Shown: piece by piece, positions 1 to 61,789 of the stretch
How the letters are laid out: every line of letters starts with the position of its first letter
How positions within the stretch are numbered: the first letter of the stretch is position 1
Virus record (IMG/VR): IMGVR_UViG_3300048079_000081
Coordinates: 1 to 61,789 of that record
Length of the DNA: 61,789 nt
Source of the DNA: a virus
Lineage: Duplodnaviria > Caudoviricetes
Reading direction: 5' to 3' (one strand)
Notes under the pieces: model-generated
Seen by the model: only the letters and a program-made list of their open reading frames with translations
Databases searched by the model: none
What the model was told of the DNA's origin: nothing
Translations under genes and position numbers: made by a program

Positions 1-126
1 GCGCGCTCGAGGCTGGCCGGACGCCTGACGCCGAGCTCGCGGCCGTCTGCCGGCTGACCGGACTCTCGCTCGCGGACGCGGCCGACGAGGGGGCCCGCCT
101 CCGCGCCACGCGCGCGCCCAGGAGGT
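1..126. repeat. Terminal direct repeat, left copy (circular assembly overlap)
   Basis: Identical to 61650-61775; the match ends where the first 19-bp palindrome begins. Confidence 0.95.
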
Positions 127-156
127 CGCGCTCCGGGAGCGCGAGGAGGTGATCCG

Positions 157-576
157 GTGCGGTGGCCGTTCAAGCGCCGGGCTCCCACGGTGGAGCTCGC
201 GCTCCCGGAGCGCGATGAGCTCCAGACCGACCTCGAGACGGCCCGCCTACTGGCGGTTTCCCGGGAGGCGATCCAGTCGAGCGACGAGCGCCTCGAGCGC
301 CTCCGGCCGCTCCTCGACACTGCCCGCCTCGAGCTCCGTGGCGCGCGCTCCACCGGTCTGACGCCAGCGCGGCGGGGCCAGGTGCTTCTCGACCTCGACG
401 CCTGGGCGCAGCGGGTGGACGGCTTCGCGGCACGAGCGGCCGAGGGGTCTCGCGCTCCAGGAGCGCGATCCCTGCGGCGGTTGGCCCTGGCCTATCTGCG
501 GGGGCTCCATGACCTCGACGAGCGGCAGGCGGGCCTCGTGCTCGACGCCTACCTGGCCGAAGGGGAGGGCCGGTAG
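157..576 (+). CDS. hypothetical protein
   Basis: GTG start after GAGGAGG; contains two palindrome copies. Confidence 0.7.
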   Translation: MRWPFKRRAPTVELALPERDELQTDLETARLLAVSREAIQSSDERLERLRPLLDTARLELRGARSTGLTPARRGQVLLDLDAWAQRVDGFAARAAEGSRAPGARSLRRLALAYLRGLHDLDERQAGLVLDAYLAEGEGR

Positions 577-881
577 TGCTGCCGGCACGCGATGGCTTCC
601 TCGGCTGGACGCTCCTGGCCCTCGACGAGGCCGCCAAGGGCGGGCTGAGCGATGCGGAGCTCGCCGAGCTCTCGACCACCCACCGCGCGGCGCTGGCGAT
701 GTGGCACCGCGAAGGGGTTCTGCCTCACGCGGCGGCCCTGGCGCTCGTGATCCTCGCCTGCGGCGGATTGCCCCAGGCGGCGATCCTGGAGGCCGTCTTC
801 CTAACCGGCGCCGGCTATGTGATGGGCCGCGCCGCCTACCCGTGCTCCTGGAGCATGGCCGAGGCCCTCGCCACTTCCTGA
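576..881 (+). CDS. hypothetical membrane protein
   Basis: Start overlaps previous stop; hydrophobic C-terminal half. Confidence 0.6.
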   Translation: MLPARDGFLGWTLLALDEAAKGGLSDAELAELSTTHRAALAMWHREGVLPHAAALALVILACGGLPQAAILEAVFLTGAGYVMGRAAYPCSWSMAEALATS

Positions 882-892
882 GCGCGAGGGGC

Positions 893-922
893 TTCCCTCC
901 CGCCGTCTGCCGGGTGTAGGAT
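893..922 (+). promoter_or_regulatory. sigma70-type promoter TTCCCT-N18-TAGGAT
   Basis: Shares GAGGGGCTTCCC context and 18-bp spacer with the 43731 promoter; palindrome at 925 covers the predicted start site. Confidence 0.5.
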
Positions 923-952
923 GATCGCGCTCCCGGAGCGCGAGGCCCGGCG

Positions 953-1291
953 ATGGCGATGGACCCCTGCCCCATGGAAGACTGCGAGCCCTGCGCCCGC
1001 GCCTCGGGTGGCGTGTGTCTCGTGCACCTCGCGGAGATCAGGCAGGAGTGCGCCATCGCGCTCCAGGAGCGCGATGTGCTCGAGGCCCTGGAGCGCGAGG
1101 TGCTCGCCTGGGCCGACGAACGGCGCCAGGAGCTCGAGGGTGAGCGGTGGTGCGCGGCCTGCGGGCTCCGTTTTGGGCGTCACCTGCGAGACTGCCCGCG
1201 CCCTGGCACCGGGCTTATGGTCTACACGATCGACGACGTGCTCGCGGCGAACGCCAGGCTTCTGGCGGCGCGCGAGGCGAGCAGCGCGTGA
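953..1291 (+). CDS. hypothetical Cys-rich (Zn-binding) protein
   Basis: CxxC motifs (CEPC, CAAC..H..C). Confidence 0.7.
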   Translation: MAMDPCPMEDCEPCARASGGVCLVHLAEIRQECAIALQERDVLEALEREVLAWADERRQELEGERWCAACGLRFGRHLRDCPRPGTGLMVYTIDDVLAANARLLAAREASSA

Positions 1292-2097
1292 TCGGACAAG
1301 CCGGGGAGAGGGGAAGGCCGGGGGGAGGCGGGCACCGCGCTCCTGGAGCGCGGCCCAGCTCGCCGCCCTCCGCGCCTACCCTCGAGCCGAGCCTAGCCTG
1401 GCCGCCCTACGTGCGCCTGGGCCGCGCGGCCGGGGACCTCGCGCTCCAGGAGCGCGACGCTTGGCCCCCGACTGGCACCTGGCACGTGGTCGCCCACCTC
1501 GACGAAGCCGAGGGCGCTGCGCGGCTCGAGGAGGCGCCCGCTCGGGCGCTGCCCGGGGAGGAGTGGCGGGACCGGCTGCTCGCGGAGCTCGCCGTGGCTC
1601 GCGTCTGCGGGGCCCGCCCGCCGGCCGCCGGCGCCGCCGTGGTGCACGCCGCGAGCTCCTGCCGCATCGGGATCAAGACGGCGGCGGCGCCCGTGGCCGA
1701 CCTCGTGCTGCCGGCCGTTGCGCCGCTCGAGGTGGACTTCCTCCTGCTGGCCCGGGTGGCGCTCTCGCAGCCGGAATCGCGCTCCAAGAGCGCGACCGCG
1801 CCCGATCGGGTCCTCTGCGTCGTGACGCTGGTCGGGTGGACGACGCCGCGCGTCTTCCGAGAGCGGTCGATGGTGAGGCAGACGGAAGGGGGCCAGGTCC
1901 GCACCTTCCGGCGCCAGCACCTCTGGCCGGTCGGTTCGTTCCTCGAGCGCCTGCGGTCCGAAGGGGTGGCGCTGCCGCGCTACTCCTCCTGCCTTTCTTG
2001 CCGCGTGCTCCTCTGGCCGGCGCACCTGCTCCTCTGCGGCGCCGCCGGGTGCGCTGCGATCCACGAGGCGCGCGTCGAGGCAGCCCGCCGTGGCTAA
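1288..2097 (+). CDS. hypothetical protein, possible degenerate PD-(D/E)XK fold
   Basis: GTGA overlap start; IGIKT...DFLLLARV...LVGW pattern; C-terminal CxxC. Confidence 0.55.
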   Translation: MIGQAGERGRPGGGGHRAPGARPSSPPSAPTLEPSLAWPPYVRLGRAAGDLALQERDAWPPTGTWHVVAHLDEAEGAARLEEAPARALPGEEWRDRLLAELAVARVCGARPPAAGAAVVHAASSCRIGIKTAAAPVADLVLPAVAPLEVDFLLLARVALSQPESRSKSATAPDRVLCVVTLVGWTTPRVFRERSMVRQTEGGQVRTFRRQHLWPVGSFLERLRSEGVALPRYSSCLSCRVLLWPAHLLLCGAAGCAAIHEARVEAARRG

Positions 2098-2332
2098 CTG
2101 CAAGGGCTGCGGGGCGCTCATCGTCTGGGCCGAGCTCGCCAACGGGAAGCGTGTGCCGCTCGACCCACGCCCGGCCGTCTACGACGTGACGCTGGCGGGC
2201 GTCGCCCACGAGGCGCTCACGGCGGAGCGCGCGGACCGCCGGCGCTACATGGTGTCGCACTTCGCCACCTGCCCGGAGGCGAACCGGTTTTCAGGAGCCA
2301 GCAAGGGCCGCAAGGCCGAGGAGGGAAGGTGA
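2090..2332 (+). CDS. phage Zn-binding hypothetical protein
   Basis: CKGCGALIVW...GKRVPLD...SHFATCP, a pattern common in small phage proteins. Confidence 0.8.
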   Translation: MANCKGCGALIVWAELANGKRVPLDPRPAVYDVTLAGVAHEALTAERADRRRYMVSHFATCPEANRFSGASKGRKAEEGR

Positions 2333-2718
2333 TGGAGGAAGCCAGGGTGGAGTCGCTACCGTGCGCGCTGAGCCCGGAAGAGGTACGCCAGCGTGGCGAG
2401 GCGGTCGCGCGGCTGCTCAAGGAACGCGACGACCTCGACTTCGAGACGAAGCAATACGCCAAGCAACGCCGCGAGGAGCTCGGCGAGCTCGAGCTCGCGA
2501 TTGCGCGCCTGGCAATCCAGATCCGGGAGCGCCAGGAGTACCGGCCGGTCGAGGTGGCGTGCCTCCGCAACCCGAGCGACGCCACGGTGGTGTGGGTCCG
2601 CAAGGACACCGGAGAGGTGGTGCGCCAGCGGCCCATGACCGAGGAGGAGAAGCAGGAGCGCCTTCCCTTCCCGGATGCCCTCGCCCGAGAGGCACTCGAC
2701 GAGGACACGGAGCACTGA
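2329..2718 (+). CDS. phage hypothetical protein
   Basis: Coiled coil then R.DTGEVVRQRPMT.EE.Q..LPF; SD GGAGGG. Confidence 0.8.
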   Translation: MMEEARVESLPCALSPEEVRQRGEAVARLLKERDDLDFETKQYAKQRREELGELELAIARLAIQIRERQEYRPVEVACLRNPSDATVVWVRKDTGEVVRQRPMTEEEKQERLPFPDALAREALDEDTEH

Positions 2719-2892
2719 GCGCGCGGGGCGTTGCCAGCCTAGAGGGCCCGCCTTCAATGAAAAGTCAGTAACCACATTACCGACAAAGGCCGAGCCGCTC
2801 GCGCTCGTTATGAAGCGAGCGCCAAGGGACGCTCCAGGCGCGCTCGGTATGAAACGAGTGCCAGGCGCAGTGCCTCACGTGCTCGTTACCGA

Positions 2893-3270
2893 GTGAGTGC
2901 CGTTGGCCGCGCCGCAATCACTCGAAAAAACACGAGTGCCAATGGTCGCGCCGCGAGAGTTCGGTATGCCGTTAGCGCCAAGGGCCGCGCAGCCATCACT
3001 CGCAAAAGTCAGAAACGCCGCGCCAGAAAGCTCAACGCCATAACCGAGCCCGATGCCGTTCCGCCGTTCCTTGGCCGTTGTTACCTTTGCGGCAAAATGA
3101 TTGAGCGCCCAGGAGCGCACCTCGACCACCTCGTCCCACTCTCCAGAGGCGGCTCGCACATTCGAGACAACCTCGGTTGGGCCTGCGTGCGGTGCAATCT
3201 CCAAAAAGGAACCCGTTCGGTGGAGGAGTTTATAGCCGTGCTCGCCAGCCTGGTTGCCATCTTGGATTGA
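2893..3270 (+). CDS. HNH endonuclease (frame open upstream to 2761; start uncertain)
   Basis: CYLCG...HLDHLVPLSRGGSH...NL..AC.RCN..KG; basic N-terminal repeats; lower GC than flanks. Confidence 0.9.
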   Translation: MSAVGRAAITRKNTSANGRAARVRYAVSAKGRAAITRKSQKRRARKLNAITEPDAVPPFLGRCYLCGKMIERPGAHLDHLVPLSRGGSHIRDNLGWACVRCNLQKGTRSVEEFIAVLASLVAILD

Positions 3271-3283
3271 GTGGGTCTATGGT
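3254..3283 (+). promoter_or_regulatory. sigma70-type promoter TTGCCA-N18-TATGGT upstream of terS
   Basis: -10 lies 6 nt before GTG 3290, a leaderless geometry. Confidence 0.6.
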
Positions 3284-3289
3284 CTGGCC

Positions 3290-3778
3290 GTGGGTGACCA
3301 ATCGGCCACGCCTGGCAGCCGCGACCGCGCCGCCCGGATCAAGCCGCCCAAGGGCTCGAAGGGCGGGAAGCCTCGGGTCGAGCTCTCGGCGGACGAGATC
3401 GAGAAGTTCATCGCGATCGGCCACACGTTCGCTGATGCAGCCGAATACTTCGAGGTCGCTCCCAAGACCCTCTACAACGAGCGGAAGCGCCGGCCCGAGC
3501 TCGACGCGGCCGCCAAGCGCGGCCTGATTCGCAGGAAGGAGCGGATCTGGGCGTGCCTTTGGAGTCAGGCGCGGGCCGGCAACGTCACCGCGGCGATCTA
3601 CCTCGACAAGAAATGGGGCGGCGGGCTTCCCCCCGAGCGCCTCGAGCACACGGGCGCAGACGGCGGGCCGCTCCAGATCCAGCTCGGCCGGGCCAAGGTC
3701 GAGGAGCGCCTGCGCAAGCTGCAAGAGCTCGCGCGGCGCAAGGCGGATCGCGTTCCAGGAACGCGAGGGGCGAAGTAG
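3290..3778 (+). CDS. terS: putative terminase small subunit (HTH)
   Basis: HTH (FADAAEYFEVAPKTLY), A..GNVTAAIYL.K and LEHTGADGGPLQI tail typical of TerS-like proteins; position. Confidence 0.75.
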   Translation: MGDQSATPGSRDRAARIKPPKGSKGGKPRVELSADEIEKFIAIGHTFADAAEYFEVAPKTLYNERKRRPELDAAAKRGLIRRKERIWACLWSQARAGNVTAAIYLDKKWGGGLPPERLEHTGADGGPLQIQLGRAKVEERLRKLQELARRKADRVPGTRGAK

Positions 3779-3784
3779 ACCGCC

Positions 3785-4210
3785 GTGCCGAACGTCTACA
3801 ACCGCGGCAAGGCGAGGATCGGAGGGGCGCTGGACCTCGCCACGGGCGCGCTCCGGCTCCTGCTCCTGCGCACGACCTACACGTTCGACCCTGACCAGGA
3901 CTTCGTGTCGGCGCTCGTGGCGCACGAGCTCACGGTCGGCGGCTACGCACGCCAGAATCTCACGGGCCTGACGCTGGTCGAGGACGACGCCCTCAACCGC
4001 GCCGAGCTCCGCGCGAACGAAGTCGCGTTCCCTAGCCTGACCGCAGGGCAGACGATCGGCGGAGCCGTGCTCTTCGAGAACACGGGCTCGGACGCCACCT
4101 CGAGCCTGCTCGCCTTCTACCCGGCCAACCCACTCGCGACCGCTGGCCTACCTGTAACGGTGCGCTTCTCTGCGGCCTCGCCGGGCGCGGTCCTTCAACT
4201 CAACGACTAG
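3785..4210 (+). CDS. putative virion structural protein
   Basis: LRLLLL..TYTFDPD.DFVS...EL..GGY.R..L pattern seen in phage minor virion proteins. Confidence 0.7.
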   Translation: MPNVYNRGKARIGGALDLATGALRLLLLRTTYTFDPDQDFVSALVAHELTVGGYARQNLTGLTLVEDDALNRAELRANEVAFPSLTAGQTIGGAVLFENTGSDATSSLLAFYPANPLATAGLPVTVRFSAASPGAVLQLND

Positions 4211-4219
4211 GAGTGGCCG

Positions 4220-4735
4220 ATGCCGAAGCCGGCGACCGTGGTCAACGCCATCGTGGCCTACTGGCAAGCGAACCCTGACGGAGGCACTCAAGCCGGCGTC
4301 CTCGCCGCGATGCAGGCGACCGGGATCTCGAGCGCCAACGCCACGGCGCTGGGTTCCGCCCTCCTCCAGGAGCTCTTCGGCCACGCCGTCCTCAACGGGT
4401 CCGCCTACGCCGACCTGAAAACGCGAATCGGCGTGGTTGGGGTGCTCCGCCTGAGCCGGGCCCTGCGCGCGGCAGCGGCCCTCGGCCCCACGTTCTTTGA
4501 CCTCCTCCGCAAGGCCGACCTCCTTGGCGCGGTGTCTTTGCTCACCACACAGATCGCCGCCTTCGACCAGCGGCTCTCCGATCTCGCCGCCGGCGTCGCG
4601 TCTGCATCCGCCCTGCCCGCGGGCGCCGCGCGCGCCGAGCTCCTCGCCTCTGCGGATGCGATACGCCTCGAGCTCGAGGCCGCCCGCGCGGCGGCGGTCG
4701 CCGAAGCCGCTCGGCTCACGGCTGAGGCGGCATGA
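4220..4735 (+). CDS. hypothetical Ala-rich helical protein
   Basis: SD AGGAG; in operon. Confidence 0.7.
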   Translation: MPKPATVVNAIVAYWQANPDGGTQAGVLAAMQATGISSANATALGSALLQELFGHAVLNGSAYADLKTRIGVVGVLRLSRALRAAAALGPTFFDLLRKADLLGAVSLLTTQIAAFDQRLSDLAAGVASASALPAGAARAELLASADAIRLELEAARAAAVAEAARLTAEAA

Positions 4736-6411
4736 CGGTCGTCCTCACCCAGGACGAAGGCTCCCGCACTGCCGGCGGCGGCACGATCGCCTCGATCACC
4801 GCCGGCGTCCTCGTCAATACCGCCGATCTGACGACGGCCGCGATCGGCGACATCGTGGAGATTTTCGGCAGCTCCACGCTGGCGAACAACAGCTTCTTCT
4901 CGATTGCGGTGATTGCGGTGAGCGGCGGGCCTGACTCCTACACGCTCACGCCGACGCCCACGAACCAGGGCGCCTCGGGCTCGGCCCGCCGACTCAACCG
5001 GACCAACATCCTCCAGGCGGCGGTGGCGGTGACCAGCTTCGCGACCCTGGGCGCCGGCGCCGGCGCGGTCAACTTCCTCCGTTCGGATGCGGCTGCCTTC
5101 GTGACGAGCGGTGTGCGCCGGGGAGATCGGGTCATCGTCGCCGGTGGCGGCGTGAACCAGGGCGCCTCCTACGTGCTCGAGGTGCTGAGCGAGGATGTGC
5201 TGGCGCTGGTGACGGTGGGCGGAGTCGCCTGGTCCACGGCGGCCGTAACCACCGAAACCGTGGCCGTCCGCTCTGGCCAGCACCGGCTCACGCCGACGGA
5301 CGAGGCGACCCACTCGTGGGCGGCGGCCCTGGCGGCGGCGGTGACGAACGCCGCGCCCGCCGCCGCGATCATCGAACGGACCAGCATCATCGCGCTCACG
5401 ACACCAAACCGGCGCGACCTCGTGCGCGTGCACGGCATCAGCCGCGTGATTGTCGCGCAGACGAGCGCGCTCAACTCGACCGTGTGGGATTCGCTCGACG
5501 AGGTGGTCGAAGCGGCGAAACCGTTTGCGACCGGGACCGGCGTCTTCAACTACGAGATCCAATCCCCCGACCCGACGGCCGGCTTGACGTTGAACCTCGG
5601 CGACGACGTGGGCAGCACCGACCCTCGCGCCTGCGACCGCGGCTCCTACTGGATCGGCTTCTTCTTCCCGAGTGCGGACGGAGATGCGGGCCGCACGGCG
5701 GTCAACCTCTACGGGTCCGTGTTCGACCTCGGGAGTCGCATCGCCTTCTTCGGTCTGGGCGCACAGATCCGGGGGGCGATCGTGCGTCCGCGCCACGACT
5801 GGAGAGAGGGCGTGGAGATCGCGAACCTCATCGTCTACGGCGCCGCGCCGCTCGTGCCCTTCGGCGGGCCGGCGCTTGCGCAGAACATCGTGGTCGGGCG
5901 CTCGACCCAAACCGGCTCCATCATCGCGAACAGCACCATCATTGGGCTATCTCTAAGCGACCAGGCGTTCTCGCCGTTCGTCACGCTTTTCGGCGGCAAC
6001 GTCGATTACCTCGACCCGGTGGAAGACTACGACATCACCGACCTCGCGGATACGACCAGCAACTCGGCGCGGAAGCTCTACACGTTCAACCAATCTTTCA
6101 CCTCCAAGGAGCTCGGCGGACCCATCGTCGCTCTCACCGTCGAAATCTACGAGGTGGACTCAGGCGGCGGGCAGACGCTCGTCTTTGCGGGCACGACCGA
6201 CGCGAACGGTCAAATCAACGCAGGCGCCGGCGTCGCGCTCGTCCGGCAGACGAGCACGAGCAACGTGGTTTCGGAGTTCACCCACCGCCTCGTGCTGCAA
6301 GGCGGAGGCTTCCGCATACATGACGAAGAGATCGAGATGACCTCGCCCCGCCTGGGCAGTTACCCCGTCGCGCACGCGAGCCCGCACTACGAAGGGGACC
6401 TGGACGAATGA
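4732..6411 (+). CDS. putative virion protein (beta-rich, 559 aa)
   Basis: ATGA overlap; Thr/Gly/Ser/Val-rich. Confidence 0.7.
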   Translation: MTVVLTQDEGSRTAGGGTIASITAGVLVNTADLTTAAIGDIVEIFGSSTLANNSFFSIAVIAVSGGPDSYTLTPTPTNQGASGSARRLNRTNILQAAVAVTSFATLGAGAGAVNFLRSDAAAFVTSGVRRGDRVIVAGGGVNQGASYVLEVLSEDVLALVTVGGVAWSTAAVTTETVAVRSGQHRLTPTDEATHSWAAALAAAVTNAAPAAAIIERTSIIALTTPNRRDLVRVHGISRVIVAQTSALNSTVWDSLDEVVEAAKPFATGTGVFNYEIQSPDPTAGLTLNLGDDVGSTDPRACDRGSYWIGFFFPSADGDAGRTAVNLYGSVFDLGSRIAFFGLGAQIRGAIVRPRHDWREGVEIANLIVYGAAPLVPFGGPALAQNIVVGRSTQTGSIIANSTIIGLSLSDQAFSPFVTLFGGNVDYLDPVEDYDITDLADTTSNSARKLYTFNQSFTSKELGGPIVALTVEIYEVDSGGGQTLVFAGTTDANGQINAGAGVALVRQTSTSNVVSEFTHRLVLQGGGFRIHDEEIEMTSPRLGSYPVAHASPHYEGDLDE

Positions 6412-7652
6412 GGTACTCGACCCACGCTTTCCAGGAGAACACCCACCTGCTCGGAGAGTTCCGAGCGGGCGCGGTGCTGGGCGAGATCAGCATCAAACTC
6501 ATTCGGTTGTCCGACGGTGCACAGTTCACGCAAGGCGGCGGGCAGCTCACGAACGACGACTGCACGGAGGTCACGGGCTCCAGCTTCGCCGGCTTCTCGA
6601 CCTACAAGTGGCCGATCAACAACATCGCGACGGGCTCGCGCCCGGCGCCCGGCACGTTCACCGACTATTCGTACATCATGGTGGACTCCGTGACCGGCCG
6701 CACCCACAAGGACAAGCTGCTCGTCGGTGGCTACCCCGACCAGATCGCGATCCAGCGGTTCCTCGGCGCCGTCTTTATCGACACGGTGAGCGGGACGCCT
6801 GGGACCACGTTCCCGACTGGCACGCCCGAGCAGCCTGTCTCGAACCTGGCCGACGCTCTGACCATCAGGTCCACCTTCAACCTCCCGCGCAAGCTCAACC
6901 TGCACGGCACGCTCTCCGGCGTTACGTCGGACCTTTCGCGCTTCGCGATCGAGGGCGACAACCCGGAAAGCGACCGAATCACCTTCGCCGCCGGCGCGAA
7001 CCTGAGCGACGCCAGCTTCCTGCGGATCAACCTGCGCGGCGTTCTGAGCGGGGCCATCGTCGCAACGGAGTGCATCGTCGGCGGCAGCGCGCTCACCGTC
7101 ACGGGTGTGCGCGGCGTGCTCTTGACCTGTCTCCTGCGCGGCACGATCGTCCCGGCGGCTGGGCAGTCGCTGCTCATGCTCCAGGTGGCGAGCGACGAGC
7201 TCTTCGGCACCGTGATCGACTACTCGGGCACCGGTGCTCTCACGAGCGTGGCTGCGGCCGCCACCTTCGGGGAGTGGCTCATTCGCAACATGACCGTGGC
7301 GAACCAGCAGCTCGGGTGGTCGCTCGGCTCGGGGACGCTCCGGCTCGAGGTGAGCAACACCAACGGGCTCGTTTCGCTCACCGGGATTGGCGAAGTGGAC
7401 GATCAGAGCCCGGGCACCTTCACCAGCTTCTCCGATGCGGTGCTCAAGCCTTCGAGTGTCGAGGACGGGCGTGACGGGTCGGTCGGCCGGCGGCGCGTGA
7501 ACAAGACGGTCCCCGCGCAGTGGACGCTTGAAGTCTTCGACGCGGACGACGAGACCGCACTTGCGAGAACGTACAACATGCGAAAGGGCGGTTCGCCCGT
7601 GAGCGACTCGAACCCGGTGACAACCGCCGTGGACGAGTTCGACCCGGTGTAG
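6408..7652 (+). CDS. putative virion protein (possible beta-helix, 414 aa)
   Basis: GTPEQPVSNLADALTI resembles a beta-helix cap; ATGA overlap. Confidence 0.7.
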   Translation: MRYSTHAFQENTHLLGEFRAGAVLGEISIKLIRLSDGAQFTQGGGQLTNDDCTEVTGSSFAGFSTYKWPINNIATGSRPAPGTFTDYSYIMVDSVTGRTHKDKLLVGGYPDQIAIQRFLGAVFIDTVSGTPGTTFPTGTPEQPVSNLADALTIRSTFNLPRKLNLHGTLSGVTSDLSRFAIEGDNPESDRITFAAGANLSDASFLRINLRGVLSGAIVATECIVGGSALTVTGVRGVLLTCLLRGTIVPAAGQSLLMLQVASDELFGTVIDYSGTGALTSVAAAATFGEWLIRNMTVANQQLGWSLGSGTLRLEVSNTNGLVSLTGIGEVDDQSPGTFTSFSDAVLKPSSVEDGRDGSVGRRRVNKTVPAQWTLEVFDADDETALARTYNMRKGGSPVSDSNPVTTAVDEFDPV

Positions 7653-7653
7653 C

Positions 7654-7869
7654 ATGGCCCCGCTAGGCGGCGAGTACCTGATGTTCGGCTCGGGCGGCGG
7701 CGTGGCCGAGCTGCTCTCCGTCTCGCCGGCTAGCCTGGTGCTGGCGGCGCCGGTCGCCACGTTGAGCGACGGAACCCAGGTGCCCGGGTGCCTCGAGTTC
7801 ACCGTGACCACCCGGCGCGCCCTCGACTGGAGCACCGTGGCCTACCGCGCTCTGGACTGGCAGCGGTGA
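7654..7869 (+). CDS. small hypothetical protein with RALDW repeats
   Basis: Adjacent to previous stop; C-terminal 10-aa repeats. Confidence 0.55.
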   Translation: MAPLGGEYLMFGSGGGVAELLSVSPASLVLAAPVATLSDGTQVPGCLEFTVTTRRALDWSTVAYRALDWQR

Positions 7870-7952
7870 CGACCTTCCGCGCCGTCGAGTGGGCCACCGC
7901 TACGTTCCGCGCGCTAGAGTGGAAGTTCGCCAACTGTGGGCAGGAGGTCCCG

Positions 7953-8270
7953 ATGGAAACCGTGACCGTGTTCTTCGGGAGTGACACGCCCTTCGAGGTG
8001 CAGACCCTCACGGACAAGCTCACCGGCCTGGTGGTGTCCGCCGCCGTGGTCACCGCCAACTTCACGGACAAGCTCACGGGCGCACCCATCCCGGGGATCA
8101 CGAACCCGGTGACGCTCGCGCCCGTCTCCGGCCAGCCGGGAAACTACCGCTTCCTGATCCCGGACACGGCGACCCTGACGCCGGGCCAGCGGGTGCTGAT
8201 CGAGACTCTGGTCGATGCCGGCGGGGGGCTCAAGGGGCGACGCGAGGTGCTCGGCGTGGTGGAGGAGTAG
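7953..8270 (+). CDS. small beta-rich putative virion protein (alternative start 7866)
   Basis: SD CAGGAGG before ATG 7953. Confidence 0.7.
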   Translation: METVTVFFGSDTPFEVQTLTDKLTGLVVSAAVVTANFTDKLTGAPIPGITNPVTLAPVSGQPGNYRFLIPDTATLTPGQRVLIETLVDAGGGLKGRREVLGVVEE

Positions 8271-9791
8271 GTGGGCACTCTGGCGCGCAAGCTGGGCAAG
8301 CTGCGGGCCGAGGAGAACCCGCACCTCCTCGACGGGCTCGACCCGGACGGCTACGGCGCGCTGGTGCTCGAGCTCTTCGATTGGGAGGGGACGTGGGCCC
8401 GGCCCGATCAATGCGAACCCAAGGGTTCGTGGCGCAAGTGGTTCATCAAGGGCGGCCGTGGATCGGGCAAGACGCGGACCGGGGCGGAGCTCGTGAGGAA
8501 GAAGGTGGAGACGAGCCAGGCGCTCCGGGTGGCGCTCGTCGGGCGCACGTCGGCGGACGTTCGCGACACCATGATCGAAGGGGAGAGCGGGCTCCTCGCC
8601 GTGGCGAGCCCTGGGAACCAGCCGCACTACAACCCGAGCCTCCGGCGGGTCGAGTGGAAAGGCACGATGGCCGTGGCCGGCCGCTACTACCAGGGCCGCA
8701 GCTACGAACGGGGGCCCATGGCCGTGGCGTTCTCTTCGGCCGAGCCGGACCTCCTGCGGGGCCCCCAGCATGACTTCGCCTGGGCGGACGAGATCGCGGC
8801 GTGGTCCTACGCGACCGAGACGTGGGACAACCTCATGCTGGGCCTGCGGATCGGGCAGAATCCGCAGGTGGTGGTGACCTCGACGCCGCGACCCATCAAG
8901 ATCGTGCGCGACCTCGTGGCGGACCCTCAGACGATCGTGACGAACCCGAGCACGTTCGCGAACATGGAAAACCTGGCGCCGGCGTTCGCGGCCGAGATCC
9001 TCCTCAAGTATCAGGGCACGGAGAAGGGCCGCCAGGAGCTCTACGGCGAGCTGCTCGAGGAGGCCGAGGGGGCGCTGTGGCGGCGCGCCTGGCTCGAGCG
9101 CGACCGGGTGGGCATCACGGAGGTCCCGACCCTGGCCGAGCTCGTGGTGGCGATCGACCCAGCCGTGAGCGCCGGGGACGAATCGAACGAGACGGGCATC
9201 GTCGCCGTGGGCGGCGCCTACGTGGCCGACGCCACTTCCCAGGGCCGGCCCGCCATCCACGTCTACACGCTCCGGGACGTGTCCGGCCGGTACTCGCCGG
9301 ACGGCTGGGCCCGGCGGGCGGTGGAGCTCTACGACGAGCTCAAGGCCGACGCCATCGTGGCCGAGCGGAACCAGGGCGGCGACATGGTGGAGCACACCAT
9401 TCGGACCGTTCCCCACCCCGGTCGCCCCGTGCCGGTCTACCTCGTGAGCGCCAGCCGGGGCAAGCGCACCCGGGCGGAGCCAGTCGCCGCCCTCTCCGAG
9501 CAGGGCCGCTACCACCACGTCCGCACGCGCTGGGCGGACGAATACGATGAGGACGGGGCGCTGCTCTACGACGCGCCTGGCGTGCCTCGCCGGCGCGAGG
9601 TCCCGAACCCGATGCCGGAGCTCGAGGACCAGCTCTGCAATTGGGAGCCAGGGCTGGCGGAATCACCCGATCGCATGGACGCTACAGTCTGGGGCGCGAC
9701 CAAGGTAGCCGAGCGCGGCACGCGGGAAGAGTTTCGGCTCGCCCGCCCGCTGGGCGAAAGCGACCGCGCCTCCAACTGGAGGACCCGATAG
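8271..9791 (+). CDS. terL: terminase large subunit
   Basis: Walker A GGRGSGKT, LRGPQ, Walker B AWADE, TSTP, nuclease VVAIDPA and SPDRMDA. Confidence 0.97.
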   Translation: MGTLARKLGKLRAEENPHLLDGLDPDGYGALVLELFDWEGTWARPDQCEPKGSWRKWFIKGGRGSGKTRTGAELVRKKVETSQALRVALVGRTSADVRDTMIEGESGLLAVASPGNQPHYNPSLRRVEWKGTMAVAGRYYQGRSYERGPMAVAFSSAEPDLLRGPQHDFAWADEIAAWSYATETWDNLMLGLRIGQNPQVVVTSTPRPIKIVRDLVADPQTIVTNPSTFANMENLAPAFAAEILLKYQGTEKGRQELYGELLEEAEGALWRRAWLERDRVGITEVPTLAELVVAIDPAVSAGDESNETGIVAVGGAYVADATSQGRPAIHVYTLRDVSGRYSPDGWARRAVELYDELKADAIVAERNQGGDMVEHTIRTVPHPGRPVPVYLVSASRGKRTRAEPVAALSEQGRYHHVRTRWADEYDEDGALLYDAPGVPRRREVPNPMPELEDQLCNWEPGLAESPDRMDATVWGATKVAERGTREEFRLARPLGESDRASNWRTR

Positions 9792-11198
9792 GTGGCGTCG
9801 AGGAAGACCGCGAAGGCCACGCTCCCGGAGCGTGCTCAGGACCGCCCGGCGCGCCGGCTTTCGAGCGACGAGCTCGGGAGCACCGGGCTGCGGATCTACG
9901 CCGGCCGGATCGACGAGGAGTTCCGGCGGGAGCTCCGCGGGAAGCGGGCGTTCCAAGTCTTCCGCGAGATGCGCGACAACGACCCGGTGGTCGGCGCCGT
10001 GCTCTTCGCCATCGAGATGTTCATGCGCCAGGTGTCGTGGCGCGTCGAGCCCGCGAGTCAGAAAACCGAGGATCAGGAGGTGGCCGAGTTTGTCGAGGGC
10101 GCCTTCGGCGACATGACCGAATCGTGGCCGGACACGCTTTCCGCGATCCTTTCCTTCCTGCCCTTCGGTTTCTCACTTCACGAGGAGGTCTACAAGCTAC
10201 GCAACGGACCGAGCCGCGATCCCGAGGCCGACTCCATGTTCGACGACGGCCGGATCGGCTGGCGCAAGCTGCCGATCCGTGCCCAGGAAACGATCGACCG
10301 CTGGGATCTCGGCGAACACGGCGAGCTCCGCGCGGCGGAGCAATTCGCGGCGCCGAGCTACCGGCGCGTGACCATTCCCTTCGACCGGTTCCTGCTCTTC
10401 CGCACCACGACGGAGAAGGCCAACCCCCAAGGCCGCTCCATGCTGCGCAACGCCTGGCGGCCGTGGGTGTTCAAGCACCGAATCGAGGAGATCGAGGGCA
10501 TCGGCATCGAACGCGACCTGGCCGGCTTGCCGGTTGCGCACGTGCCGGTCGAGCTCCTCATGGCCGACGCTTCGCCCGCCGACCGGGCCCTGGCCGACGA
10601 CCTCGCGAAGCTGGTGCGGAACATCCGACGCGACGAGAAGGAGGGCATCCTCTTTCCGCGCCTGGTCACCAAGGAAGGGCACGAGCTCTACAAGCTCGAG
10701 CTGCTGACCACGGGCGGCCGCCGCCAATTCGATACCACCACGATCATCAACCGCTACGACGCCCGGATCGCGATGACCGCGCTCGCGGACTTCATCGTGC
10801 TGGGCCATGAGAAGGTCGGTAGCTTCGCGCTCGCGAGCTCGAAGACCAACCTGTTCGCGCTGGCGCTGGGCGCCTGGCTCGACTCCGTGACCGACGCCTT
10901 CAACCGCTACGGCATCCCGCGTCTCCTCGAGCTCAACACGTTCACCGGCTCGAGGCCGAAGCTCGTCCACGGCGATGTGGAAACGATCGACCTCCAGGAG
11001 CTCGGGGCGTTCATCACGGCTCTGGCCGGCGCCGGGGCCCCGCTCTTCCCGAACAAGGAGCTCGAGCGGTGGCTCCTCGACCAAGCGGGCGCGCCGACGA
11101 TCGAGGCGGAGGCATCGGAGCTCGAGGTGCCGGAGCTCGAGCAGGACCCGGACCCGGAGCTGCCGCCGAAGCCCCCGGAGGCGCCGGAGGAGATGTGA
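9792..11198 (+). CDS. portal protein (DUF935/Mu gp29-like)
   Basis: Follows terL; EMRDNDPVVGA, NPQGRSMLRNAW, GIERDLAGLP, GSFAL. Confidence 0.9.
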   Translation: MASRKTAKATLPERAQDRPARRLSSDELGSTGLRIYAGRIDEEFRRELRGKRAFQVFREMRDNDPVVGAVLFAIEMFMRQVSWRVEPASQKTEDQEVAEFVEGAFGDMTESWPDTLSAILSFLPFGFSLHEEVYKLRNGPSRDPEADSMFDDGRIGWRKLPIRAQETIDRWDLGEHGELRAAEQFAAPSYRRVTIPFDRFLLFRTTTEKANPQGRSMLRNAWRPWVFKHRIEEIEGIGIERDLAGLPVAHVPVELLMADASPADRALADDLAKLVRNIRRDEKEGILFPRLVTKEGHELYKLELLTTGGRRQFDTTTIINRYDARIAMTALADFIVLGHEKVGSFALASSKTNLFALALGAWLDSVTDAFNRYGIPRLLELNTFTGSRPKLVHGDVETIDLQELGAFITALAGAGAPLFPNKELERWLLDQAGAPTIEAEASELEVPELEQDPDPELPPKPPEAPEEM

Positions 11199-12142
11199 GC
11201 CGCCGGCGCGGGCCGATCTTCAAAGCGACGCGCCGCGAGGAGCGCGAGGCGAACCGACGGGCCCGGCAGCGCCTCGGCCGCGCCGTCGCCGGAGACTTCG
11301 AGGCCGCGGCGGACGCCTTCGTGGCGTTCTCCACGGCGCGCCTCGGGGGCGGCCCCCGCGAGATCCGCCCCTTCACCTTCGAGTTTCCCATGGCGCAGTT
11401 TCGGGGGCGCCTGGCCGTGAGCCTACGTCAACGCCTGCGGGAAGCGGTGGAGACAGGCGGGCGTCTGGGCATGAGGTTCCGGCCTCCCGCCTTCCCGAGG
11501 CTGCCGCCCGCGCTCGTGCCGGAGCTCGCGGCCGGCTTCATTGAAACCCAGGCGACGCGCGCCGTCACCGCCATCACGGCCCAGACGCGCACGGGCATCC
11601 GGCGCGCCTTGCTCGACGCGCTCACGGACCAAGTCTCCCCCACGGAGACTTTCCAGCGCATCGGCCGGACGGCCGGGCTCACCTCGCGGCAGACCACGGC
11701 CGTCGGAAACTTCCGGCGAGAGCTCGAGCGCCGGCTGGTGCCAGTGGAGCGGGCAAGGACGCCCCAGATCCGGGAGCTCATCGAACGACGGGTCGGGGCC
11801 TATCGCGACCGCTTGATGCGCTACCGGGGCCAGGTGATCGGCGAGACGGAGATGCAGGCGGCAATCCAGGCGGGCGAGCGCGGCTACTACGAAGCCGCCG
11901 CCTCCGAAGGCGACGTCGACCTCGAAGCGGTCGAGAAGACGTGGTTCACGGTTCAAGACGAGCGCGTCTGCCCCATCTGCGAGCCGCTCCACGAGGAAAC
12001 GGTGCCATTCGGGGAGCTTTTCGACTCATCCGAAGGTGCACTCGAGGGCCCCCCCGCACATCCGAGTTGCAGGTGTTTCCTGCGGTTCACCGGCGAGGCG
12101 CCTCAGGTGGTCGCCGAGCTCGAGGCCGAGGAGTCAGGGTGA
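11195..12142 (+). CDS. head morphogenesis protein (MuF/SPP1 gp7-like)
   Basis: KTW.T..DERVCPIC..LH...PPAHPSCRC. Confidence 0.88.
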   Translation: MSRRRGPIFKATRREEREANRRARQRLGRAVAGDFEAAADAFVAFSTARLGGGPREIRPFTFEFPMAQFRGRLAVSLRQRLREAVETGGRLGMRFRPPAFPRLPPALVPELAAGFIETQATRAVTAITAQTRTGIRRALLDALTDQVSPTETFQRIGRTAGLTSRQTTAVGNFRRELERRLVPVERARTPQIRELIERRVGAYRDRLMRYRGQVIGETEMQAAIQAGERGYYEAAASEGDVDLEAVEKTWFTVQDERVCPICEPLHEETVPFGELFDSSEGALEGPPAHPSCRCFLRFTGEAPQVVAELEAEESG

Positions 12143-12660
12143 GCGAAGAAGGCCCGCGCCGAGCCTACGGTTCCGGCTCTATCTACCGCCGGCGGGAGGG
12201 CCTTTGGGCTGCCGAGATCACCCTCCGGCGCGGCCTCGAGCGGGTGCGGCGCCGCTGGTACGGACGGACGCCCGAGGAGGCCGAGGCGAAGCTCAACCGC
12301 TACCTCGATTCCATGCCGAAGGGGATGCGCCGGCTCAACCAGAAGGCGATGCGCCGGCCAGTGAATGGCACTCCCATTCCGGCTCCCGTGCCTACGATGC
12401 CGCAACCGAAAACCGTGGTGGCTTCGGCACTTGTGACTCCTCCGCTTGTGGCTTCTTCCGCTTGTATCGTGCCCACGCCCGCGCTCCGGTGGCAGGACGC
12501 GGAGTGGCTCGAGAAGCTCGCCGCCACGGTCGAGGCCGGCGTGAACACGGAGGGCCAGGTGGTGATGGAGAGCGAGCTGGCGATCAGGATCGTGGTGGAG
12601 CTCCGCGAGGTCATCCGACGCAACCGCCCCGCTGGGGTAAGCTGGCTGCGCGCCCGCTAG
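12139..12660 (+). CDS. protein with integrase-type N-terminal arm-DNA-binding domain, no catalytic domain
   Basis: RRAYGSGSIYRRREGLWAAEIT...RRRWYGRTPEEAEAKL, Pro-rich linker, short helical C-terminus. Confidence 0.7.
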   Translation: MSEEGPRRAYGSGSIYRRREGLWAAEITLRRGLERVRRRWYGRTPEEAEAKLNRYLDSMPKGMRRLNQKAMRRPVNGTPIPAPVPTMPQPKTVVASALVTPPLVASSACIVPTPALRWQDAEWLEKLAATVEAGVNTEGQVVMESELAIRIVVELREVIRRNRPAGVSWLRAR

Positions 12661-12686
12661 CTGCCCTGGGCGCCTAGGATCGTCCC

Positions 12687-13250
12687 GTGCCTGTGATGCG
12701 CTGCCGAAGCGAAGGCCGCGCCGGCTACAAGTGGGGCGCGAGCGGGGTGTGCTTCACCGGTGCGGATGCGCGCGGGCGCGCGGTGGCGGTGGGGCGCGCG
12801 GTCTACGCGCGGAGGAACGCCTCGAAGATGCAGGACACGGCCGAGTTCCGGTTTGCCGTCTCGAAGGTGGAACGCGCCGAGGGCAACGTCTACGGCTGGG
12901 CCTACCAGTGCGAGCGCGATGGCGCGCAGGTGATCGACCACTCTGGCGAGTACATCCCGGCCGAGGAGCTGCGCAAGGCGGTCATCGACTTCAACCTCGA
13001 GAGCCGGGCCGGAGGCGAGATGCACGACCCGGCCTCGCGCGGCCGGGGCCAGTGTATCGAGACGGTCTTCTTCGACCGCGAGAAGTGGGAAGCCGTCGGC
13101 GTGGCGAAGGCCGAGGCGGAGCGGCTTCCAGTCGGGTGGTGGGTGGGCTTCCACTTCGACCCGGAGGACGCCATCTTCCAGCGCGCCGTCGCGGGCGAGC
13201 GCCCGATGTTCTCCATCGGCGGCAGCGCCGAGAAGGTAGAGGTGGGCTGA
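12687..13250 (+). CDS. XkdF-like putative prohead serine protease
   Basis: VYGWA...VIDHSGE.I..EEL.KA..DF...GEMH...GWWVGF...FSIGG; TAGGAT 6 nt upstream of GTG. Confidence 0.8.
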   Translation: MPVMRCRSEGRAGYKWGASGVCFTGADARGRAVAVGRAVYARRNASKMQDTAEFRFAVSKVERAEGNVYGWAYQCERDGAQVIDHSGEYIPAEELRKAVIDFNLESRAGGEMHDPASRGRGQCIETVFFDREKWEAVGVAKAEAERLPVGWWVGFHFDPEDAIFQRAVAGERPMFSIGGSAEKVEVG

Positions 13251-14437
13251 TGGCCGAGATCAAGAAGCCGCGCAAGATGCTCCGCGCGCTCAAGATCGGC
13301 GAGGTGTCCGTCGTGGACTCGGGCGACAACCCTGGCGCCCGCGTGGTCCTCTACAAGCGCGGACCTGGCGATGTGCCCCACGCGCCCGTCGAAAAGCGGT
13401 GGCTGGACGCCGTGTTGCATCGCCTCGGACTCCGCAAGGACGAGCACGGCGAAGAAGAGCCGAGGAGTTTCGAGGAGGTCCGCGAGGACTGGAGTGCGAT
13501 GCACGCCATGGGCGTGCTCAGCGAGCGGCTCGAGGCGCTCCGAACGGCCCTCGCCGAGATCGTGCACTCCGAGGGCGAGGACAAGGAGGCGCTCCTACGC
13601 GAGAGCCTCGACCAATTTTCGGACGAGATGGGGGAGCAGGTGGGGGAGATCCTTGCCGGGCGCATCGCCAAGGCTCTAGGATCGAGGCCGGACCCGTCCC
13701 GCGCAGGAGGAGACGCCATGGCGTTCGATGTGACCAAGCTGCCGGAGGCCCTCCGTGGGCTCTTCGCCAAGGTCAAGGTCGAGGCGCTGCCCGCGGAAGC
13801 CCAGGCCGCCCTCGACGCGATGGGCGTCGCCTACCAGACGGCGGCGGGCGCCCAGGCCACCGCCGAGGCGGCCGCCCTCGCGGCGAAGGCGGAGCTCGAG
13901 AAGCGGAACAAGCCGCCCGATCCCGACGACGCCGACCCGGTGCTCAAGGCGCTGTCCCCCGAAGCCCGCACCGCCGTCAAGGCGGAGCGCGAGCGGGTGA
14001 AGGCGGAGCAGGAGCGGATCGAGAAGGAGCGCGCGGGCGACCGCAAGCGGATCGAGAAGCTCGAGGCCGACGCCACGCGCGAGCGCCTCGCGAAGCGGGC
14101 CGCGCCCTACGTGCTCTTCGGCAAGAAGCCGGAGGAGCTCGTGGCGATGTTCGGGAAGGCGGAGGCCGCCGGGCTCCTCGACGAGCTCGAGGCGACCCTC
14201 AAGGTGGCCCACGCCCAGGCGGAGAAGGCCAAGGTGCTCGAGGAGCTCGGGTCCGGCGCGGCGATCTTCACCGGCTCGGCGGTCGAGGAGATCCGCGTGG
14301 CGGCGACCAAGATCCGCGCGGCCGAGCCGAAGCTCACCGAAGCGCAGGCTTTCACGAAGGCCATGCGGGAGCACCCGGAGCTCGCCAAGCGACACCGCGC
14401 GGAGCAGCTCGCGGCGCAGCACGGCGGCGTCCACTAG
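13250..14437 (+). CDS. putative capsid scaffolding protein
   Basis: LRALKIGEVSVVD.GDNPGARVVLYKR N-terminus, long charged coiled coil, position. Confidence 0.75.
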   Translation: MAEIKKPRKMLRALKIGEVSVVDSGDNPGARVVLYKRGPGDVPHAPVEKRWLDAVLHRLGLRKDEHGEEEPRSFEEVREDWSAMHAMGVLSERLEALRTALAEIVHSEGEDKEALLRESLDQFSDEMGEQVGEILAGRIAKALGSRPDPSRAGGDAMAFDVTKLPEALRGLFAKVKVEALPAEAQAALDAMGVAYQTAAGAQATAEAAALAAKAELEKRNKPPDPDDADPVLKALSPEARTAVKAERERVKAEQERIEKERAGDRKRIEKLEADATRERLAKRAAPYVLFGKKPEELVAMFGKAEAAGLLDELEATLKVAHAQAEKAKVLEELGSGAAIFTGSAVEEIRVAATKIRAAEPKLTEAQAFTKAMREHPELAKRHRAEQLAAQHGGVH

Positions 14438-14469
14438 ATCGCGCGGAGCGCGAGTGTGAGGAGCCCACG

Positions 14470-14841
14470 ATGGCGAAGGAAATCCAGGGCAACACCTACA
14501 GCTTCCCGGCTGCCTCCGACCTCTCGACGCACCAGTTCAAGATGGTCGTGGTGAACACCGCCGGCCGGATCGAGCTCTCCGGTGCCGGCGCCGCGGTTGA
14601 TGGCGTGTTGCTCGACAAGCCCAACGCCGCCGGCAAGCACGGAGACGTGCAGGTTGACGGGATCGCGAAGATCGTCTGCGGCAGCGCCATCGCCGTCGGC
14701 GACCTCGTTGCGTCGGATGCGAGCGGCGTCCTCGATACGGCCGCGACCACCGAGTACATCCTCGGCCGCGCGCTCACCGCCACCGCGGCGGCCGGAGAGC
14801 TCTGCTCCGTGCTCATCACCCGACCCGGCAGGCTGGCGTAG
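14470..14841 (+). CDS. capsid cement/decoration protein (DUF2190-like)
   Basis: GVL.DKP..AG...V.VDGI.KI..G.AIAVGD.V.SDASG; SD GAGGAG. Confidence 0.8.
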   Translation: MAKEIQGNTYSFPAASDLSTHQFKMVVVNTAGRIELSGAGAAVDGVLLDKPNAAGKHGDVQVDGIAKIVCGSAIAVGDLVASDASGVLDTAATTEYILGRALTATAAAGELCSVLITRPGRLA

Positions 14842-14889
14842 CCGGAGCAACAAGGGGCCGGCTGATCCGGCCGCCAGGAGGAGGGGGCG

Positions 14890-15840
14890 ATGCCTCAGCC
14901 GACGGTTCAAGACGTTCACGTCGACGCCGCCTTGACGACGGTTTCCACGGCGTACATCCAGAGCGCCGACAAGTTCGTCGCGGCTCGCGTGTTCCCCGTG
15001 GTGCCGGTCGAGCACAAGAGCGACAAGTACCACCGCTTCGACAAGGACGACTTCCTCCGCGACGAGGCGGAGGAGCGTGCGCCGTCCTCGGAGAGCGCGG
15101 GCTCTGGCTTCCGCGTGGCGCAGGACGACTACAGCGCGCGCACCTACGCCTTCCACAAGGACGTGGACGACGAGGTGCGGGCCAACGCCGATCCGGCCGC
15201 CGACGTGGACGAGGCCGCGACGCGGTTCGTCACCCAGAAGATGCTGATGAAGCGCGAGACGGTCTGGCGCGATGCCTACTTCGTGACCGGTGCCTGGACC
15301 AACCAGACCACGCCTGGCACGCTCTGGCAGCTCGCCGCCTCGACGCCGATCACCGACATCAACACCCAGATCGACGCGATCGAAGCGCGGACGGGCTACC
15401 GGCCGAACGTCATCGTGGCCGGTGCGCAGGTGTCACGGGCGCTCAAGAACCACCCCGACATCATCGACCGCTACAAGTTCGTGCAGCCCGGCATCATCAC
15501 GACCCAGCTCCTCGCTTCGCTCTTCGAGGTGGATGAGTTCGTCGAGATGCGTGCCGTGACGAACACGGCGGTGGAGGGCGCAGCGACCCAGCTCCCGGGC
15601 TACATCGGTGGGAAGCACCTGCTGCTCGCCTACCGAGCGCCGAACCCCGGCATCATGGAGCCCACCGCCGGCTACATCTTCGCGTGGTCGGGCCTGCTCG
15701 GCGCGGACGCCTACGGCAACCGCGTCTCGCGGTTCCGCGTCCCCGTGAAGCGGTCGGACCGGATCGAAGGCGAAATGAGCTTCGCCGCCAAGAAGGTCGC
15801 GGACGACCTGGCGCACTTCTTCCTGAGCGCGGTGGCGTAA
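14890..15840 (+). CDS. major capsid protein
   Basis: DVHVDAALTTVS.AY.Q...FVA..VFP.VPV...SDKY..F; strong SD; position. Confidence 0.92.
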   Translation: MPQPTVQDVHVDAALTTVSTAYIQSADKFVAARVFPVVPVEHKSDKYHRFDKDDFLRDEAEERAPSSESAGSGFRVAQDDYSARTYAFHKDVDDEVRANADPAADVDEAATRFVTQKMLMKRETVWRDAYFVTGAWTNQTTPGTLWQLAASTPITDINTQIDAIEARTGYRPNVIVAGAQVSRALKNHPDIIDRYKFVQPGIITTQLLASLFEVDEFVEMRAVTNTAVEGAATQLPGYIGGKHLLLAYRAPNPGIMEPTAGYIFAWSGLLGADAYGNRVSRFRVPVKRSDRIEGEMSFAAKKVADDLAHFFLSAVA

Positions 15841-15844
15841 GCCG

Positions 15845-16210
15845 GTGCCGGCCGTGGGCTACTTCGCCGGCCGGCGGCTCGAAACCGCCGGCCAGCACTA
15901 CGCCTACGGCGCGCGGCTACCCGCCGACACGGCGCGGTGGCCGAACATCGAATGGCTCCTGCGCTCGGGCTCTATCTACTGCCTCGAGCTCGACGCGATC
16001 GGCGAACCGCTGGGCCTGCCGGGTCGGCTGCCGCTCTTGAGCGAACGGTTCCTGCGGGCCTCCGTAGAGCTCCACCGCCGCTCATTGGAGCTTCCGGCGG
16101 ACGAGGCCGCGCCGTCTCCGCCGGCGCTCACGCTCCCAGTGCGCGAGGAGCCCAACCCTCGCAGTCGAGGAGGGCGCGGCCGGCGGGAGGCCAGGGCGGA
16201 GGCGGGGTAA
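15845..16210 (+). CDS. hypothetical protein
   Basis: Fills the gap after the capsid gene. Confidence 0.6.
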   Translation: MPAVGYFAGRRLETAGQHYAYGARLPADTARWPNIEWLLRSGSIYCLELDAIGEPLGLPGRLPLLSERFLRASVELHRRSLELPADEAAPSPPALTLPVREEPNPRSRGGRGRREARAEAG

Positions 16211-16213
16211 GCC

Positions 16214-16660
16214 TTGCACGTCGTAAAGGCCACTTACTCCAGCGACCCGGCAAGCTCAGAGCTCGACCTCGTGCGCCTCGAGATCGGCGACACCGACATG
16301 TCGGCGCCGCACCTCGGCGACCCGGAGATCGAGCACTTCATCGCGCTTGAGCCCAACGCCTACTTCGCCGCCGCCCGGGCGGCGGAAGCCATCGCCGCGA
16401 AGTTCGCTGCGTGCGTGGACGAGAGCGGCGGGGGCATCAGCCGGTCGAACGCCCAGGTCTACGAGCACTACATGGCGCTAGCCGGCCAGCTCCGGCTACG
16501 GGGCTCGCGCTCGAGCATGAGGATGACCGCCGCCTCGGAGGACGAGAAGCGGGCGGACGCCCAGGACGCGGACCTCGTGCAGCCCTACTTCCGGCGCGGT
16601 CAGCACGACAACCCGCGCAGCGGCCTCGACGAGCCTGAGAGCCCGCTCGAGGGCCTGTAG
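16214..16660 (+). CDS. head-tail adaptor/connector
   Basis: TYSSDP...D.VRL.IGDTD...L.D.EI...AAA.AAE.IAAKFA. Confidence 0.8.
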   Translation: MHVVKATYSSDPASSELDLVRLEIGDTDMSAPHLGDPEIEHFIALEPNAYFAAARAAEAIAAKFAACVDESGGGISRSNAQVYEHYMALAGQLRLRGSRSSMRMTAASEDEKRADAQDADLVQPYFRRGQHDNPRSGLDEPESPLEGL

Positions 16661-16662
16661 CC

Positions 16663-17037
16663 GTGGCCCAGGGCTGCCGGGGCATCCCGAAAACGGTGGC
16701 GAACGCCACGGCGGTGTCGATCACGCGGCCGACCCGAGGCGGGCCCGGCGGCGACATCACGGGGACGCCGGCGACCATCGGGACCTACACGGCGGGGCTC
16801 CACCGCGTCCGCCACCAGCTTTTCAAGCGGCCGGACGGCCGGGAGCAGGAGATCGTCGGGGAGCTCGCCGTGGACGGCTTCGACTCGGACGGGGCGGCGG
16901 ACGGCATCACGGAGGGCGACCTGGCCAGTTTCACCCTGGTGAGTGGCCGGACGGTGGTGGAGCAGGAGGTGGTATCGGTGCAGGAGTACGCGCCTGGCGG
17001 TAGGCTCTCCTGGGTGGTGCTAAGCCTTGGCGGTTAG
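16663..17037 (+). CDS. putative head-closure protein
   Basis: Position and beta-rich 124 aa. Confidence 0.6.
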   Translation: MAQGCRGIPKTVANATAVSITRPTRGGPGGDITGTPATIGTYTAGLHRVRHQLFKRPDGREQEIVGELAVDGFDSDGAADGITEGDLASFTLVSGRTVVEQEVVSVQEYAPGGRLSWVVLSLGG

Positions 17038-17449
17038 GGGCCTCCGAACGGTCCGGCGCAACCTGCGGCGCGTGCGGGAGCACGTGGCCGAGGCGATCTC
17101 TCAAGGAATGGATGACGTGGCGAACGATCTGCTCGACCGATCCCTGGCGCTGGCCCCCCAGCTCTCCGGGGACCTCGTGAACGACGCGCTCGTGCGGAAG
17201 CTCGACACCCGCACCCGCTTCGCCCGGGCCGTTGAGTACGGCCCGCCGGGCTCCGGTTCGACCGCCTACGCCAAGGTCCGCCACGAGGACTTCTACAACC
17301 TGGGGCCCATCTCGAGCCTCAAGCCAGGGACCTCGGACGGCGCGGTGGGTAGGAAGTACCTCGAGCTCCCCTTCAACCGCCACGCCCAGCGGTACATCGA
17401 AGAGGTGGGCCGGGCCGTGGAGCGCAGCCTGCGCCGGAGTCTCGCCTGA
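17027..17449 (+). CDS. HK97 gp10-like neck protein
   Basis: S..LAP..SGDL...YA.VRHE...G.KYLE.P. Confidence 0.75.
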   Translation: MAVRGLRTVRRNLRRVREHVAEAISQGMDDVANDLLDRSLALAPQLSGDLVNDALVRKLDTRTRFARAVEYGPPGSGSTAYAKVRHEDFYNLGPISSLKPGTSDGAVGRKYLELPFNRHAQRYIEEVGRAVERSLRRSLA

Positions 17450-17883
17450 TGGCGCTCCCGAACACGCGCATCGACCAAGGCTTCGCCGAGGAGCTCAAGG
17501 CGCGCGGCTTCGGCTTCCTCTACTCGGACGCGCCGGGCGTCGGCGCCAAGATTTTCGTCGGCGAGGAGGAGCCGTCCCCGGACCGCGCGATCACGGTGGT
17601 GCTCGAGGGCTCGGGCCCGGGCGGCGTCCGGCGGAACATTTCCGAGAGCTACGCCATGACGGTGCGATTCCGGGATACCACTTACGAGCTCGCGAGCACG
17701 CTCGCGTTCGACGTGTTCAAGGATCTGGTCCGCAACGACCAAGGCCAGTTCGGCGGCGCCCTCGTGGCGAGGGCGACGCTCAGCTCCAGTCCGGTACCCC
17801 TCGGCCGAGATGACGCGCCGCGCGGAGGCCGCTGGCGTTTCACGCTGCCGGTGGCGTTGCTCGTCAAGGCAAACGATACCTAG
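17449..17883 (+). CDS. putative tail terminator
   Basis: IFVGEEEP.PDRAITV...P.PLGRDD; precedes tube gene. Confidence 0.65.
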   Translation: MALPNTRIDQGFAEELKARGFGFLYSDAPGVGAKIFVGEEEPSPDRAITVVLEGSGPGGVRRNISESYAMTVRFRDTTYELASTLAFDVFKDLVRNDQGQFGGALVARATLSSSPVPLGRDDAPRGGRWRFTLPVALLVKANDT

Positions 17884-17892
17884 GAGGCCGCC

Positions 17893-19020
17893 ATGTCCGT
17901 CTTTCCTCGACCTCCCGATCCGGTCACCAAGGCCCACCTCTTCATCGGCGAGCCCATCGTCGAGTTCGCGCCGAAGCTGGCGTCGGGCGCCTTCAACCCG
18001 TTCCGCTCGCTCGGCATCTTCGACGCCGCCGAGATCCAGAAGACGATCGAGCTCGCGACGCTGCGCAACAGCGCGTCGGGCGTGTCACGCCTCGAGCGCG
18101 AGATCGTGCGGCTCTTCGAAGGCCGGCTCCAGCTCACCGTGTTCAACTTCACCGAAGAGAACATGCAGCTCTTCATGGCGGCGAGCGCGATCACTGCGGT
18201 GACGGCTGGCACCGTCGGCGTGGTCAACGAGGAGTTCCAGCTCACCTCCGACGACCGCGACTTCATCGGCCTTCGCAACATGCTGATCGCCGAGCCGCTG
18301 ACCGGGCTCGACGTGCAGACCATCACCCTCGAAGCGGTGGGCATCGGCCAGGGTGGCACCTTCGGCCAGACGCTCGGCGACTTCACGCTGGACTTCCCCA
18401 TCAAGGTCATCGGAGACGTGCCGACCACCCTCGGGAAGATCCAGTATTTCCACGACGGCGTGAGCATCACCGATCTCGTGCCGGCGAAGACGCTGGTTGG
18501 CGGGAACCCGCCGGTTCCGATCGCGAACCAGATCGGGATCAATACGGGCGCCGTCGCCAACTCGGGAAAGATCATCTACTTCGCCGGCGAGGCCCCGGCG
18601 GCGGGCGTGGTCATCACCGTGACCTACACGCCCAGCTTCTCGCAGACGGCCGGCGACTTCGTGGCGAACACCGACTACTTCCAGGACCCGATTCCGGGCC
18701 GCGTGCGCGTGAAGTTCGGGCTCAAGCTCAAGGCCGGCGAGAAGCTCCTGGCCGATTACAACTACACGGCGATCGACCACGACGAGATCAAGCCGTACAC
18801 CCAGCTCTCCGGCTTCAACGGCAAGGCCAGGATCTCGCACCTCCCGGACGTGGGCATCAACTTCGTCTGGGACATCCCGGACGTGACGGTTCGGATCACC
18901 GACGACGCCTTCGCGTGGAACCGCGACGACTTCGCCACGGGCGCCCTCTCCATGGTGTTCAACGACGCCGGCGGGACCGCGCCCTTCGGCACCATGAGTC
19001 TGTACGAGGAGACGCCGTAG
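17893..19020 (+). CDS. major tail tube protein with internal extra domains
   Basis: Position; LFIG..IVEF...LG N-terminus and APFG C-terminus; 375 aa. Confidence 0.75.
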   Translation: MSVFPRPPDPVTKAHLFIGEPIVEFAPKLASGAFNPFRSLGIFDAAEIQKTIELATLRNSASGVSRLEREIVRLFEGRLQLTVFNFTEENMQLFMAASAITAVTAGTVGVVNEEFQLTSDDRDFIGLRNMLIAEPLTGLDVQTITLEAVGIGQGGTFGQTLGDFTLDFPIKVIGDVPTTLGKIQYFHDGVSITDLVPAKTLVGGNPPVPIANQIGINTGAVANSGKIIYFAGEAPAAGVVITVTYTPSFSQTAGDFVANTDYFQDPIPGRVRVKFGLKLKAGEKLLADYNYTAIDHDEIKPYTQLSGFNGKARISHLPDVGINFVWDIPDVTVRITDDAFAWNRDDFATGALSMVFNDAGGTAPFGTMSLYEETP

Positions 19021-19064
19021 CGTCGCGCTCCGATAGCGCGAAGTGGAGAAGGGGAGGGGAAAAG

Positions 19065-19520
19065 ATGGGTAGCGCGCTGGCTCTACTCGCGCAGGGAGAG
19101 CTCCACACCGCCGACGCCCTCGACTCGGGGCTCTTGAGCGGTACCGCCATCGCCGCCGCGCCGTTCACCGTCCCGGCAGGAGAACGCTGGGTGCCGCGAC
19201 TCGTTACGGTGCGGTGGGTGTCGAGCGCCGGCGTCGGAAACCGTCTGGTCACGGCTCGCTTCCGCGACAGCGCGGACGCGGTGTTGGCGGCGATGGTGGC
19301 GCCGGCCCAGGCGGCGAGCCTCACCATCCACGACTACTTCACCGCTGGGGTGTTCGCCGACGAGGTTGCGGTCGTGGGCGGCTCCATCATCCTGCGGCTG
19401 CCGCAGTTCTTCGTGATGGAAGCGGGCGAGGACCTCGTGGTGCTCGACACGGCTGCGGTCGACGGAGCACTCGATACGGCCCGGGTCCGGCTCAACTACC
19501 AGAAGATCTCCGTGGTCTAG
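19065..19520 (+). CDS. tail-associated paralog 1
   Basis: LSGTAIAAAPFTVPAGERW...GNR...AGED...DG..D.AR shared with next two genes. Confidence 0.8.
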   Translation: MGSALALLAQGELHTADALDSGLLSGTAIAAAPFTVPAGERWVPRLVTVRWVSSAGVGNRLVTARFRDSADAVLAAMVAPAQAASLTIHDYFTAGVFADEVAVVGGSIILRLPQFFVMEAGEDLVVLDTAAVDGALDTARVRLNYQKISVV

Positions 19521-19523
19521 TTC

Positions 19524-19988
19524 GTGACTTCCTGGGGTCGTTTCGCTGCCAACTCGCTGCTCCTCGAGACTGCCGACAGTGGCGTCCTCAGTGGGACGGC
19601 CCTCGCGGCGGCGCCTTTCACGGTGCCGGTGGGTCAGCGGTGGCTGCTGCTCTCGCTCATCCTGCGCTATCAGGCGAGCGCCAACGTCGGGAACCGCACG
19701 CCCGCCTACCAAGTGCGTGACGCGGCGGACGTGGTGGTGCTGGCGGCGCAGTCTTCGATCGCCCTGACGGCGAGCCAGCACGTCAACATCTTCTTTCAAG
19801 AGCTACTCGCACGAGACGCGGCCAATTTTGGCAGCGTGGCGGGGCTGATGACCATCAATCAGATTTTCCACGGACCGCTCCAGCTCGACGCCGGCGAAGA
19901 CGTGCGCTTCCTCGACGTAGCGAACATCGACGGCGCTGGCGATTCTGCGCGAGGGCTGGTCGTGTTCCAACGGCTCGCCGCCGTCTAG
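19524..19988 (+). CDS. tail-associated paralog 2
   Basis: LSGTALAAAPFTVPVGQRW...GNR...AGEDVRF..NIDGAGDSARG. Confidence 0.8.
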   Translation: MTSWGRFAANSLLLETADSGVLSGTALAAAPFTVPVGQRWLLLSLILRYQASANVGNRTPAYQVRDAADVVVLAAQSSIALTASQHVNIFFQELLARDAANFGSVAGLMTINQIFHGPLQLDAGEDVRFLDVANIDGAGDSARGLVVFQRLAAV

Positions 19989-19997
19989 GAGACTCAT

Positions 19998-20474
19998 TTG
20001 CCTTCCTGGGGCCGCTACGCCGCCGAACCGCTGCTGGTCGAGATGGAGAAGACCGCGCTCCTCTCGGGCACGGCGATTGCCGCGGCTCCGCTCATGGTGC
20101 CCGCGGGTGAGCGGTGGATCGTGCTCTGGCTTTGTCTTCGGTGGATCGCGAGCGCCAACGCGGGGAACCGGCAGCTCGCCTACCAGCTCCGCGACGAATC
20201 CAACGTGGTGCTCTTCGCCTTGCAGAACGGCACGAGCGGCGCCGCGTTCAACCAAACCGCGAGCCAGGGCATCAACTGGTTTTATCAGAGCCGGAACGTG
20301 AGGGATGTGGTGGTCTCTGGCGGCACCAGCGGTTTTGGCGTGGTGAATCAGTTCTTCCCGGCGCCGTTCGTGCTCGGCGCCGGCCAAGACATCCGCTTCT
20401 TCGACAACTCGAACATCGACGGCGCTGGCGACACCGCCAGAGGCTCCGCCGCGATCTTGCGCGTCGGGCTTTAG
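19998..20474 (+). CDS. tail-associated paralog 3
   Basis: LSGTAIAAAPLMVPAGERW...GNR...AGQDIRF..NIDGAGDTARG. Confidence 0.8.
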   Translation: MPSWGRYAAEPLLVEMEKTALLSGTAIAAAPLMVPAGERWIVLWLCLRWIASANAGNRQLAYQLRDESNVVLFALQNGTSGAAFNQTASQGINWFYQSRNVRDVVVSGGTSGFGVVNQFFPAPFVLGAGQDIRFFDNSNIDGAGDTARGSAAILRVGL

Positions 20475-20528
20475 AGGTCGCGCTCCAAGAGCACGAGCTG
20501 CTAGGCTCCTCCTGAGAAGGGGGAGTTC

Positions 20529-21071
20529 ATGCCGAAACGCGCCAACGGCCCGCCCGCCAGCATCATCCTTCCCGAACGCGAGGTGCGCCTGCTCTCGGGC
20601 GCCTACGTCACCGTACGCCCCTGGCCGATCCGCAAGGGCCGGCTGCTCGTGGATCGGGTGATCGCTCTCGTCGAGCGGCTCCTCGAGCACCGCCGCGCCG
20701 AGGCGGCCGCCGCACCGGGCTCCGCCCCCCGCCGTGTGGCGCTCGCGACCGACCTCCTCGACGTCGCCTTCGAGGAGGTATTCGGCATCGTCCGGGACAC
20801 GGTGGACTACTCCGACGAGCAGATGGAGGCGCTCACCTTCGAGGACCTCCTGACCCTGACCGAGGCCGTCCTGGAGGTCTGCCTGATCCGAGGCGAGGAT
20901 GGCGGCGTGTTGGGAAAACTGGCAAGGCTCGTCGATCGGACGGGCCTGCTCGTCAGCCGGATGGCAGCGTCGATCCAGAGGACGCAGACCGGCTCCTCCT
21001 CGAAGCCATCGACTTCCTCGTCGGGCAGGGATACGACCGCGATGACCTCCTCGGGCGGTGCTCGGCGGTAG
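20529..21071 (+). CDS. tail assembly chaperone (short form)
   Basis: Upstream of tape measure; in-frame slippery heptamer at LGK. Confidence 0.8.
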   Translation: MPKRANGPPASIILPEREVRLLSGAYVTVRPWPIRKGRLLVDRVIALVERLLEHRRAEAAAAPGSAPRRVALATDLLDVAFEEVFGIVRDTVDYSDEQMEALTFEDLLTLTEAVLEVCLIRGEDGGVLGKLARLVDRTGLLVSRMAASIQRTQTGSSSKPSTSSSGRDTTAMTSSGGARR

Positions 21072-21379
21072 AGATCGCGGCCTACGCCCAGGCCGCCTCG
21101 AAGCGACACGCCCGGGACCTCGTGACGCTCGGTCACCTCGTCGCGTTAGGGGTCCGGGTCGGCTTCACGGGCAAGCGGGAGCCGCTCGTGGCGCTTGCGA
21201 GGCGGCTCGAAACGGAGCACGATGGCACACCGGCGGGCCTGCGGAAGTCTCTGCGGGAGCTCGTGGCGTCCGGCCAGGTGAGGGTGGTGAAGGGTGGCGC
21301 TCTCCGTCGGCGAATTGGCGGTCGAGCTCGAGGCGAAAACCCAGGCGTTCAACGCCCGCCTGACGGAGGCGGAGCGTAG
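20912..21379 (+). other. programmed -1 frameshift site (G GGA AAA, 20912-20918) and extended chaperone frame
   Basis: -1 frame open from the heptamer to stop 21379 (…LLLEAIDFLVGQGYDRDDLL…). Confidence 0.8.
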
Positions 21380-23486
21380 GCTCACACGCTTCGAGAAAAC
21401 CGCCAAGACGACCACGGCTGGCGCTGCCTCGTCTCTCACGCGCCTTCGGGGCTCTGTGACCGCCCTGGCGGCCGGTTTCGGGACGGTGGTGGCGGCCCTG
21501 GGCGTGGGCGGCGTCGCCCGGGCGGCGAAGGCCGCGGCCGAGGAGCTCGACCGGATCGGGGAGACGGCCGACCGCCTGGGCCTCACGACCGACGCCCTCC
21601 AGGAGCTCCAATTCGCGGCGGCCGGCGCCGACGTCTCGAACGAGCAGCTCGCCTCTTCGCTCCAGTTCCTCTCGCGGACCATCGGCCAGGCCCGGGCCGG
21701 CTCCGGGGCGCTCGCCACGATCCTCAAACGGACGAATCCCGAGCTACTCCAACAACTTACGACCACGACGGACCTCGAGCGCCAATTCGGGCTGATGACC
21801 CAGGCGATCTCCGGGGCGGCGAACCAGCAGGACGCGCTGGCCCTCTCGGCGGCCGGCTTCGGGCGCGGCGCCGGTGCCAAGCTCGCCACGGTGGCACTCC
21901 AGGGCGCGGACGCCTTCGAGAAGCTCCGGCAGCGGGCCCGCGATGCGGGGGTGGTGTTCGACGAGGCGATCGTTCGGGACGCCGGCGCCGCCGCCGACGA
22001 GCTCGAGCTCCTGAGCCGTATCCTCCAGGCGAACCTCCAACAGGCGCTCCTAAGCGCCACCCCGCTCCTCGTGAGTTTCTCAGAACAGATGGCCGAAGCG
22101 GCCCAGGGTGCCAGCCTCCTCTTCGACCTCTTCCGGGACGTGGGTGCCCGCTCCACCAAGAACCTCGAGATTCAGCTCGGCATGGCGATCGGGCGCGTCG
22201 AGGAGCTCGAGGTGGCCCTGCGCAAGGCGCAGGCGCAGAGCCAGGGCTTCTTCGGCCGCATCGGACTGGTTGTGTTGGACGAGCCCGGCATCCAGCTGGG
22301 GCTCAAGGCGGCGCGTCAGGAAGTGACCAAGCTCCAGGCCGAGCTCCAGCGGCGAGCGGCGGCGGCCGCGGCGCGGCAGGGTGGCGGCGTGGACGGCGCC
22401 ACGCCGATCGACTTCGAGGCCCGGGACCGGGCGCGCAAAGAGGCGGAAGAGGCCGAGAAGCGCAGCGGCGAGGAGCGGGTCCGCAACGCCGAGCGCCTCG
22501 TGGACCTCGAGCGCCAGCTCCGAATCGAGCGCCTCGAGCAGGAGGAGCCGCTCAAGGCGCAGATTCAGGCGATCAACGACCAGATCGAGGACCTCGAGAA
22601 GCTCAACCTCGACGAGGCCGGCCGCGCGCAGGCCAACACGCTGATCCGGGACCTCCAGCAGCAACAGGCCGACCTCGAGCAGCGGATCTCCGACGCCCGC
22701 TTCACCGAAAAGGAAGGGCTCGACGCGCTCAAGGGGCCCCTGGCCGTGCTCGCCGAGCTCGACGCCGACCGGGCGCGGGACATCAAGGCGCAGACGGCTG
22801 CCCGCCTCGCCGAGGCGACGGGCGTCGAGGAGCGGGCCGACATCGTGCGCGGCGGCGTGGCGCAGGCGGAGGCGAGCGCCGAGGACGCCCAGGAGGCCCT
22901 CAAGATCGACGTAGGCGAGGCCGTTGGCCAGGGCTTCGCCTCGGGCATCCGCAACGCGCTCAAGGATGCGGCCCGGGGCGAGGTGCCGGAGTTCGCGGAT
23001 GTGCTCCAGGAGCTCTCGACCTCGGCCCTCGACACGGCGATCGATTCCATGACCAAGGGCCTGGACAAGGCGCTCGAGGCCATCTTCGACAAGCTCGCGG
23101 CCTCGTCGTTGGGCGCGGCGGGGGAAGGCTCCCAAGGGGCGCTCGCTGGCGCGCTGGGCGTCGGGCTGGCTCTGGCCGCGGGGGCCCTGCGCGACACCGA
23201 ATCGAGCGTGCGCCGCGAGTCGATCCGCTCGGCCGTGACGGACACGCAGGAGCTCCGGGGCGTGGTCGCCGGCCCGACCGACGTGGCGATTTTCCAGGTG
23301 GGCGAGAGCATCGAGCAGGGCTTCGTGCCGGTCGCCAATCTCCTGACGGTGACGAACACGATCCTGCGCGGCATCCTCACGGCCGTGCAAACCGAGGTTG
23401 CCGGCGGCGCGACGACTTCGGTCAAGGCGATGGTCGAGGCGGCCGCCGCTGAGCTCGCCGCGACGACTTCACCCAGCCTGAGCTAA
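21294..23486 (+). CDS. tape measure protein
   Basis: VGELAVELEA N-terminus, D.IG..ADRLG.TT..LQEL.FAA...; 730 aa helical. Confidence 0.9.
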   Translation: MALSVGELAVELEAKTQAFNARLTEAERRLTRFEKTAKTTTAGAASSLTRLRGSVTALAAGFGTVVAALGVGGVARAAKAAAEELDRIGETADRLGLTTDALQELQFAAAGADVSNEQLASSLQFLSRTIGQARAGSGALATILKRTNPELLQQLTTTTDLERQFGLMTQAISGAANQQDALALSAAGFGRGAGAKLATVALQGADAFEKLRQRARDAGVVFDEAIVRDAGAAADELELLSRILQANLQQALLSATPLLVSFSEQMAEAAQGASLLFDLFRDVGARSTKNLEIQLGMAIGRVEELEVALRKAQAQSQGFFGRIGLVVLDEPGIQLGLKAARQEVTKLQAELQRRAAAAAARQGGGVDGATPIDFEARDRARKEAEEAEKRSGEERVRNAERLVDLERQLRIERLEQEEPLKAQIQAINDQIEDLEKLNLDEAGRAQANTLIRDLQQQQADLEQRISDARFTEKEGLDALKGPLAVLAELDADRARDIKAQTAARLAEATGVEERADIVRGGVAQAEASAEDAQEALKIDVGEAVGQGFASGIRNALKDAARGEVPEFADVLQELSTSALDTAIDSMTKGLDKALEAIFDKLAASSLGAAGEGSQGALAGALGVGLALAAGALRDTESSVRRESIRSAVTDTQELRGVVAGPTDVAIFQVGESIEQGFVPVANLLTVTNTILRGILTAVQTEVAGGATTSVKAMVEAAAAELAATTSPSLS

Positions 23487-23514
23487 CCGCGCCGCGCGCG
23501 CGAAGGAGGCAACG

Positions 23515-24015
23515 ATGGCAGAGGAGAACGGCAACGGAACGGAGGACTCGGGTGCGATGCGCGACGTTCCGGTGGGTTCGCAGGAGATTGCGCTCCAGGA
23601 GCGCGAGGACGAGGCGCAGGCCAAGGCGCCCGCGCTCCCGGAGAGCGATGGCGCCGGCCCGGCCAAGGAGGCGCCGCCGGCGCCGCCCAAGAAGGGCGCG
23701 CTGCACATCGAACGCGGGCACCTCGAGATCCGGCTGACCGAGCACAGCTACCACGAGATCCGGCTGGCCGACCTCTCGGCCAAGGGCGACACCACGGGGC
23801 TCCTGCTCTACGCCATGGTGCTCCAGCTCTTCGACGTGACGCGCGGGCTCGCGGCCGTGGCGCACAACGCCGGCGCCGGAGCGCAGCTCCTCGCCAAGAT
23901 CGAAGCGGCGGGACGGCAGCAGTCCGCCCAGGACGCCACGGCGCTCGCGGCGCGAACCATGGACCAGCTCTTCGATACCTTCGAGCGGCGCACGGGCCAC
24001 AAGATCAACCGCTAG
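23515..24015 (+). CDS. hypothetical protein in tail module
   Basis: SD AAGGAGG; acidic disordered N-terminus with two palindrome copies. Confidence 0.7.
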   Translation: MAEENGNGTEDSGAMRDVPVGSQEIALQEREDEAQAKAPALPESDGAGPAKEAPPAPPKKGALHIERGHLEIRLTEHSYHEIRLADLSAKGDTTGLLLYAMVLQLFDVTRGLAAVAHNAGAGAQLLAKIEAAGRQQSAQDATALAARTMDQLFDTFERRTGHKINR

Positions 24016-24047
24016 AGATCGCGCTCCGAGAGCGCGAGTGGGGCACC

Positions 24048-25712
24048 GTGGCCCTCTCAGTCACGCAGATCCGCGACCTCTTCGACGCCAACGGAACCGG
24101 CGCCGGCGCCGGCGGCGGCTTGTGCGACGAAGCCGTGGTGGGCAACTTCCAAGCCGGGACGATCCGGCGGCCGGTGGTCCAAGGCGGTGGTTCGGACAAC
24201 CCACCCAACCGCTACTACGACCGGCTCGACCGACTCTACTTGCGGCTCAACACGCCAGGCGGTTCCCTGGCCGCGGGCTACATCGACCCCCTCTTCCTCA
24301 ACGGCGTCGTGCCAAACTCCCAGGGCTTCACGAACGACGCAGGCGGCGGCGAGTCGTGGTTCATCGGCGAATGGAACCGGGTGGCGAACACCCAGAAGCT
24401 CTACCGGGCACCCACGGGCGGCGGCTCGAACCTGTTCATCGAAGTGAACCCGCTCACGCTTGCGGTACTTAGCAGCGAGGTGTACGAGTTCACCGGGCCG
24501 GTCGGGCGCAAGACTGGATTCGGCGGCGGCACCGATGGCGTCAACGCCACCGTCGGGTGGTGGAATAGTACCGGGCTCTCGCCTTCGACCACGACCGCCT
24601 CTGGCGCCGTCCTCTTCGAGTCGCTCGACTACATGCTGGTGGTGGGCGCGCTGCGCCACACCGACGCGACCGTCTACCAGAACACTCTGCTCAAGGTGAA
24701 ACTCTCCACCGGGCGCGCGGTGGTGTTCGGGCTCGACGACGGCGTGGGCGACCTTGCCGGGAAACACGTGCCTGTCCGCTACTCGGCGAGCCCCAACCAG
24801 TTCCAGGCCCAGCCGCTCTTCGGGGATACGGTGAACCTGTTCTTTATCCAATTCGTCCCAGACGACGATTCGACGCCGCTCTTGCCCAAGGGCTTCCTCG
24901 TGTTCTGCCCGGACAACGTGATCGGCTCGACGCCCGAGCGCCTCTACGTCAAGATGGTCGAGTTCAACCCTTTCAACGTGTCGGGCGTGCCGAATCGCGT
25001 GCACAAGCGCGAGCTCCTCCTGTCGCGCTTCGAGCTCACGGAGAACCAGAGCCCGCCCAACGCGACCGGGCTCTACGGCATCGTCTCTGGCCCGGCGCCT
25101 TTCTTCTACCACCCGCCCTCGCGGACGCTGCGGATGTTCTACGTGGACAACGGCTACAGTCCGGTGCTGGCCGTGGTCGCGGGCGACGTGCAGGGTCTCT
25201 CCATCGCCGTGAACCCGACGATCTCCCAGGTGCTATCGCCGACGGCCCTCTCGACGCCGGAGACGATCAAGACGGTGCGATTCGCTACCCAGGCGCTCGG
25301 CTCGCTCGGCGAAGCGGTCGGCGCGGCTCAAGTCACATGGACCCTCGAGCGTGTCTCCACCTTCGGCGAGGCTCTCAGCACCACGTTCCCGGGCACGGCG
25401 CAGCTCGTCAACTTCCCGGTGGACCTCGCCACGCTGGTCGTCGTCAAGAACGGCACGATCACGCTCGTCGAGGGCGTGGACTACTCCGTCAACTACTCGA
25501 CCGGGCTCCTCACGTGGATCATCAACCACAGCGGTGCGGTAACCATGGTGGCGAGCTACGAACATCGCCAGGACCCGGCGACGCCGCCGCACGGCACGCT
25601 GCTGCTCTCGACCTCGCAGAGCGACGTGAACGGAGAGGCGATCACGGAGGTGCGCTACCCGGACAACGCCAGCCTCGTGGGAGAGCTCGACAAGCTCACG
25701 GCGACCGCCTGA
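24048..25712 (+). CDS. putative tail protein (554 aa)
   Basis: Beta-rich; L.EGVDYSVNY..G motif near C-terminus. Confidence 0.7.
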   Translation: MALSVTQIRDLFDANGTGAGAGGGLCDEAVVGNFQAGTIRRPVVQGGGSDNPPNRYYDRLDRLYLRLNTPGGSLAAGYIDPLFLNGVVPNSQGFTNDAGGGESWFIGEWNRVANTQKLYRAPTGGGSNLFIEVNPLTLAVLSSEVYEFTGPVGRKTGFGGGTDGVNATVGWWNSTGLSPSTTTASGAVLFESLDYMLVVGALRHTDATVYQNTLLKVKLSTGRAVVFGLDDGVGDLAGKHVPVRYSASPNQFQAQPLFGDTVNLFFIQFVPDDDSTPLLPKGFLVFCPDNVIGSTPERLYVKMVEFNPFNVSGVPNRVHKRELLLSRFELTENQSPPNATGLYGIVSGPAPFFYHPPSRTLRMFYVDNGYSPVLAVVAGDVQGLSIAVNPTISQVLSPTALSTPETIKTVRFATQALGSLGEAVGAAQVTWTLERVSTFGEALSTTFPGTAQLVNFPVDLATLVVVKNGTITLVEGVDYSVNYSTGLLTWIINHSGAVTMVASYEHRQDPATPPHGTLLLSTSQSDVNGEAITEVRYPDNASLVGELDKLTATA

Positions 25713-26773
25713 TGGCGACGGGGGCCCAGCACTTCTACTACCTCTCGGGCGGCGCCTCGAACACGGACCCGAACGCGGCGCTCGGCGGCGCGCGCTCCAC
25801 GGTGGTGCCGGCGGGCCAGCTCCACTATCACCAGGGCACGCTCACGGCGACCCAGACGAGCCGGCAACGGTTCCTGGGATCGACGGGCGTCTCGGGCGTG
25901 GTAGCCGGGGACCTCGTGCTTTTCGCGACCGGCGGGAACGCGCTCCAGGTCGCCGAGGTGGCATCCTACAACTCGGGCACCGGCGAGTTCGTGCTGCTCG
26001 AGGGCACGGTGGGGCTCGCCACTCTCGGCGACACATACCGGCTCCACCACGAGAACAACCTGTTCGACGACGTGAGCGCGGCGCAGTGTGCGGCGGGCCA
26101 CGTGGACCACCGGTGCCTCTACGTGCGGAACGAGAGCGGCGCGGTCATCACGACGGGCCGGCTCTACTTCTCCGGCCTCGACGGCGGGGGTGCGGGGGTA
26201 GAGCTCGCGGCGGACGATACGGTCGATTCGGTCATCCCCTCCATTGGCACCGAGACGACGGCGCCGGACCTCTCGACCTTCGCCACGGGCGGCGGGATCT
26301 TCCACCGGCCCACGACCTATGCGGACTCCATGCAGCCGCTCCCCCAAGGCGCGAACATGAGCAACAACCAGCACCGGGGCTTCTGGATCAGGCGCACCGT
26401 GTCGGCGGGCCAGGCCAAGCGGCGCAAGGCGGTGGTGTTGGCCGTCCACCTCGGCGTGGAAGGAAGCGCTGGGGCCGGGGCCGCCGTGCTCTCGTGGACC
26501 ATGGACGGCTTCACGCTGGCGCTCGAGGTGATCCGCGACCGCTTTCAACACGTCCGAGGCGGCGGGCGGTTCACCGCCGTGGCAACGGCGCAGGAGACGG
26601 GCCTCCCGGTGGCCGACCAGCCGATCGGGTGGACCCTCACCGGGCCCGGCTCGATCTTCCCGGGAGCCGACGAACGGACCGACGAGGAGGGGCTCAACAC
26701 GATCCCGTACCACGCGAGCATCCTCCAGGGCGACGCGGGGGCTGCCGTGACGGTGACGGCGAAGGGGATCTAG
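25712..26773 (+). CDS. putative tail protein
   Basis: LSGGASN.DPNA.LGG...NNLFDDVS...G..DHRC.YV.N virion-protein pattern. Confidence 0.75.
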   Translation: MATGAQHFYYLSGGASNTDPNAALGGARSTVVPAGQLHYHQGTLTATQTSRQRFLGSTGVSGVVAGDLVLFATGGNALQVAEVASYNSGTGEFVLLEGTVGLATLGDTYRLHHENNLFDDVSAAQCAAGHVDHRCLYVRNESGAVITTGRLYFSGLDGGGAGVELAADDTVDSVIPSIGTETTAPDLSTFATGGGIFHRPTTYADSMQPLPQGANMSNNQHRGFWIRRTVSAGQAKRRKAVVLAVHLGVEGSAGAGAAVLSWTMDGFTLALEVIRDRFQHVRGGGRFTAVATAQETGLPVADQPIGWTLTGPGSIFPGADERTDEEGLNTIPYHASILQGDAGAAVTVTAKGI

Positions 26774-27393
26774 TGCCGACCTCCTCCCGCATCTACTCGA
26801 TCTTCGCCGGGTCGCCCGTGAGCGCGCCGCTGGGCGTCACGCTCATCGGCATCGGGTCACCGGCCACCACGGGGGCGCGGCGGCGGCTCGTGCACCCCGA
26901 CTCCGCCGTGGTGCCGGTGACCTACTTCTCCAACCCGGACGAAACGGACAACTTCGACCTCGAGCCGCTGCCGCGCCCGGACGCGATGGCACTCAAGACG
27001 TTGACCGGGACCCGCGTGGTGCGCTTCGAGGAGACGCTCGAGGACGTAATCGTCACGGAGCGGTGGATCGGCGAAGGCGCGAAGGCGGCGATGCCCAGCT
27101 TCTTCTTCCGCCAGCTCTACAACGTGTGGCTCAACCCGCCCGACCTATCGGTGAGCAACCCCGTCTACGTCCAGTGGGAACCGCGCGATTGGGGGACCAT
27201 CGTCTACAACGTGGAGCTCCTGAGCCTCACGGCTGGGGGCGACGCCCAGCTCCAGGCGACCGAGCTCCTGGCCCAGGGTGGGAAGTTCGACGGCGGCACC
27301 TTCGAGGCGCCACTCGACCCGCTCAACGCCCTGCGCACCGGGCTCGTGCCGAAGACGGTCGAGCTCACCATGCGGATCGTCTCCGAGGTCTAG
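26773..27393 (+). CDS. putative distal tail protein
   Basis: TAGTG overlap; position before hub-like gene. Confidence 0.6.
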   Translation: MPTSSRIYSIFAGSPVSAPLGVTLIGIGSPATTGARRRLVHPDSAVVPVTYFSNPDETDNFDLEPLPRPDAMALKTLTGTRVVRFEETLEDVIVTERWIGEGAKAAMPSFFFRQLYNVWLNPPDLSVSNPVYVQWEPRDWGTIVYNVELLSLTAGGDAQLQATELLAQGGKFDGGTFEAPLDPLNALRTGLVPKTVELTMRIVSEV

Positions 27394-29036
27394 TGCGGCT
27401 GCTCACGCCGACCCTCAACGCGGCGATGCTCGACGAGCGCCGCCAGCCGGCGTGGAAGATCCTCGTCTACGACGTGCGGAGCACCACGGACACGATCAAC
27501 AACCTGGTGCGCGGCGACGCGCTCCTGGCGCTCACGGGTCCGCGCGACTTCACGAAGGACGTGTTGGTGGCGACGCTCGAGGAGGTGGCCGGAGACTTCA
27601 ACGGCGACGGCGTGGCGGCCTCGAGCCTCTCGCTCACGATCTCCGACCCGCTCGGAAAGTTCGACCCGCTCCTCACGCTCGTGGCGCCTACCGGAGACGG
27701 GCGCTGGCTCCGCGACGGGAACGTGGTGCGCGTGCTCGAGGGCGACGCCCGGGTGCCGGAGGCCGATTGGGTCACGACCTTCACGGGCGAGCTCGTCGGC
27801 CAAGCTGGCGTGCGGCGCGGCCGCGTGGCGCGCGCGTCGGAGATCACGATGGACGCCGTAGACCGAGCGGCGCGGTTCCTGCGGTTCCCGGTCACGTCCG
27901 ACACGTTCGGCATTGGCAGCACGCTCTTGACCATCGGCACGTTGATTGCCCAGACGGACATGGCGCTGGACTCCTCGGAGATCCTCCTGGGCGGCTGGGG
28001 CGCCCAAGTCACCGGGCACTTCTCGACGCAGTTCGTCGAGGAGCCGCCCCTTGTGGCGCTCGCTCACCTCATGTTCCCGGACGGCTTCATGCCGCGCTTC
28101 ACCGGTGCGGGCAAGCTGGCCCAGACTTCGGGGATCATCACGAAGGCGCCCGCGCGCAGCTACCCAGACTCCGACCTGATCCAGGACATCGAACGGCCGA
28201 AGCACCGGATCAAGGCGAAGAACCGGGTGACGGTGCGCGGGCTCTCGGCGACCATGACCAAAATCACCCAGCCTTTCCAGAAACTCGCCGAGGTCAACAT
28301 CACCACCGGCTTCTTCGCGCGCGACGAAGAGATCCGTGTGACGTGGAGCGAGGACGAGACGAAGCTGGTGCAGAACACGCGGATGAAGGTGCTTCGCTCC
28401 ATCAACGGCGGGCTCCTCGACTTCGCCGCCACCGAAACGTACACGGAGGAACCGAAGAGCCCGGAGGGTTCGGTCGCGGGCACCATCGAAGTGGGCACGG
28501 GCTTCGCGCCCTACATCATCGTCTTCTTCACCGGCATCTACATTGGGATGCAAGCGATCCCGCGTCCAGTGGTGGCCCCTGGCGGCTCCGGCTTCACGAT
28601 CCCCGTCCAGGACGTGATCGCGGCTGCGGCCTTGAGCGTGGTCATGCTCCTGATGAGTCAGATTGGCCGCGGGCAGTACCAGATCGAAGGCGAGCCCTTC
28701 GAATACGTGTTCCAGGAAATCGTCGGCACGGCCCAGGTGCAAGGGCTGAGCGAGGACGAGGTGAACGTCCTCGACATTTCCAACCACCTGATCCAGACGC
28801 AAGCGGTGGCCGACACGACCGCCCAGAACGTGCTGCGCCGCGAGGTGGCGAAGGCGAACGTCCGGGCGGTCACGATGCTGGTCGATCTCCTCCTCGAGCC
28901 GGACGACGTGTTCGAGCTCGCGGCGGAGTCGAGAAAGTTCATGATTCGGAGCCAGAGCCGCACGCTGCGCCGTGGCGCCGATGCCGTGGTCGCCGTGCTG
29001 GACTGCTTCGAGGTCACGCCGGGGCTCGTGCCGTGA
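27393..29036 (+). CDS. putative tail tip/baseplate hub protein
   Basis: 547 aa; F.G.L...ITM.A.DR and LEPDDV.EL...F.I....R.L hub-like pattern. Confidence 0.65.
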   Translation: MRLLTPTLNAAMLDERRQPAWKILVYDVRSTTDTINNLVRGDALLALTGPRDFTKDVLVATLEEVAGDFNGDGVAASSLSLTISDPLGKFDPLLTLVAPTGDGRWLRDGNVVRVLEGDARVPEADWVTTFTGELVGQAGVRRGRVARASEITMDAVDRAARFLRFPVTSDTFGIGSTLLTIGTLIAQTDMALDSSEILLGGWGAQVTGHFSTQFVEEPPLVALAHLMFPDGFMPRFTGAGKLAQTSGIITKAPARSYPDSDLIQDIERPKHRIKAKNRVTVRGLSATMTKITQPFQKLAEVNITTGFFARDEEIRVTWSEDETKLVQNTRMKVLRSINGGLLDFAATETYTEEPKSPEGSVAGTIEVGTGFAPYIIVFFTGIYIGMQAIPRPVVAPGGSGFTIPVQDVIAAAALSVVMLLMSQIGRGQYQIEGEPFEYVFQEIVGTAQVQGLSEDEVNVLDISNHLIQTQAVADTTAQNVLRREVAKANVRAVTMLVDLLLEPDDVFELAAESRKFMIRSQSRTLRRGADAVVAVLDCFEVTPGLVP

Positions 29037-29752
29037 GTTTCCGCGAGCTCTTCCGCCAGGAACGCCGCGCCCACGTCGAGTTCCTCCTCGGCACGGTGGT
29101 GACGCGCCCCAAGATCGTCCAGTTCGACGGCGTGGGCCCCGTGTGGGTGGTGGACGTGGACGTGGGCGGCAAGCGGCTTTTCAAGAACGTGCCCGTCAAG
29201 GCCGTGGCCCAGGGCGGCCGCTTCTACGCGGACATCAACCAGCCGGTGCTTCTCAAGCGCAACGCCCAGGGCCGCTTCGACGTGGTGGGCTCCGCCGACC
29301 GGAAGGCGGGCGTCGCCGTGGTCAAGGGCTACGACCTCACCACGGGCAACCTCCAGAGCACCTCGAGTGCCGGCTTCTCCGTGATCCCGCGCGCCTTCGA
29401 GCACTACATGGGCGAGGTGCGGCTCAAGGGAAACCCGCTCATCACCTTCGACCGGGTGCCCGCGGCAAACGACACGATCACGCGCAGCGCCGGTTCCTGG
29501 AGCACCGACGGCTTCCTCGTCGGCCACCTGATCCGGGTCGGCAACACCACGCTCAACAACTTCCTGCTCTCGAGCCTCACCATCCTGACGCTCTCGGCGA
29601 CCGTGCTCGGCTTCGCGGGAGACGTGCTACAAGACGAGGGCCCGATCTCGAACGTGCTGCTCGCGCGGGCCGGCTTCGTGCGGTGGAACGATGGCGTGAC
29701 GCCCTTCCCGAAGGTTTCGATCGTGAACCAATCGACCGGTCTGGAGGTCTAG
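29033..29752 (+). CDS. putative tail tip protein (OB-fold-like N-terminus)
   Basis: GTVV...VVDVDVG...KNVPV...V.L. Confidence 0.55.
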   Translation: MSFRELFRQERRAHVEFLLGTVVTRPKIVQFDGVGPVWVVDVDVGGKRLFKNVPVKAVAQGGRFYADINQPVLLKRNAQGRFDVVGSADRKAGVAVVKGYDLTTGNLQSTSSAGFSVIPRAFEHYMGEVRLKGNPLITFDRVPAANDTITRSAGSWSTDGFLVGHLIRVGNTTLNNFLLSSLTILTLSATVLGFAGDVLQDEGPISNVLLARAGFVRWNDGVTPFPKVSIVNQSTGLEV

Positions 29753-29755
29753 GCC

Positions 29756-31474
29756 ATGGCTCTGAACCTCAAGAAGCTCTTCGTCACGGGGCAGGGCGCC
29801 GGCGCCGCCAACTACGTGACCTACGCGGCGGACCTCGACCTCAACTTCACCAACATCGAAACCCTGGTCAACCAGCTCGAGGGCCAGCTCGTCGGCATCC
29901 AAGGCCCGAACGTCATCCTTTCGCTCGACATCCTCCAGTCGGACGACCCGGCGACCACGCCCGACGAGCTCGAGGGCCGGATCGGCGCCCACTCCTACGT
30001 CGTGACCATCAACGCGAGCCCCGCGCTCTTGAACGTAAGCGCGGGCGTCGCCATCGTGGACGATAAGCGAGTCGAGCTCACGGCCGCGGCGACGGGGCTC
30101 GTCGGACCCGGCGGTGGCGCCGCGACCCACTACGTCGCGCTCGACATCAACGGCGTGCCGAGCATCAAGACGACCGCCGGCCAGGGCGCGGCCGACATCT
30201 CGCGGGCCACGTGGAGCGGCACGATCTACACGGCGATCTCGCAGTGGCCCACCGTCACCGACGTGATCCCGGTGTTTTTCGACGGGGACGACTACGCGGA
30301 TCAGCAGACGGTTGTGGGCAGCGCGACGGCGGGCGTCGGCGCCCAGACCCACGCGAAGGTGGCCAACCGCTTTGAAAACGTGGAGCGGGCGCTGCGCGGG
30401 CACACGGCGAACGTCGTGTCGGGTGGCCCCGCGCTCGGGCCGCTGGCGCTGATCCGAGGCAGCGCGGGCTCGCCCGGGCTCATCGCGACCGCCGGCGATG
30501 GCGTCACGTTCGACACGGGCACCGGCTTCTTCCGCCAAGCCTTGAACGCGATTGGGGTGGCTGCCGGAGCCGTCGAGCGGTTCCGATTCACGACTTCGCA
30601 GCTCCTCGCACTCGAGGGCACCAACCTACTCCCCTCGTTCGCGTTCCTGCTCGATCCGACCACCGGAATGTTTAGCGGAGGCGCCGCCTCCGGCGTCTTT
30701 AGCATCGCGAATCTTGGCGTCGCCAACTTCGGCTTCGGCCCGGCAGGCTTCACGGTCGTTCCCAACGGTACGGCGGCCGACCCCAGCATCAAGTTTGGGG
30801 CCACCGACATCGACGGCTTCTTCTTCGTGGCGGGCACGCCAGGACCCGCCGTCGCCGCCAACGGCCTCGAGGCCGCCCGCTTCCGAGGCGGAACCGGCAC
30901 GGCGCTATTGCCCAACATCGCACTCGGCGGCGACGCGGACACCGGGATCTTCCTATCGTCTGGGAACACTCTCGCGATCACGGCGGGCGGCACCGAAGGC
31001 TGGCAGCTCAACCCGCAGCGGCAGCAAATCTCGGCCACGTTCTTCCGCGTCAAGGCGCTCCGAACCGCCACGCAAGCGATCAGTGCGCTCGATGTGGACG
31101 TCGACGGGAACCTCGTCGCCATCACCTTTAGCGCCGCCGACGTGTTCGACGTGGGCGCCATGCACGGCTCGGACGACCAGATCATCGTCCCGACGGGCGG
31201 CGCCGGACTCTACCACCTCATCGGCACGGTGCATTGGGATGCGAACGGCACCGGGGACCGACGAATTACGTTGACCCTCAACGGCGCCACGACGCCGATC
31301 GAAGGAGGCGACGCGATCCTCCGAGCCACCGACCAGACTTCGGCCGACGAGATGCGGATGCAGGTCGCCTGCTACGTCGTGCTCGCGGCCGCGGGCGTGG
31401 TGCGGCTCTCCGTCGCAAGCGACGTCGCGATCAACGTGAACCGCGCCACCTTGACCGCAGTCAAGATGTGGTAG
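29756..31474 (+). CDS. tail fibre / receptor-binding protein
   Basis: Repeated G.A..P...F..D.DTG.F motifs; C-terminal C1q/TNF-like segment (ITF...FD.G.MH...VP..GAGLY). Confidence 0.8.
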   Translation: MALNLKKLFVTGQGAGAANYVTYAADLDLNFTNIETLVNQLEGQLVGIQGPNVILSLDILQSDDPATTPDELEGRIGAHSYVVTINASPALLNVSAGVAIVDDKRVELTAAATGLVGPGGGAATHYVALDINGVPSIKTTAGQGAADISRATWSGTIYTAISQWPTVTDVIPVFFDGDDYADQQTVVGSATAGVGAQTHAKVANRFENVERALRGHTANVVSGGPALGPLALIRGSAGSPGLIATAGDGVTFDTGTGFFRQALNAIGVAAGAVERFRFTTSQLLALEGTNLLPSFAFLLDPTTGMFSGGAASGVFSIANLGVANFGFGPAGFTVVPNGTAADPSIKFGATDIDGFFFVAGTPGPAVAANGLEAARFRGGTGTALLPNIALGGDADTGIFLSSGNTLAITAGGTEGWQLNPQRQQISATFFRVKALRTATQAISALDVDVDGNLVAITFSAADVFDVGAMHGSDDQIIVPTGGAGLYHLIGTVHWDANGTGDRRITLTLNGATTPIEGGDAILRATDQTSADEMRMQVACYVVLAAAGVVRLSVASDVAINVNRATLTAVKMW

Positions 31475-31487
31475 GAGGAGCGAACCC

Positions 31488-31910
31488 ATGCCCAGCTTCG
31501 GCACGAAGTCACGCGAGCGCCTCGACACGTGCGAGGAGCGCCTCCAGCGTGTCCTCGAGCGCGTGGTCGTCGGCTTCGACTGCACCGTGCTCGAGGGGCA
31601 CCGGGGCCAGGCCGCGCAGGATGCGGCGTTCGCCTCTGGCGCTTCCCAGAAGCGGTGGCCGGACGGCAACCACAACGCGGTGCCCTCGCGCGCCGTGGAC
31701 GCGGCGCCGTGGCCGGTCGATTGGGGCGAGGAGGGAGACGCGAAGCGCCGCCAGGCGGCCGTGCGCCGCTTCTACCTCTTCGCCGGCTACGTGCTCGGCG
31801 TCGCTACGGAGCTCGGCGTGGCGCTGCGCTGGGGTGGCGATTGGGACGGCGACCGGGACCTCGCGGACCAAACCTTCAACGACCTCGTGCACTTCGAGCT
31901 CACGGACTGA
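31488..31910 (+). CDS. endolysin, peptidase M15 (L-Ala-D-Glu type)
   Basis: DCTVLEGHR...Q, NH...PSRAVD, LRWGGDW...D.VHFEL. Confidence 0.92.
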   Translation: MPSFGTKSRERLDTCEERLQRVLERVVVGFDCTVLEGHRGQAAQDAAFASGASQKRWPDGNHNAVPSRAVDAAPWPVDWGEEGDAKRRQAAVRRFYLFAGYVLGVATELGVALRWGGDWDGDRDLADQTFNDLVHFELTD

Positions 31911-31976
31911 CGCCCCCCACGGCTCTAGGCGGCGGCGCCCGCGTGCGGTAGGGTGAAGGCTCCAGGGAACCCCGCC

Positions 31977-32008
31977 GGCGGCTCAGGTGTTCCCGCGCCT
32001 GGGCCGCC
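31977..32008 (+). other. 13-bp RNA hairpin upstream of holin-like gene
   Basis: GGCGGCTCAGGTG/CGCCTGGGCCGCC with two U-G pairs. Confidence 0.6.
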
Positions 32009-32023
32009 ACCTCTGGGGACCCG

Positions 32024-32215
32024 ATGGGGGCAAAAATGGGTCGTCTACTCGGCTTCCTCGTGGCGCGCGCCCGCGAGCGTTCGACCTGGCTCGGCGTGGT
32101 CGCCTTCGCCACCGCCTTCGGAGTGCGCATGGACCCGGAGCAGGCGGAAGCCCTTGTGGCGTTCGGGCTCGCCGCCGCCGGCGCGGTGGCCGTGTTCTGG
32201 CCGGACCCGAAGTGA
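32024..32215 (+). CDS. putative holin (dual start M1/M5)
   Basis: R.RE.STW.G, two hydrophobic segments, follows endolysin. Confidence 0.7.
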   Translation: MGAKMGRLLGFLVARARERSTWLGVVAFATAFGVRMDPEQAEALVAFGLAAAGAVAVFWPDPK

Positions 32216-32622
32216 GGCGCGCATCGCGCTCCAGGAGTGCGACCGCCTTCGCGGCGTGGTGCCTGGCCGCGCTCCTCTTCCTGGGAGCGTGCGTGCACTA
32301 CGACGGCGCGACCTATGAGGCCCTGGCGCAGGCGCAGACGAGCGCCCTCGTGCTCCACCCCTCGACCTGCGAAGCGCACCGGGAGGCGGCGGCGGCGCTG
32401 GCGGACACCGGCGGAAACGCCAAGGCGCTGAACGTGCCCATGGGTACGGGCCGCGCGATCGGCAAGCTACAGACCGAGCACCTCTGGCAGTCCCGCGTCT
32501 GCGATGCCCTCGTCGGCTTGAGCCGCAGGGGCGAGCTCGACGCCGGATCGGAGGCGCGCGCGATGGCGGCGTGGGGCCGGTTGTGGATCGCCGGGCGGCG
32601 GCTCGTGGCTGGAGGGTGGTGA
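32212..32622 (+). CDS. putative lipoprotein in lysis cassette
   Basis: Basic N-terminus, hydrophobic stretch, lipobox LGAC. Confidence 0.6.
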   Translation: MRRASRSRSATAFAAWCLAALLFLGACVHYDGATYEALAQAQTSALVLHPSTCEAHREAAAALADTGGNAKALNVPMGTGRAIGKLQTEHLWQSRVCDALVGLSRRGELDAGSEARAMAAWGRLWIAGRRLVAGGW

Positions 32623-32623
32623 C

Positions 32624-33067
32624 ATGCCGGAGCTATCGCGCTCCATGAGCGCGACCCTGACCTCTGAGGGCGTGGGCCGCCTGGAGAGCCTCGCCGCCAA
32701 GATCCTGACCGCTTACCACGCCACGGGCGGGCTCCCGGGAGGTGTCCAGCTCGAGGACGCGCTGGACGAGCTCAAGACCATCCTCGACCGCCACAAGGGC
32801 ACCCTCACCAAGGCCGGCGCCGGCTTCGTGGTGGACCTGGCGCGGGGGCTCGTGGGCGACGACCCCGACTACGAGCGGATCGCCCTCGAGCACTTCGACG
32901 CGGCGGAGCTCGCCGCCTTCGCCGAGGCGGGCGCCGACCGCGTGGAGGAGCTCGTCGAGCGCACGGTGGTCGCCAGGGCCTTGCTCGTGGACGACCTCAA
33001 GGCCATGGCGATCAAGGCCGCCAAGGGCGCCCTGTCCGCCGCCCTCATGGCGGCCCTGGCGCTCTAG
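32624..33067 (+). CDS. hypothetical protein
   Basis: SD GGAGG; helical, hydrophobic C-terminus. Confidence 0.7.
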   Translation: MPELSRSMSATLTSEGVGRLESLAAKILTAYHATGGLPGGVQLEDALDELKTILDRHKGTLTKAGAGFVVDLARGLVGDDPDYERIALEHFDAAELAAFAEAGADRVEELVERTVVARALLVDDLKAMAIKAAKGALSAALMAALAL

Positions 33068-33069
33068 CC

Positions 33070-33456
33070 GTGCCGGTAGACTGGTCCCGCCTCCTGCCCG
33101 CGGTCGCGGCGGCCGTGGGGGCTCTCGGCGCGCTCGCGGGCGGGAGCGGGGTCTACTACGGGCGGGAGCAGGCGGGCGAGCGGGCCACGGTCGCCAGCGA
33201 ACGGAGCGCCTCCGTGGCGATGCTCGAAGTGGTCGCCACTGAGCTCGAACGCGCGGCGGCCCGCGAGGAGCGGTGCTGGGGCGCCATGGGCCTGGGAGCG
33301 CCGCCGGACGAGGTGCTCGAGCTCGAGGCGGCGCCAATCGGCGAGCCGCCCCGCAAGGCGCCGCGCCGGACGCGCCTCGAGCGGTACGACTGGTGGGAGA
33401 AGCTGCCGCCCCAGGCGCAGGCGCTCGCGCGACCGCCGAAGGCCACCCCACCGTGA
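33070..33456 (+). CDS. membrane-anchored protein (possible spanin-like)
   Basis: N-terminal TM then coiled coil. Confidence 0.6.
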   Translation: MPVDWSRLLPAVAAAVGALGALAGGSGVYYGREQAGERATVASERSASVAMLEVVATELERAAAREERCWGAMGLGAPPDEVLELEAAPIGEPPRKAPRRTRLERYDWWEKLPPQAQALARPPKATPP

Positions 33457-33764
33457 ACGAGCTGCTTGGCATCCTGGGCACCCTCCAGAAACTCGGCACC
33501 GCAACCTCGCCGATCAACACGGTGCTGCTGATCCTGGGCGTCTGGATTCTCTTGAAGCGTACCGGCGCGCTCGCGCTCGACACGACCAACGCCGTGCAGA
33601 GCACGACGACGCAGCTCGCCGCGCAGGTTGGGCACCTGGCGACTGCGATCGTGGAGCTCCGTGGCGCAGTGACCAACCTCTCCGAAGCCGTGCACGTCAT
33701 GGAAATCAGCCACGCGCGGCTCGAAGAGCGGGTGCGCGCCGTCGAACGGCAGCCGAATACCTAG
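33453..33764 (+). CDS. membrane protein with coiled coil
   Basis: TM (VLLILGVWILL) plus heptads ending RLEERV..VE. Confidence 0.65.
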   Translation: MNELLGILGTLQKLGTATSPINTVLLILGVWILLKRTGALALDTTNAVQSTTTQLAAQVGHLATAIVELRGAVTNLSEAVHVMEISHARLEERVRAVERQPNT

Positions 33765-34084
33765 CCGAAGAGCTCCGGCCGCTCGAGCCGCAGCGCGTGC
33801 TCCCGGTAGACGAGCCGCTCGAGGTGCGCCGCCGCGGACCGCAGCCGCTCCGCCCGCCGCCACGAATCCGGCTCGAGCTCGAGCTGCTCGCAGAAGTAGC
33901 GGACGTGGCCGAGCCCCTTCGCGCGCACACGCCGAAGCTCGTCGAGGTGCGTGGCGTCCGCGAGTGGGATCGTGCACCGGAGCACGAGGTCCACGCGCTC
34001 GGCGAGGTACGCCAGGCGCCCGGCCGCTTCGCACTCGGCGACGAGATCGGTCGCGCTCCCGGAGCGCGATTCGGGCGAGCTCAC
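33761..34084 (-). CDS. hypothetical protein
   Basis: GTGA overlap with Gp157-like gene; converges on lysis cassette. Confidence 0.6.
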   Translation of the reverse strand: MSSPESRSGSATDLVAECEAAGRLAYLAERVDLVLRCTIPLADATHLDELRRVRAKGLGHVRYFCEQLELEPDSWRRAERLRSAAAHLERLVYREHALRLERPELFG

Positions 34085-34599
34085 CGGATCTTGAGCGAGT
34101 AGCTGGCGATGAGCTCCGCCCCGGGCACGACGCCGCCTGGCTTGCGGAGCTCCTCGGCCACCCGGCGCTTGTCGATCCGCGCGGGCGGCGGCTCGGGCTG
34201 GACCCAGAACGCCGCCGGGACCTGGCTCTCGTTCGCCACGTGCACCATCTGTGACCGGTGCCAGCGGATCTCCGCGCGCGCATCGGACAGCTTCTCGCCG
34301 GGCGGCACGCAGGTGGCCACGTACCGCTCGAGGCGGTCGGCCCGGGCGTAGTGGATCTTCGCGCGGTCGAGCAAGCCCTGGGCGACCTCCTCGATCTTGC
34401 CACCCTCGGCGCGCTCCCCCTTGAGGTACGCCGCAACCTCGAGCGCCTTGCGATCCCGCGAGAGCTCGAGGCCCTCGAGCCGCTCGATCGCCGCTTCGGT
34501 GAGCTCGCCCGTTTCGGGATCGACTTCGTGCGCGAGGATCTCCTCGATCTCGTCGGCGATGGAGAAGAGAGACCCGGCGCGAGGCGTCCAGTAGCTCAC
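34081..34599 (-). CDS. siphovirus Gp157-family protein
   Basis: LFSIA...VDPETGEL...K...AAY.K...IDK......L..G..VPGAEL....L.IR. Confidence 0.85.
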   Translation of the reverse strand: MSYWTPRAGSLFSIADEIEEILAHEVDPETGELTEAAIERLEGLELSRDRKALEVAAYLKGERAEGGKIEEVAQGLLDRAKIHYARADRLERYVATCVPPGEKLSDARAEIRWHRSQMVHVANESQVPAAFWVQPEPPPARIDKRRVAEELRKPGGVVPGAELIASYSLKIR

Positions 34600-34892
34600 C
34601 ACGTCACCCCGCCGCCGAAGCCCACGGCGCAGTGACGGCCTGTGTGCCCGCGCGGGAGCGTGCACATCGCAGTCGCACCAGCCATCGCCGTGCTTTGCGG
34701 TTGTAGGCACTGGACGGACCGGTCGCCGCCGAGGTCCTCGACCGTAACGGCGCGCACCTCGGGCCTCGTGTGGGTGCCGCCGAGGACGGCGCGCAGCTCT
34801 TCGAGCTCCTCTGGCCGCGAACGATTGGCCGTCAGGGTGAATACGTCGCGCAGCGCCTCGAGATCGGCCACGCTTTCCACTTCGAGTTTCAC
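34596..34892 (-). CDS. hypothetical protein
   Basis: C-terminal CTLPRGHTGRH motif; GTGA overlaps. Confidence 0.65.
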   Translation of the reverse strand: MKLEVESVADLEALRDVFTLTANRSRPEELEELRAVLGGTHTRPEVRAVTVEDLGGDRSVQCLQPQSTAMAGATAMCTLPRGHTGRHCAVGFGGGVTW

Positions 34893-35050
34893 GGTTTCCC
34901 TCCCAAGGCGGCGAGCAGCCGCAGCGCGAAGTACCAGACGATCGCGGACCCGAAGCCGATGAGCACGCCAGCAAGGAAGCCCGCGCGCCAGGCGGCTTCT
35001 CTGTAGATCGGCTGGATGCCAAGCTCCGCCGGAAGGCCAGGCCGGCTCAC
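34889..35050 (-). CDS. small membrane protein (53 aa, not in ORF track)
   Basis: MSRPGLPAELG…AGFLAGVLIGFGSAIVWYFALRLL…; stop overlaps next start. Confidence 0.55.
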   Translation of the reverse strand: MSRPGLPAELGIQPIYREAAWRAGFLAGVLIGFGSAIVWYFALRLLAALGGKP

Positions 35051-35116
35051 CTGGCCCAATCGGGCACCGGCTCGACGCGCACGCGAGCGACCAGCCGCCC
35101 GTCGCGGTAGAGGGCC

Positions 35117-36256
35117 TCAGAACGGGATGTCATCGTCGAAGTTCGGCGCGTCGCCGTCGTCATGCGGCGGCGCTTCGTCACCGCTCGTGACGCTGCCGCG
35201 CTCGCCGTGCTCGAAGCTCTCGTCCGCCGGCGACGCGACCGGAGCCGGCTCAGAGGTGGGTGCGCCGCCGGCCATGGTGGGCGTCGGCTTCGGGTAGCCT
35301 TCGATGTACGCCTTCACCCAATTCGGGTGCGTCTGCGGTTTCCGCTCGTCGCCGAAGTTTCCGAAGTGCATCTGATCGAGCTCGCCGATCCCGAGCACCT
35401 GGCAGAGGTCCGCGACGATCTGCTTCGCGGGCACGTCGATCTCTTCGCTTCGCCGGTAGGCCAGGGCCCAGGCCCACTTCGCCTTGCCCTCGTTGACCCG
35501 CTGGCTGGCGGGCGCGGGGCCGGGCTTCGGCGGCCGCTTGTACCAGGCGCCGACGGGCACGTCGCCCGCCGCGTGGCCCTTGTCGGAACGCGAGGCGCGC
35601 TGCTCTTGCGCCGCGCGTGCCTTCGCCGCGCCCTGCTCGAAGGACTCCGGGTGCTTCCGCTCGTCTTCGGGCTCCAGACCCGTCATTTCCTCGGAGGGCG
35701 TGCCAGAGTAGCCGCCGAGCACGGCGATCCAGCGGAGCACCTGGGCCAGAGCCTTCGAGGTGCCGCGTGTCTGGGCCATGCTCTTGAGCGCGTGGCGGTT
35801 GAGCGCGTAGCTCGAGGGCAGCGCCGTGGGCACCTCTTCGTAGTCCGGGCTGTTCACGATCCAACGGAACCAGTAGCGGCCGTCGCTCTTCTTCCGCTGC
35901 ACCTCGTCGGCGTAGCAGTCCGCCTCCGCCGCGCCGATGATCGCGCCATCGGAAAGCCGCACGACCTCGACCCGCGCCGTGTATCCGGGCACGCCGGGCA
36001 CGTCGTCGGAGGGCCGACACCAGGCGGTCCGGGGCGTCACGCCCACGAGGGCGCCGCAGGCGCACCAGGCTTCGACCCGGAGGTGCTCGCGGCCGCCGCC
36101 CATGGAGACGGACAGGCCGGCCTCCGTCACGATGCCGTGGAGCTCCTGGGCGATTGCCCTCGCGCGCGCGAGGCCGCCGGCGAACCCGAACGTCTCGAGC
36201 GCATCGCGTTGGAGGGCGGCAGGCTGCCGCACTACCAGGCCCGTTTCCTCGCTCAT
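35117..36256 (-). CDS. putative single-strand annealing/recombination protein with SSB-like acidic tail
   Basis: VEAW...SMAQTR..SKAL...W...LGGY..TP.EEM; ends DDDIPF; SD GGGAGG; same operon as Gp157. Confidence 0.65.
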   Translation of the reverse strand: MSEETGLVVRQPAALQRDALETFGFAGGLARARAIAQELHGIVTEAGLSVSMGGGREHLRVEAWCACGALVGVTPRTAWCRPSDDVPGVPGYTARVEVVRLSDGAIIGAAEADCYADEVQRKKSDGRYWFRWIVNSPDYEEVPTALPSSYALNRHALKSMAQTRGTSKALAQVLRWIAVLGGYSGTPSEEMTGLEPEDERKHPESFEQGAAKARAAQEQRASRSDKGHAAGDVPVGAWYKRPPKPGPAPASQRVNEGKAKWAWALAYRRSEEIDVPAKQIVADLCQVLGIGELDQMHFGNFGDERKPQTHPNWVKAYIEGYPKPTPTMAGGAPTSEPAPVASPADESFEHGERGSVTSGDEAPPHDDGDAPNFDDDIPF

Positions 36257-36398
36257 CGGTTTCCTCCCATCGCGCTCCGGGAGCGCGACCTCCCGCGCAG
36301 GTGGGTGCCCCAGGCCGTCGTGCTGGTGACGGCGGCGCCTAGTGCCGCGGTGCGTTGTGTGTGGCGCCCGGAGCGCGTGCCTCGAATCGTCGGGCGCT

Positions 36399-36428
36399 CT
36401 TGTACCACGCGCCGGGCGGCCGGGGCAA
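36399..36428 (-). promoter_or_regulatory. leftward sigma70-type promoter TTGCCC-N18-TACAAG with TGn extension
   Basis: At the strand switch, upstream of recombination operon. Confidence 0.5.
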
Positions 36429-36435
36429 GAACCGA

Positions 36436-36465
36436 TTGCCTCGGCCGGGCTCGCGGGCGTAGAAT
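36436..36465 (+). promoter_or_regulatory. rightward sigma70-type promoter TTGCCT-N18-TAGAAT
   Basis: Near consensus, back-to-back with leftward promoter. Confidence 0.7.
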
Positions 36466-36585
36466 CCGCGTCGGCGAGGCTGACGACCTCGGCGAGGAAT
36501 CCGTGCCCCCTGCCTTTCGAGCTCATCGCGCACCTGCTCGCGCTCCGGGAGCGCGATCCTGAGCGCCCGGCGCCTCTGGTTCCGC

Positions 36586-37464
36586 GTGGCCGAACGGCTC
36601 CTGGCCGATGACCTGACCCTCGAGCAGCTCGGCGCCTTCCTCGGGCTCCTGGCGTGGATGCACCGGCGCTGGGCGCTCGAGCGGCCCGCGAGCGCCGCCC
36701 AAGCGAACACAGCTCGGGTCCCTCCGGGGGATCTCCTCACCATCACCCGCGCTCAGACGCTCGAGGAAGCGAGGGCGCGGCTCGAGGCGATCCGGGCCCG
36801 TTTCGAGCTCGGCGTCAAGCTGCGCGGGGACTTCACCGAAATCACCTGGCCTAAGCTCGCGAAATATCAGGGGTGGTCCTTCCCAAACCGGGCCCCGCGG
36901 CGGAAAAGTAGTCCCGAGGTACTTTTCAACACTGCCGAGCGTATCCCCCTCTCCTCCCCCCCCCTGCCTTCCTCCGGTGGCTTCTCTTCCTCCGTGGAGA
37001 CTTCCACCTCCTCTCTCCGAACCGAGCATGACGCTCACGCCGAAAACGCCGAAAACGCGACCGAGCGGCGATACGTGCCGGTGGGAGAAACGCCCACCAA
37101 CGGCGCCAAGGCGGACCGGAGCCGGGGCCTGGAATCCGCGCTGCCCGCATACCTGCCGGGCCGTGACTTCCCGGTGGCTGAGCGTGCGGTGCGCTGGGCC
37201 AACGTCCTCGGCCAGGAGCCTGGCACAGTGGCGGAGAAGGTGGCCTACCTCACCCGGGAGCTCCCGCTGATCGAAGCCGAGGCGCTCGCATCGCTGGGCG
37301 CCGGCCACCGCACGCGGGAGAACGCGCGCGCCAAGGTGCGCGCGCTGGTGATCCGCTTCTGGCGCAACGAGGTCGCGAAGCAAGGTCGAGGCGATCCGGC
37401 GCGCAAGTCTTTGTCCTCACTCGAGAAAGCTGCACGCCGCGTGGCCCAGGAGCCGGAGAGGTGA
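36586..37464 (+). CDS. putative replication initiator (true start possibly CTG 36559)
   Basis: LWFRV...LTLEQLGAF..LL..W N-terminus, Ser/Pro linker, followed by loader-like gene. Confidence 0.55.
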   Translation: MAERLLADDLTLEQLGAFLGLLAWMHRRWALERPASAAQANTARVPPGDLLTITRAQTLEEARARLEAIRARFELGVKLRGDFTEITWPKLAKYQGWSFPNRAPRRKSSPEVLFNTAERIPLSSPPLPSSGGFSSSVETSTSSLRTEHDAHAENAENATERRYVPVGETPTNGAKADRSRGLESALPAYLPGRDFPVAERAVRWANVLGQEPGTVAEKVAYLTRELPLIEAEALASLGAGHRTRENARAKVRALVIRFWRNEVAKQGRGDPARKSLSSLEKAARRVAQEPER

Positions 37465-38063
37465 CGCCTCGAGAGCGCCGAGTGGCGAGCCTCACGGCGT
37501 GCTTTGCGATCTTCCCGCCCAAGGTCGAGGCGGGCCCGGACCGGTCCGAGCAGCTCGAGCTCGTGCTCCGCCTCTATCTCGCGGCGCTCGAGGACCTGCC
37601 GGCCGAGCTGCTCGAGGCGGGAGTCTCGGACCTCCTGCGCACCTGGGCGCCGAGCTACGGCCGCACGTGCCCCAGCCCGCAGGAGCTCCGCGAAGCCGCC
37701 ACCCGACGCGCCCGCGACTCTGCCGCGCTGGCCTGCGCACGCGAGGCCCGCGAGGAGGACGCGCGCCTGGCCCGGGAGACGGTGAGCCCGGCGCGGCTCC
37801 GCGAGCTCGCCGCCGAGCTCGACGCCCGCGGTCGCGCCGCGCTCCCGGAGCGCGGTGCTCCAGGAGCGCGAGGCGCCACCTCCGGGGGCCGAGGGGTCAC
37901 CCTCGTCTGGGCGGTGCTCGCCGGCATGCTGCGGTCGGGCGCGGCGGCAGCCGAAGCCGGCATCGGTCGCCCGAAACGCCCGGCCCTGACGCGCGGGACC
38001 GGGCACACGCTGGAATCCGAGGCGCCTGGCCGTGGCCCAGGGCCTACAGACGGGGGATCGTAG
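37461..38063 (+). CDS. putative helicase loader/inhibitor-like protein
   Basis: LY..ALEDLP...L...V......CPSPQELR pattern; follows initiator. Confidence 0.5.
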   Translation: MTPRERRVASLTACFAIFPPKVEAGPDRSEQLELVLRLYLAALEDLPAELLEAGVSDLLRTWAPSYGRTCPSPQELREAATRRARDSAALACAREAREEDARLARETVSPARLRELAAELDARGRAALPERGAPGARGATSGGRGVTLVWAVLAGMLRSGAAAAEAGIGRPKRPALTRGTGHTLESEAPGRGPGPTDGGS

Positions 38064-38066
38064 AAC

Positions 38067-38456
38067 GTGAGCGAACGTGGGCCTTCCGACGCTTCCGCTG
38101 CCGGACCGATGCAAGCGGCGGACCTCGTGGCGTACCGTCAATCCGTTGACGCTTTGGGAGCGGCGAGCGCCAGTTTCGTGGCGCAGGTGGGCGCTCTCGT
38201 CGCTCACCAGCTCGTCGCGGCGCACATCGTCGAGGCGCCCGGCGCGCGCATCCTCTCCGGTGTCACGGCCGACTACCGGGGGCTGCTGCTCCTGACGGCC
38301 GAGCGGCTAGTGATCGAGGTGGTGGCGACCTGCGCGAAAATGGGCGCCCGCCTCGACCCGGCGCGCGTCCAGGCCATCTTCGCCTTGGCGGCGGCGCCGA
38401 TCGCGCTCCCGGAGCGCGATGTCCCCACCGCGCCCTCAAGCACGCGGGAGCAGTGA
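38067..38456 (+). CDS. hypothetical protein
   Basis: Operon tiling. Confidence 0.6.
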   Translation: MSERGPSDASAAGPMQAADLVAYRQSVDALGAASASFVAQVGALVAHQLVAAHIVEAPGARILSGVTADYRGLLLLTAERLVIEVVATCAKMGARLDPARVQAIFALAAAPIALPERDVPTAPSSTREQ

Positions 38457-38728
38457 TGCCGCGCCGCGTCAGTTTCGAGGCCGAAAAGGAGAGGCAGGCG
38501 CGCGACGCCGAGGACGCCCGCCTCGACGCGGCCGACTGCGCCGCGCACGTCGCGCTCCCGGAGCGCGATGTCTGCGCGCGCTGCGGGCTCCAGCACCCGA
38601 CGATCATCACGGCGATCTGGAGCTTCTACCACGCGGACTGCTACGCCGCGGTGCGGCGCGAATTGGAAGGCCGCCCGGCCACGCGGCGCGAAGTGGAGCG
38701 CCATCGCGCTCCCGGAGCGCGCCGGTAG
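38453..38728 (+). CDS. hypothetical Zn-binding protein
   Basis: CARC...H..C; two palindromes. Confidence 0.6.
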   Translation: MMPRRVSFEAEKERQARDAEDARLDAADCAAHVALPERDVCARCGLQHPTIITAIWSFYHADCYAAVRRELEGRPATRREVERHRAPGARR

Positions 38729-39226
38729 ATGCCCGCCATCGGCTTCGAGCATCGGTTCGTGGTGGCCGTGTGGACCGGGGAGAAGCGCCAGAGCATCCGC
38801 CCTCCGCGCGTGCGGTCGCTCTTCGAGGCCGGCAGCCGGCTTTCGATGTTCGCCGGCTGGCGCACGACGCGGTGCGTCAGGATCGCCGAGGCGGAGATTC
38901 GCAGTGTCGCCCGCGTGCGGCTCGAGTGCGAGAGCCGCCTCGAGTGCCAGACGTACCGGCTCTACGTCCGCGTCGGGAGCCAGTGGCTCCAGGAGCCGAT
39001 CGACGCCGCGGCGCGCCGCGACGGCTTCACCGGACCCACGCCGGGCTGCGATCTCGCCGTGTTCCTCGAGCGGAAGCACGGGCCGGCGCCCTTTGAGGGC
39101 CACCTCGTCACCTGGGGCGAGCTCGCGTGGCGCTGCTCGAGCCGCGACCTCGACGGCTATCTCGCCGCGCATGAGCGCGCCGAAGCACGAAAAAACCGCA
39201 GGACTCGCGCTCCAGTGGCGCGATGA
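38729..39226 (+). CDS. ASCH/PUA-like domain protein
   Basis: F...F...V.TGEKRQSIR...G..L.MF.G.RT..C...ARRDGF. Confidence 0.75.
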   Translation: MPAIGFEHRFVVAVWTGEKRQSIRPPRVRSLFEAGSRLSMFAGWRTTRCVRIAEAEIRSVARVRLECESRLECQTYRLYVRVGSQWLQEPIDAAARRDGFTGPTPGCDLAVFLERKHGPAPFEGHLVTWGELAWRCSSRDLDGYLAAHERAEARKNRRTRAPVAR

Positions 39227-39606
39227 GGAACACCATGACCGAACCGACGACACCGACCCCCTCGCGCCTCGTGTTCCCGGAACGCGACTCCGGGAGCGCG
39301 ACGATCCCGGCCGAGCACCTCGCAGACTTCGAGGTCCTCCGGCAGGCCCTCACCCGCGCCGCGCGAGGCCCGACCGAGGACTTCGCGCGGGTGCTCGCCG
39401 CCGCGCTGATCGACCTGCGCGTCGAGCTCGGGCGCCTCGAGAAGTGCGACCTCGCGCTCCTGGCCCAGGTGACGGCGCAACGGCTCGAAGGGCTCGAGGC
39501 GCGACTGGTTGCGGTCGAAGCCCGCGTGGCGGCGATCATCCTGGAGCTCAACGCCCTGCCGGACGCATCGCGCTCCAGGAGCGCGACCGCGGAGGCGGGG
39601 CGGTGA
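39223..39606 (+). CDS. hypothetical coiled-coil protein
   Basis: ATGA overlap. Confidence 0.6.
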   Translation: MRNTMTEPTTPTPSRLVFPERDSGSATIPAEHLADFEVLRQALTRAARGPTEDFARVLAAALIDLRVELGRLEKCDLALLAQVTAQRLEGLEARLVAVEARVAAIILELNALPDASRSRSATAEAGR

Positions 39607-40019
39607 TCGCCAAGAAAGGCGCGCCGACTTCGTTTTCCAAGGTCGCGACCCAGCCGAAGCGCGCGAAGCGCCCGGCTTGGCCCCGCGTGCCGGTGCGGCC
39701 TCAAGGCCACGCCGCCGCGCTCCGGTACGCGCGCGGACACGCCCGGACCGCGCAGAAGCGCCTCGCGGACGCGGGCAAGCTCCTCGCCGCCCAAGGCTAC
39801 GCCCCCCAGCATCCTTGGCGCCTGCGGACCGAGTGCGCGCGGGACGCTGTCGCCGAGTGCCTCGCCTGGCTCGAGGAGGCGCTGGCGCAGGCGCTCGAGG
39901 AACCCGGGCCCAACCCCGCCCACCCGTCGTGGCCTGAGCCGGCCAAGAAGCGCCGCGCCAGAGCCGCCCGCAACGCAGACGAGGACGAGAAACCGGAAGA
40001 ACCACCGGAGGCGCTCTAG
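39603..40019 (+). CDS. hypothetical protein
   Basis: GTGA overlap, SD GGAGG. Confidence 0.6.
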   Translation: MIAKKGAPTSFSKVATQPKRAKRPAWPRVPVRPQGHAAALRYARGHARTAQKRLADAGKLLAAQGYAPQHPWRLRTECARDAVAECLAWLEEALAQALEEPGPNPAHPSWPEPAKKRRARAARNADEDEKPEEPPEAL

Positions 40020-40027
40020 GTGTCGCC

Positions 40028-40357
40028 GTGAGGTTCATCGAGTTCCTCGACGGCTACGGCGCCTACCGGACGCGGAACGGCGCCAAGGCGCACCTGGCGG
40101 CCCAACCTGGCGCGCCCACGGTCTGCGGGCGAACCGCTGTCACCCGGGTGCCCGCGCCGGAGCTCGAGGGCCTCTGCCGGGAGTGCATCACCCGCGCCCA
40201 CTACCGGCTGCCGACCGTCCGCGCCCGCCACGCCGAACGGCTACGCCGGCGCGTGAACGCCTACCAGCGCGCCCGCTACTACGCGAGCCGACTGCCGCCG
40301 AAGCCGGGGCTTCCGCATCGCGCTCCTGGAGCGCGATCTCGAGAGGTGGCGAGGTGA
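40028..40357 (+). CDS. hypothetical protein
   Basis: H...CG...CREC putative Zn ligands. Confidence 0.6.
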   Translation: MRFIEFLDGYGAYRTRNGAKAHLAAQPGAPTVCGRTAVTRVPAPELEGLCRECITRAHYRLPTVRARHAERLRRRVNAYQRARYYASRLPPKPGLPHRAPGARSREVAR

Positions 40358-40746
40358 GCGGCTGGCGCGTCCTCGATCGCGCTCTTGGAGCGCGAGTCGT
40401 GCCCCACTCCGAGCACCCGCCGGCCGGCTACGGCGCCGCCTACGTGCTTCCGGTGGAGGGGCTGGCGGTCTGCTACCCGGCGCCGCTCCACCTGCCGGTG
40501 CGCTGGGCGACCTGGGCGTGGTGGCGCCTGCGCGGGCGGCCCAGCCGCTCGGAACGGGCGGCACTCGAGGCGCGGATCAACCTCTGGCACGGCCGCGCGG
40601 AGCGGTATGCCCGGGAGTGCGAGCTGCTGCGCATGGTCAACTCTCGCGCCATCCACGAACGCGAAGACGCAGAGGCCCGCGTCGCCGAGCTCGAGCGCGT
40701 GCTCGAGGTGCTCCGCCAAGAGCTCCTGGGCTGGCACGTCGAGTGA
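40354..40746 (+). CDS. hypothetical protein
   Basis: GTGA overlap; C-terminal coiled coil. Confidence 0.6.
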   Translation: MSGWRVLDRALGARVVPHSEHPPAGYGAAYVLPVEGLAVCYPAPLHLPVRWATWAWWRLRGRPSRSERAALEARINLWHGRAERYARECELLRMVNSRAIHEREDAEARVAELERVLEVLRQELLGWHVE

Positions 40747-40793
40747 TGCCGTGGTTGCACTTGCCGGCGCTGGCGTGGTAGGACGGCACTTCC

Positions 40794-41516
40794 ATGAACC
40801 TGGCGAAGCGGCGCGCCCAGGGCCGGCGATGGTACGCGCTCAACCGCGAGAAGAAACTCGCGAGCATGAGACGCTGGCGTGTGCGCAACCGCGAGAAGGT
40901 GCTCGCGAGAAAGCGGAGATATCGCGAGCTCAACCCTGAGCGACACCGCGCGGAGAGCCTGCGGTATTACTACCGCAACCGCGAGCGAGTGCTCGCGAGG
41001 TTACGAAACTATCGGAAGCTCAATCTCAGGAAGGTGCGAGAGAATCGACAGAAATGGAGTGCTGCCAACCGTGAGAGATTGCGCACGAGAGCGAGACAAC
41101 GGAGGGCGCTCAATCCAGAACGGTTCCGTGAGAAAGCGCGACAATGGCGTGCGCGCAACCGCGAGAAGGTGCGCGCCGTGGCGCGGCGATGGACTGAGCG
41201 CAACCGTGAGGGCGTGCGGGACCGAATGCGATGCTGGAGGGTGCTCAACCGTGAGATGATCAACATTCACGAACGGAGACGGCGGCGGATGAATCTGGAA
41301 AAATCACGCGCCCAGGACCGGCACTGGCACACCCGCAACCGCGACCGGATGCGCGACCCGAAATACGTCTTGGGCATATGGGCCGAGGCCGAAGCAGCAG
41401 AAAAGGATGGACAATGGCACGTCGCAAATCGAAAGTGGCGCTGGATAAACCGCGCACTGGCAAACCCCCTCTCTCGCGCTCGCGTCTTGCGCTCGGCGAG
41501 AAGATCGTCACGCTAG
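40794..41516 (+). CDS. Arg-rich 15-aa tandem-repeat protein
   Basis: About 11 units like (W/Y)xxxN(R/P)E(K/R); lower GC; no nuclease motif seen. Confidence 0.7.
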   Translation: MNLAKRRAQGRRWYALNREKKLASMRRWRVRNREKVLARKRRYRELNPERHRAESLRYYYRNRERVLARLRNYRKLNLRKVRENRQKWSAANRERLRTRARQRRALNPERFREKARQWRARNREKVRAVARRWTERNREGVRDRMRCWRVLNREMINIHERRRRRMNLEKSRAQDRHWHTRNRDRMRDPKYVLGIWAEAEAAEKDGQWHVANRKWRWINRALANPLSRARVLRSARRSSR

Positions 41517-41698
41517 AAGATATCGTCCGAATCCAGCACGCGGTCGCCGTCGATCTCCTCGATGGAACGATCACGACGGCGCACGCGAACGTGATTCTAA
41601 GAACGACGTCAGGGGTGATGCGCGCGGCCGAGTTCCAGGCACGCTACGGCGATCCGGCACAGCGGCAATCGGTGAAGCTGATCAAGCAGGCTCCGTGA
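41414..41698 (+). CDS. hypothetical protein overlapping the repeat gene
   Basis: SD AAGGA; DLL.G.IT...AN.......V....E.Q..YG. Confidence 0.65.
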   Translation: MARRKSKVALDKPRTGKPPLSRSRLALGEKIVTLEDIVRIQHAVAVDLLDGTITTAHANVILRTTSGVMRAAEFQARYGDPAQRQSVKLIKQAP

Positions 41699-41883
41699 CG
41701 CGCTGGCGCCTCTCCTGGCGGTTCGACCCGCGCGACGTGTGGGTCGGCGTCTACTGGAACACCGTGGAGCTCGAGGGTCATGGCGCGAGCTACCCGCGCC
41801 GGCTCGAGGTGTTCGTCTGCCTCGTGCCGTTCTTCCCGCTCTACCTGCGCGTGCCGCTGCGCGGCCGGAGGAGCCGCCGGTGA
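41695..41883 (+). CDS. small hypothetical protein
   Basis: F.PRD.WVGVYW...CLVP.FP. Confidence 0.6.
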   Translation: MTRWRLSWRFDPRDVWVGVYWNTVELEGHGASYPRRLEVFVCLVPFFPLYLRVPLRGRRSRR

Positions 41884-42227
41884 AACGCCGAGGCGGCCGG
41901 CCCAGGCGCCCTGAGCCGGTCGAGGCGGCGACGTTCCGCTTCGACGCGGAGCTCCTCGAGCTGGCCCGGGTGATCGGGCTCCTCCGTGGCGTGCCCATGC
42001 GTCGCCTAGTCGAGGACGGCCTGCGCGAGCACCTCGACCGCCTCCTGGCCGAGGACCCGCCCCTGGCCCAGGCCGTCGCCGAGCTCCTCCCGCACTTCAA
42101 GCGGATGAAGGCGACGCGCGCGGCGGCGGCGCGAACGCTGGCCGGGAGCGCGACCAAGAGCGATCCCGAGGCAGGCGATCCCGGGGACGGCTACGTGCAC
42201 GGCGAGCCCGGATGGGCCGACAAATGA
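41880..42227 (+). CDS. putative ribbon-helix-helix DNA-binding protein
   Basis: GRP...AATFRFDAELLELAR...RG.PM..LV..GL..HL. Confidence 0.7.
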   Translation: MKRRGGRPRRPEPVEAATFRFDAELLELARVIGLLRGVPMRRLVEDGLREHLDRLLAEDPPLAQAVAELLPHFKRMKATRAAAARTLAGSATKSDPEAGDPGDGYVHGEPGWADK

Positions 42228-42697
42228 GCGGCCCCCGGGGTATCTACCGGCCTCTGAAAAGGGCCAGGGTGCGTCCCCTGGCGCGGCTCCTGGCCGACGG
42301 CATGAGCCGGACCGAGCGGCGCTACGCCGAGCACCTCGAGCGCCTGCGCCTGGCCGGCGACATCCTGACCTACCGCTTCCAGCCCGGCTCGCTCTTCCTG
42401 GGCGCCGGGCTGAGCTACCGGCCGGACTTCCTCGTGCTGACCCCTCAGGTGTCCGCCGTGCTCGAAGCCGGCGCCGTGGTCGAGGTGGAGTACCACGAAG
42501 TCAAGGGCGGCCGGCGCAACCGGAAGACTGGCGCCTGGGAGCCCTACTACCGGGAGGGCGCCCGCGACAAGCTCTACGCGACCGCCACCCGCTACTGGTG
42601 GTGGCGGTTCGTGGTGGCGTGGCCGCCGCCGCCGCGCGAAGGCGTCCGCTGGCTCAAGGAGGAGGTGCCGGTGGCGCCCGGGGAGCCGCTGCGGTGA
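42224..42697 (+). CDS. DUF1064-like PD-(D/E)XK endonuclease
   Basis: MS.TE.RY...L...AG.I..Y.FQP..L.L...YRPDF...HEVKG. Confidence 0.8.
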   Translation: MSGPRGIYRPLKRARVRPLARLLADGMSRTERRYAEHLERLRLAGDILTYRFQPGSLFLGAGLSYRPDFLVLTPQVSAVLEAGAVVEVEYHEVKGGRRNRKTGAWEPYYREGARDKLYATATRYWWWRFVVAWPPPPREGVRWLKEEVPVAPGEPLR

Positions 42698-42990
42698 GCG
42701 ATCTTCGCAGGGCGTGCTTCGCGGACGCATTGACCCTCATCGAGCTCCTGGCCCGCTGCCGGCCGGGCGCGCCCGTGGTCTCGCGCGACGTGGCCGAGGC
42801 GCTCGAGTGCCACCTGCGCACGGCCCAGCGGTGGCTCGCCGTGGCCGAGGGCTTCGGCTACGTGACCGGGCGACCCGCGGGCCCGCACCCGTACTACACG
42901 CGGACGGCGCTAGGCACCGCGCTCCCGGAGCGCGACTTCGGAAAAGGCCCGAGCCCGGGTGGCGTTGCACCTCCCGAGCCCGGGCGTTGA
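42694..42990 (+). CDS. putative winged HTH protein
   Basis: SRDVAEALECHLRTAQRWL......GYV. Confidence 0.7.
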   Translation: MSDLRRACFADALTLIELLARCRPGAPVVSRDVAEALECHLRTAQRWLAVAEGFGYVTGRPAGPHPYYTRTALGTALPERDFGKGPSPGGVAPPEPGR

Positions 42991-43044
42991 CGACGAAGCG
43001 AGGACGAAGCCGGCAACCTAGCCGAGCTGCGGGAGGACGCAAAC

Positions 43045-43725
43045 GTGAGCGACGACGCCCCCAAGCAACCGCTCGGGCGTAAGCTGGCCCAGAACATCGC
43101 GGCCCAGGGCCGCGCCCGCGAGGCCGAACGGGTCGCGTGGGCGGCCGACGCGCCTGGGCGCCGGCTCGCCGAGCTCTTCGCGGAGCTCCAGAGCCGGGCG
43201 GCCGTCATCCGGCCGGGCGAGCCGGTGCGTGTGAGCCGCGTCGAGTCGGAGGGACTCCGCTACTACTCCATCGCGCTGGGCGCCGCCGTGTTCCTGCTCT
43301 CGGAGGTGGAGCTCGCGGCGCTCCAGCCGGCCGCCTGGCCCGCGCTCGAGGCGCGGATCTACGAGGCGCTCCACCTCGGGCCGGTGCTGCCGACACCATC
43401 GCCCCTGGCGCGCCTTGACGGGCCCGCGTGGGTCGCCGCCGTGCTCGCGGTGTTCAAGGTCGGCCTGGAGCTCGAAAACTACGACCTGCCCGCCTTGATC
43501 GCGGCGGCCGCCCAAGCCGAGGCCCTCGGGCCCGTGCTCAACCCGACGCTCTACCAGGCGAAGGGCGCGGATCTGGCCCACGACCGCGCCTGGCTCGAGG
43601 CCGCGCTGCCGCTCTGGCGGCACGCCCGGGAGGCGCGCCGGCAAGCGGTCGAGGTGCGCGCCGCAGCCCCGCTCGAGCCGCTCGAGGAGCACGAGGTGGT
43701 CGCGCTCCAGGAGCGCGAGGTGTGA
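43045..43725 (+). CDS. hypothetical protein
   Basis: SD GGGAGG. Confidence 0.65.
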   Translation: MSDDAPKQPLGRKLAQNIAAQGRAREAERVAWAADAPGRRLAELFAELQSRAAVIRPGEPVRVSRVESEGLRYYSIALGAAVFLLSEVELAALQPAAWPALEARIYEALHLGPVLPTPSPLARLDGPAWVAAVLAVFKVGLELENYDLPALIAAAAQAEALGPVLNPTLYQAKGADLAHDRAWLEAALPLWRHAREARRQAVEVRAAAPLEPLEEHEVVALQEREV

Positions 43726-43730
43726 GGGGC

Positions 43731-43760
43731 TTCCCCTCCGCCCCTCGGCCATCGTAGAAT
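43731..43760 (+). promoter_or_regulatory. sigma70-type promoter TTCCCC-N18-TAGAAT
   Basis: -10 is 6 nt before ATG 43767; palindrome 43700 just upstream of -35. Confidence 0.55.
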
Positions 43761-43766
43761 CGGGCG

Positions 43767-44165
43767 ATGCCGGAGCGCCTCGTCGCCTTCTTCTACTACC
43801 TGATGCGCGACACGCTCACGCCGGGCGCCGTGTTCGACCTGATCGCGAACGCGCGCGGAGCCGTTGAGAGCCTCGGGCGCCAGCCTGGCGGAGCCTGGGC
43901 GATCCACTACTCGAGCCCGGGCCTCGAACGCTGCGCCCGGGAAGCCGTCGCGGAGCTCGTGCCCCAGGGCTTCAACGGCGTGCAGCTCGACCTGCTCCTC
44001 AACGCCGTGTACCTCCACCTCGACCGCCTGCGCGCCGCCATCAAGGTCAAGGGCGAGCTCGGCCACGCCAAGGCGGACGCAGAGGGCGCGGTTGAAGTCT
44101 ACCTCCAGCTCGCGGCGCACCTGGCGACCGCGCGCGGCGCGCTCCAGCAGCCGGAGTCGTCCTGA
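43767..44165 (+). CDS. hypothetical protein
   Basis: LVAF.Y.LMRD.L..G.V pattern. Confidence 0.65.
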   Translation: MPERLVAFFYYLMRDTLTPGAVFDLIANARGAVESLGRQPGGAWAIHYSSPGLERCAREAVAELVPQGFNGVQLDLLLNAVYLHLDRLRAAIKVKGELGHAKADAEGAVEVYLQLAAHLATARGALQQPESS

Positions 44166-44458
44166 TGCCGCGCGAGCAGATCGATGTCTCCGTCACCGTG
44201 GAGATCCTCGGCGTGAAGTGGACGCTGGTCGGCTTCAAAGCCGTGGCCGAGCTCGCGGCGTTCCTCGAAGAGCACGCATCGCTCCGAGAGAGCCAGACCA
44301 GGCGGCTCTTTGACGAAGAGCGCGACCGCGAGGCAGAGCGCGCCCGCGAGGCCGCGGCCCGGCTCACGTCCTACGTCGAACCGTCTGCGCTGCGCGACGC
44401 GCCTCCTCACCCCGACCGCGAGAGTTCGATGCTACGCGGCGACGGCGGGGCGGCATGA
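44165..44458 (+). CDS. hypothetical protein
   Basis: TGATG overlap. Confidence 0.6.
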   Translation: MPREQIDVSVTVEILGVKWTLVGFKAVAELAAFLEEHASLRESQTRRLFDEERDREAERAREAAARLTSYVEPSALRDAPPHPDRESSMLRGDGGAA

Positions 44459-45831
44459 TGCCGGGCGAGGTGGCCCACCGCTGTGACCGCTGCGGCGCCT
44501 TCTTCGCCGGCGAGAAGCTGCGAGCCTGCGGTCGGTGCGGCGGGCGCCTGTGGCGCGAGATCCCGGTGATGGCGCCCGAGGCGCTCGTGCGCATCCGCGC
44601 GCCCTACAACCCGCGCAAGCCCATGGACGAGGAGACGCGGGCCCAGCTCCGGGCCTCGCTCGCGGAGCCCTTCGGCTGCATCCAAGACCTCGTGCTCAAC
44701 CGCCGGTCGCCGCGCTTCGGATGGAAGAAGAGCGATCCGCGACCGGTGCTCGTGGGCGGGAACCAGCGCGCGCTCGTGGGTCAAGAGATGGGCCTGGCCG
44801 CGCTCCCGATCGTATGGGTGGACGTGCCCCGCGAGCTCGAGCTCAAACTCAACCTGCGCCTCAACGCGATCGGCGCCGACTTCGACCCGGACGGCGTGAA
44901 GCGCGTGCGGGACGAGCTCGAGAGCCTCGGCGCGAACGTCGAGGAGATCGGCTTCACCCAGGCCCATCTCGACGCCATCACGGCGGGCCTCGACGCCGAC
45001 CTCGAGCGCCACAAGGCGCGCTCCCGGGCGGCGACGGACGAGGATCGCGAGGAGCTCCCGACCGACCCGGTGACGCAACCGGGCGATGTCTGGGAGTGCG
45101 GGCTGCACCGGGTGGTCTGCACCAACGCGCTCGAGGGCGACCTCGCGGCGGCCGTGATCCCGACCAACGGCGCGGACTGTGTGGTGACCGATCCGCCCTA
45201 TGCGATCTACGGCAGCGCCTCCGGGCTCTCCTCAGAGATCACGGACGACAAGATCGTGCGGCCCTTCTTCCGCGCGGCGCTCCGCGCAGCCGAGCGCGTG
45301 ACCCGGCTCTTCGGCCACATCTACATCTTTTGCGATTGGCGGTCCTGGCCCTCGTGGTGGGATGAGGCGAAGGGGCTCCACGTGGAGCCAAAGAACCTGC
45401 TCGTCTGGGATAAAGGCGGCGCCGGCCTCGGCTCCAACTACGCGAACACCTACGAGCTCGTCGGCTTCTTCGCGCACATGCCCGCTACCAAGGCGATGGC
45501 GGGCCAACGCAAGACGGGCCAGCGGTCCGTGTTCAAGAGCAACGTGATGCGCTTCGACCGCGTGACCGGCGCCGATCGGCTCCACAACGCCGCGAAGCCG
45601 GTCGAGCTCATCCGCGAGCTCCTCGAAAACTCGACCGAGGCCGGCGGCACGGTGGTCGACCTCTTCCTCGGGAGCGGTTCCACGCTCATCGCCGCCGAGG
45701 AGCTCGGCCGCCGGTGCCTCGCCGCGGACGTGGACCCGAAGTGGTGCGACGTGGCGGTGCGGCGCTGGGAACGGCTGACCGAGAAGACGGCGGTGCGCGT
45801 GCCAGCGCCGGCCAACGTGGATCAGCGATGA
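44455..45831 (+). CDS. ParB-like N-terminal domain fused to N6A/N4C DNA methyltransferase
   Basis: APYNPR...LVGGNQR (ParB-like); TDPPY; H..AKPV; VDLFLGSGST. Confidence 0.9.
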   Translation: MMPGEVAHRCDRCGAFFAGEKLRACGRCGGRLWREIPVMAPEALVRIRAPYNPRKPMDEETRAQLRASLAEPFGCIQDLVLNRRSPRFGWKKSDPRPVLVGGNQRALVGQEMGLAALPIVWVDVPRELELKLNLRLNAIGADFDPDGVKRVRDELESLGANVEEIGFTQAHLDAITAGLDADLERHKARSRAATDEDREELPTDPVTQPGDVWECGLHRVVCTNALEGDLAAAVIPTNGADCVVTDPPYAIYGSASGLSSEITDDKIVRPFFRAALRAAERVTRLFGHIYIFCDWRSWPSWWDEAKGLHVEPKNLLVWDKGGAGLGSNYANTYELVGFFAHMPATKAMAGQRKTGQRSVFKSNVMRFDRVTGADRLHNAAKPVELIRELLENSTEAGGTVVDLFLGSGSTLIAAEELGRRCLAADVDPKWCDVAVRRWERLTEKTAVRVPAPANVDQR

Positions 45832-46334
45832 CGATCGTCGGGGACCTCGAGCGCGAGCTCATGACGACGCGCGCGGAGCTCGACGCGGCGCGTGGTAACT
45901 TCGCCGCGTGCTTTGAGCTCCTACGTGACATTCGGGTGGCTATGGGCGACACGCCCGAGCCGGAGCTGCCGGACGCGGCGCGCCGGTTGCGTGCGGACTC
46001 CGACCGCTGGCACGCCATCGCGACTCCCGAGGTGCACGACTTCGTGCAGGCCGTCGAGCGCGAGGCGCTACATCAACGGCAGCGGTGGAGCACTGAGCAC
46101 GACGGCGGGAAGCAGCCGGAGGATTGGCTCTGGCTCGTGGCCTACCTTGCGACGAAAGCCGTGATGTCCCACCGCTACTCGGATCGCGAGAAATACCTCC
46201 ATCACATCGTCACGACCGCCGCCGCTTGCTGTAACTGGCACGCGAACGCGAGTGGCGTCCATCGGGCCATGCGCGCGGGGGCCGTACCGCTCGAGGCTGA
46301 GAAGATGGTCGCCGAACCCGGGAGCGAAGCATGA
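45828..46334 (+). CDS. hypothetical protein, possible MazG-like helical domain
   Basis: EREA.HQ..RW..EHD..K..EDW...TAA....W. Confidence 0.55.
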   Translation: MTIVGDLERELMTTRAELDAARGNFAACFELLRDIRVAMGDTPEPELPDAARRLRADSDRWHAIATPEVHDFVQAVEREALHQRQRWSTEHDGGKQPEDWLWLVAYLATKAVMSHRYSDREKYLHHIVTTAAACCNWHANASGVHRAMRAGAVPLEAEKMVAEPGSEA

Positions 46335-46567
46335 GCGCCGGCGGGCCCGAGGTCCCCGGGCCGGGCGTCCGTCCGCCGGCGGCGATCGTCACCTTCGAGT
46401 GCCCGCGGTGCTCTCACCTCTGGAATCAGAAGGTGCCGGTGCCTGTGGCACCCGAGCTACCTTGCCCGCGCTGCCCGGAGAACGCCGCGCGCCCCGTGCG
46501 CACGGTACAGGCCGGGTGGAAACAGAAACAACGCGCCACTCCTCCGAGCGAGCGGCGCGGACGCTGA
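46331..46567 (+). CDS. Zn-ribbon protein
   Basis: FECPRC.H...CPRC. Confidence 0.65.
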   Translation: MSAGGPEVPGPGVRPPAAIVTFECPRCSHLWNQKVPVPVAPELPCPRCPENAARPVRTVQAGWKQKQRATPPSERRGR

Positions 46568-46726
46568 CCGCCGGGAGGTCCGGCGGCGAAGAGAAGTCCG
46601 ATACAGAAGGCCGAACATACCCCAGAGCGGGGGCCTGCCCGCGTGGAGCGTGCGGGCCTCCGCTTCACTCGCGCTCCTCGAGCGCGACCACCTCGCGCTC
46701 CTGGAGCGCGATAAGCGAGGCACCCC

Positions 46727-47290
46727 ATGAGACGACGATGGCTCTATTCCCTGGCGCTCCTGGCCGTGTCCGTGCTGCTTCCGGCGGGTAACTGCCGCGA
46801 CGACGGCGTGGGCAACAACAACGACGCCTTCGCCTGGCTCCAGCTCGGGAAAGACGTGGAAGACGTCGAGCTGGGCGACGCGACCGAGCGCGTGAACCTG
46901 CGGTATCAGGAAGACGCCGGCTACTTCGGCTATGCCCGCACCTGCTACGTCTCGGGCACCTTCGCCTTCGACGCCGCCGCCTTCGAGCTCGTGGATTGCC
47001 GCAACACCACCAACCCGGGCTTCGAGCCCAACGTGGACTTCGACTGTGTGGTGCTCTCGCCGGGGCTCGTGCGGATCGACGTGTGGAAGACGGACGGCGG
47101 GCACTTCGCGAGCGACGACCACGAGCTCATGAAAACCGAGTTCGCGATCCTGACCGAGACGCCTGGAGACTACCCGGCGCCGGGCGTCGAGATCGATGGG
47201 CTCTCCAATGGCACGAAGTCGGGCGCGTGCGCGATTCAGCAGGCGGGCAACTACATGCGCCAGAGCACAAGCATCTGGCGCGCGCAGTAG
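46727..47290 (+). CDS. secreted/lipoprotein, beta-sandwich (cohesin-like)
   Basis: MRRRW plus hydrophobic signal ending AGNC; G.F.FD...FELVD. Confidence 0.65.
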   Translation: MRRRWLYSLALLAVSVLLPAGNCRDDGVGNNNDAFAWLQLGKDVEDVELGDATERVNLRYQEDAGYFGYARTCYVSGTFAFDAAAFELVDCRNTTNPGFEPNVDFDCVVLSPGLVRIDVWKTDGGHFASDDHELMKTEFAILTETPGDYPAPGVEIDGLSNGTKSGACAIQQAGNYMRQSTSIWRAQ

Positions 47291-48132
47291 GCCGCAAGGT
47301 TCGCGCTCCTGGAGCGCGACCGCGCAGCGCCTCGGAAACCACGAGCCGGATCTTCGAGGCGCTGCGCCTCCGCTTCTGTGACCGCTACGGCTACGCGCTC
47401 GTCGAGGAGATCGAGCCGCCGGGCACCGGGCGCCGCTTCGACGCGCTCGCGGTCGGGCTCTGGCCCTCCCGCGGCTGCCTTCTGATCGGCGTCGAGGTGA
47501 AGGCGACCGAGGAGGACCTGCGCCGCGAGCTCGCCAACCCCGCGAAGGCGGACGGGCTCTATCGGCGCTGTGACCTCTGGTACCTGGCGGTGCCGGCCGA
47601 GCTCGAGGCGCAGGCGCTCGGGCCTACGGTGCCGGACTCCTGGGGCGTGCTCGTGCTGCGCGGCGAGAAGACGCTGCGCGAAGTGCGCAAGCCGCGCCGC
47701 CACGAGGCGCTCGTGGATCGCTACCTCCTGGCGACCCTCCTCCGGCGCCACGAGGACGCGGAGGGCACTGAGCGTCGCGTTCGCGAGGAGAAGAGGTACT
47801 CCGATGGCTATCACCAGGGCCAGGAGAGGGCGGCGCGCGAGGTGGCGGCGGCGAAGGAGGAGGCCCAGGAGCTCCGCCTCGAGCGTCACCGCTTCGAGCA
47901 AGCCTCGGGCATCGTCTTCGCGCGCTGGGAAGCCGACGTGGGCCAGAAGCTCGGCGCCGCCGTGGCCGCGCTCCGGGGCCGGAAGGCGGCCGGCGCCGTG
48001 GGCGCGCTGCGGATGACCGAGGGCCGCCTCGTCGAGGTGCTCGAGGCTATCCGCAAGGCGAAGGAAGCGATCGAAGCCGTGACGCCGGGGGAGCTCGAGG
48101 ACATCGCGCTCCAGGAGCGCGAAGCTCCGTGA
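47287..48132 (+). CDS. MmcB-like PD-(D/E)XK nuclease (start uncertain)
   Basis: EE...RRFDA.AV.LWPSRG....GVEVK....DL.REL..P.K......CD.WYL. Confidence 0.75.
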   Translation, partial: VGRKVRAPGARPRSASETTSRIFEALRLRFCDRYGYALVEEIEPPGTGRRFDALAVGLWPSRGCLLIGVEVKATEEDLRRELANPAKADGLYRRCDLWYLAVPAELEAQALGPTVPDSWGVLVLRGEKTLREVRKPRRHEALVDRYLLATLLRRHEDAEGTERRVREEKRYSDGYHQGQERAAREVAAAKEEAQELRLERHRFEQASGIVFARWEADVGQKLGAAVAALRGRKAAGAVGALRMTEGRLVEVLEAIRKAKEAIEAVTPGELEDIALQEREAP

Positions 48133-48557
48133 TCCTCGGCATCGTGGGGCACGAGGCGGCGAAGTTCACGGCGGAGACGGAAAGCCGCGCGCGCGCCGCG
48201 ATCTTCGCGGCGATCCGCCGCCACGGGGCCACGCGGATCGTATCCGGCCACTGCCACCTCGGGGGCGTGGACATCTGGGCCGAGGAGATCGCGGCGGCCC
48301 TCCGGCTACCGACCACGATCTACGCGCCCGAGGTGCTCCGCTGGGGCGAGCCCCGGGGCTTCCGCGCACGCAACCTGCGCATCGCGCGCGGCAGCGACCT
48401 CGTGGCGTGCGTGGTGGTGCGCGAGCTCCCGCCAGGCTACACCGGGATGCGGTTCGCCGGGTGCTACCACTGCGGCGCCCGCAACCCGGAGCACGTCAAA
48501 AGCGGCGGCTGCTGGACCGCGTGGCAGTGCGGGGGGCGCGAGTGGATCATCCTGTAA
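48129..48557 (+). CDS. SLOG-superfamily protein
   Basis: LGIVG, IVSG....GGVD.WAE, RN..IA..SD, SGG.WT. Confidence 0.75.
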   Translation: MILGIVGHEAAKFTAETESRARAAIFAAIRRHGATRIVSGHCHLGGVDIWAEEIAAALRLPTTIYAPEVLRWGEPRGFRARNLRIARGSDLVACVVVRELPPGYTGMRFAGCYHCGARNPEHVKSGGCWTAWQCGGREWIIL

Positions 48558-49648
48558 CCGAGGCGACGCTCCTCGTGGGCGACGCCCTCGAGCGCCTCCG
48601 CGAGCTCCCGAACGGCATCGCCCAGACGTGCATTTCTTCTCCGCCTTATTGGGGGCAACGCGACTACGGCACGGGGGCCTGGGCGGGCGGCGACCCCGCG
48701 CACGCCCACGACCGCGTGCTCTCCCGGGCCGGCCGTGGCGGGAGCGGCAGTACCCCGAAGCGGTCCGCCTTTCCGCGCGACGTGCCGGCGGCCGCGTGCG
48801 CCTGCGGCGCGCGCTACTTCGACCAGCAGCTCGGGCTCGAGGCGACGCCGGACGCCTGGGCCGCGCGCCTCGTGGAAGTCTTCGCCGAGGTGCGGCGCGT
48901 GCTCCGGCCGGACGGGACGCTTTGGCTCAACGCGGGTGACGCCTACGCCGGCGGCGCCTCCGGTAACGGCTCCTCGGGTGCTCGGCGGCCGCACGGGCTG
49001 GCGCCGAAGCAGCTCCTGGGCCTGCCCTGGCGTCTGGCGTTCGCCTTGCAGGCGGACGGGTGGTGGCTCCGCTCGGACCTGGTGTGGGCCAAGCCGAACG
49101 CGCTGCCGGAGAGCGCCCGCGACCGCCCCAGCCGGGCCCACGAGTACCTCTTCCTGCTGGCGGCGCGCGCCCGGTACTACTACGACCCGGACGCGGTGCG
49201 CGAGGTGCCGCGCTACCTCGAGCCGGACGCGCCCGAGGAATACGAGCGCCTCGTGGGCAAGAGCTACTACGACCACGGCGAGGACCTGGCCCAGGGGATG
49301 TCGCAAGCCAGGGCGCCCACCTGGCGCGTCGCATCGCACCCCAAGGGCCGAAACCTGCGGACCGTGCTCGTGGTGAACACGCAGCCGTCGCCGCTGGCCC
49401 ATTACGCCACGTTCCCGGAGCGCCTCGTGGCGCCGTGCATCCTGGCCGGCTCTCGCCCGGGCGACCTCGTGCTGGACCCCTTCGCCGGGACCGCGACCGT
49501 GGGCGTGGTGGCCCTGCGCCTCGGGCGCCGCTTCCTCGGCGTGGAGCTCCACCCGGGCCAGGCCGAAGGCGCCCGCGCCCGGCTCGAGGCCGTGGCCCCA
49601 CTCCTGGCGAAGGTTTCGCTTGATCCGGCTCCCGGGCCCGTGGCATGA
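48542..49648 (+). CDS. N4C/N6A DNA methyltransferase
   Basis: GDALE.L, SSPPYWG.RDY, W.KPN..PES..DRP, HYATFP, VLDPFAG. Confidence 0.92.
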   Translation: MDHPVTEATLLVGDALERLRELPNGIAQTCISSPPYWGQRDYGTGAWAGGDPAHAHDRVLSRAGRGGSGSTPKRSAFPRDVPAAACACGARYFDQQLGLEATPDAWAARLVEVFAEVRRVLRPDGTLWLNAGDAYAGGASGNGSSGARRPHGLAPKQLLGLPWRLAFALQADGWWLRSDLVWAKPNALPESARDRPSRAHEYLFLLAARARYYYDPDAVREVPRYLEPDAPEEYERLVGKSYYDHGEDLAQGMSQARAPTWRVASHPKGRNLRTVLVVNTQPSPLAHYATFPERLVAPCILAGSRPGDLVLDPFAGTATVGVVALRLGRRFLGVELHPGQAEGARARLEAVAPLLAKVSLDPAPGPVA

Positions 49649-49649
49649 T

Positions 49650-49730
49650 GCGACCGCCTGGGGTCGGGCAGCGTGGCTGGTGGGGCTCCCACATTCCACG
49701 ATCCCTGTCCTCCCGATCCCAGGCGGCCGC
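49650..49730 (+). other. long intergenic stem-loop
   Basis: 19-nt arms 49650-49668/49712-49730 (one mismatch, one G-U) around inner stems. Confidence 0.6.
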
Positions 49731-49754
49731 CTGACGAACGGCAAGGAGGACACG

Positions 49755-50087
49755 ATGCGAAGCAAGGGCCTCGAGCCCGCGAGCCGTGTGCGTCGCGCTC
49801 CTGGAGCGCGAGGTGAGCACGCCCCCGCCATCGGAGATCGCCACTTCGAGTTCTACCGCGCCAAGGATGGCTGGCGGTGGACCTTCTGGGCGGAGAACGG
49901 GCGCAAGCTGGCCGACGGCGGGCAGGGCTACTCGCGCCTGATCGACGCGGTGAACGGAGCCAAGGCCGTCACGGCGACGCACACCGCCTTCGCGCACGTG
50001 CGCGGCAAGCTGCGCCAGTTCCGGCTCCACGCGCCGAGCACGTACCCGACTACCCGCAAGACATCGCGCTCCGGGAGCACGACGTAG
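49755..50087 (+). CDS. YegP/DUF1508-like protein
   Basis: FEFYRAKDGWRW...AENG..LADGGQGYS; SD AAGGAGG. Confidence 0.8.
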   Translation: MRSKGLEPASRVRRAPGARGEHAPAIGDRHFEFYRAKDGWRWTFWAENGRKLADGGQGYSRLIDAVNGAKAVTATHTAFAHVRGKLRQFRLHAPSTYPTTRKTSRSGSTT

Positions 50088-50217
50088 CTTCACCGATTCG
50101 CGGCTCGCGCCGAGTGGCGCGGACCGGGATGACCCGCCTGCGCCGGGCCCGCGCAGACCATCGCGCACGAGCGCGGTCGCGTTCCAGAACGCGATGACAC
50201 CGAAGGGAAACGACACG

Positions 50218-50892
50218 ATGCGAGCTCTCCTCCTCCTGGCCGGCGCCCTGGCGCTGGCAGCCGTTCCGGCGCAGGCCAATCCCTGCGACCACAACGGCAA
50301 CGGCGTGCCGCCGTTCTGCAACGGCGACGGCGACCCGCCGGGCCCCGGTGGCCCGCCGAGCCACCACAACGTCACGAACACCAACACGGCGATCTCGGAT
50401 GCCTCCGCCTCGAGCGCCTCGAGCTCGAGTGCCACCGCGACCGGCGGGAACGCCTACGTCACGGTGGGCGGCGAAGGCCCCCTTTCCGAGCAGAGCCAGT
50501 ACCAGACGCAGGCCGTGGACGCTTCGAGCGCGGTGACGGTCGAGGGCTCCACCCTCAACGTCGAGGGCTCCGAGATCAACGCGGGCGCGGACGTGGTGGT
50601 CGAGGGCGACCGCGTGGACGCGATGGAGGCCGACGACCTGCCTGGCATCCCGGCATCCGTCTTCGTGGACGCCTGCGGCAACGGCATGGCGGCCGGCTTC
50701 CCTGGCGGCTCCGCCAGCTTCGGCGCCGGCAACCCGGTCTGCCTCTGGCTCGCGATCGGGCGCGCCGCGCACGATCAGGGCGACCGCGAGCGTGCGGACC
50801 GGGCCCTCGGCGAGGCCGAGGCGAGCCTGCGCCGCCAGCGGTCCGTGTCGCGCTATCTCGAGGGCGTGCCGCTGATCGGTCGGTTGTTCTAA
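50218..50892 (+). CDS. secreted protein with low-complexity linker
   Basis: Signal peptide MRALLLLAGALALAAVPAQA; Ser/Ala-rich; Cys pairs. Confidence 0.7.
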   Translation: MRALLLLAGALALAAVPAQANPCDHNGNGVPPFCNGDGDPPGPGGPPSHHNVTNTNTAISDASASSASSSSATATGGNAYVTVGGEGPLSEQSQYQTQAVDASSAVTVEGSTLNVEGSEINAGADVVVEGDRVDAMEADDLPGIPASVFVDACGNGMAAGFPGGSASFGAGNPVCLWLAIGRAAHDQGDRERADRALGEAEASLRRQRSVSRYLEGVPLIGRLF

Positions 50893-50959
50893 CTGGCACC
50901 CGCGGCGCGTCACCAATCGGCGCGCCGCGGGCACCTACCTCTCGCCGAGGAGAAGCCGC

Positions 50960-51118
50960 ATGACCATAGGCGAGCTCCGCGACTTCGCCGCCGCCGTGCT
51001 GGCCGACCTCAAGACGCACGAGTTTCTCTGGGCCGCCGCCTTCCTCATCCTCTTCGTGGCGGTCGCGCCCAGCTTCGCCACCGTGGCGCGCGCCGTCCGG
51101 CGTCGGCGGCGCCGGTGA
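50960..51118 (+). CDS. small membrane protein (52 aa, not in ORF track)
   Basis: SD GAGGAG; FLWAAAFLILFVAVA then poly-Arg. Confidence 0.6.
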   Translation: MTIGELRDFAAAVLADLKTHEFLWAAAFLILFVAVAPSFATVARAVRRRRRR

Positions 51119-51711
51119 CTCGAGGAGGAGCGGAGCCGGTGAGCATGAGCGACTGCCCCGCGTGCTGGGGATCGGCCAGTGGGTTTTGCCTCGCGCACCG
51201 GCCAGGGCTCGCGGCCCAACTCCACCGCGAGGCCGAAGCGCGTGAGGCGCGCAAGCTCGGGCAGCCCAATCTAGGCAGCGATCCTCCGGTGCCTCCGGTG
51301 CCAACGCCAGCCGACTTCGCGCGCGAAACCGAAGCCAGGCGCTACTGGCACGGCCCCTTCGAGGAGGTGCGCCGCGGCCTCGAGCGGCTGGAGGCCGCGC
51401 TTGCGGCGCTGCACTGGCTCGCGCTCGCGGACCGCGCCGAATGGGCAGAGCTCCTCGGGCGGTGCGAATCCATCCGGCGCGACGTCCGCTTCCTCGAGAC
51501 GCGTAGCGGCGCTCGGGTCGCCGCCCAGGCCCAGAGCGGGGAAGCCCTCGGGCTCGAGGCCCTGGCCCGCGATCAGGCGAAACGGACGCCGTGCGTCTTC
51601 TGTGGGCGGCTCGCGCCCGCGCACCCCTTCACCTACTTCGAGAACGCCAACCCGGTGACGCTGCGGCCCATCACCTGTGAGGTGTACGCGGCGAGCCTAC
51701 CACCGGCGTGA
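51115..51711 (+). CDS. hypothetical Cys-containing protein
   Basis: CPAC, CVFC motifs. Confidence 0.6.
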   Translation: MTRGGAEPVSMSDCPACWGSASGFCLAHRPGLAAQLHREAEAREARKLGQPNLGSDPPVPPVPTPADFARETEARRYWHGPFEEVRRGLERLEAALAALHWLALADRAEWAELLGRCESIRRDVRFLETRSGARVAAQAQSGEALGLEALARDQAKRTPCVFCGRLAPAHPFTYFENANPVTLRPITCEVYAASLPPA

Positions 51712-51986
51712 GCAACCTCCGGTTCGGCGACGTGCGCCCGTGGACGCCGGCGGAACGGGCGAGCATCCGCGAGGCCCTGGCCGTGCTCGAGGCCGGCGAC
51801 CCGCTCACGGAGGAGCTCGCCCGCCGCGTCCACGTGGCGCTCCTCGCGGCGGCCGGCCAGGAGCGATTCGCCGAGGAGAGCTGGCGGCGCGCGCCCGCGA
51901 AGCGGGTGCTGGTGACCGCCGCGCACCTGGCCGAGATCGCCGAGGAGCTCGAGGAGCTTCTCGAGCTCGAGGAGGCCGGGACGTGA
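51708..51986 (+). CDS. hypothetical protein
   Basis: GTGA overlap. Confidence 0.6.
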   Translation: MSNLRFGDVRPWTPAERASIREALAVLEAGDPLTEELARRVHVALLAAAGQERFAEESWRRAPAKRVLVTAAHLAEIAEELEELLELEEAGT

Positions 51987-52567
51987 ACCGGCCGCTCCGC
52001 CCCGGTCTGCTGCCTGGCATCGCCGGCGCCGAGGCCGTGTTCTCACCCTGCGGGAGCTACCGCTACCGTCTCGAGCGGCGCTGGGACCTCGAGCGGCCGC
52101 TGTGCGTGTGGATCATGCTCAACCCGAGCCTCGGCGACGCCTGGCGCATGGATCCGACGCTCTGGCGGGTCTACCACTTCTCGCAGGGCTACGGCGCCGG
52201 CGGCTTCCTCGTGGTGAATCTCTACGCCTACGTCTCGCCCTCACCGCACGACCTCGTGACGGTCGCGCGCGCCCACCTCGACCCAGAAGGGCCAGACAAC
52301 CGGGAGCACCTCCGCTCGGCGCTGCTCCAGTGCACGGCGCCGGGCGTCCACGCCGTCGCCGCCTGGGGGAACGTCGCGCACGGTTCGCCGGCCGCCTCCG
52401 CCTTCTTGCGGCTCGCGGCGCTGCGCGGCGTGGAGCTCTCCTGCCTGGGCCTCACCCGGAGCGGCGCGCCGCGTCACCCGCTCCACGCGCCGCGCGCCTG
52501 CCCGCTCCTCGCCTACGCCCCAAGCCGCTCAAGTTCTGGCCCGGGGCGCCCGATAGGACCAGCATGA
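51983..52567 (+). CDS. DUF1643-family protein
   Basis: S.CG.YRY.L.R.W, IMLNPS, DPT, VNLYA, AWG, G.PRHPL. Confidence 0.88.
   Translation: MNRPLRPGLLPGIAGAEAVFSPCGSYRYRLERRWDLERPLCVWIMLNPSLGDAWRMDPTLWRVYHFSQGYGAGGFLVVNLYAYVSPSPHDLVTVARAHLDPEGPDNREHLRSALLQCTAPGVHAVAAWGNVAHGSPAASAFLRLAALRGVELSCLGLTRSGAPRHPLHAPRACPLLAYAPSRSSSGPGRPIGPA
52529..52556 (+). promoter_or_regulatory. sigma28-type promoter 1 (TCAAG-N15-CCCGATAG)
   Basis: ATG 52564 is 7 nt downstream. Confidence 0.75.
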
Positions 52568-52779
52568 GCACGAACGACACCACGGACGACCTCAACGCCT
52601 ACGCCGCCGGCCAGGTGCGCAAGCTGCACGACGCCCTCGCGGCGGCCGGCCATCCGGTCACGCCAGCCGAAGCCAAGGTGATCTGGCTGGCCGGCATGGC
52701 GGCGACCTGCGAGGTGCTCGAGCTCGACGGCACCCCCTTCGTCGAGACGGCGCGCCGCGTCGCGGCCGACCTCGGATGA
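52564..52779 (+). CDS. hypothetical protein
   Basis: First gene after promoter 1. Confidence 0.65.
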   Translation: MSTNDTTDDLNAYAAGQVRKLHDALAAAGHPVTPAEAKVIWLAGMAATCEVLELDGTPFVETARRVAADLG

Positions 52780-53246
52780 ACACAGGCCTCCTGCCGCGAT
52801 ACGACGACGGTACCGTCGTAGTGCGCCGGGCCCGCAAGGATTGGGTCTGCTGCGGCCGGCTGCATGGCCCCGACGGGCGCTACATGCGCGAGCCCAACGT
52901 CACGCCGGTGGGCACGTTCGGGACCCGGTGGGTCCGGTGCCTGGCCGCGCTTCCGAAGGGCTCGACCTACGTCGAGTGGCTCGGCGACTCCGCGCCCTAC
53001 GAAGCCGGCGCCCGCTACTGCTTCCGCTGCGCCCAGGCCGAGGGCCTCCTCGAGACGGTCGAGGCGCGCGGGCGCCGGCTGGGCGAGGAGGCGCTGCGCG
53101 CCCTGGGCGAGACGCCGATCCGGGGCGTCTGCGCCCGCGTCCGACAAGGTTTTCAAGCGTGCTCGAGGGCGCCCGGGGAATCCATCCACCAGCTTTGCCG
53201 CGTCTGCCGGGCAACCGAGGCCGCGCGCGAGGAGGCCCGCCCGTGA
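52776..53246 (+). CDS. hypothetical Cys-rich protein
   Basis: RRARK...C...G..YVE...YC..C. Confidence 0.65.
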   Translation: MNTGLLPRYDDGTVVVRRARKDWVCCGRLHGPDGRYMREPNVTPVGTFGTRWVRCLAALPKGSTYVEWLGDSAPYEAGARYCFRCAQAEGLLETVEARGRRLGEEALRALGETPIRGVCARVRQGFQACSRAPGESIHQLCRVCRATEAAREEARP

Positions 53247-53464
53247 AGCTCTGCATCGTGGACGACGCCGGAAACGTGCACGAGGTCACGGACCGTCTCG
53301 AGCTCTACCTCGACCCCTCGCCGCCCATCACCATGGTGATGTCTGCCGACCCGGACCACCCGGGCTGGGCGGACCAGCACGAGCTCGAGGAGCTCCTGGA
53401 CGACATCAAGGCGACCGGGGCGTTCGCCCGCGAGCTCGCACCGAAGAAGGCGGCCGCCGAGTGA
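53243..53464 (+). CDS. hypothetical protein
   Basis: GTGA overlap, SD GGAGG. Confidence 0.6.
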   Translation: MKLCIVDDAGNVHEVTDRLELYLDPSPPITMVMSADPDHPGWADQHELEELLDDIKATGAFARELAPKKAAAE

Positions 53465-53820
53465 ACGAGCAGCTCGCCTTCCACCCGCTCAAGCCCGCGA
53501 GCCGGTGCGGCGACTGCGCCCGGCCCGCCTACTACTGCGAGCTCTGCGGAGACTACTACCACGCGGACGGCGCCACGTGCTTCTTCGTCCGCGAGCCGCA
53601 CCCTGGCGTGTCCGACCTCGAAGCGATCCTGCTCCACGAGGAGGCGGCGCGGCTCAGCCGCGAGCCCTGCGCGGCGGTGCGGGTCGAGGACGCGGCCGCC
53701 TGCGCCCTGGCCGTGAGCGCCGGGCTTGGCGTGGTGCTCGTGGCCGTTGGCGGCTGGGCAAAACCGACGCCGGCCGAGGTGCACACGGCCTACATCCTCG
53801 AGCACCGGAAGCGCCCGTGA
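53461..53820 (+). CDS. hypothetical Cys-rich protein
   Basis: CGDC, CELC. Confidence 0.55.
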   Translation: MNEQLAFHPLKPASRCGDCARPAYYCELCGDYYHADGATCFFVREPHPGVSDLEAILLHEEAARLSREPCAAVRVEDAAACALAVSAGLGVVLVAVGGWAKPTPAEVHTAYILEHRKRP

Positions 53821-53823
53821 GGC

Positions 53824-53851
53824 TCAAGTTCCCCACCTGGCCGGCCGAGAA
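53824..53851 (+). promoter_or_regulatory. sigma28-type promoter 2 (TCAAG-N15-GCCGAGAA)
   Basis: Leader nearly identical to that of promoter 5. Confidence 0.75.
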
Positions 53852-53872
53852 GAGCGGCGAAAGGGGAACCAG

Positions 53873-54052
53873 ATGAGCTACGACACGTGGAAGACTGCGG
53901 AGCCGGCGCTCGAGGAGCTCGGGGCCGCCTGCCCGGATACCTGCGGCGAGGTGGACCTGTGCGCCGCTTGCGCCGATGAGCTCGAGGCGTACGTCGCGCT
54001 CGTGGACCTCGCGACCCCGGAGCGCGAGGAGGAGCCGGATGTCGCGTTCTGA
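53873..54052 (+). CDS. small hypothetical protein
   Basis: SD AAGGGG; MSYD.WK..EP. Confidence 0.65.
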   Translation: MSYDTWKTAEPALEELGAACPDTCGEVDLCAACADELEAYVALVDLATPEREEEPDVAF

Positions 54053-54281
54053 CGCGCCCCCCAGGCGGGCGCTCTCGAAGGCCCAGGCCGGCCGCTGCGA
54101 GCACGCAAAGACGGACCGCTGCTGCTGCCGATGCGGCGGCGCCTTCCACGGCAAGGGCCGCGTCGCGGACGTGACCGAGCTCCCGGCCGAGGACCCGCAC
54201 CACGCCCGCGAGCCGGCTTTCCGCCGAGGCCGGCCATTGGCGGAGCAGATCCGGCTCTTTGACGAGCCGGGGCGCCCGTGA
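54039..54281 (+). CDS. small Cys/His-motif protein
   Basis: C..A....C.C.CGG..HG; SD GGAGGAG. Confidence 0.7.
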   Translation: MSRSDAPPRRALSKAQAGRCEHAKTDRCCCRCGGAFHGKGRVADVTELPAEDPHHAREPAFRRGRPLAEQIRLFDEPGRP

Positions 54282-54313
54282 AGCGCGTCACGCTCACGGC
54301 GCGCGCTAGGCGC

Positions 54314-54341
54314 TCAAGATCCTGACGGCCCGTGCCGACAG
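54314..54341 (+). promoter_or_regulatory. sigma28-type promoter 3 (TCAAG-N15-GCCGACAG)
   Basis: ATG 54349 is 7 nt downstream. Confidence 0.75.
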
Positions 54342-54348
54342 GTCGGGC

Positions 54349-54624
54349 ATGAGCAAGACGCTGCGCACGGTCCGTGTGATCGACCTCACCCGCGACCCCA
54401 TGACCGGCGAGAAGATCGCGCTGAGCCCCTCCGAGCTCGTGCCTTGCGTCTGCTGCGGGAAGGGCTGCGGCAAGCTCCACGAGCTCAACACGGGCCACCG
54501 CGTCGGTTCCGAGTGCGCGAGCCTCCTCGAGACGCTCTCCGCGCACGGCGGCGGCGCCGATTGGGCGCGCATCCTCCAGGCTTCCAAGAAGCAGATCGCC
54601 TTCTTCGCGGTCGTGACCGCGTGA
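54349..54624 (+). CDS. hypothetical Zn-binding protein
   Basis: C.CCGK...VGSECA. Confidence 0.7.
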   Translation: MSKTLRTVRVIDLTRDPMTGEKIALSPSELVPCVCCGKGCGKLHELNTGHRVGSECASLLETLSAHGGGADWARILQASKKQIAFFAVVTA

Positions 54625-54924
54625 TGGCCAAGCGCCTCCGCCTCGAGTGGAGCCGCCACCTCGCAGTCTGGACGGCGCTAGCCGGAGAGCTCCGCTACTC
54701 CATCCGCCTCCTACCAGGGCCGCGGCGTGACCCTGCGCGTGGGCTGGGCCTCGTTTCCGCGCGCGCAGTCATGGCTCTGCGGCGGCTTCGCTCACGTGCG
54801 CCAGGCGAAGCGCGCGGCCGAGCTCATCGCGCGCGCGGCACGACCGGCTGAGGCCGCCGCCGACCTCGCCCGCGCCGCCTCGGCTACAGGCCCGGGAGCC
54901 GCGCCGTGGCGGCAGCGAGCCTAG
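54624..54924 (+). pseudogene. possibly frameshifted small gene
   Basis: Protein-like N-half in frame 54624 and C-half in frame of 54727-54924; switch near 54705. Confidence 0.35.
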
Positions 54925-56008
54925 CCTCGGCGATCTGGTGGTACCGGGCCTCACGCTCCACGCCCACGTAGCCGAAGCCCTCCGCGCGCGCCGCGAGGAG
55001 CGTGGTGCCGGAGCCCGCGAAGGGGTCGAGCACCACGCCCCCGGGCGGCGTGACGAGCCGGACGAGCCACCGCAGGAGCGCCAACGGCTTGACGGTCGGG
55101 TGGTCGTTGCCGCGCCCGCGCTCCGACCGGCTCGCCTTCGCGCAGTAGAAGAACCGCGCGGCGGTGCCGGCGCCGCCGTAGCTCACGTCGGGCCCGCGCC
55201 TGCGCGTGATCCCGTAGGAGCTCGGCGTGTACGTCAAGGCCGGGGTCTCGGGCAGGTTTCGCCGCACGGCGGTGCCGTCCGCGCTCTCGCCGAACGCCGC
55301 GAACGCCTCGAGCACCTCGGGGCCCCCGTCGTGCGCGACGTTCGCGGGCCAGCGGCCCGGCGGCGGCGGGCCTGCGCGGCAGCCGTCCACGTTGAGAGCG
55401 CCCGTGCCGTGCTCGAGGACGTTCGCCGCGACCGTGCCGGGGAACGGCTTGCGCGCCACCAGGATCGGCTCCCAGGCGGGCTTGAGCCCGGTGCCCCAGC
55501 CCTGCCACGCCTGCGCCTCGGCCGTCGCCGGGGCCGTGACCTGCGCCGCCTTCAGGCGCTCCTCGACCGTGTGCGAGGAGACGCCCGCGCCGAAGGCGGC
55601 GCCCTCGCCGCCCGGGTGGAGGTGGTAGCCTGGGCGGGCCAGCTTGTCGCCGATCACCGCGCGCGTGGCGCCCGCCGCCTTGTCGATCGCCTTCGACACG
55701 TCGAGGCTCTTGGGGAAGCCGGTGCCGTATAGCCAGAGCACCGTGTCGCGGAGCTCGAAGCCGGCGTCCTCGATCGCGCACGCGATCCGGTGGTGGGTCC
55801 GCGTGCCGCCGAACGCGAGCAGGTGCGCGCCCGGTTTGAGCGCCTCGAGCACGGCACGCCAGGTGGCCGGCTGAAACGAGACGCCGGCGGAATCCCAGCC
55901 TTGCCCCATGAAACCGAGCTCGTAGGGCGGGTCGGTCACGCAGCTATCGAGGCCGTGCAAGCCCGGGAGCGCCTCGAGACAGTCTGCCCGGAGGAGCTCC
56001 TCCCGCAT
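54884..56008 (-). CDS. N6A/N4C DNA methyltransferase
   Basis: DSCVTDPPY, GFPKS, LKPAWEPI, HPTVKP, VLDPFAGSGTT. Confidence 0.93.
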   Translation of the reverse strand: MREELLRADCLEALPGLHGLDSCVTDPPYELGFMGQGWDSAGVSFQPATWRAVLEALKPGAHLLAFGGTRTHHRIACAIEDAGFELRDTVLWLYGTGFPKSLDVSKAIDKAAGATRAVIGDKLARPGYHLHPGGEGAAFGAGVSSHTVEERLKAAQVTAPATAEAQAWQGWGTGLKPAWEPILVARKPFPGTVAANVLEHGTGALNVDGCRAGPPPPGRWPANVAHDGGPEVLEAFAAFGESADGTAVRRNLPETPALTYTPSSYGITRRRGPDVSYGGAGTAARFFYCAKASRSERGRGNDHPTVKPLALLRWLVRLVTPPGGVVLDPFAGSGTTLLAARAEGFGYVGVEREARYHQIAEARLAAATARLPGL

Positions 56009-56027
56009 GGGCGCCGACGCTACCCGC

Positions 56028-56243
56028 TCAGGCCGGGCGCCGCAGGTAGCCGTGGCCGAGCTCCGGGAGCTCGACTGAAACGGAGCCGTTGTGGCGCATC
56101 TCGAACCGCACGGTGATGCGGCCGCTCGAGGGGTCGAGCGCGGAGACGGTGCCCACGCGCCCCTCCTCGACGAGGCCGCTGAAATGGTTTTCGAGGGCGC
56201 GTGTCGCCGTGACTTGCGCGCCGAGCTCGAGCAAGAGGCCCAT
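56028..56243 (-). CDS. small SH3-like hypothetical protein
   Basis: SD GAGGAG; G..V......G.VG.V......V.F. Confidence 0.65.
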   Translation of the reverse strand: MGLLLELGAQVTATRALENHFSGLVEEGRVGTVSALDPSSGRITVRFEMRHNGSVSVELPELGHGYLRRPA

Positions 56244-56388
56244 GGGTGTCTCCTCGGGTGGTGGCTCGCGCTCCTGGAGCGCGATAGTGGGTGCCCCGCG
56301 CTGGCGTGCCGGTGACGCTACGGCTGCTCGCGGCCGAGCACCCGGAGGCAGGCGCAGAGGAAGCGCCGGAGCCACCGCTCGGAGCGCG

Positions 56389-56604
56389 TCACGCCGCAAG
56401 CTCATCGCGCTCTTGGAGCGCGAGCTCGCCGGCCGCCGCGTGGAGGCCGACGGCGACCACCTCGCGGAGCCGCTCCGAGGGGATCGGCAGGGCGAAGCCC
56501 TCGAGCTCCACGCCGTAGCTCGGGCGGTAGTCGCGCTCGAGGCGGCCGACAGTGAAGCCGCCGTTCGTGGTGGTGACCGCGACCAGGGTGCCCTTGCGGA
56601 TCAT
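56389..56604 (-). CDS. small hypothetical protein
   Basis: SD AAGGGG; palindromes at 56405 and 56622. Confidence 0.65.
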   Translation of the reverse strand: MIRKGTLVAVTTTNGGFTVGRLERDYRPSYGVELEGFALPIPSERLREVVAVGLHAAAGELALQERDELAA

Positions 56605-56791
56605 CGGTGCCCCTTTCGGGCCCGCGCTCCGGGAGCGCGGTGGTGGTGGAGGGATCGGCGACCGGGAGCCCTGCGCTTCTTCAACCTTCGGGGCCGACCT
56701 GCCCCTGCGTGCTCTGCTCTGCTTGCTCCCCTGGGCCGTGACGCGGTGCCGTTGCTAGCTTCCGCCGTCGCCGTTCCTGGCCACGTGCTAC

Positions 56792-56807
56792 TGCAATCGC
56801 TGTGCCA
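56792..56807 (-). promoter_or_regulatory. sigma54 promoter TGGCACAGCGATTGCA (leftward)
   Basis: Exact TGGCAC-N5-TTGCA consensus in divergent intergenic region. Confidence 0.8.
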
Positions 56808-56855
56808 GCCCTCGAGCGCGGTGGCGCGGCCGCGCCGCCCTCGAGTGCCGCGCCC

Positions 56856-56871
56856 GCGGCACTTTTCCCGC
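56856..56871. promoter_or_regulatory. possible enhancer-binding-protein site GCGG-N8-CCGC
   Basis: Inverted repeat in the AT-rich patch between the two sigma54 motifs. Confidence 0.4.
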
Positions 56872-56941
56872 AAATTGTGTCACTTGCGTCGAAGCTGCCG
56901 GCGCGCGAACCGTCGAGACGCGCGGTGAGCGCACGCGGGCT

Positions 56942-56957
56942 TGGCACGCGGTTCGCA
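56942..56957 (+). promoter_or_regulatory. sigma54 promoter TGGCACGCGGTTCGCA (rightward)
   Basis: GG-N10-GC spacing; one mismatch to TTGCA. Confidence 0.7.
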
Positions 56958-56970
56958 ACGACCCTCGAGC

Positions 56971-57204
56971 ATGAGCAACAAAGGGGAAGCGATGCGAGAC
57001 AAGATGCCGGCGACCACGGCGGACAAGCTCTACGGCGAGCGCGCGGCGCAGATCCGGGCCGAGCTCGTGCAACTCCACAAGGCGCTCGACGGGCACGCCG
57101 CGCGCAAGGCCGCGCGCCCGGGCGACTACGGCTACGCGGGCGACCTCGGCCGCGCGCTCCAGTGCCTCCACGAGGCCGCGCACGCCCTCGGGCTCAAGGA
57201 GTAG
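56971..57204 (+). CDS. hypothetical protein (alternative start 56992)
   Basis: H......P.DYG..GDL pattern; SD AAGGGG before 56992. Confidence 0.7.
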   Translation: MSNKGEAMRDKMPATTADKLYGERAAQIRAELVQLHKALDGHAARKAARPGDYGYAGDLGRALQCLHEAAHALGLKE

Positions 57205-57356
57205 GGCGGTGCGACACTCGAAGGCAGCAAAGCCGCCGAAGCGCCACTGGTGCCGGCGCTGCGCTTCGCCGCACTGCCCGGGGCACTGCGCGGGCTGCGG
57301 CTGGCGCCTCGACGTCTCGGCGCCGGGCTGCCCCACCGTTCATGAGGCGCCGCCCC

Positions 57357-57384
57357 TCAAGTTCTCCTCCGACCCTGCCGATAG
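57357..57384 (+). promoter_or_regulatory. sigma28-type promoter 4 (TCAAG-N15-GCCGATAG)
   Basis: ATG 57392 is 7 nt downstream. Confidence 0.8.
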
Positions 57385-57391
57385 GTAGAGC

Positions 57392-57604
57392 ATGAGCGCG
57401 ACGCGAACCGAAACCGAAAAGGGGGCCACCGTGAGCCGCTACACCTACCGGATCTCCTACCTCAAGCAGGGCGCGGGCCTCCTGGCCGGCCTCGAGCTCG
57501 AGGCGGCCTTCAACACGACGGCGGATGCCGTCGCCCTCCAGATCGCCTCGCTCGAGGCGGACGCCCGGGTGAGCCGGGTGCGCGTCGCGGCGCTCGCCTC
57601 GTGA
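57392..57604 (+). CDS. hypothetical protein
   Basis: First gene after promoter 4. Confidence 0.65.
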   Translation: MSATRTETEKGATVSRYTYRISYLKQGAGLLAGLELEAAFNTTADAVALQIASLEADARVSRVRVAALAS

Positions 57605-57840
57605 CGGCGCGGCGCCGGGGCCCGGCCTACGACGTGGTGTACTACTGGCGCGGCGGCGCCAAGCGCGGCACCTGGCACGCGCTCGAGCCCCACGAGGGCT
57701 GCGCTACGCCCGAAGAGCTCGGCGCGAAGCGCGTCGAGGTGGAGCGGATGGGCTACGTGGCGGTGCTAGGGCGCACCTCGATTGGACCGCCCGAGGGCCC
57801 GCCCTCGGCCGAGTGGCTGGCGTCCGTGGCGCGCCGATGA
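57601..57840 (+). CDS. hypothetical protein
   Basis: GTGA overlap. Confidence 0.65.
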   Translation: MTARRRGPAYDVVYYWRGGAKRGTWHALEPHEGCATPEELGAKRVEVERMGYVAVLGRTSIGPPEGPPSAEWLASVARR

Positions 57841-58121
57841 GCCGCAAGCAGGTGATGGTGCGCGCCGCGCGGTACGGCGCGACGGTCGAGGAGAGCCGCG
57901 GGATGATCTACGTGGACGCGCCCGCGCGGCAGGTTTGGGAAGCCAACGGCTGCCACGTGCTCGCGGCCGCCTACGAAGAGGGCGAAAAGCAGCACGCCTG
58001 GCGCGACCTCCTCGAGCGCATGGACTACGGGCTCGAGCCCTGCCAGGACGCGGAGTGCGACACGTGCGGGCCTCTCGAGGCACTCAAGTCTGGGCCCAGC
58101 CGTGCCGAGAAGAGCGGCTGA
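57837..58121 (+). CDS. hypothetical protein
   Basis: ATGA overlap; DAP...VW....H, C....C..C. Confidence 0.65.
   Translation: MSRKQVMVRAARYGATVEESRGMIYVDAPARQVWEANGCHVLAAAYEEGEKQHAWRDLLERMDYGLEPCQDAECDTCGPLEALKSGPSRAEKSG
58084..58111 (+). promoter_or_regulatory. sigma28-type promoter 5 (TCAAG-N15-GCCGAGAA)
   Basis: Leader GAGCGGC(T)GAAAGGGGA shared with promoter 2. Confidence 0.75.
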
Positions 58122-58132
58122 AAGGGGACCAA

Positions 58133-58579
58133 ATGGAAACGATGGGGACGATTCGACTCTTCGAGAACGCGACGGAAGCGCAGGCGCACGACCGGGGCTT
58201 CAAGGCCGCCTGGCACTGCACGCTGACCCGGAAGGCCGCCTACGGCGACGAGGCCGACCTGCCGCAGGGTCTCGACCACGCCTGGCGCGAGGTGAGCGAC
58301 CGCGAGCTCGCGCAGGAGGTCGAGGTGGATGCGCTCCACGCGGACTTCCGCCTCGTGGCCGACCCGGCCGATTGGAAGGCGCCAATCTCCAGCGTGATCG
58401 CGGTGCCGGAGCTCGAGCAGGAACCCGAATCCGTGGATGCCTTCAAGACGCGCCTGGCCCGGGCCATCGTCTACTTCACGGCTAGCAATGCCCGCTTCAC
58501 CACCCTGGTGGGGCTCTCCGGCGTCTCGCTTCGCGTCGAGGCGGACGGCTACCGGGGCGGCCCGGTGGGGGATCGGTGA
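58133..58579 (+). CDS. hypothetical protein
   Basis: SD AAGGGG; F..V.DP.DWK.PI...AI.YFTA...V.ADGY..GP. Confidence 0.7.
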   Translation: METMGTIRLFENATEAQAHDRGFKAAWHCTLTRKAAYGDEADLPQGLDHAWREVSDRELAQEVEVDALHADFRLVADPADWKAPISSVIAVPELEQEPESVDAFKTRLARAIVYFTASNARFTTLVGLSGVSLRVEADGYRGGPVGDR

Positions 58580-58866
58580 TGACCCCCGACGAGCACCGGC
58601 AGCACATCGCGCGCGCCGTCTTCCTGGCGCTCGAGGCGGCGCCCGTCGAGGTGCGGGACGCTCTCGGCGACGAGCTCGCCTCCTACGCACGGGCGTACCC
58701 AGACGCCTGGTTGGGCGCTTTCAGCCGTGCGCGCGTCGGCCTCCTCGCGGCGCTGCTGCTGGCCGTGGTACACGGCGCCGGCTGCCATGGGCCGACCTGC
58801 CACACCTCAGGCGGGCGGATGCCTTGCGAACACGAAACGCGCCTCCGGGCGCCCGGGAGGACCTGA
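58576..58866 (+). CDS. hypothetical protein
   Basis: GTGA overlap. Confidence 0.55.
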   Translation: MMTPDEHRQHIARAVFLALEAAPVEVRDALGDELASYARAYPDAWLGAFSRARVGLLAALLLAVVHGAGCHGPTCHTSGGRMPCEHETRLRAPGRT

Positions 58867-59168
58867 TGGCCACGCTCTACCAATTCGCGGGCTTCACCGG
58901 CCGCCGCAGGGGCGGCTCCGCGACGCCGCCCGTGCACTTCGAGGCCGATGGCACCACCGGCTTGCCGGTGCTCACGATCCGGCTCACGTCGCGCCAGGTG
59001 GTGCGCCTGACCGGCAAGCCGGCCGACTTCCGGCGGCTGGCCGAGGAGCTCCTCGCCGCCGTGACAAAGGCCGAGTGGGTGGCGCTCCCGGAGCCCTCGG
59101 CGAACAAGGCCGTTCCCCATGGAACGCCCCATGGGGAGAAGGCCGATGCCGACCCGGTGGTCCCGTGA
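58866..59168 (+). CDS. hypothetical protein
   Basis: TGATG overlap, SD GGAGG. Confidence 0.6.
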   Translation: MATLYQFAGFTGRRRGGSATPPVHFEADGTTGLPVLTIRLTSRQVVRLTGKPADFRRLAEELLAAVTKAEWVALPEPSANKAVPHGTPHGEKADADPVVP

Positions 59169-59470
59169 GCGCCGCCGTCAAGATGCTGCGCGAGCTCGCG
59201 GCGCTCCGCTTCCAGCACGCCCTCGACCGGGCCGGGCGCGGGCAGGATGCCAACGCCGGGCTCGAGGCGGCGCTGCTCGAGGTGGCCGGCTCGATCTGCG
59301 CGGTGGGCGCGGAGCTCGTGGTGGCCCTCGAGCGCCAGGCGCCCGCAGGCGGCACGAACGAGGCCGCCATTGGCTCAGGGCTCGAGGTGGACCCTCAGAG
59401 CGCGGCCGCCGCCTTCCACGCCTTCGCCCGGGCCGTCGCGCGCCTCGAGCGTCCCGTCTTGTTCCCGTGA
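59165..59470 (+). CDS. hypothetical protein
   Basis: GTGA overlap. Confidence 0.55.
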   Translation: MSAAVKMLRELAALRFQHALDRAGRGQDANAGLEAALLEVAGSICAVGAELVVALERQAPAGGTNEAAIGSGLEVDPQSAAAAFHAFARAVARLERPVLFP

Positions 59471-59826
59471 GCGACCGCATGCGGCCCTACGAGCATCGGT
59501 TCGGCGCCACCGGGGAGCCGGGCACGTGCCGGTGGTGCGGCCGGGTGCTCCGGTTCAAAGCGCACATGTTCGACTGGCCGGCCGGGCAGCCGGAGCCGGT
59601 GCTCCCGGAGGGCGCCCGGGTGACGCGCCGCCGGGTCCCAGGGCGGTTCCTACACGGCTCCGTCGACTACGTGCTCGAGGGCCAGCCCGGTGGCGACTAC
59701 CGCGACGGGCACTTCTGCGGCCTCCGCTGCGGCTACGCCTTCGCGGTGCGGCTCGCGGACCTCGGCGCCCGCCTCACGACCTCCGGCGGCTCCGTCACCA
59801 CACGGGCCGAGCGGAGCACTCCTTGA
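59467..59826 (+). CDS. hypothetical Zn-binding protein
   Basis: CRWCG...FCGLRC. Confidence 0.65.
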   Translation: MSDRMRPYEHRFGATGEPGTCRWCGRVLRFKAHMFDWPAGQPEPVLPEGARVTRRRVPGRFLHGSVDYVLEGQPGGDYRDGHFCGLRCGYAFAVRLADLGARLTTSGGSVTTRAERSTP

Positions 59827-59851
59827 ACGCAGGCCGCCAGGTCTGCCGCCC

Positions 59852-59890
59852 GACCCCTCGGGGCGTCTTCCCCTTTCGCCCCGGGGGGTC
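59852..59890 (+). terminator. GC-rich hairpin, possible terminator
   Basis: GACCCCTCGGGGCG/CGCCCCGGGGGGTC 14-bp stem after stop 59826; weak U tract. Confidence 0.45.
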
Positions 59891-59929
59891 AAACTTTCCT
59901 GCGCGACTCGCCGCCTGGAGCGCGAGCCC

Positions 59930-59957
59930 TCAAGTACCGCCGCCTACCTGCCGAGAA
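59930..59957 (+). promoter_or_regulatory. sigma28-type promoter 6 (TCAAG-N15-GCCGAGAA)
   Basis: ATG 59965 is 7 nt downstream. Confidence 0.75.
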
Positions 59958-59964
59958 GGAGGTC

Positions 59965-60285
59965 ATGAGCAAGGGGGCAACGATGGGCCAGGCGAACGGG
60001 ATCGAGCTCGGGACGCCGAGGGTCGAGGAGCACACCGTCTACGGGCGGCCGGTGGAGCCGGCCGAGTACCGGGTGAGCGTGGCGGCGCGGGCAACCAGCG
60101 CGGACATCCGGGGCTGCCGGAGCGTCAAGGGCCTGGTGTGGCGGCCGGTGATGGCGTGGACGACGGACCGCGCGGCGGCCGTGCGCGAGGCGGCTGCTCG
60201 CCTGGCGGCCCTGGCGGCGCGGACCGGCGCGGCGGCCGAGGCGCAGGCGACGGCGCGCGAGGAGGGCGGCGCCGATGCCTCCTAG
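59965..60285 (+). CDS. hypothetical protein
   Basis: First gene after promoter 6. Confidence 0.65.
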   Translation: MSKGATMGQANGIELGTPRVEEHTVYGRPVEPAEYRVSVAARATSADIRGCRSVKGLVWRPVMAWTTDRAAAVREAAARLAALAARTGAAAEAQATAREEGGADAS

Positions 60286-60460
60286 CGGGAGGGCCCAGCA
60301 GCTCGCTCGGCTGCGCGCCCAGGTGGCCGAGGCCCTCGAACGCGCGATGGTCGGCTGCTACGAGGCCCAGGCCGTCTCGCCAAGCGGGCCCGAGATGGTG
60401 ATGTGGAACGAGATGGCGGCGCGCCTCAGGTCGGACCTCGACCGGGTGCTCGCGCTCTAA
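60275..60460 (+). CDS. small hypothetical protein
   Basis: SD GGAGG. Confidence 0.55.
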   Translation: MPPSGRAQQLARLRAQVAEALERAMVGCYEAQAVSPSGPEMVMWNEMAARLRSDLDRVLAL

Positions 60461-60481
60461 ACCTCCCGAGGAGATCCCACC

Positions 60482-60745
60482 ATGCGATCCGCGTTCCTGG
60501 CCCTGGCGCTAGCAGTGCTCGCCGGTTGTGTCTCAACCACTGGTCCCACGAAGCTGCCGCACGGTTGCGCGCCGGGGACGCCCTACCTCGCGTGCACGAA
60601 GGCGCACGATGACGGGCAGCGCGCGCTCCGGGACCTCCGGCGCCTGCGGATCGCCTCCGAGGAGAACGCCCACGAGCTCCGGGAGATCCGCAAGGGCCTC
60701 GACGCCGACCGCCAGGAGCGGAAGGCCGGCTGGCGGTTCCGGTGA
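60482..60745 (+). CDS. putative lipoprotein
   Basis: MRSAFLALALAVLAGC lipobox; SD GAGGAG. Confidence 0.75.
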   Translation: MRSAFLALALAVLAGCVSTTGPTKLPHGCAPGTPYLACTKAHDDGQRALRDLRRLRIASEENAHELREIRKGLDADRQERKAGWRFR

Positions 60746-61116
60746 GCTCGCGCTTCGGAAGCGGCTCCTGCGCCGTTTGTGGCGGTGCCGGCTCGCGACC
60801 GTGGTGGCTCGAGTGGCTCCCGGACGTGATGACGGAGCACACGGCGACGCGCTACGCCGAGCTCTACGGCGTGGACGTGCACGCGATCCTGGCCCATTTC
60901 CAGAGGCCCGCGCTCGAGGCGGCTCTCGAGGTGGGCGCGGGCGAGGCGACCCTGGCCGAGCTCATGGTGGCCGCTCGGGCGCAGGGCTGGCTCCACGTGC
61001 GGTGGGCGCTCGAAGCCCGCGCCGGGCGGCCCATGCCGGTGCTCGAAGCGCTCTGCGACCCCTGCGCGGCCTGGGCCGGCGGCGAGGGCCTCGCGGTGTC
61101 GGCCGAGCTCAAGTAG
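60742..61116 (+). CDS. hypothetical protein
   Basis: CAVC and C..C at the ends. Confidence 0.6.
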   Translation: MSSRFGSGSCAVCGGAGSRPWWLEWLPDVMTEHTATRYAELYGVDVHAILAHFQRPALEAALEVGAGEATLAELMVAARAQGWLHVRWALEARAGRPMPVLEALCDPCAAWAGGEGLAVSAELK

Positions 61117-61135
61117 CGGCCAAGGCTGCCGATAG
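61109..61135 (+). promoter_or_regulatory. sigma28-type promoter 7 (TCAAG-N14-GCCGATAG)
   Basis: ATG 61143 is 7 nt downstream. Confidence 0.75.
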
Positions 61136-61142
61136 GTAGGCC

Positions 61143-61256
61143 ATGGCCCCGGAGCGGGGCAAAGGAGACAAGATGGTGCGCGCGGCTTTCATCCTCGGCT
61201 TCGCAGGTGCGGCGATGTGGATGCTCTGGAGCGCCGCCACGGCGGCGGGCCTGTAG
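61143..61256 (+). CDS. small hydrophobic peptide (37 aa, not in ORF track)
   Basis: After promoter 7; single TM-like segment. Confidence 0.45.
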   Translation: MAPERGKGDKMVRAAFILGFAGAAMWMLWSAATAAGL

Positions 61257-61265
61257 GCCCTGGCC

Positions 61266-61562
61266 GTGACGACCACGCTCCCGCTCTACGTCGAGGACCC
61301 GGCGGACGGCTGCGAGCTCGAGCTCCTCGCGGAGCTCGAGCTCAAGGCCGACGCCGCGAGCGGCGGCGTGGAGATCCGCGAGCTGCTCGGCTTCCTCGCG
61401 CCCGCCGGCGAGCTCTTCGGCTGGTACACCCTGGCGGACTTTGGGCCGCACGCGGAGCGCGTCGAGGCCGCCACCCGCGTCGCCTTCGAGCTCGAATACT
61501 GGCGACTCCGGGCGGAGTTTCACGAGGACGCGGCCGACCTCGCGATGGACCCCGGATGGTAA
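61266..61562 (+). CDS. acidic hypothetical protein
   Basis: Glu/Asp-rich 98 aa. Confidence 0.6.
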   Translation: MTTTLPLYVEDPADGCELELLAELELKADAASGGVEIRELLGFLAPAGELFGWYTLADFGPHAERVEAATRVAFELEYWRLRAEFHEDAADLAMDPGW

Positions 61563-61564
61563 CC

Positions 61565-61649
61565 GTGGCCCACGATTCGCCCCCGGAGTGCGAGCTGCGC
61601 CGCCGCGCGGAAGAGGTGGCGATCTCGGACGCTCTGACCCGCCTGGTGC
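61565..61649 (+). CDS. hypothetical protein spanning the circular join (continues 1-152; 78 aa)
   Basis: Frame stays open across the join to TGA 150-152. Confidence 0.55.
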
Positions 61650-61775
61650 GCGCGCTCGAGGCTGGCCGGACGCCTGACGCCGAGCTCGCGGCCGTCTGCC
61701 GGCTGACCGGACTCTCGCTCGCGGACGCGGCCGACGAGGGGGCCCGCCTCCGCGCCACGCGCGCGCCCAGGAGGT
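61650..61775. repeat. Terminal direct repeat, right copy
   Basis: Identical to 1-126, followed by a 14-nt G-rich non-matching tail. Confidence 0.95.
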
Positions 61776-61789
61776 GGGGGGGCCGGGCC

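Follow-up and report, generated by a model that had tools for sequence, protein, structure and literature searches.

A dispersed 19-bp palindrome at gene junctions of a tailed phage, possibly a hairpin-forming element

Introduction

Since 2015, palindromes of no known function that are scattered over the whole genome have been described for several clusters of actinobacteriophages. Other short motifs that recur at phage gene junctions are the stoperators of Cluster A, which are asymmetric, oriented with transcription and found in temperate phages with an immunity repressor, and the start-associated sequences (SAS) of Clusters K and EF, located at the ribosome-binding site (RBS) itself. Among cellular repeats, REP sequences and the Rickettsia palindromic elements either are of greater length or depend on a RAYT transposase, and those of Rickettsia insert into genes without breaking the reading frame.

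The Cluster O mycobacteriophages carry a 17-bp palindrome, TGTTCGGNNNCCGAACA, with 34 copies in Corndog and no known function; the passages describing it propose that the repeats are bound by a protein acting after transcription initiation (PMC4351075). Among the later papers listed in searches, it returns only in a 2019 genome announcement that restates the description. The account of Microbacterium Cluster EG gives an 18-bp inverted repeat, GATCAACCNNGGTTGATC, in 8-10 copies, likewise with no known function (PMC7302621).

Here we analyze a window of 61,789 nt, the whole of a high-GC phage record (IMG/VR IMGVR_UViG_3300048079_000081) that comes closest, among isolates, to the Arthrobacter cluster AL phages (47% portal identity). 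It contains a dispersed palindrome that resembles the repeats, of no known function, of Clusters O and EG, and it shares with stoperators and SAS the recurrence of one short motif in many copies at actinobacteriophage gene junctions. An initial annotation of the sequence had put the system forward as a candidate undescribed one, a label not supported given the similar genome-wide palindromes in print (PMC4351075; PMC7302621).

Results

The repeat, TCGCGCTCC-N-GGAGCGCGA, is real: the window holds 19 perfect copies, at the positions first annotated, and 100 dinucleotide shuffles hold none. With up to three mismatches there are 46 copies (shuffle mean 0.66, maximum 4), which confirms the repeat first estimated at 19 perfect and about 26 variant copies; the 46 divide into 19, 11, 9 and 7 sites with 0, 1, 2 and 3 mismatches, the seven three-mismatch sites being doubtful members. 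A logo lengthens the palindrome to 21 bp, with a preceding A in 19/39 sites and a following T in 14/39, and shows no conserved flanks beyond that. At the center, C9 (37/39 sites) and G11 (33/39) are mutually complementary.

The repeat shares many traits with that of Cluster O (PMC4351075): it is short and perfectly palindromic, its center is free and its arms are invariant, a genome holds over 30 copies, their density is higher among non-structural genes, intergenic, near-5'-end and intragenic sites are mixed, promoter context is mostly missing, some indels are flanked by copies, and the phages are apparently lytic and encode ParB-domain proteins. The Cluster O repeat is absent from the host genomes checked (PMC4351075). 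The slight sense-strand bias of the center reported there also recurs, the central base being A 17, C 11, G 6 and T 5 times. The two sequences are unrelated, and the arms are 9-10 bp around a 1-nt center here as opposed to 7 bp around 3 nt in Cluster O (PMC4351075). The Cluster EG repeat is similar in lying in short gaps between non-structural genes, 14-22 bp upstream of starts, and in being retained while its flanks diverge; it differs in its far lower copy number, and the passages on it report no copies within coding sequences (PMC7302621).

By our own gene calls, used for all site-to-gene placement, the palindrome center falls within a CDS at 30 sites, split 18/7/5 over the frames ALxER, RAPGAR and SRSxSA, so that all three frames are in use, as first claimed. 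Within-gene synonymous-codon shuffling leaves a mean of 7.79 perfect copies versus 19 observed, 7 of the 7.79 being untouched non-CDS copies, and 28.8 versus 46 at up to three mismatches. Selection thus acts on the nucleic acid (DNA or RNA) and not on protein, which bears out the earlier suggestion.

The regional pattern and the enrichment near gene ends noticed initially both hold. Copies are concentrated in non-structural regions and rare in structural genes (2.33 per kb over 1-4300 and 1.16 over 32001-57000 versus 0.22 over 4301-32000; 0.21 from 57001 to the end), and for 28/46 the nearest called gene boundary is no more than 50 nt away, versus 22% of the genome (P 1.5e-8). Start-site statistics depend on our gene calls, whose starts were picked with an RBS score open to bias from GGAG; the tests by stops (17/46 within 50 nt versus 15.9%, P 4e-4) and by longest-ORF starts (11/46 with the center at -50 to -10 versus 6.1%, P 8e-5) are free of that score.

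Sites are both intergenic and intragenic. Toward the left end, perfect copies lie 22 nt before the start at 157 (126-144), within CDS 157-576 (197-215) and within coding sequence at 450-468 and 1056-1074, and a one-mismatch copy at 1777-1795 is altered at a loop position. The few sites of the structural region include a two-mismatch copy at a gene junction (20478-20496), variant copies at 23588 and 23630 (23588-23648) in the 5' part of CDS 23515-24015, and a one-mismatch copy, again in the loop, between the stop at 24015 and the start at 24048 (24019-24037). Farther right, one-mismatch copies overlap the start at 32645 (32636-32654) or lie 16 nt before the start at 38729 (38704-38722) and 14 nt before a stop (50064-50082), and perfect copies lie 26 nt before the start at 39603 (39568-39586), 16 nt before the stop at 43725 (43700-43718) and within coding sequence (47301-47319 and 49793-49811). 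Among minus-strand genes near the right end, a perfect copy is intergenic (56266-56284) and a one-mismatch copy lies near the 3' end of a CDS (56405-56423).

Most sites lack promoters. The single sigma-70-like match in 32-51 kb, a match to consensus only, is at 36436-36465 (+), between perfect copies at 36270-36288, 23 nt before the minus-strand CDS 35117-36256, and 36538-36556, 39 nt before the start at 36586. The genes at 35117-36256 and 36586-37464 gave weak atlas leads.

Related phages and homologous genes had been named for comparison in the initial annotation. One relative, G001, carries the identical motif in 19 copies versus 46 in the window, and blocks of the two genomes align at 65-89% identity. 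Cluster O sites are mostly conserved in position, between very close genomes (PMC4351075), whereas only 4 to 5 of the 46 positions here are common to G001. These include 36270; 32224-32242, with one mismatch in the window and none in G001; 46693, the perfect member of a tandem pair (46669-46711, the other with one mismatch) in a long non-coding gap; and 48104-48122, perfect, 16 nt before the start at 48129, with two mismatches in G001. A search with the ParB-methylase protein through viral and metagenome contigs returned only G001 and unrelated 42%-GC contigs. Laroye, searched over its first 50 kb, has only five copies of another palindrome, located within promoters, and this is a feature of another kind.

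Non-shared copies appear either as clean 12-24 nt indels, in both directions and in frame within genes, or where blocks of homology end. For example, the perfect intergenic copy at 925-943, 19 nt before the start at 953, faces a gap of ~20 nt in G001, and the variant at 1335-1353 one of 18 nt; in-frame indels contain the perfect copy at 1439-1457 near the 5' end of CDS 1411-2097, the variant at 3748-3766 (24 nt, with 8 aa left to the C-terminus of CDS 3290-3778), the perfect copy at 34051-34069 (24 nt, N-terminus of the minus-strand CDS 33761-34084) and the two-mismatch copy at 54009-54027 (12 nt). Overlapping variants at 37837 and 37853 (37837-37871) are missing from G001. Perfect copies at 38401 and 38550 (38401-38568) flank a segment without G001 homology, variants at 39205 and 39269 (39205-39287) lie at homology-block ends, and a 1.95-kb segment missing from G001 contains a perfect copy at 40318 and a one-mismatch copy at 40377, 13 nt before the start at 40399 (40318-40395). 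A two-mismatch copy, altered in the loop, directly follows the stop at 19020 and marks the left edge of a 504-nt segment missing from G001 (19023-19041). Altogether, 13/72 homology-block ends have a copy no farther than 30 nt away, versus 5.5% expected.

Variation among copies preserves arm pairing. In the 25 sites of the two genomes together that have two or more mismatches, 7/7 mirrored double changes keep the arms complementary (null mean 0.95; 7 reached in 0 of 5000 simulations). Two types recur, each seen three times: C1/G19 (in the window at 1335, 37837 and the intergenic 56622-56640) and T6/A14 (at 3748 and at 39269, there with a T4.G16 wobble). The terminal pair and loop (positions 1, 19, 9 and 11) hold 17/29 mismatches of the sites with one or two mismatches (P 2.5e-5). 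Spacing variants at gene junctions retain a 6-8-bp stem: two are in G001 (21566 and 30013, rotated coordinates), the second with a compensated C8>A/G12>T, and one in the window at 14439-14453, between the stop at 14437 and the start at 14470. The last was annotated at the outset as a copy; its sequence is a deletion variant, TCGCGC-GGA-GCGCGA. Neither compensated variants nor in-frame indel turnover is reported in the Cluster O passages on the repeats (PMC4351075).

As RNA, the palindrome is predicted to fold into a hairpin with an 8-bp G+C-rich stem and a 3-nt loop at about -13 kcal/mol (-13.2 to -13.4 for the folded 8-bp-stem copies, -11.7 for the 7-bp-stem variant at 19023), with modest z-scores for single hairpins (-1.6 to -2.8). 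No known RNA family matched the window at gathering score (Rfam 15).

Discussion

We favor, at a probability of roughly 40%, the view that the palindrome is a compact junction element forming the predicted hairpin; a duplex-DNA site for a dimeric protein is a close rival. Hairpins would lie where cistrons meet in the early and non-structural operons, and between some few late genes, and, the element being a palindrome, would be identical whichever strand is transcribed. In the transcript each may act right after a stop codon or right before the next RBS, by blocking an exonuclease, marking a processing site or gating translation of the next gene, the last being possible because the 3' arm contains GGAG. 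Copies come and go as short indels and would also do so by recombining with one another, which would keep them alike and place them at mosaic junctions. Two features sit poorly with this account: a generic hairpin could do with any stem sequence, whereas here the stem hardly varies and is the same in two phages with aligned blocks at 65-89% identity, and the conserved complementary C9/G11 in the loop is required by a duplex palindrome and not by a hairpin. The recurrence of the same two compensated types may moreover reflect few copied events or templated DNA quasi-palindrome correction instead of selection.

That the copies form an array of duplex-DNA sites for a phage-encoded, dimeric, sequence-specific protein is quite conceivable, and the authors of the Cluster O description read their repeats alike (PMC4351075). 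Such a protein would, in analogy to stoperators, act after transcription initiation at junctions throughout the genome, as a roadblock, insulator or genome-wide mark. The perfect two-fold symmetry, C9/G11 and flanking A/T included, favors it, as do the near-invariant half-sites, with variation confined to the dyad center and outer edge, and the flanking of the sole predicted promoter by two copies in a divergent region where sites are kept in position. A dimer on duplex DNA would not be expected to leave seven of seven mirrored changes complementary or to tolerate the spacing variants, however, and positions mostly differ between the two genomes and copies have no common promoter context. The best candidate binder is a small winged-helix-like ORF at 42694-42990 (+), absent from our gene calls and with a copy (42917) in its tail. 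Its ortholog in G001, which has the identical motif, keeps an identical putative recognition stretch; the wHTH assignment, put forward in the initial annotation, is plausible, though the Pfam hits are weak and sub-threshold and the model (pLDDT 59) is too poor for structure search. Two further binders named there found no support: the RHH protein at 41880 has a sub-threshold Pfam hit and a model (pLDDT 69) without fold match, and no family was matched by the "arm-binding" protein at 12139. A PDB sequence search with 42269-42697 gave no match. For the ParB-like protein at 44455, the ParB_N domain is present, but fused to a Zn ribbon and a DNA methyltransferase. It is very improbable that the copies are loading or marking sites through which this fusion (44455-45831) targets modification of phage DNA: between ParB_N and methylase neither an HTH nor any other domain that would read a specific DNA sequence was seen, and the sites are unevenly spread, even if the protein is 93% identical (aa) between the two genomes, its gene is the early-region block of highest nucleotide identity (89%), its N-terminal Zn ribbon is restricted to this small clade, and Cluster O phages (PMC4351075) as well as Cluster AL phages have ParB-domain proteins too.

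A selfish mini-palindrome without phage function, spreading by insertion or gene conversion and surviving where tolerated (intergenic gaps, gene termini, ORFan genes), would account for the lineage-specific in-frame indels in both genomes, the unequal copy numbers, the variant subfamilies, the copies at mosaic junctions and their scarcity in structural genes. We consider it unlikely: scans of ~80 ORFs with Pfam and of 20 with PHROGs gave no transposase, RAYT or HUH family, inserted length varies, neither target duplication nor target motif is evident, and the non-uniform mismatch pattern indicates constraint. Insertion and deletion cannot be told apart without an outgroup, and tblastn of two ORFs with in-frame copies found no match in isolated phages. 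It is similarly doubtful that the 19-24 nt palindrome is itself a mobile unit, copied by the recombination functions of the phage to new junctions and, in frame, to gene termini; if so, no smaller self-spreading repeat would be known from any virus, and identical 19-21 bp linkers would drive gene-cassette exchange between phages.

Compared with earlier descriptions, the pairing-preserving variation, the stem-keeping spacing variants and the fast indel turnover, in-frame events included, are new; they make the choice among hairpin, duplex site and selfish repeat directly testable and tie such repeats to phage mosaicism.

Several known classes were rejected. A promoter or terminator is contradicted by the lack of conserved flanks and of a T-tract, and a CRISPR-repeat mimic by the genome scan, in which the motif is not clustered in an array-like manner. 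The palindrome is symmetric, and the ORFs scanned hold no integrase or repressor family, unlike the stoperator phages. It resembles REP and Rickettsia elements as a dispersed hairpin-forming repeat and departs from them in that the scanned ORFs showed no RAYT or other Y1/HUH transposase family and no host with an array of copies turned up. Partition of the parS/ParB type fails on the methylase fusion, on which no HTH was seen, and ParA was not found.

The genomes searched gave no sign of a host repeat or operator: none of 400 sampled Actinomycetota genomes has a perfect copy, and no multi-copy host was found. Among the at least 120 genome loci listed in an all-species scan, none is a prophage homologous to the window, and each holds at most two copies (up to two mismatches), five of them holding two. 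In one genome, G004, three copies of the motif all lie within a single 2-kb repeat.

Abundance and Placement of the Palindrome

The initial annotation had described many genome-wide copies of one 19-bp palindrome, and this is borne out by 19 perfect copies in the window against 0 expected and by 46 copies at ≤3 mismatches against 0.66 expected (maximum 4). The palindrome lengthens weakly to 21 bp (A...T), and the flanks further out lack conservation. When codons were shuffled synonymously within the 98 called genes of the window, leaving the proteins unchanged, ∼0.8 of the 12 perfect copies in coding sequence remained (7.79 vs. 19 with the seven untouched noncoding copies included), and shuffling codon order within the same genes left 0. 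Because nearly all perfect coding copies vanish under the synonymous shuffle, which keeps the proteins, the motif sequence is under selection as nucleic acid, as had been proposed from the sequence.

A called gene boundary lies within 50 nt of 28 of the 46 copies (22% expected) and a stop within 50 nt of 17 (15.9% expected), and copies per kilobase are reduced 5- to 10-fold across the structural module; the enrichment near gene ends and the sparseness in this module noted at first inspection thus both hold. Sixteen of the 46 have their centers 10–50 nt upstream of a called start, and 11 are so placed relative to longest-ORF starts, a start set chosen without ribosome-binding-site information (6.1% expected). 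Among the hairpins in 32–51 kb that resemble terminators and carry a T-tract, the best (46532–46559, minus strand) shares a long noncoding gap with a tandem motif pair.

Turnover of Copies

An exact-pattern scan of viral contigs recovered one further record with the motif, G001, which is 60 kb long, syntenic with the window at 65–89% identity across aligned blocks, and carries 7 perfect copies and 12 variants. Compared site by site through a chained whole-genome alignment, G001 has the motif at the matching place only for window sites 32224, 36270, 46693, 48104, and perhaps 36538. At 925, 1335, 1439, 3748, 34051, and 54009, and at the sites found only in G001, the two genomes align well on either side and the motif itself is missing from one of them as a clean gap of 12–24 nt; gaps within genes are multiples of three, adding 4–8 residues near protein termini. 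Ends of homology blocks fall within 30 nt of a copy in 13 of 72 cases (5.5% expected), a figure confounded by gene boundaries. In this alignment the set of occupied positions changes much faster, whether by gain or loss, than the sequence of the motif. Two longer stretches of the window are missing from G001, namely a one-gene segment that opens with a motif copy (19020–19523) and a segment of ∼1.95 kb holding two copies (39971–41922).

Interpretation of the Motif

Sites with one or two mismatches carry 17 of their 29 mismatches at positions 1, 19, 9, and 11. Both mirrored positions are changed in 7 of the 25 sites with at least two mismatches in the window and G001, and complementarity is kept in all seven (0.95 expected; seven reached in 0 of 5,000 simulations). 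The changes are of few types (C1/G19, T6/A14, and A4/T16), so that independent events number fewer than seven. Arm-spacing variants at gene junctions retain a stem of 6–8 bp. The copies with 8-bp stems that were folded as RNA have predicted energies of −13.2 to −13.4 kcal/mol and loops of 3 nt, and variant 19023, with a 7-bp stem and a 5-nt loop, −11.7 kcal/mol.

This evidence of pairing between the arms favors an element acting at the level of a hairpin, the reading that we rank highest, at a tentative probability of about 0.4. The stem hardly varies, and C9 and G11 are conserved and complementary; these features point to duplex DNA bound by a dimeric protein, a reading ranked second and itself a real contender. 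The turnover of copies between the two genomes favors a copied, partly selfish element, a reading that we consider unlikely and place third.

Distribution beyond the Two Phages

In an all-species scan, matches were scattered over many phyla, with one perfect copy per locus among the matches listed and, at ≤2 mismatches, two copies at 5 of the 120 loci listed. None of 400 sampled Actinomycetota genomes contained a perfect copy and no Rfam family matched; within the genomes covered by these searches, the motif does not appear to be a host repeat.

Comparable palindromes occur in other phages. In Cluster O mycobacteriophages, a 17-bp palindrome of no known function is present in 34 copies, and a dimeric binder without a role in transcription initiation was proposed for it (PMC4351075). 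Cluster EG Microbacterium phages have an 18-bp palindrome that lies 14–22 bp upstream of starts and numbers 8–10 copies (PMC7302621). The genomic distribution of the Cluster O repeat is very similar to that of the window motif. The latter is new in sequence, and is denser and longer than both published palindromes. The present case brings new comparative evidence on dispersed palindromes of this kind. Arthrobacter phage Laroye contains five copies of a different palindrome, AACAGnCTGTT (8390, 30737, 33676, 47306, and 47831) between TTGACA-like and TATA-like hexamers, which look like operator-bearing early promoters.

Phage Genome and Candidate Binder

The window is an entire IMG/VR virus record of 61,789 bp (G+C ∼70%) encoding a large terminase subunit (8271–9791), a Mu-type portal (9792–11198), a MuF-like protein (11195–12142), a Gp157-family gene (34081–34602, minus strand), and three DNA methyltransferases (44455–45831, with a ParB_N domain; 48575–49648; and 54884–56008, minus strand). 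The majority of the early genes lack a family assignment, and no integrase or repressor was found among the window ORFs scanned. The closest isolates are Arthrobacter cluster AL phages (portal identity about 47%). At the N-terminus of the 44455–45831 methyltransferase, before the ParB_N domain, is a CxxC...CxxC zinc ribbon seen only there, in the ortholog from G001, and in a single metagenome protein of 56% identity. Upstream of the terminase, at 4732–7652, two large ORFs encode 559 and 414 aa; they have high coding scores and no family match, and the G001 sequence there is nonhomologous. A search of the window for an exact terminal repeat gave none. The contig ends (1–110 and 61618–61789 in the window, and those of G001) each run on contiguously in the other genome. 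Although CheckV puts them at 74% and 69%, both records therefore resemble near-complete genomes that are circularly permuted.

The only recognizable candidate for a specific binder of the motif is a small, putatively winged-helix ORF (42694–42990), whose Pfam matches are subthreshold and whose structure model is too poor for use; the stretch putatively responsible for recognition is the same in its G001 ortholog. In the latter (14336–14779 of the G001 sequence, minus strand), the C-terminal tail contains a 75-nt (25-aa) unit in three tandem copies, with a fourth ∼850 nt downstream, and in the window the places of these repeats hold the 19-bp motif instead.
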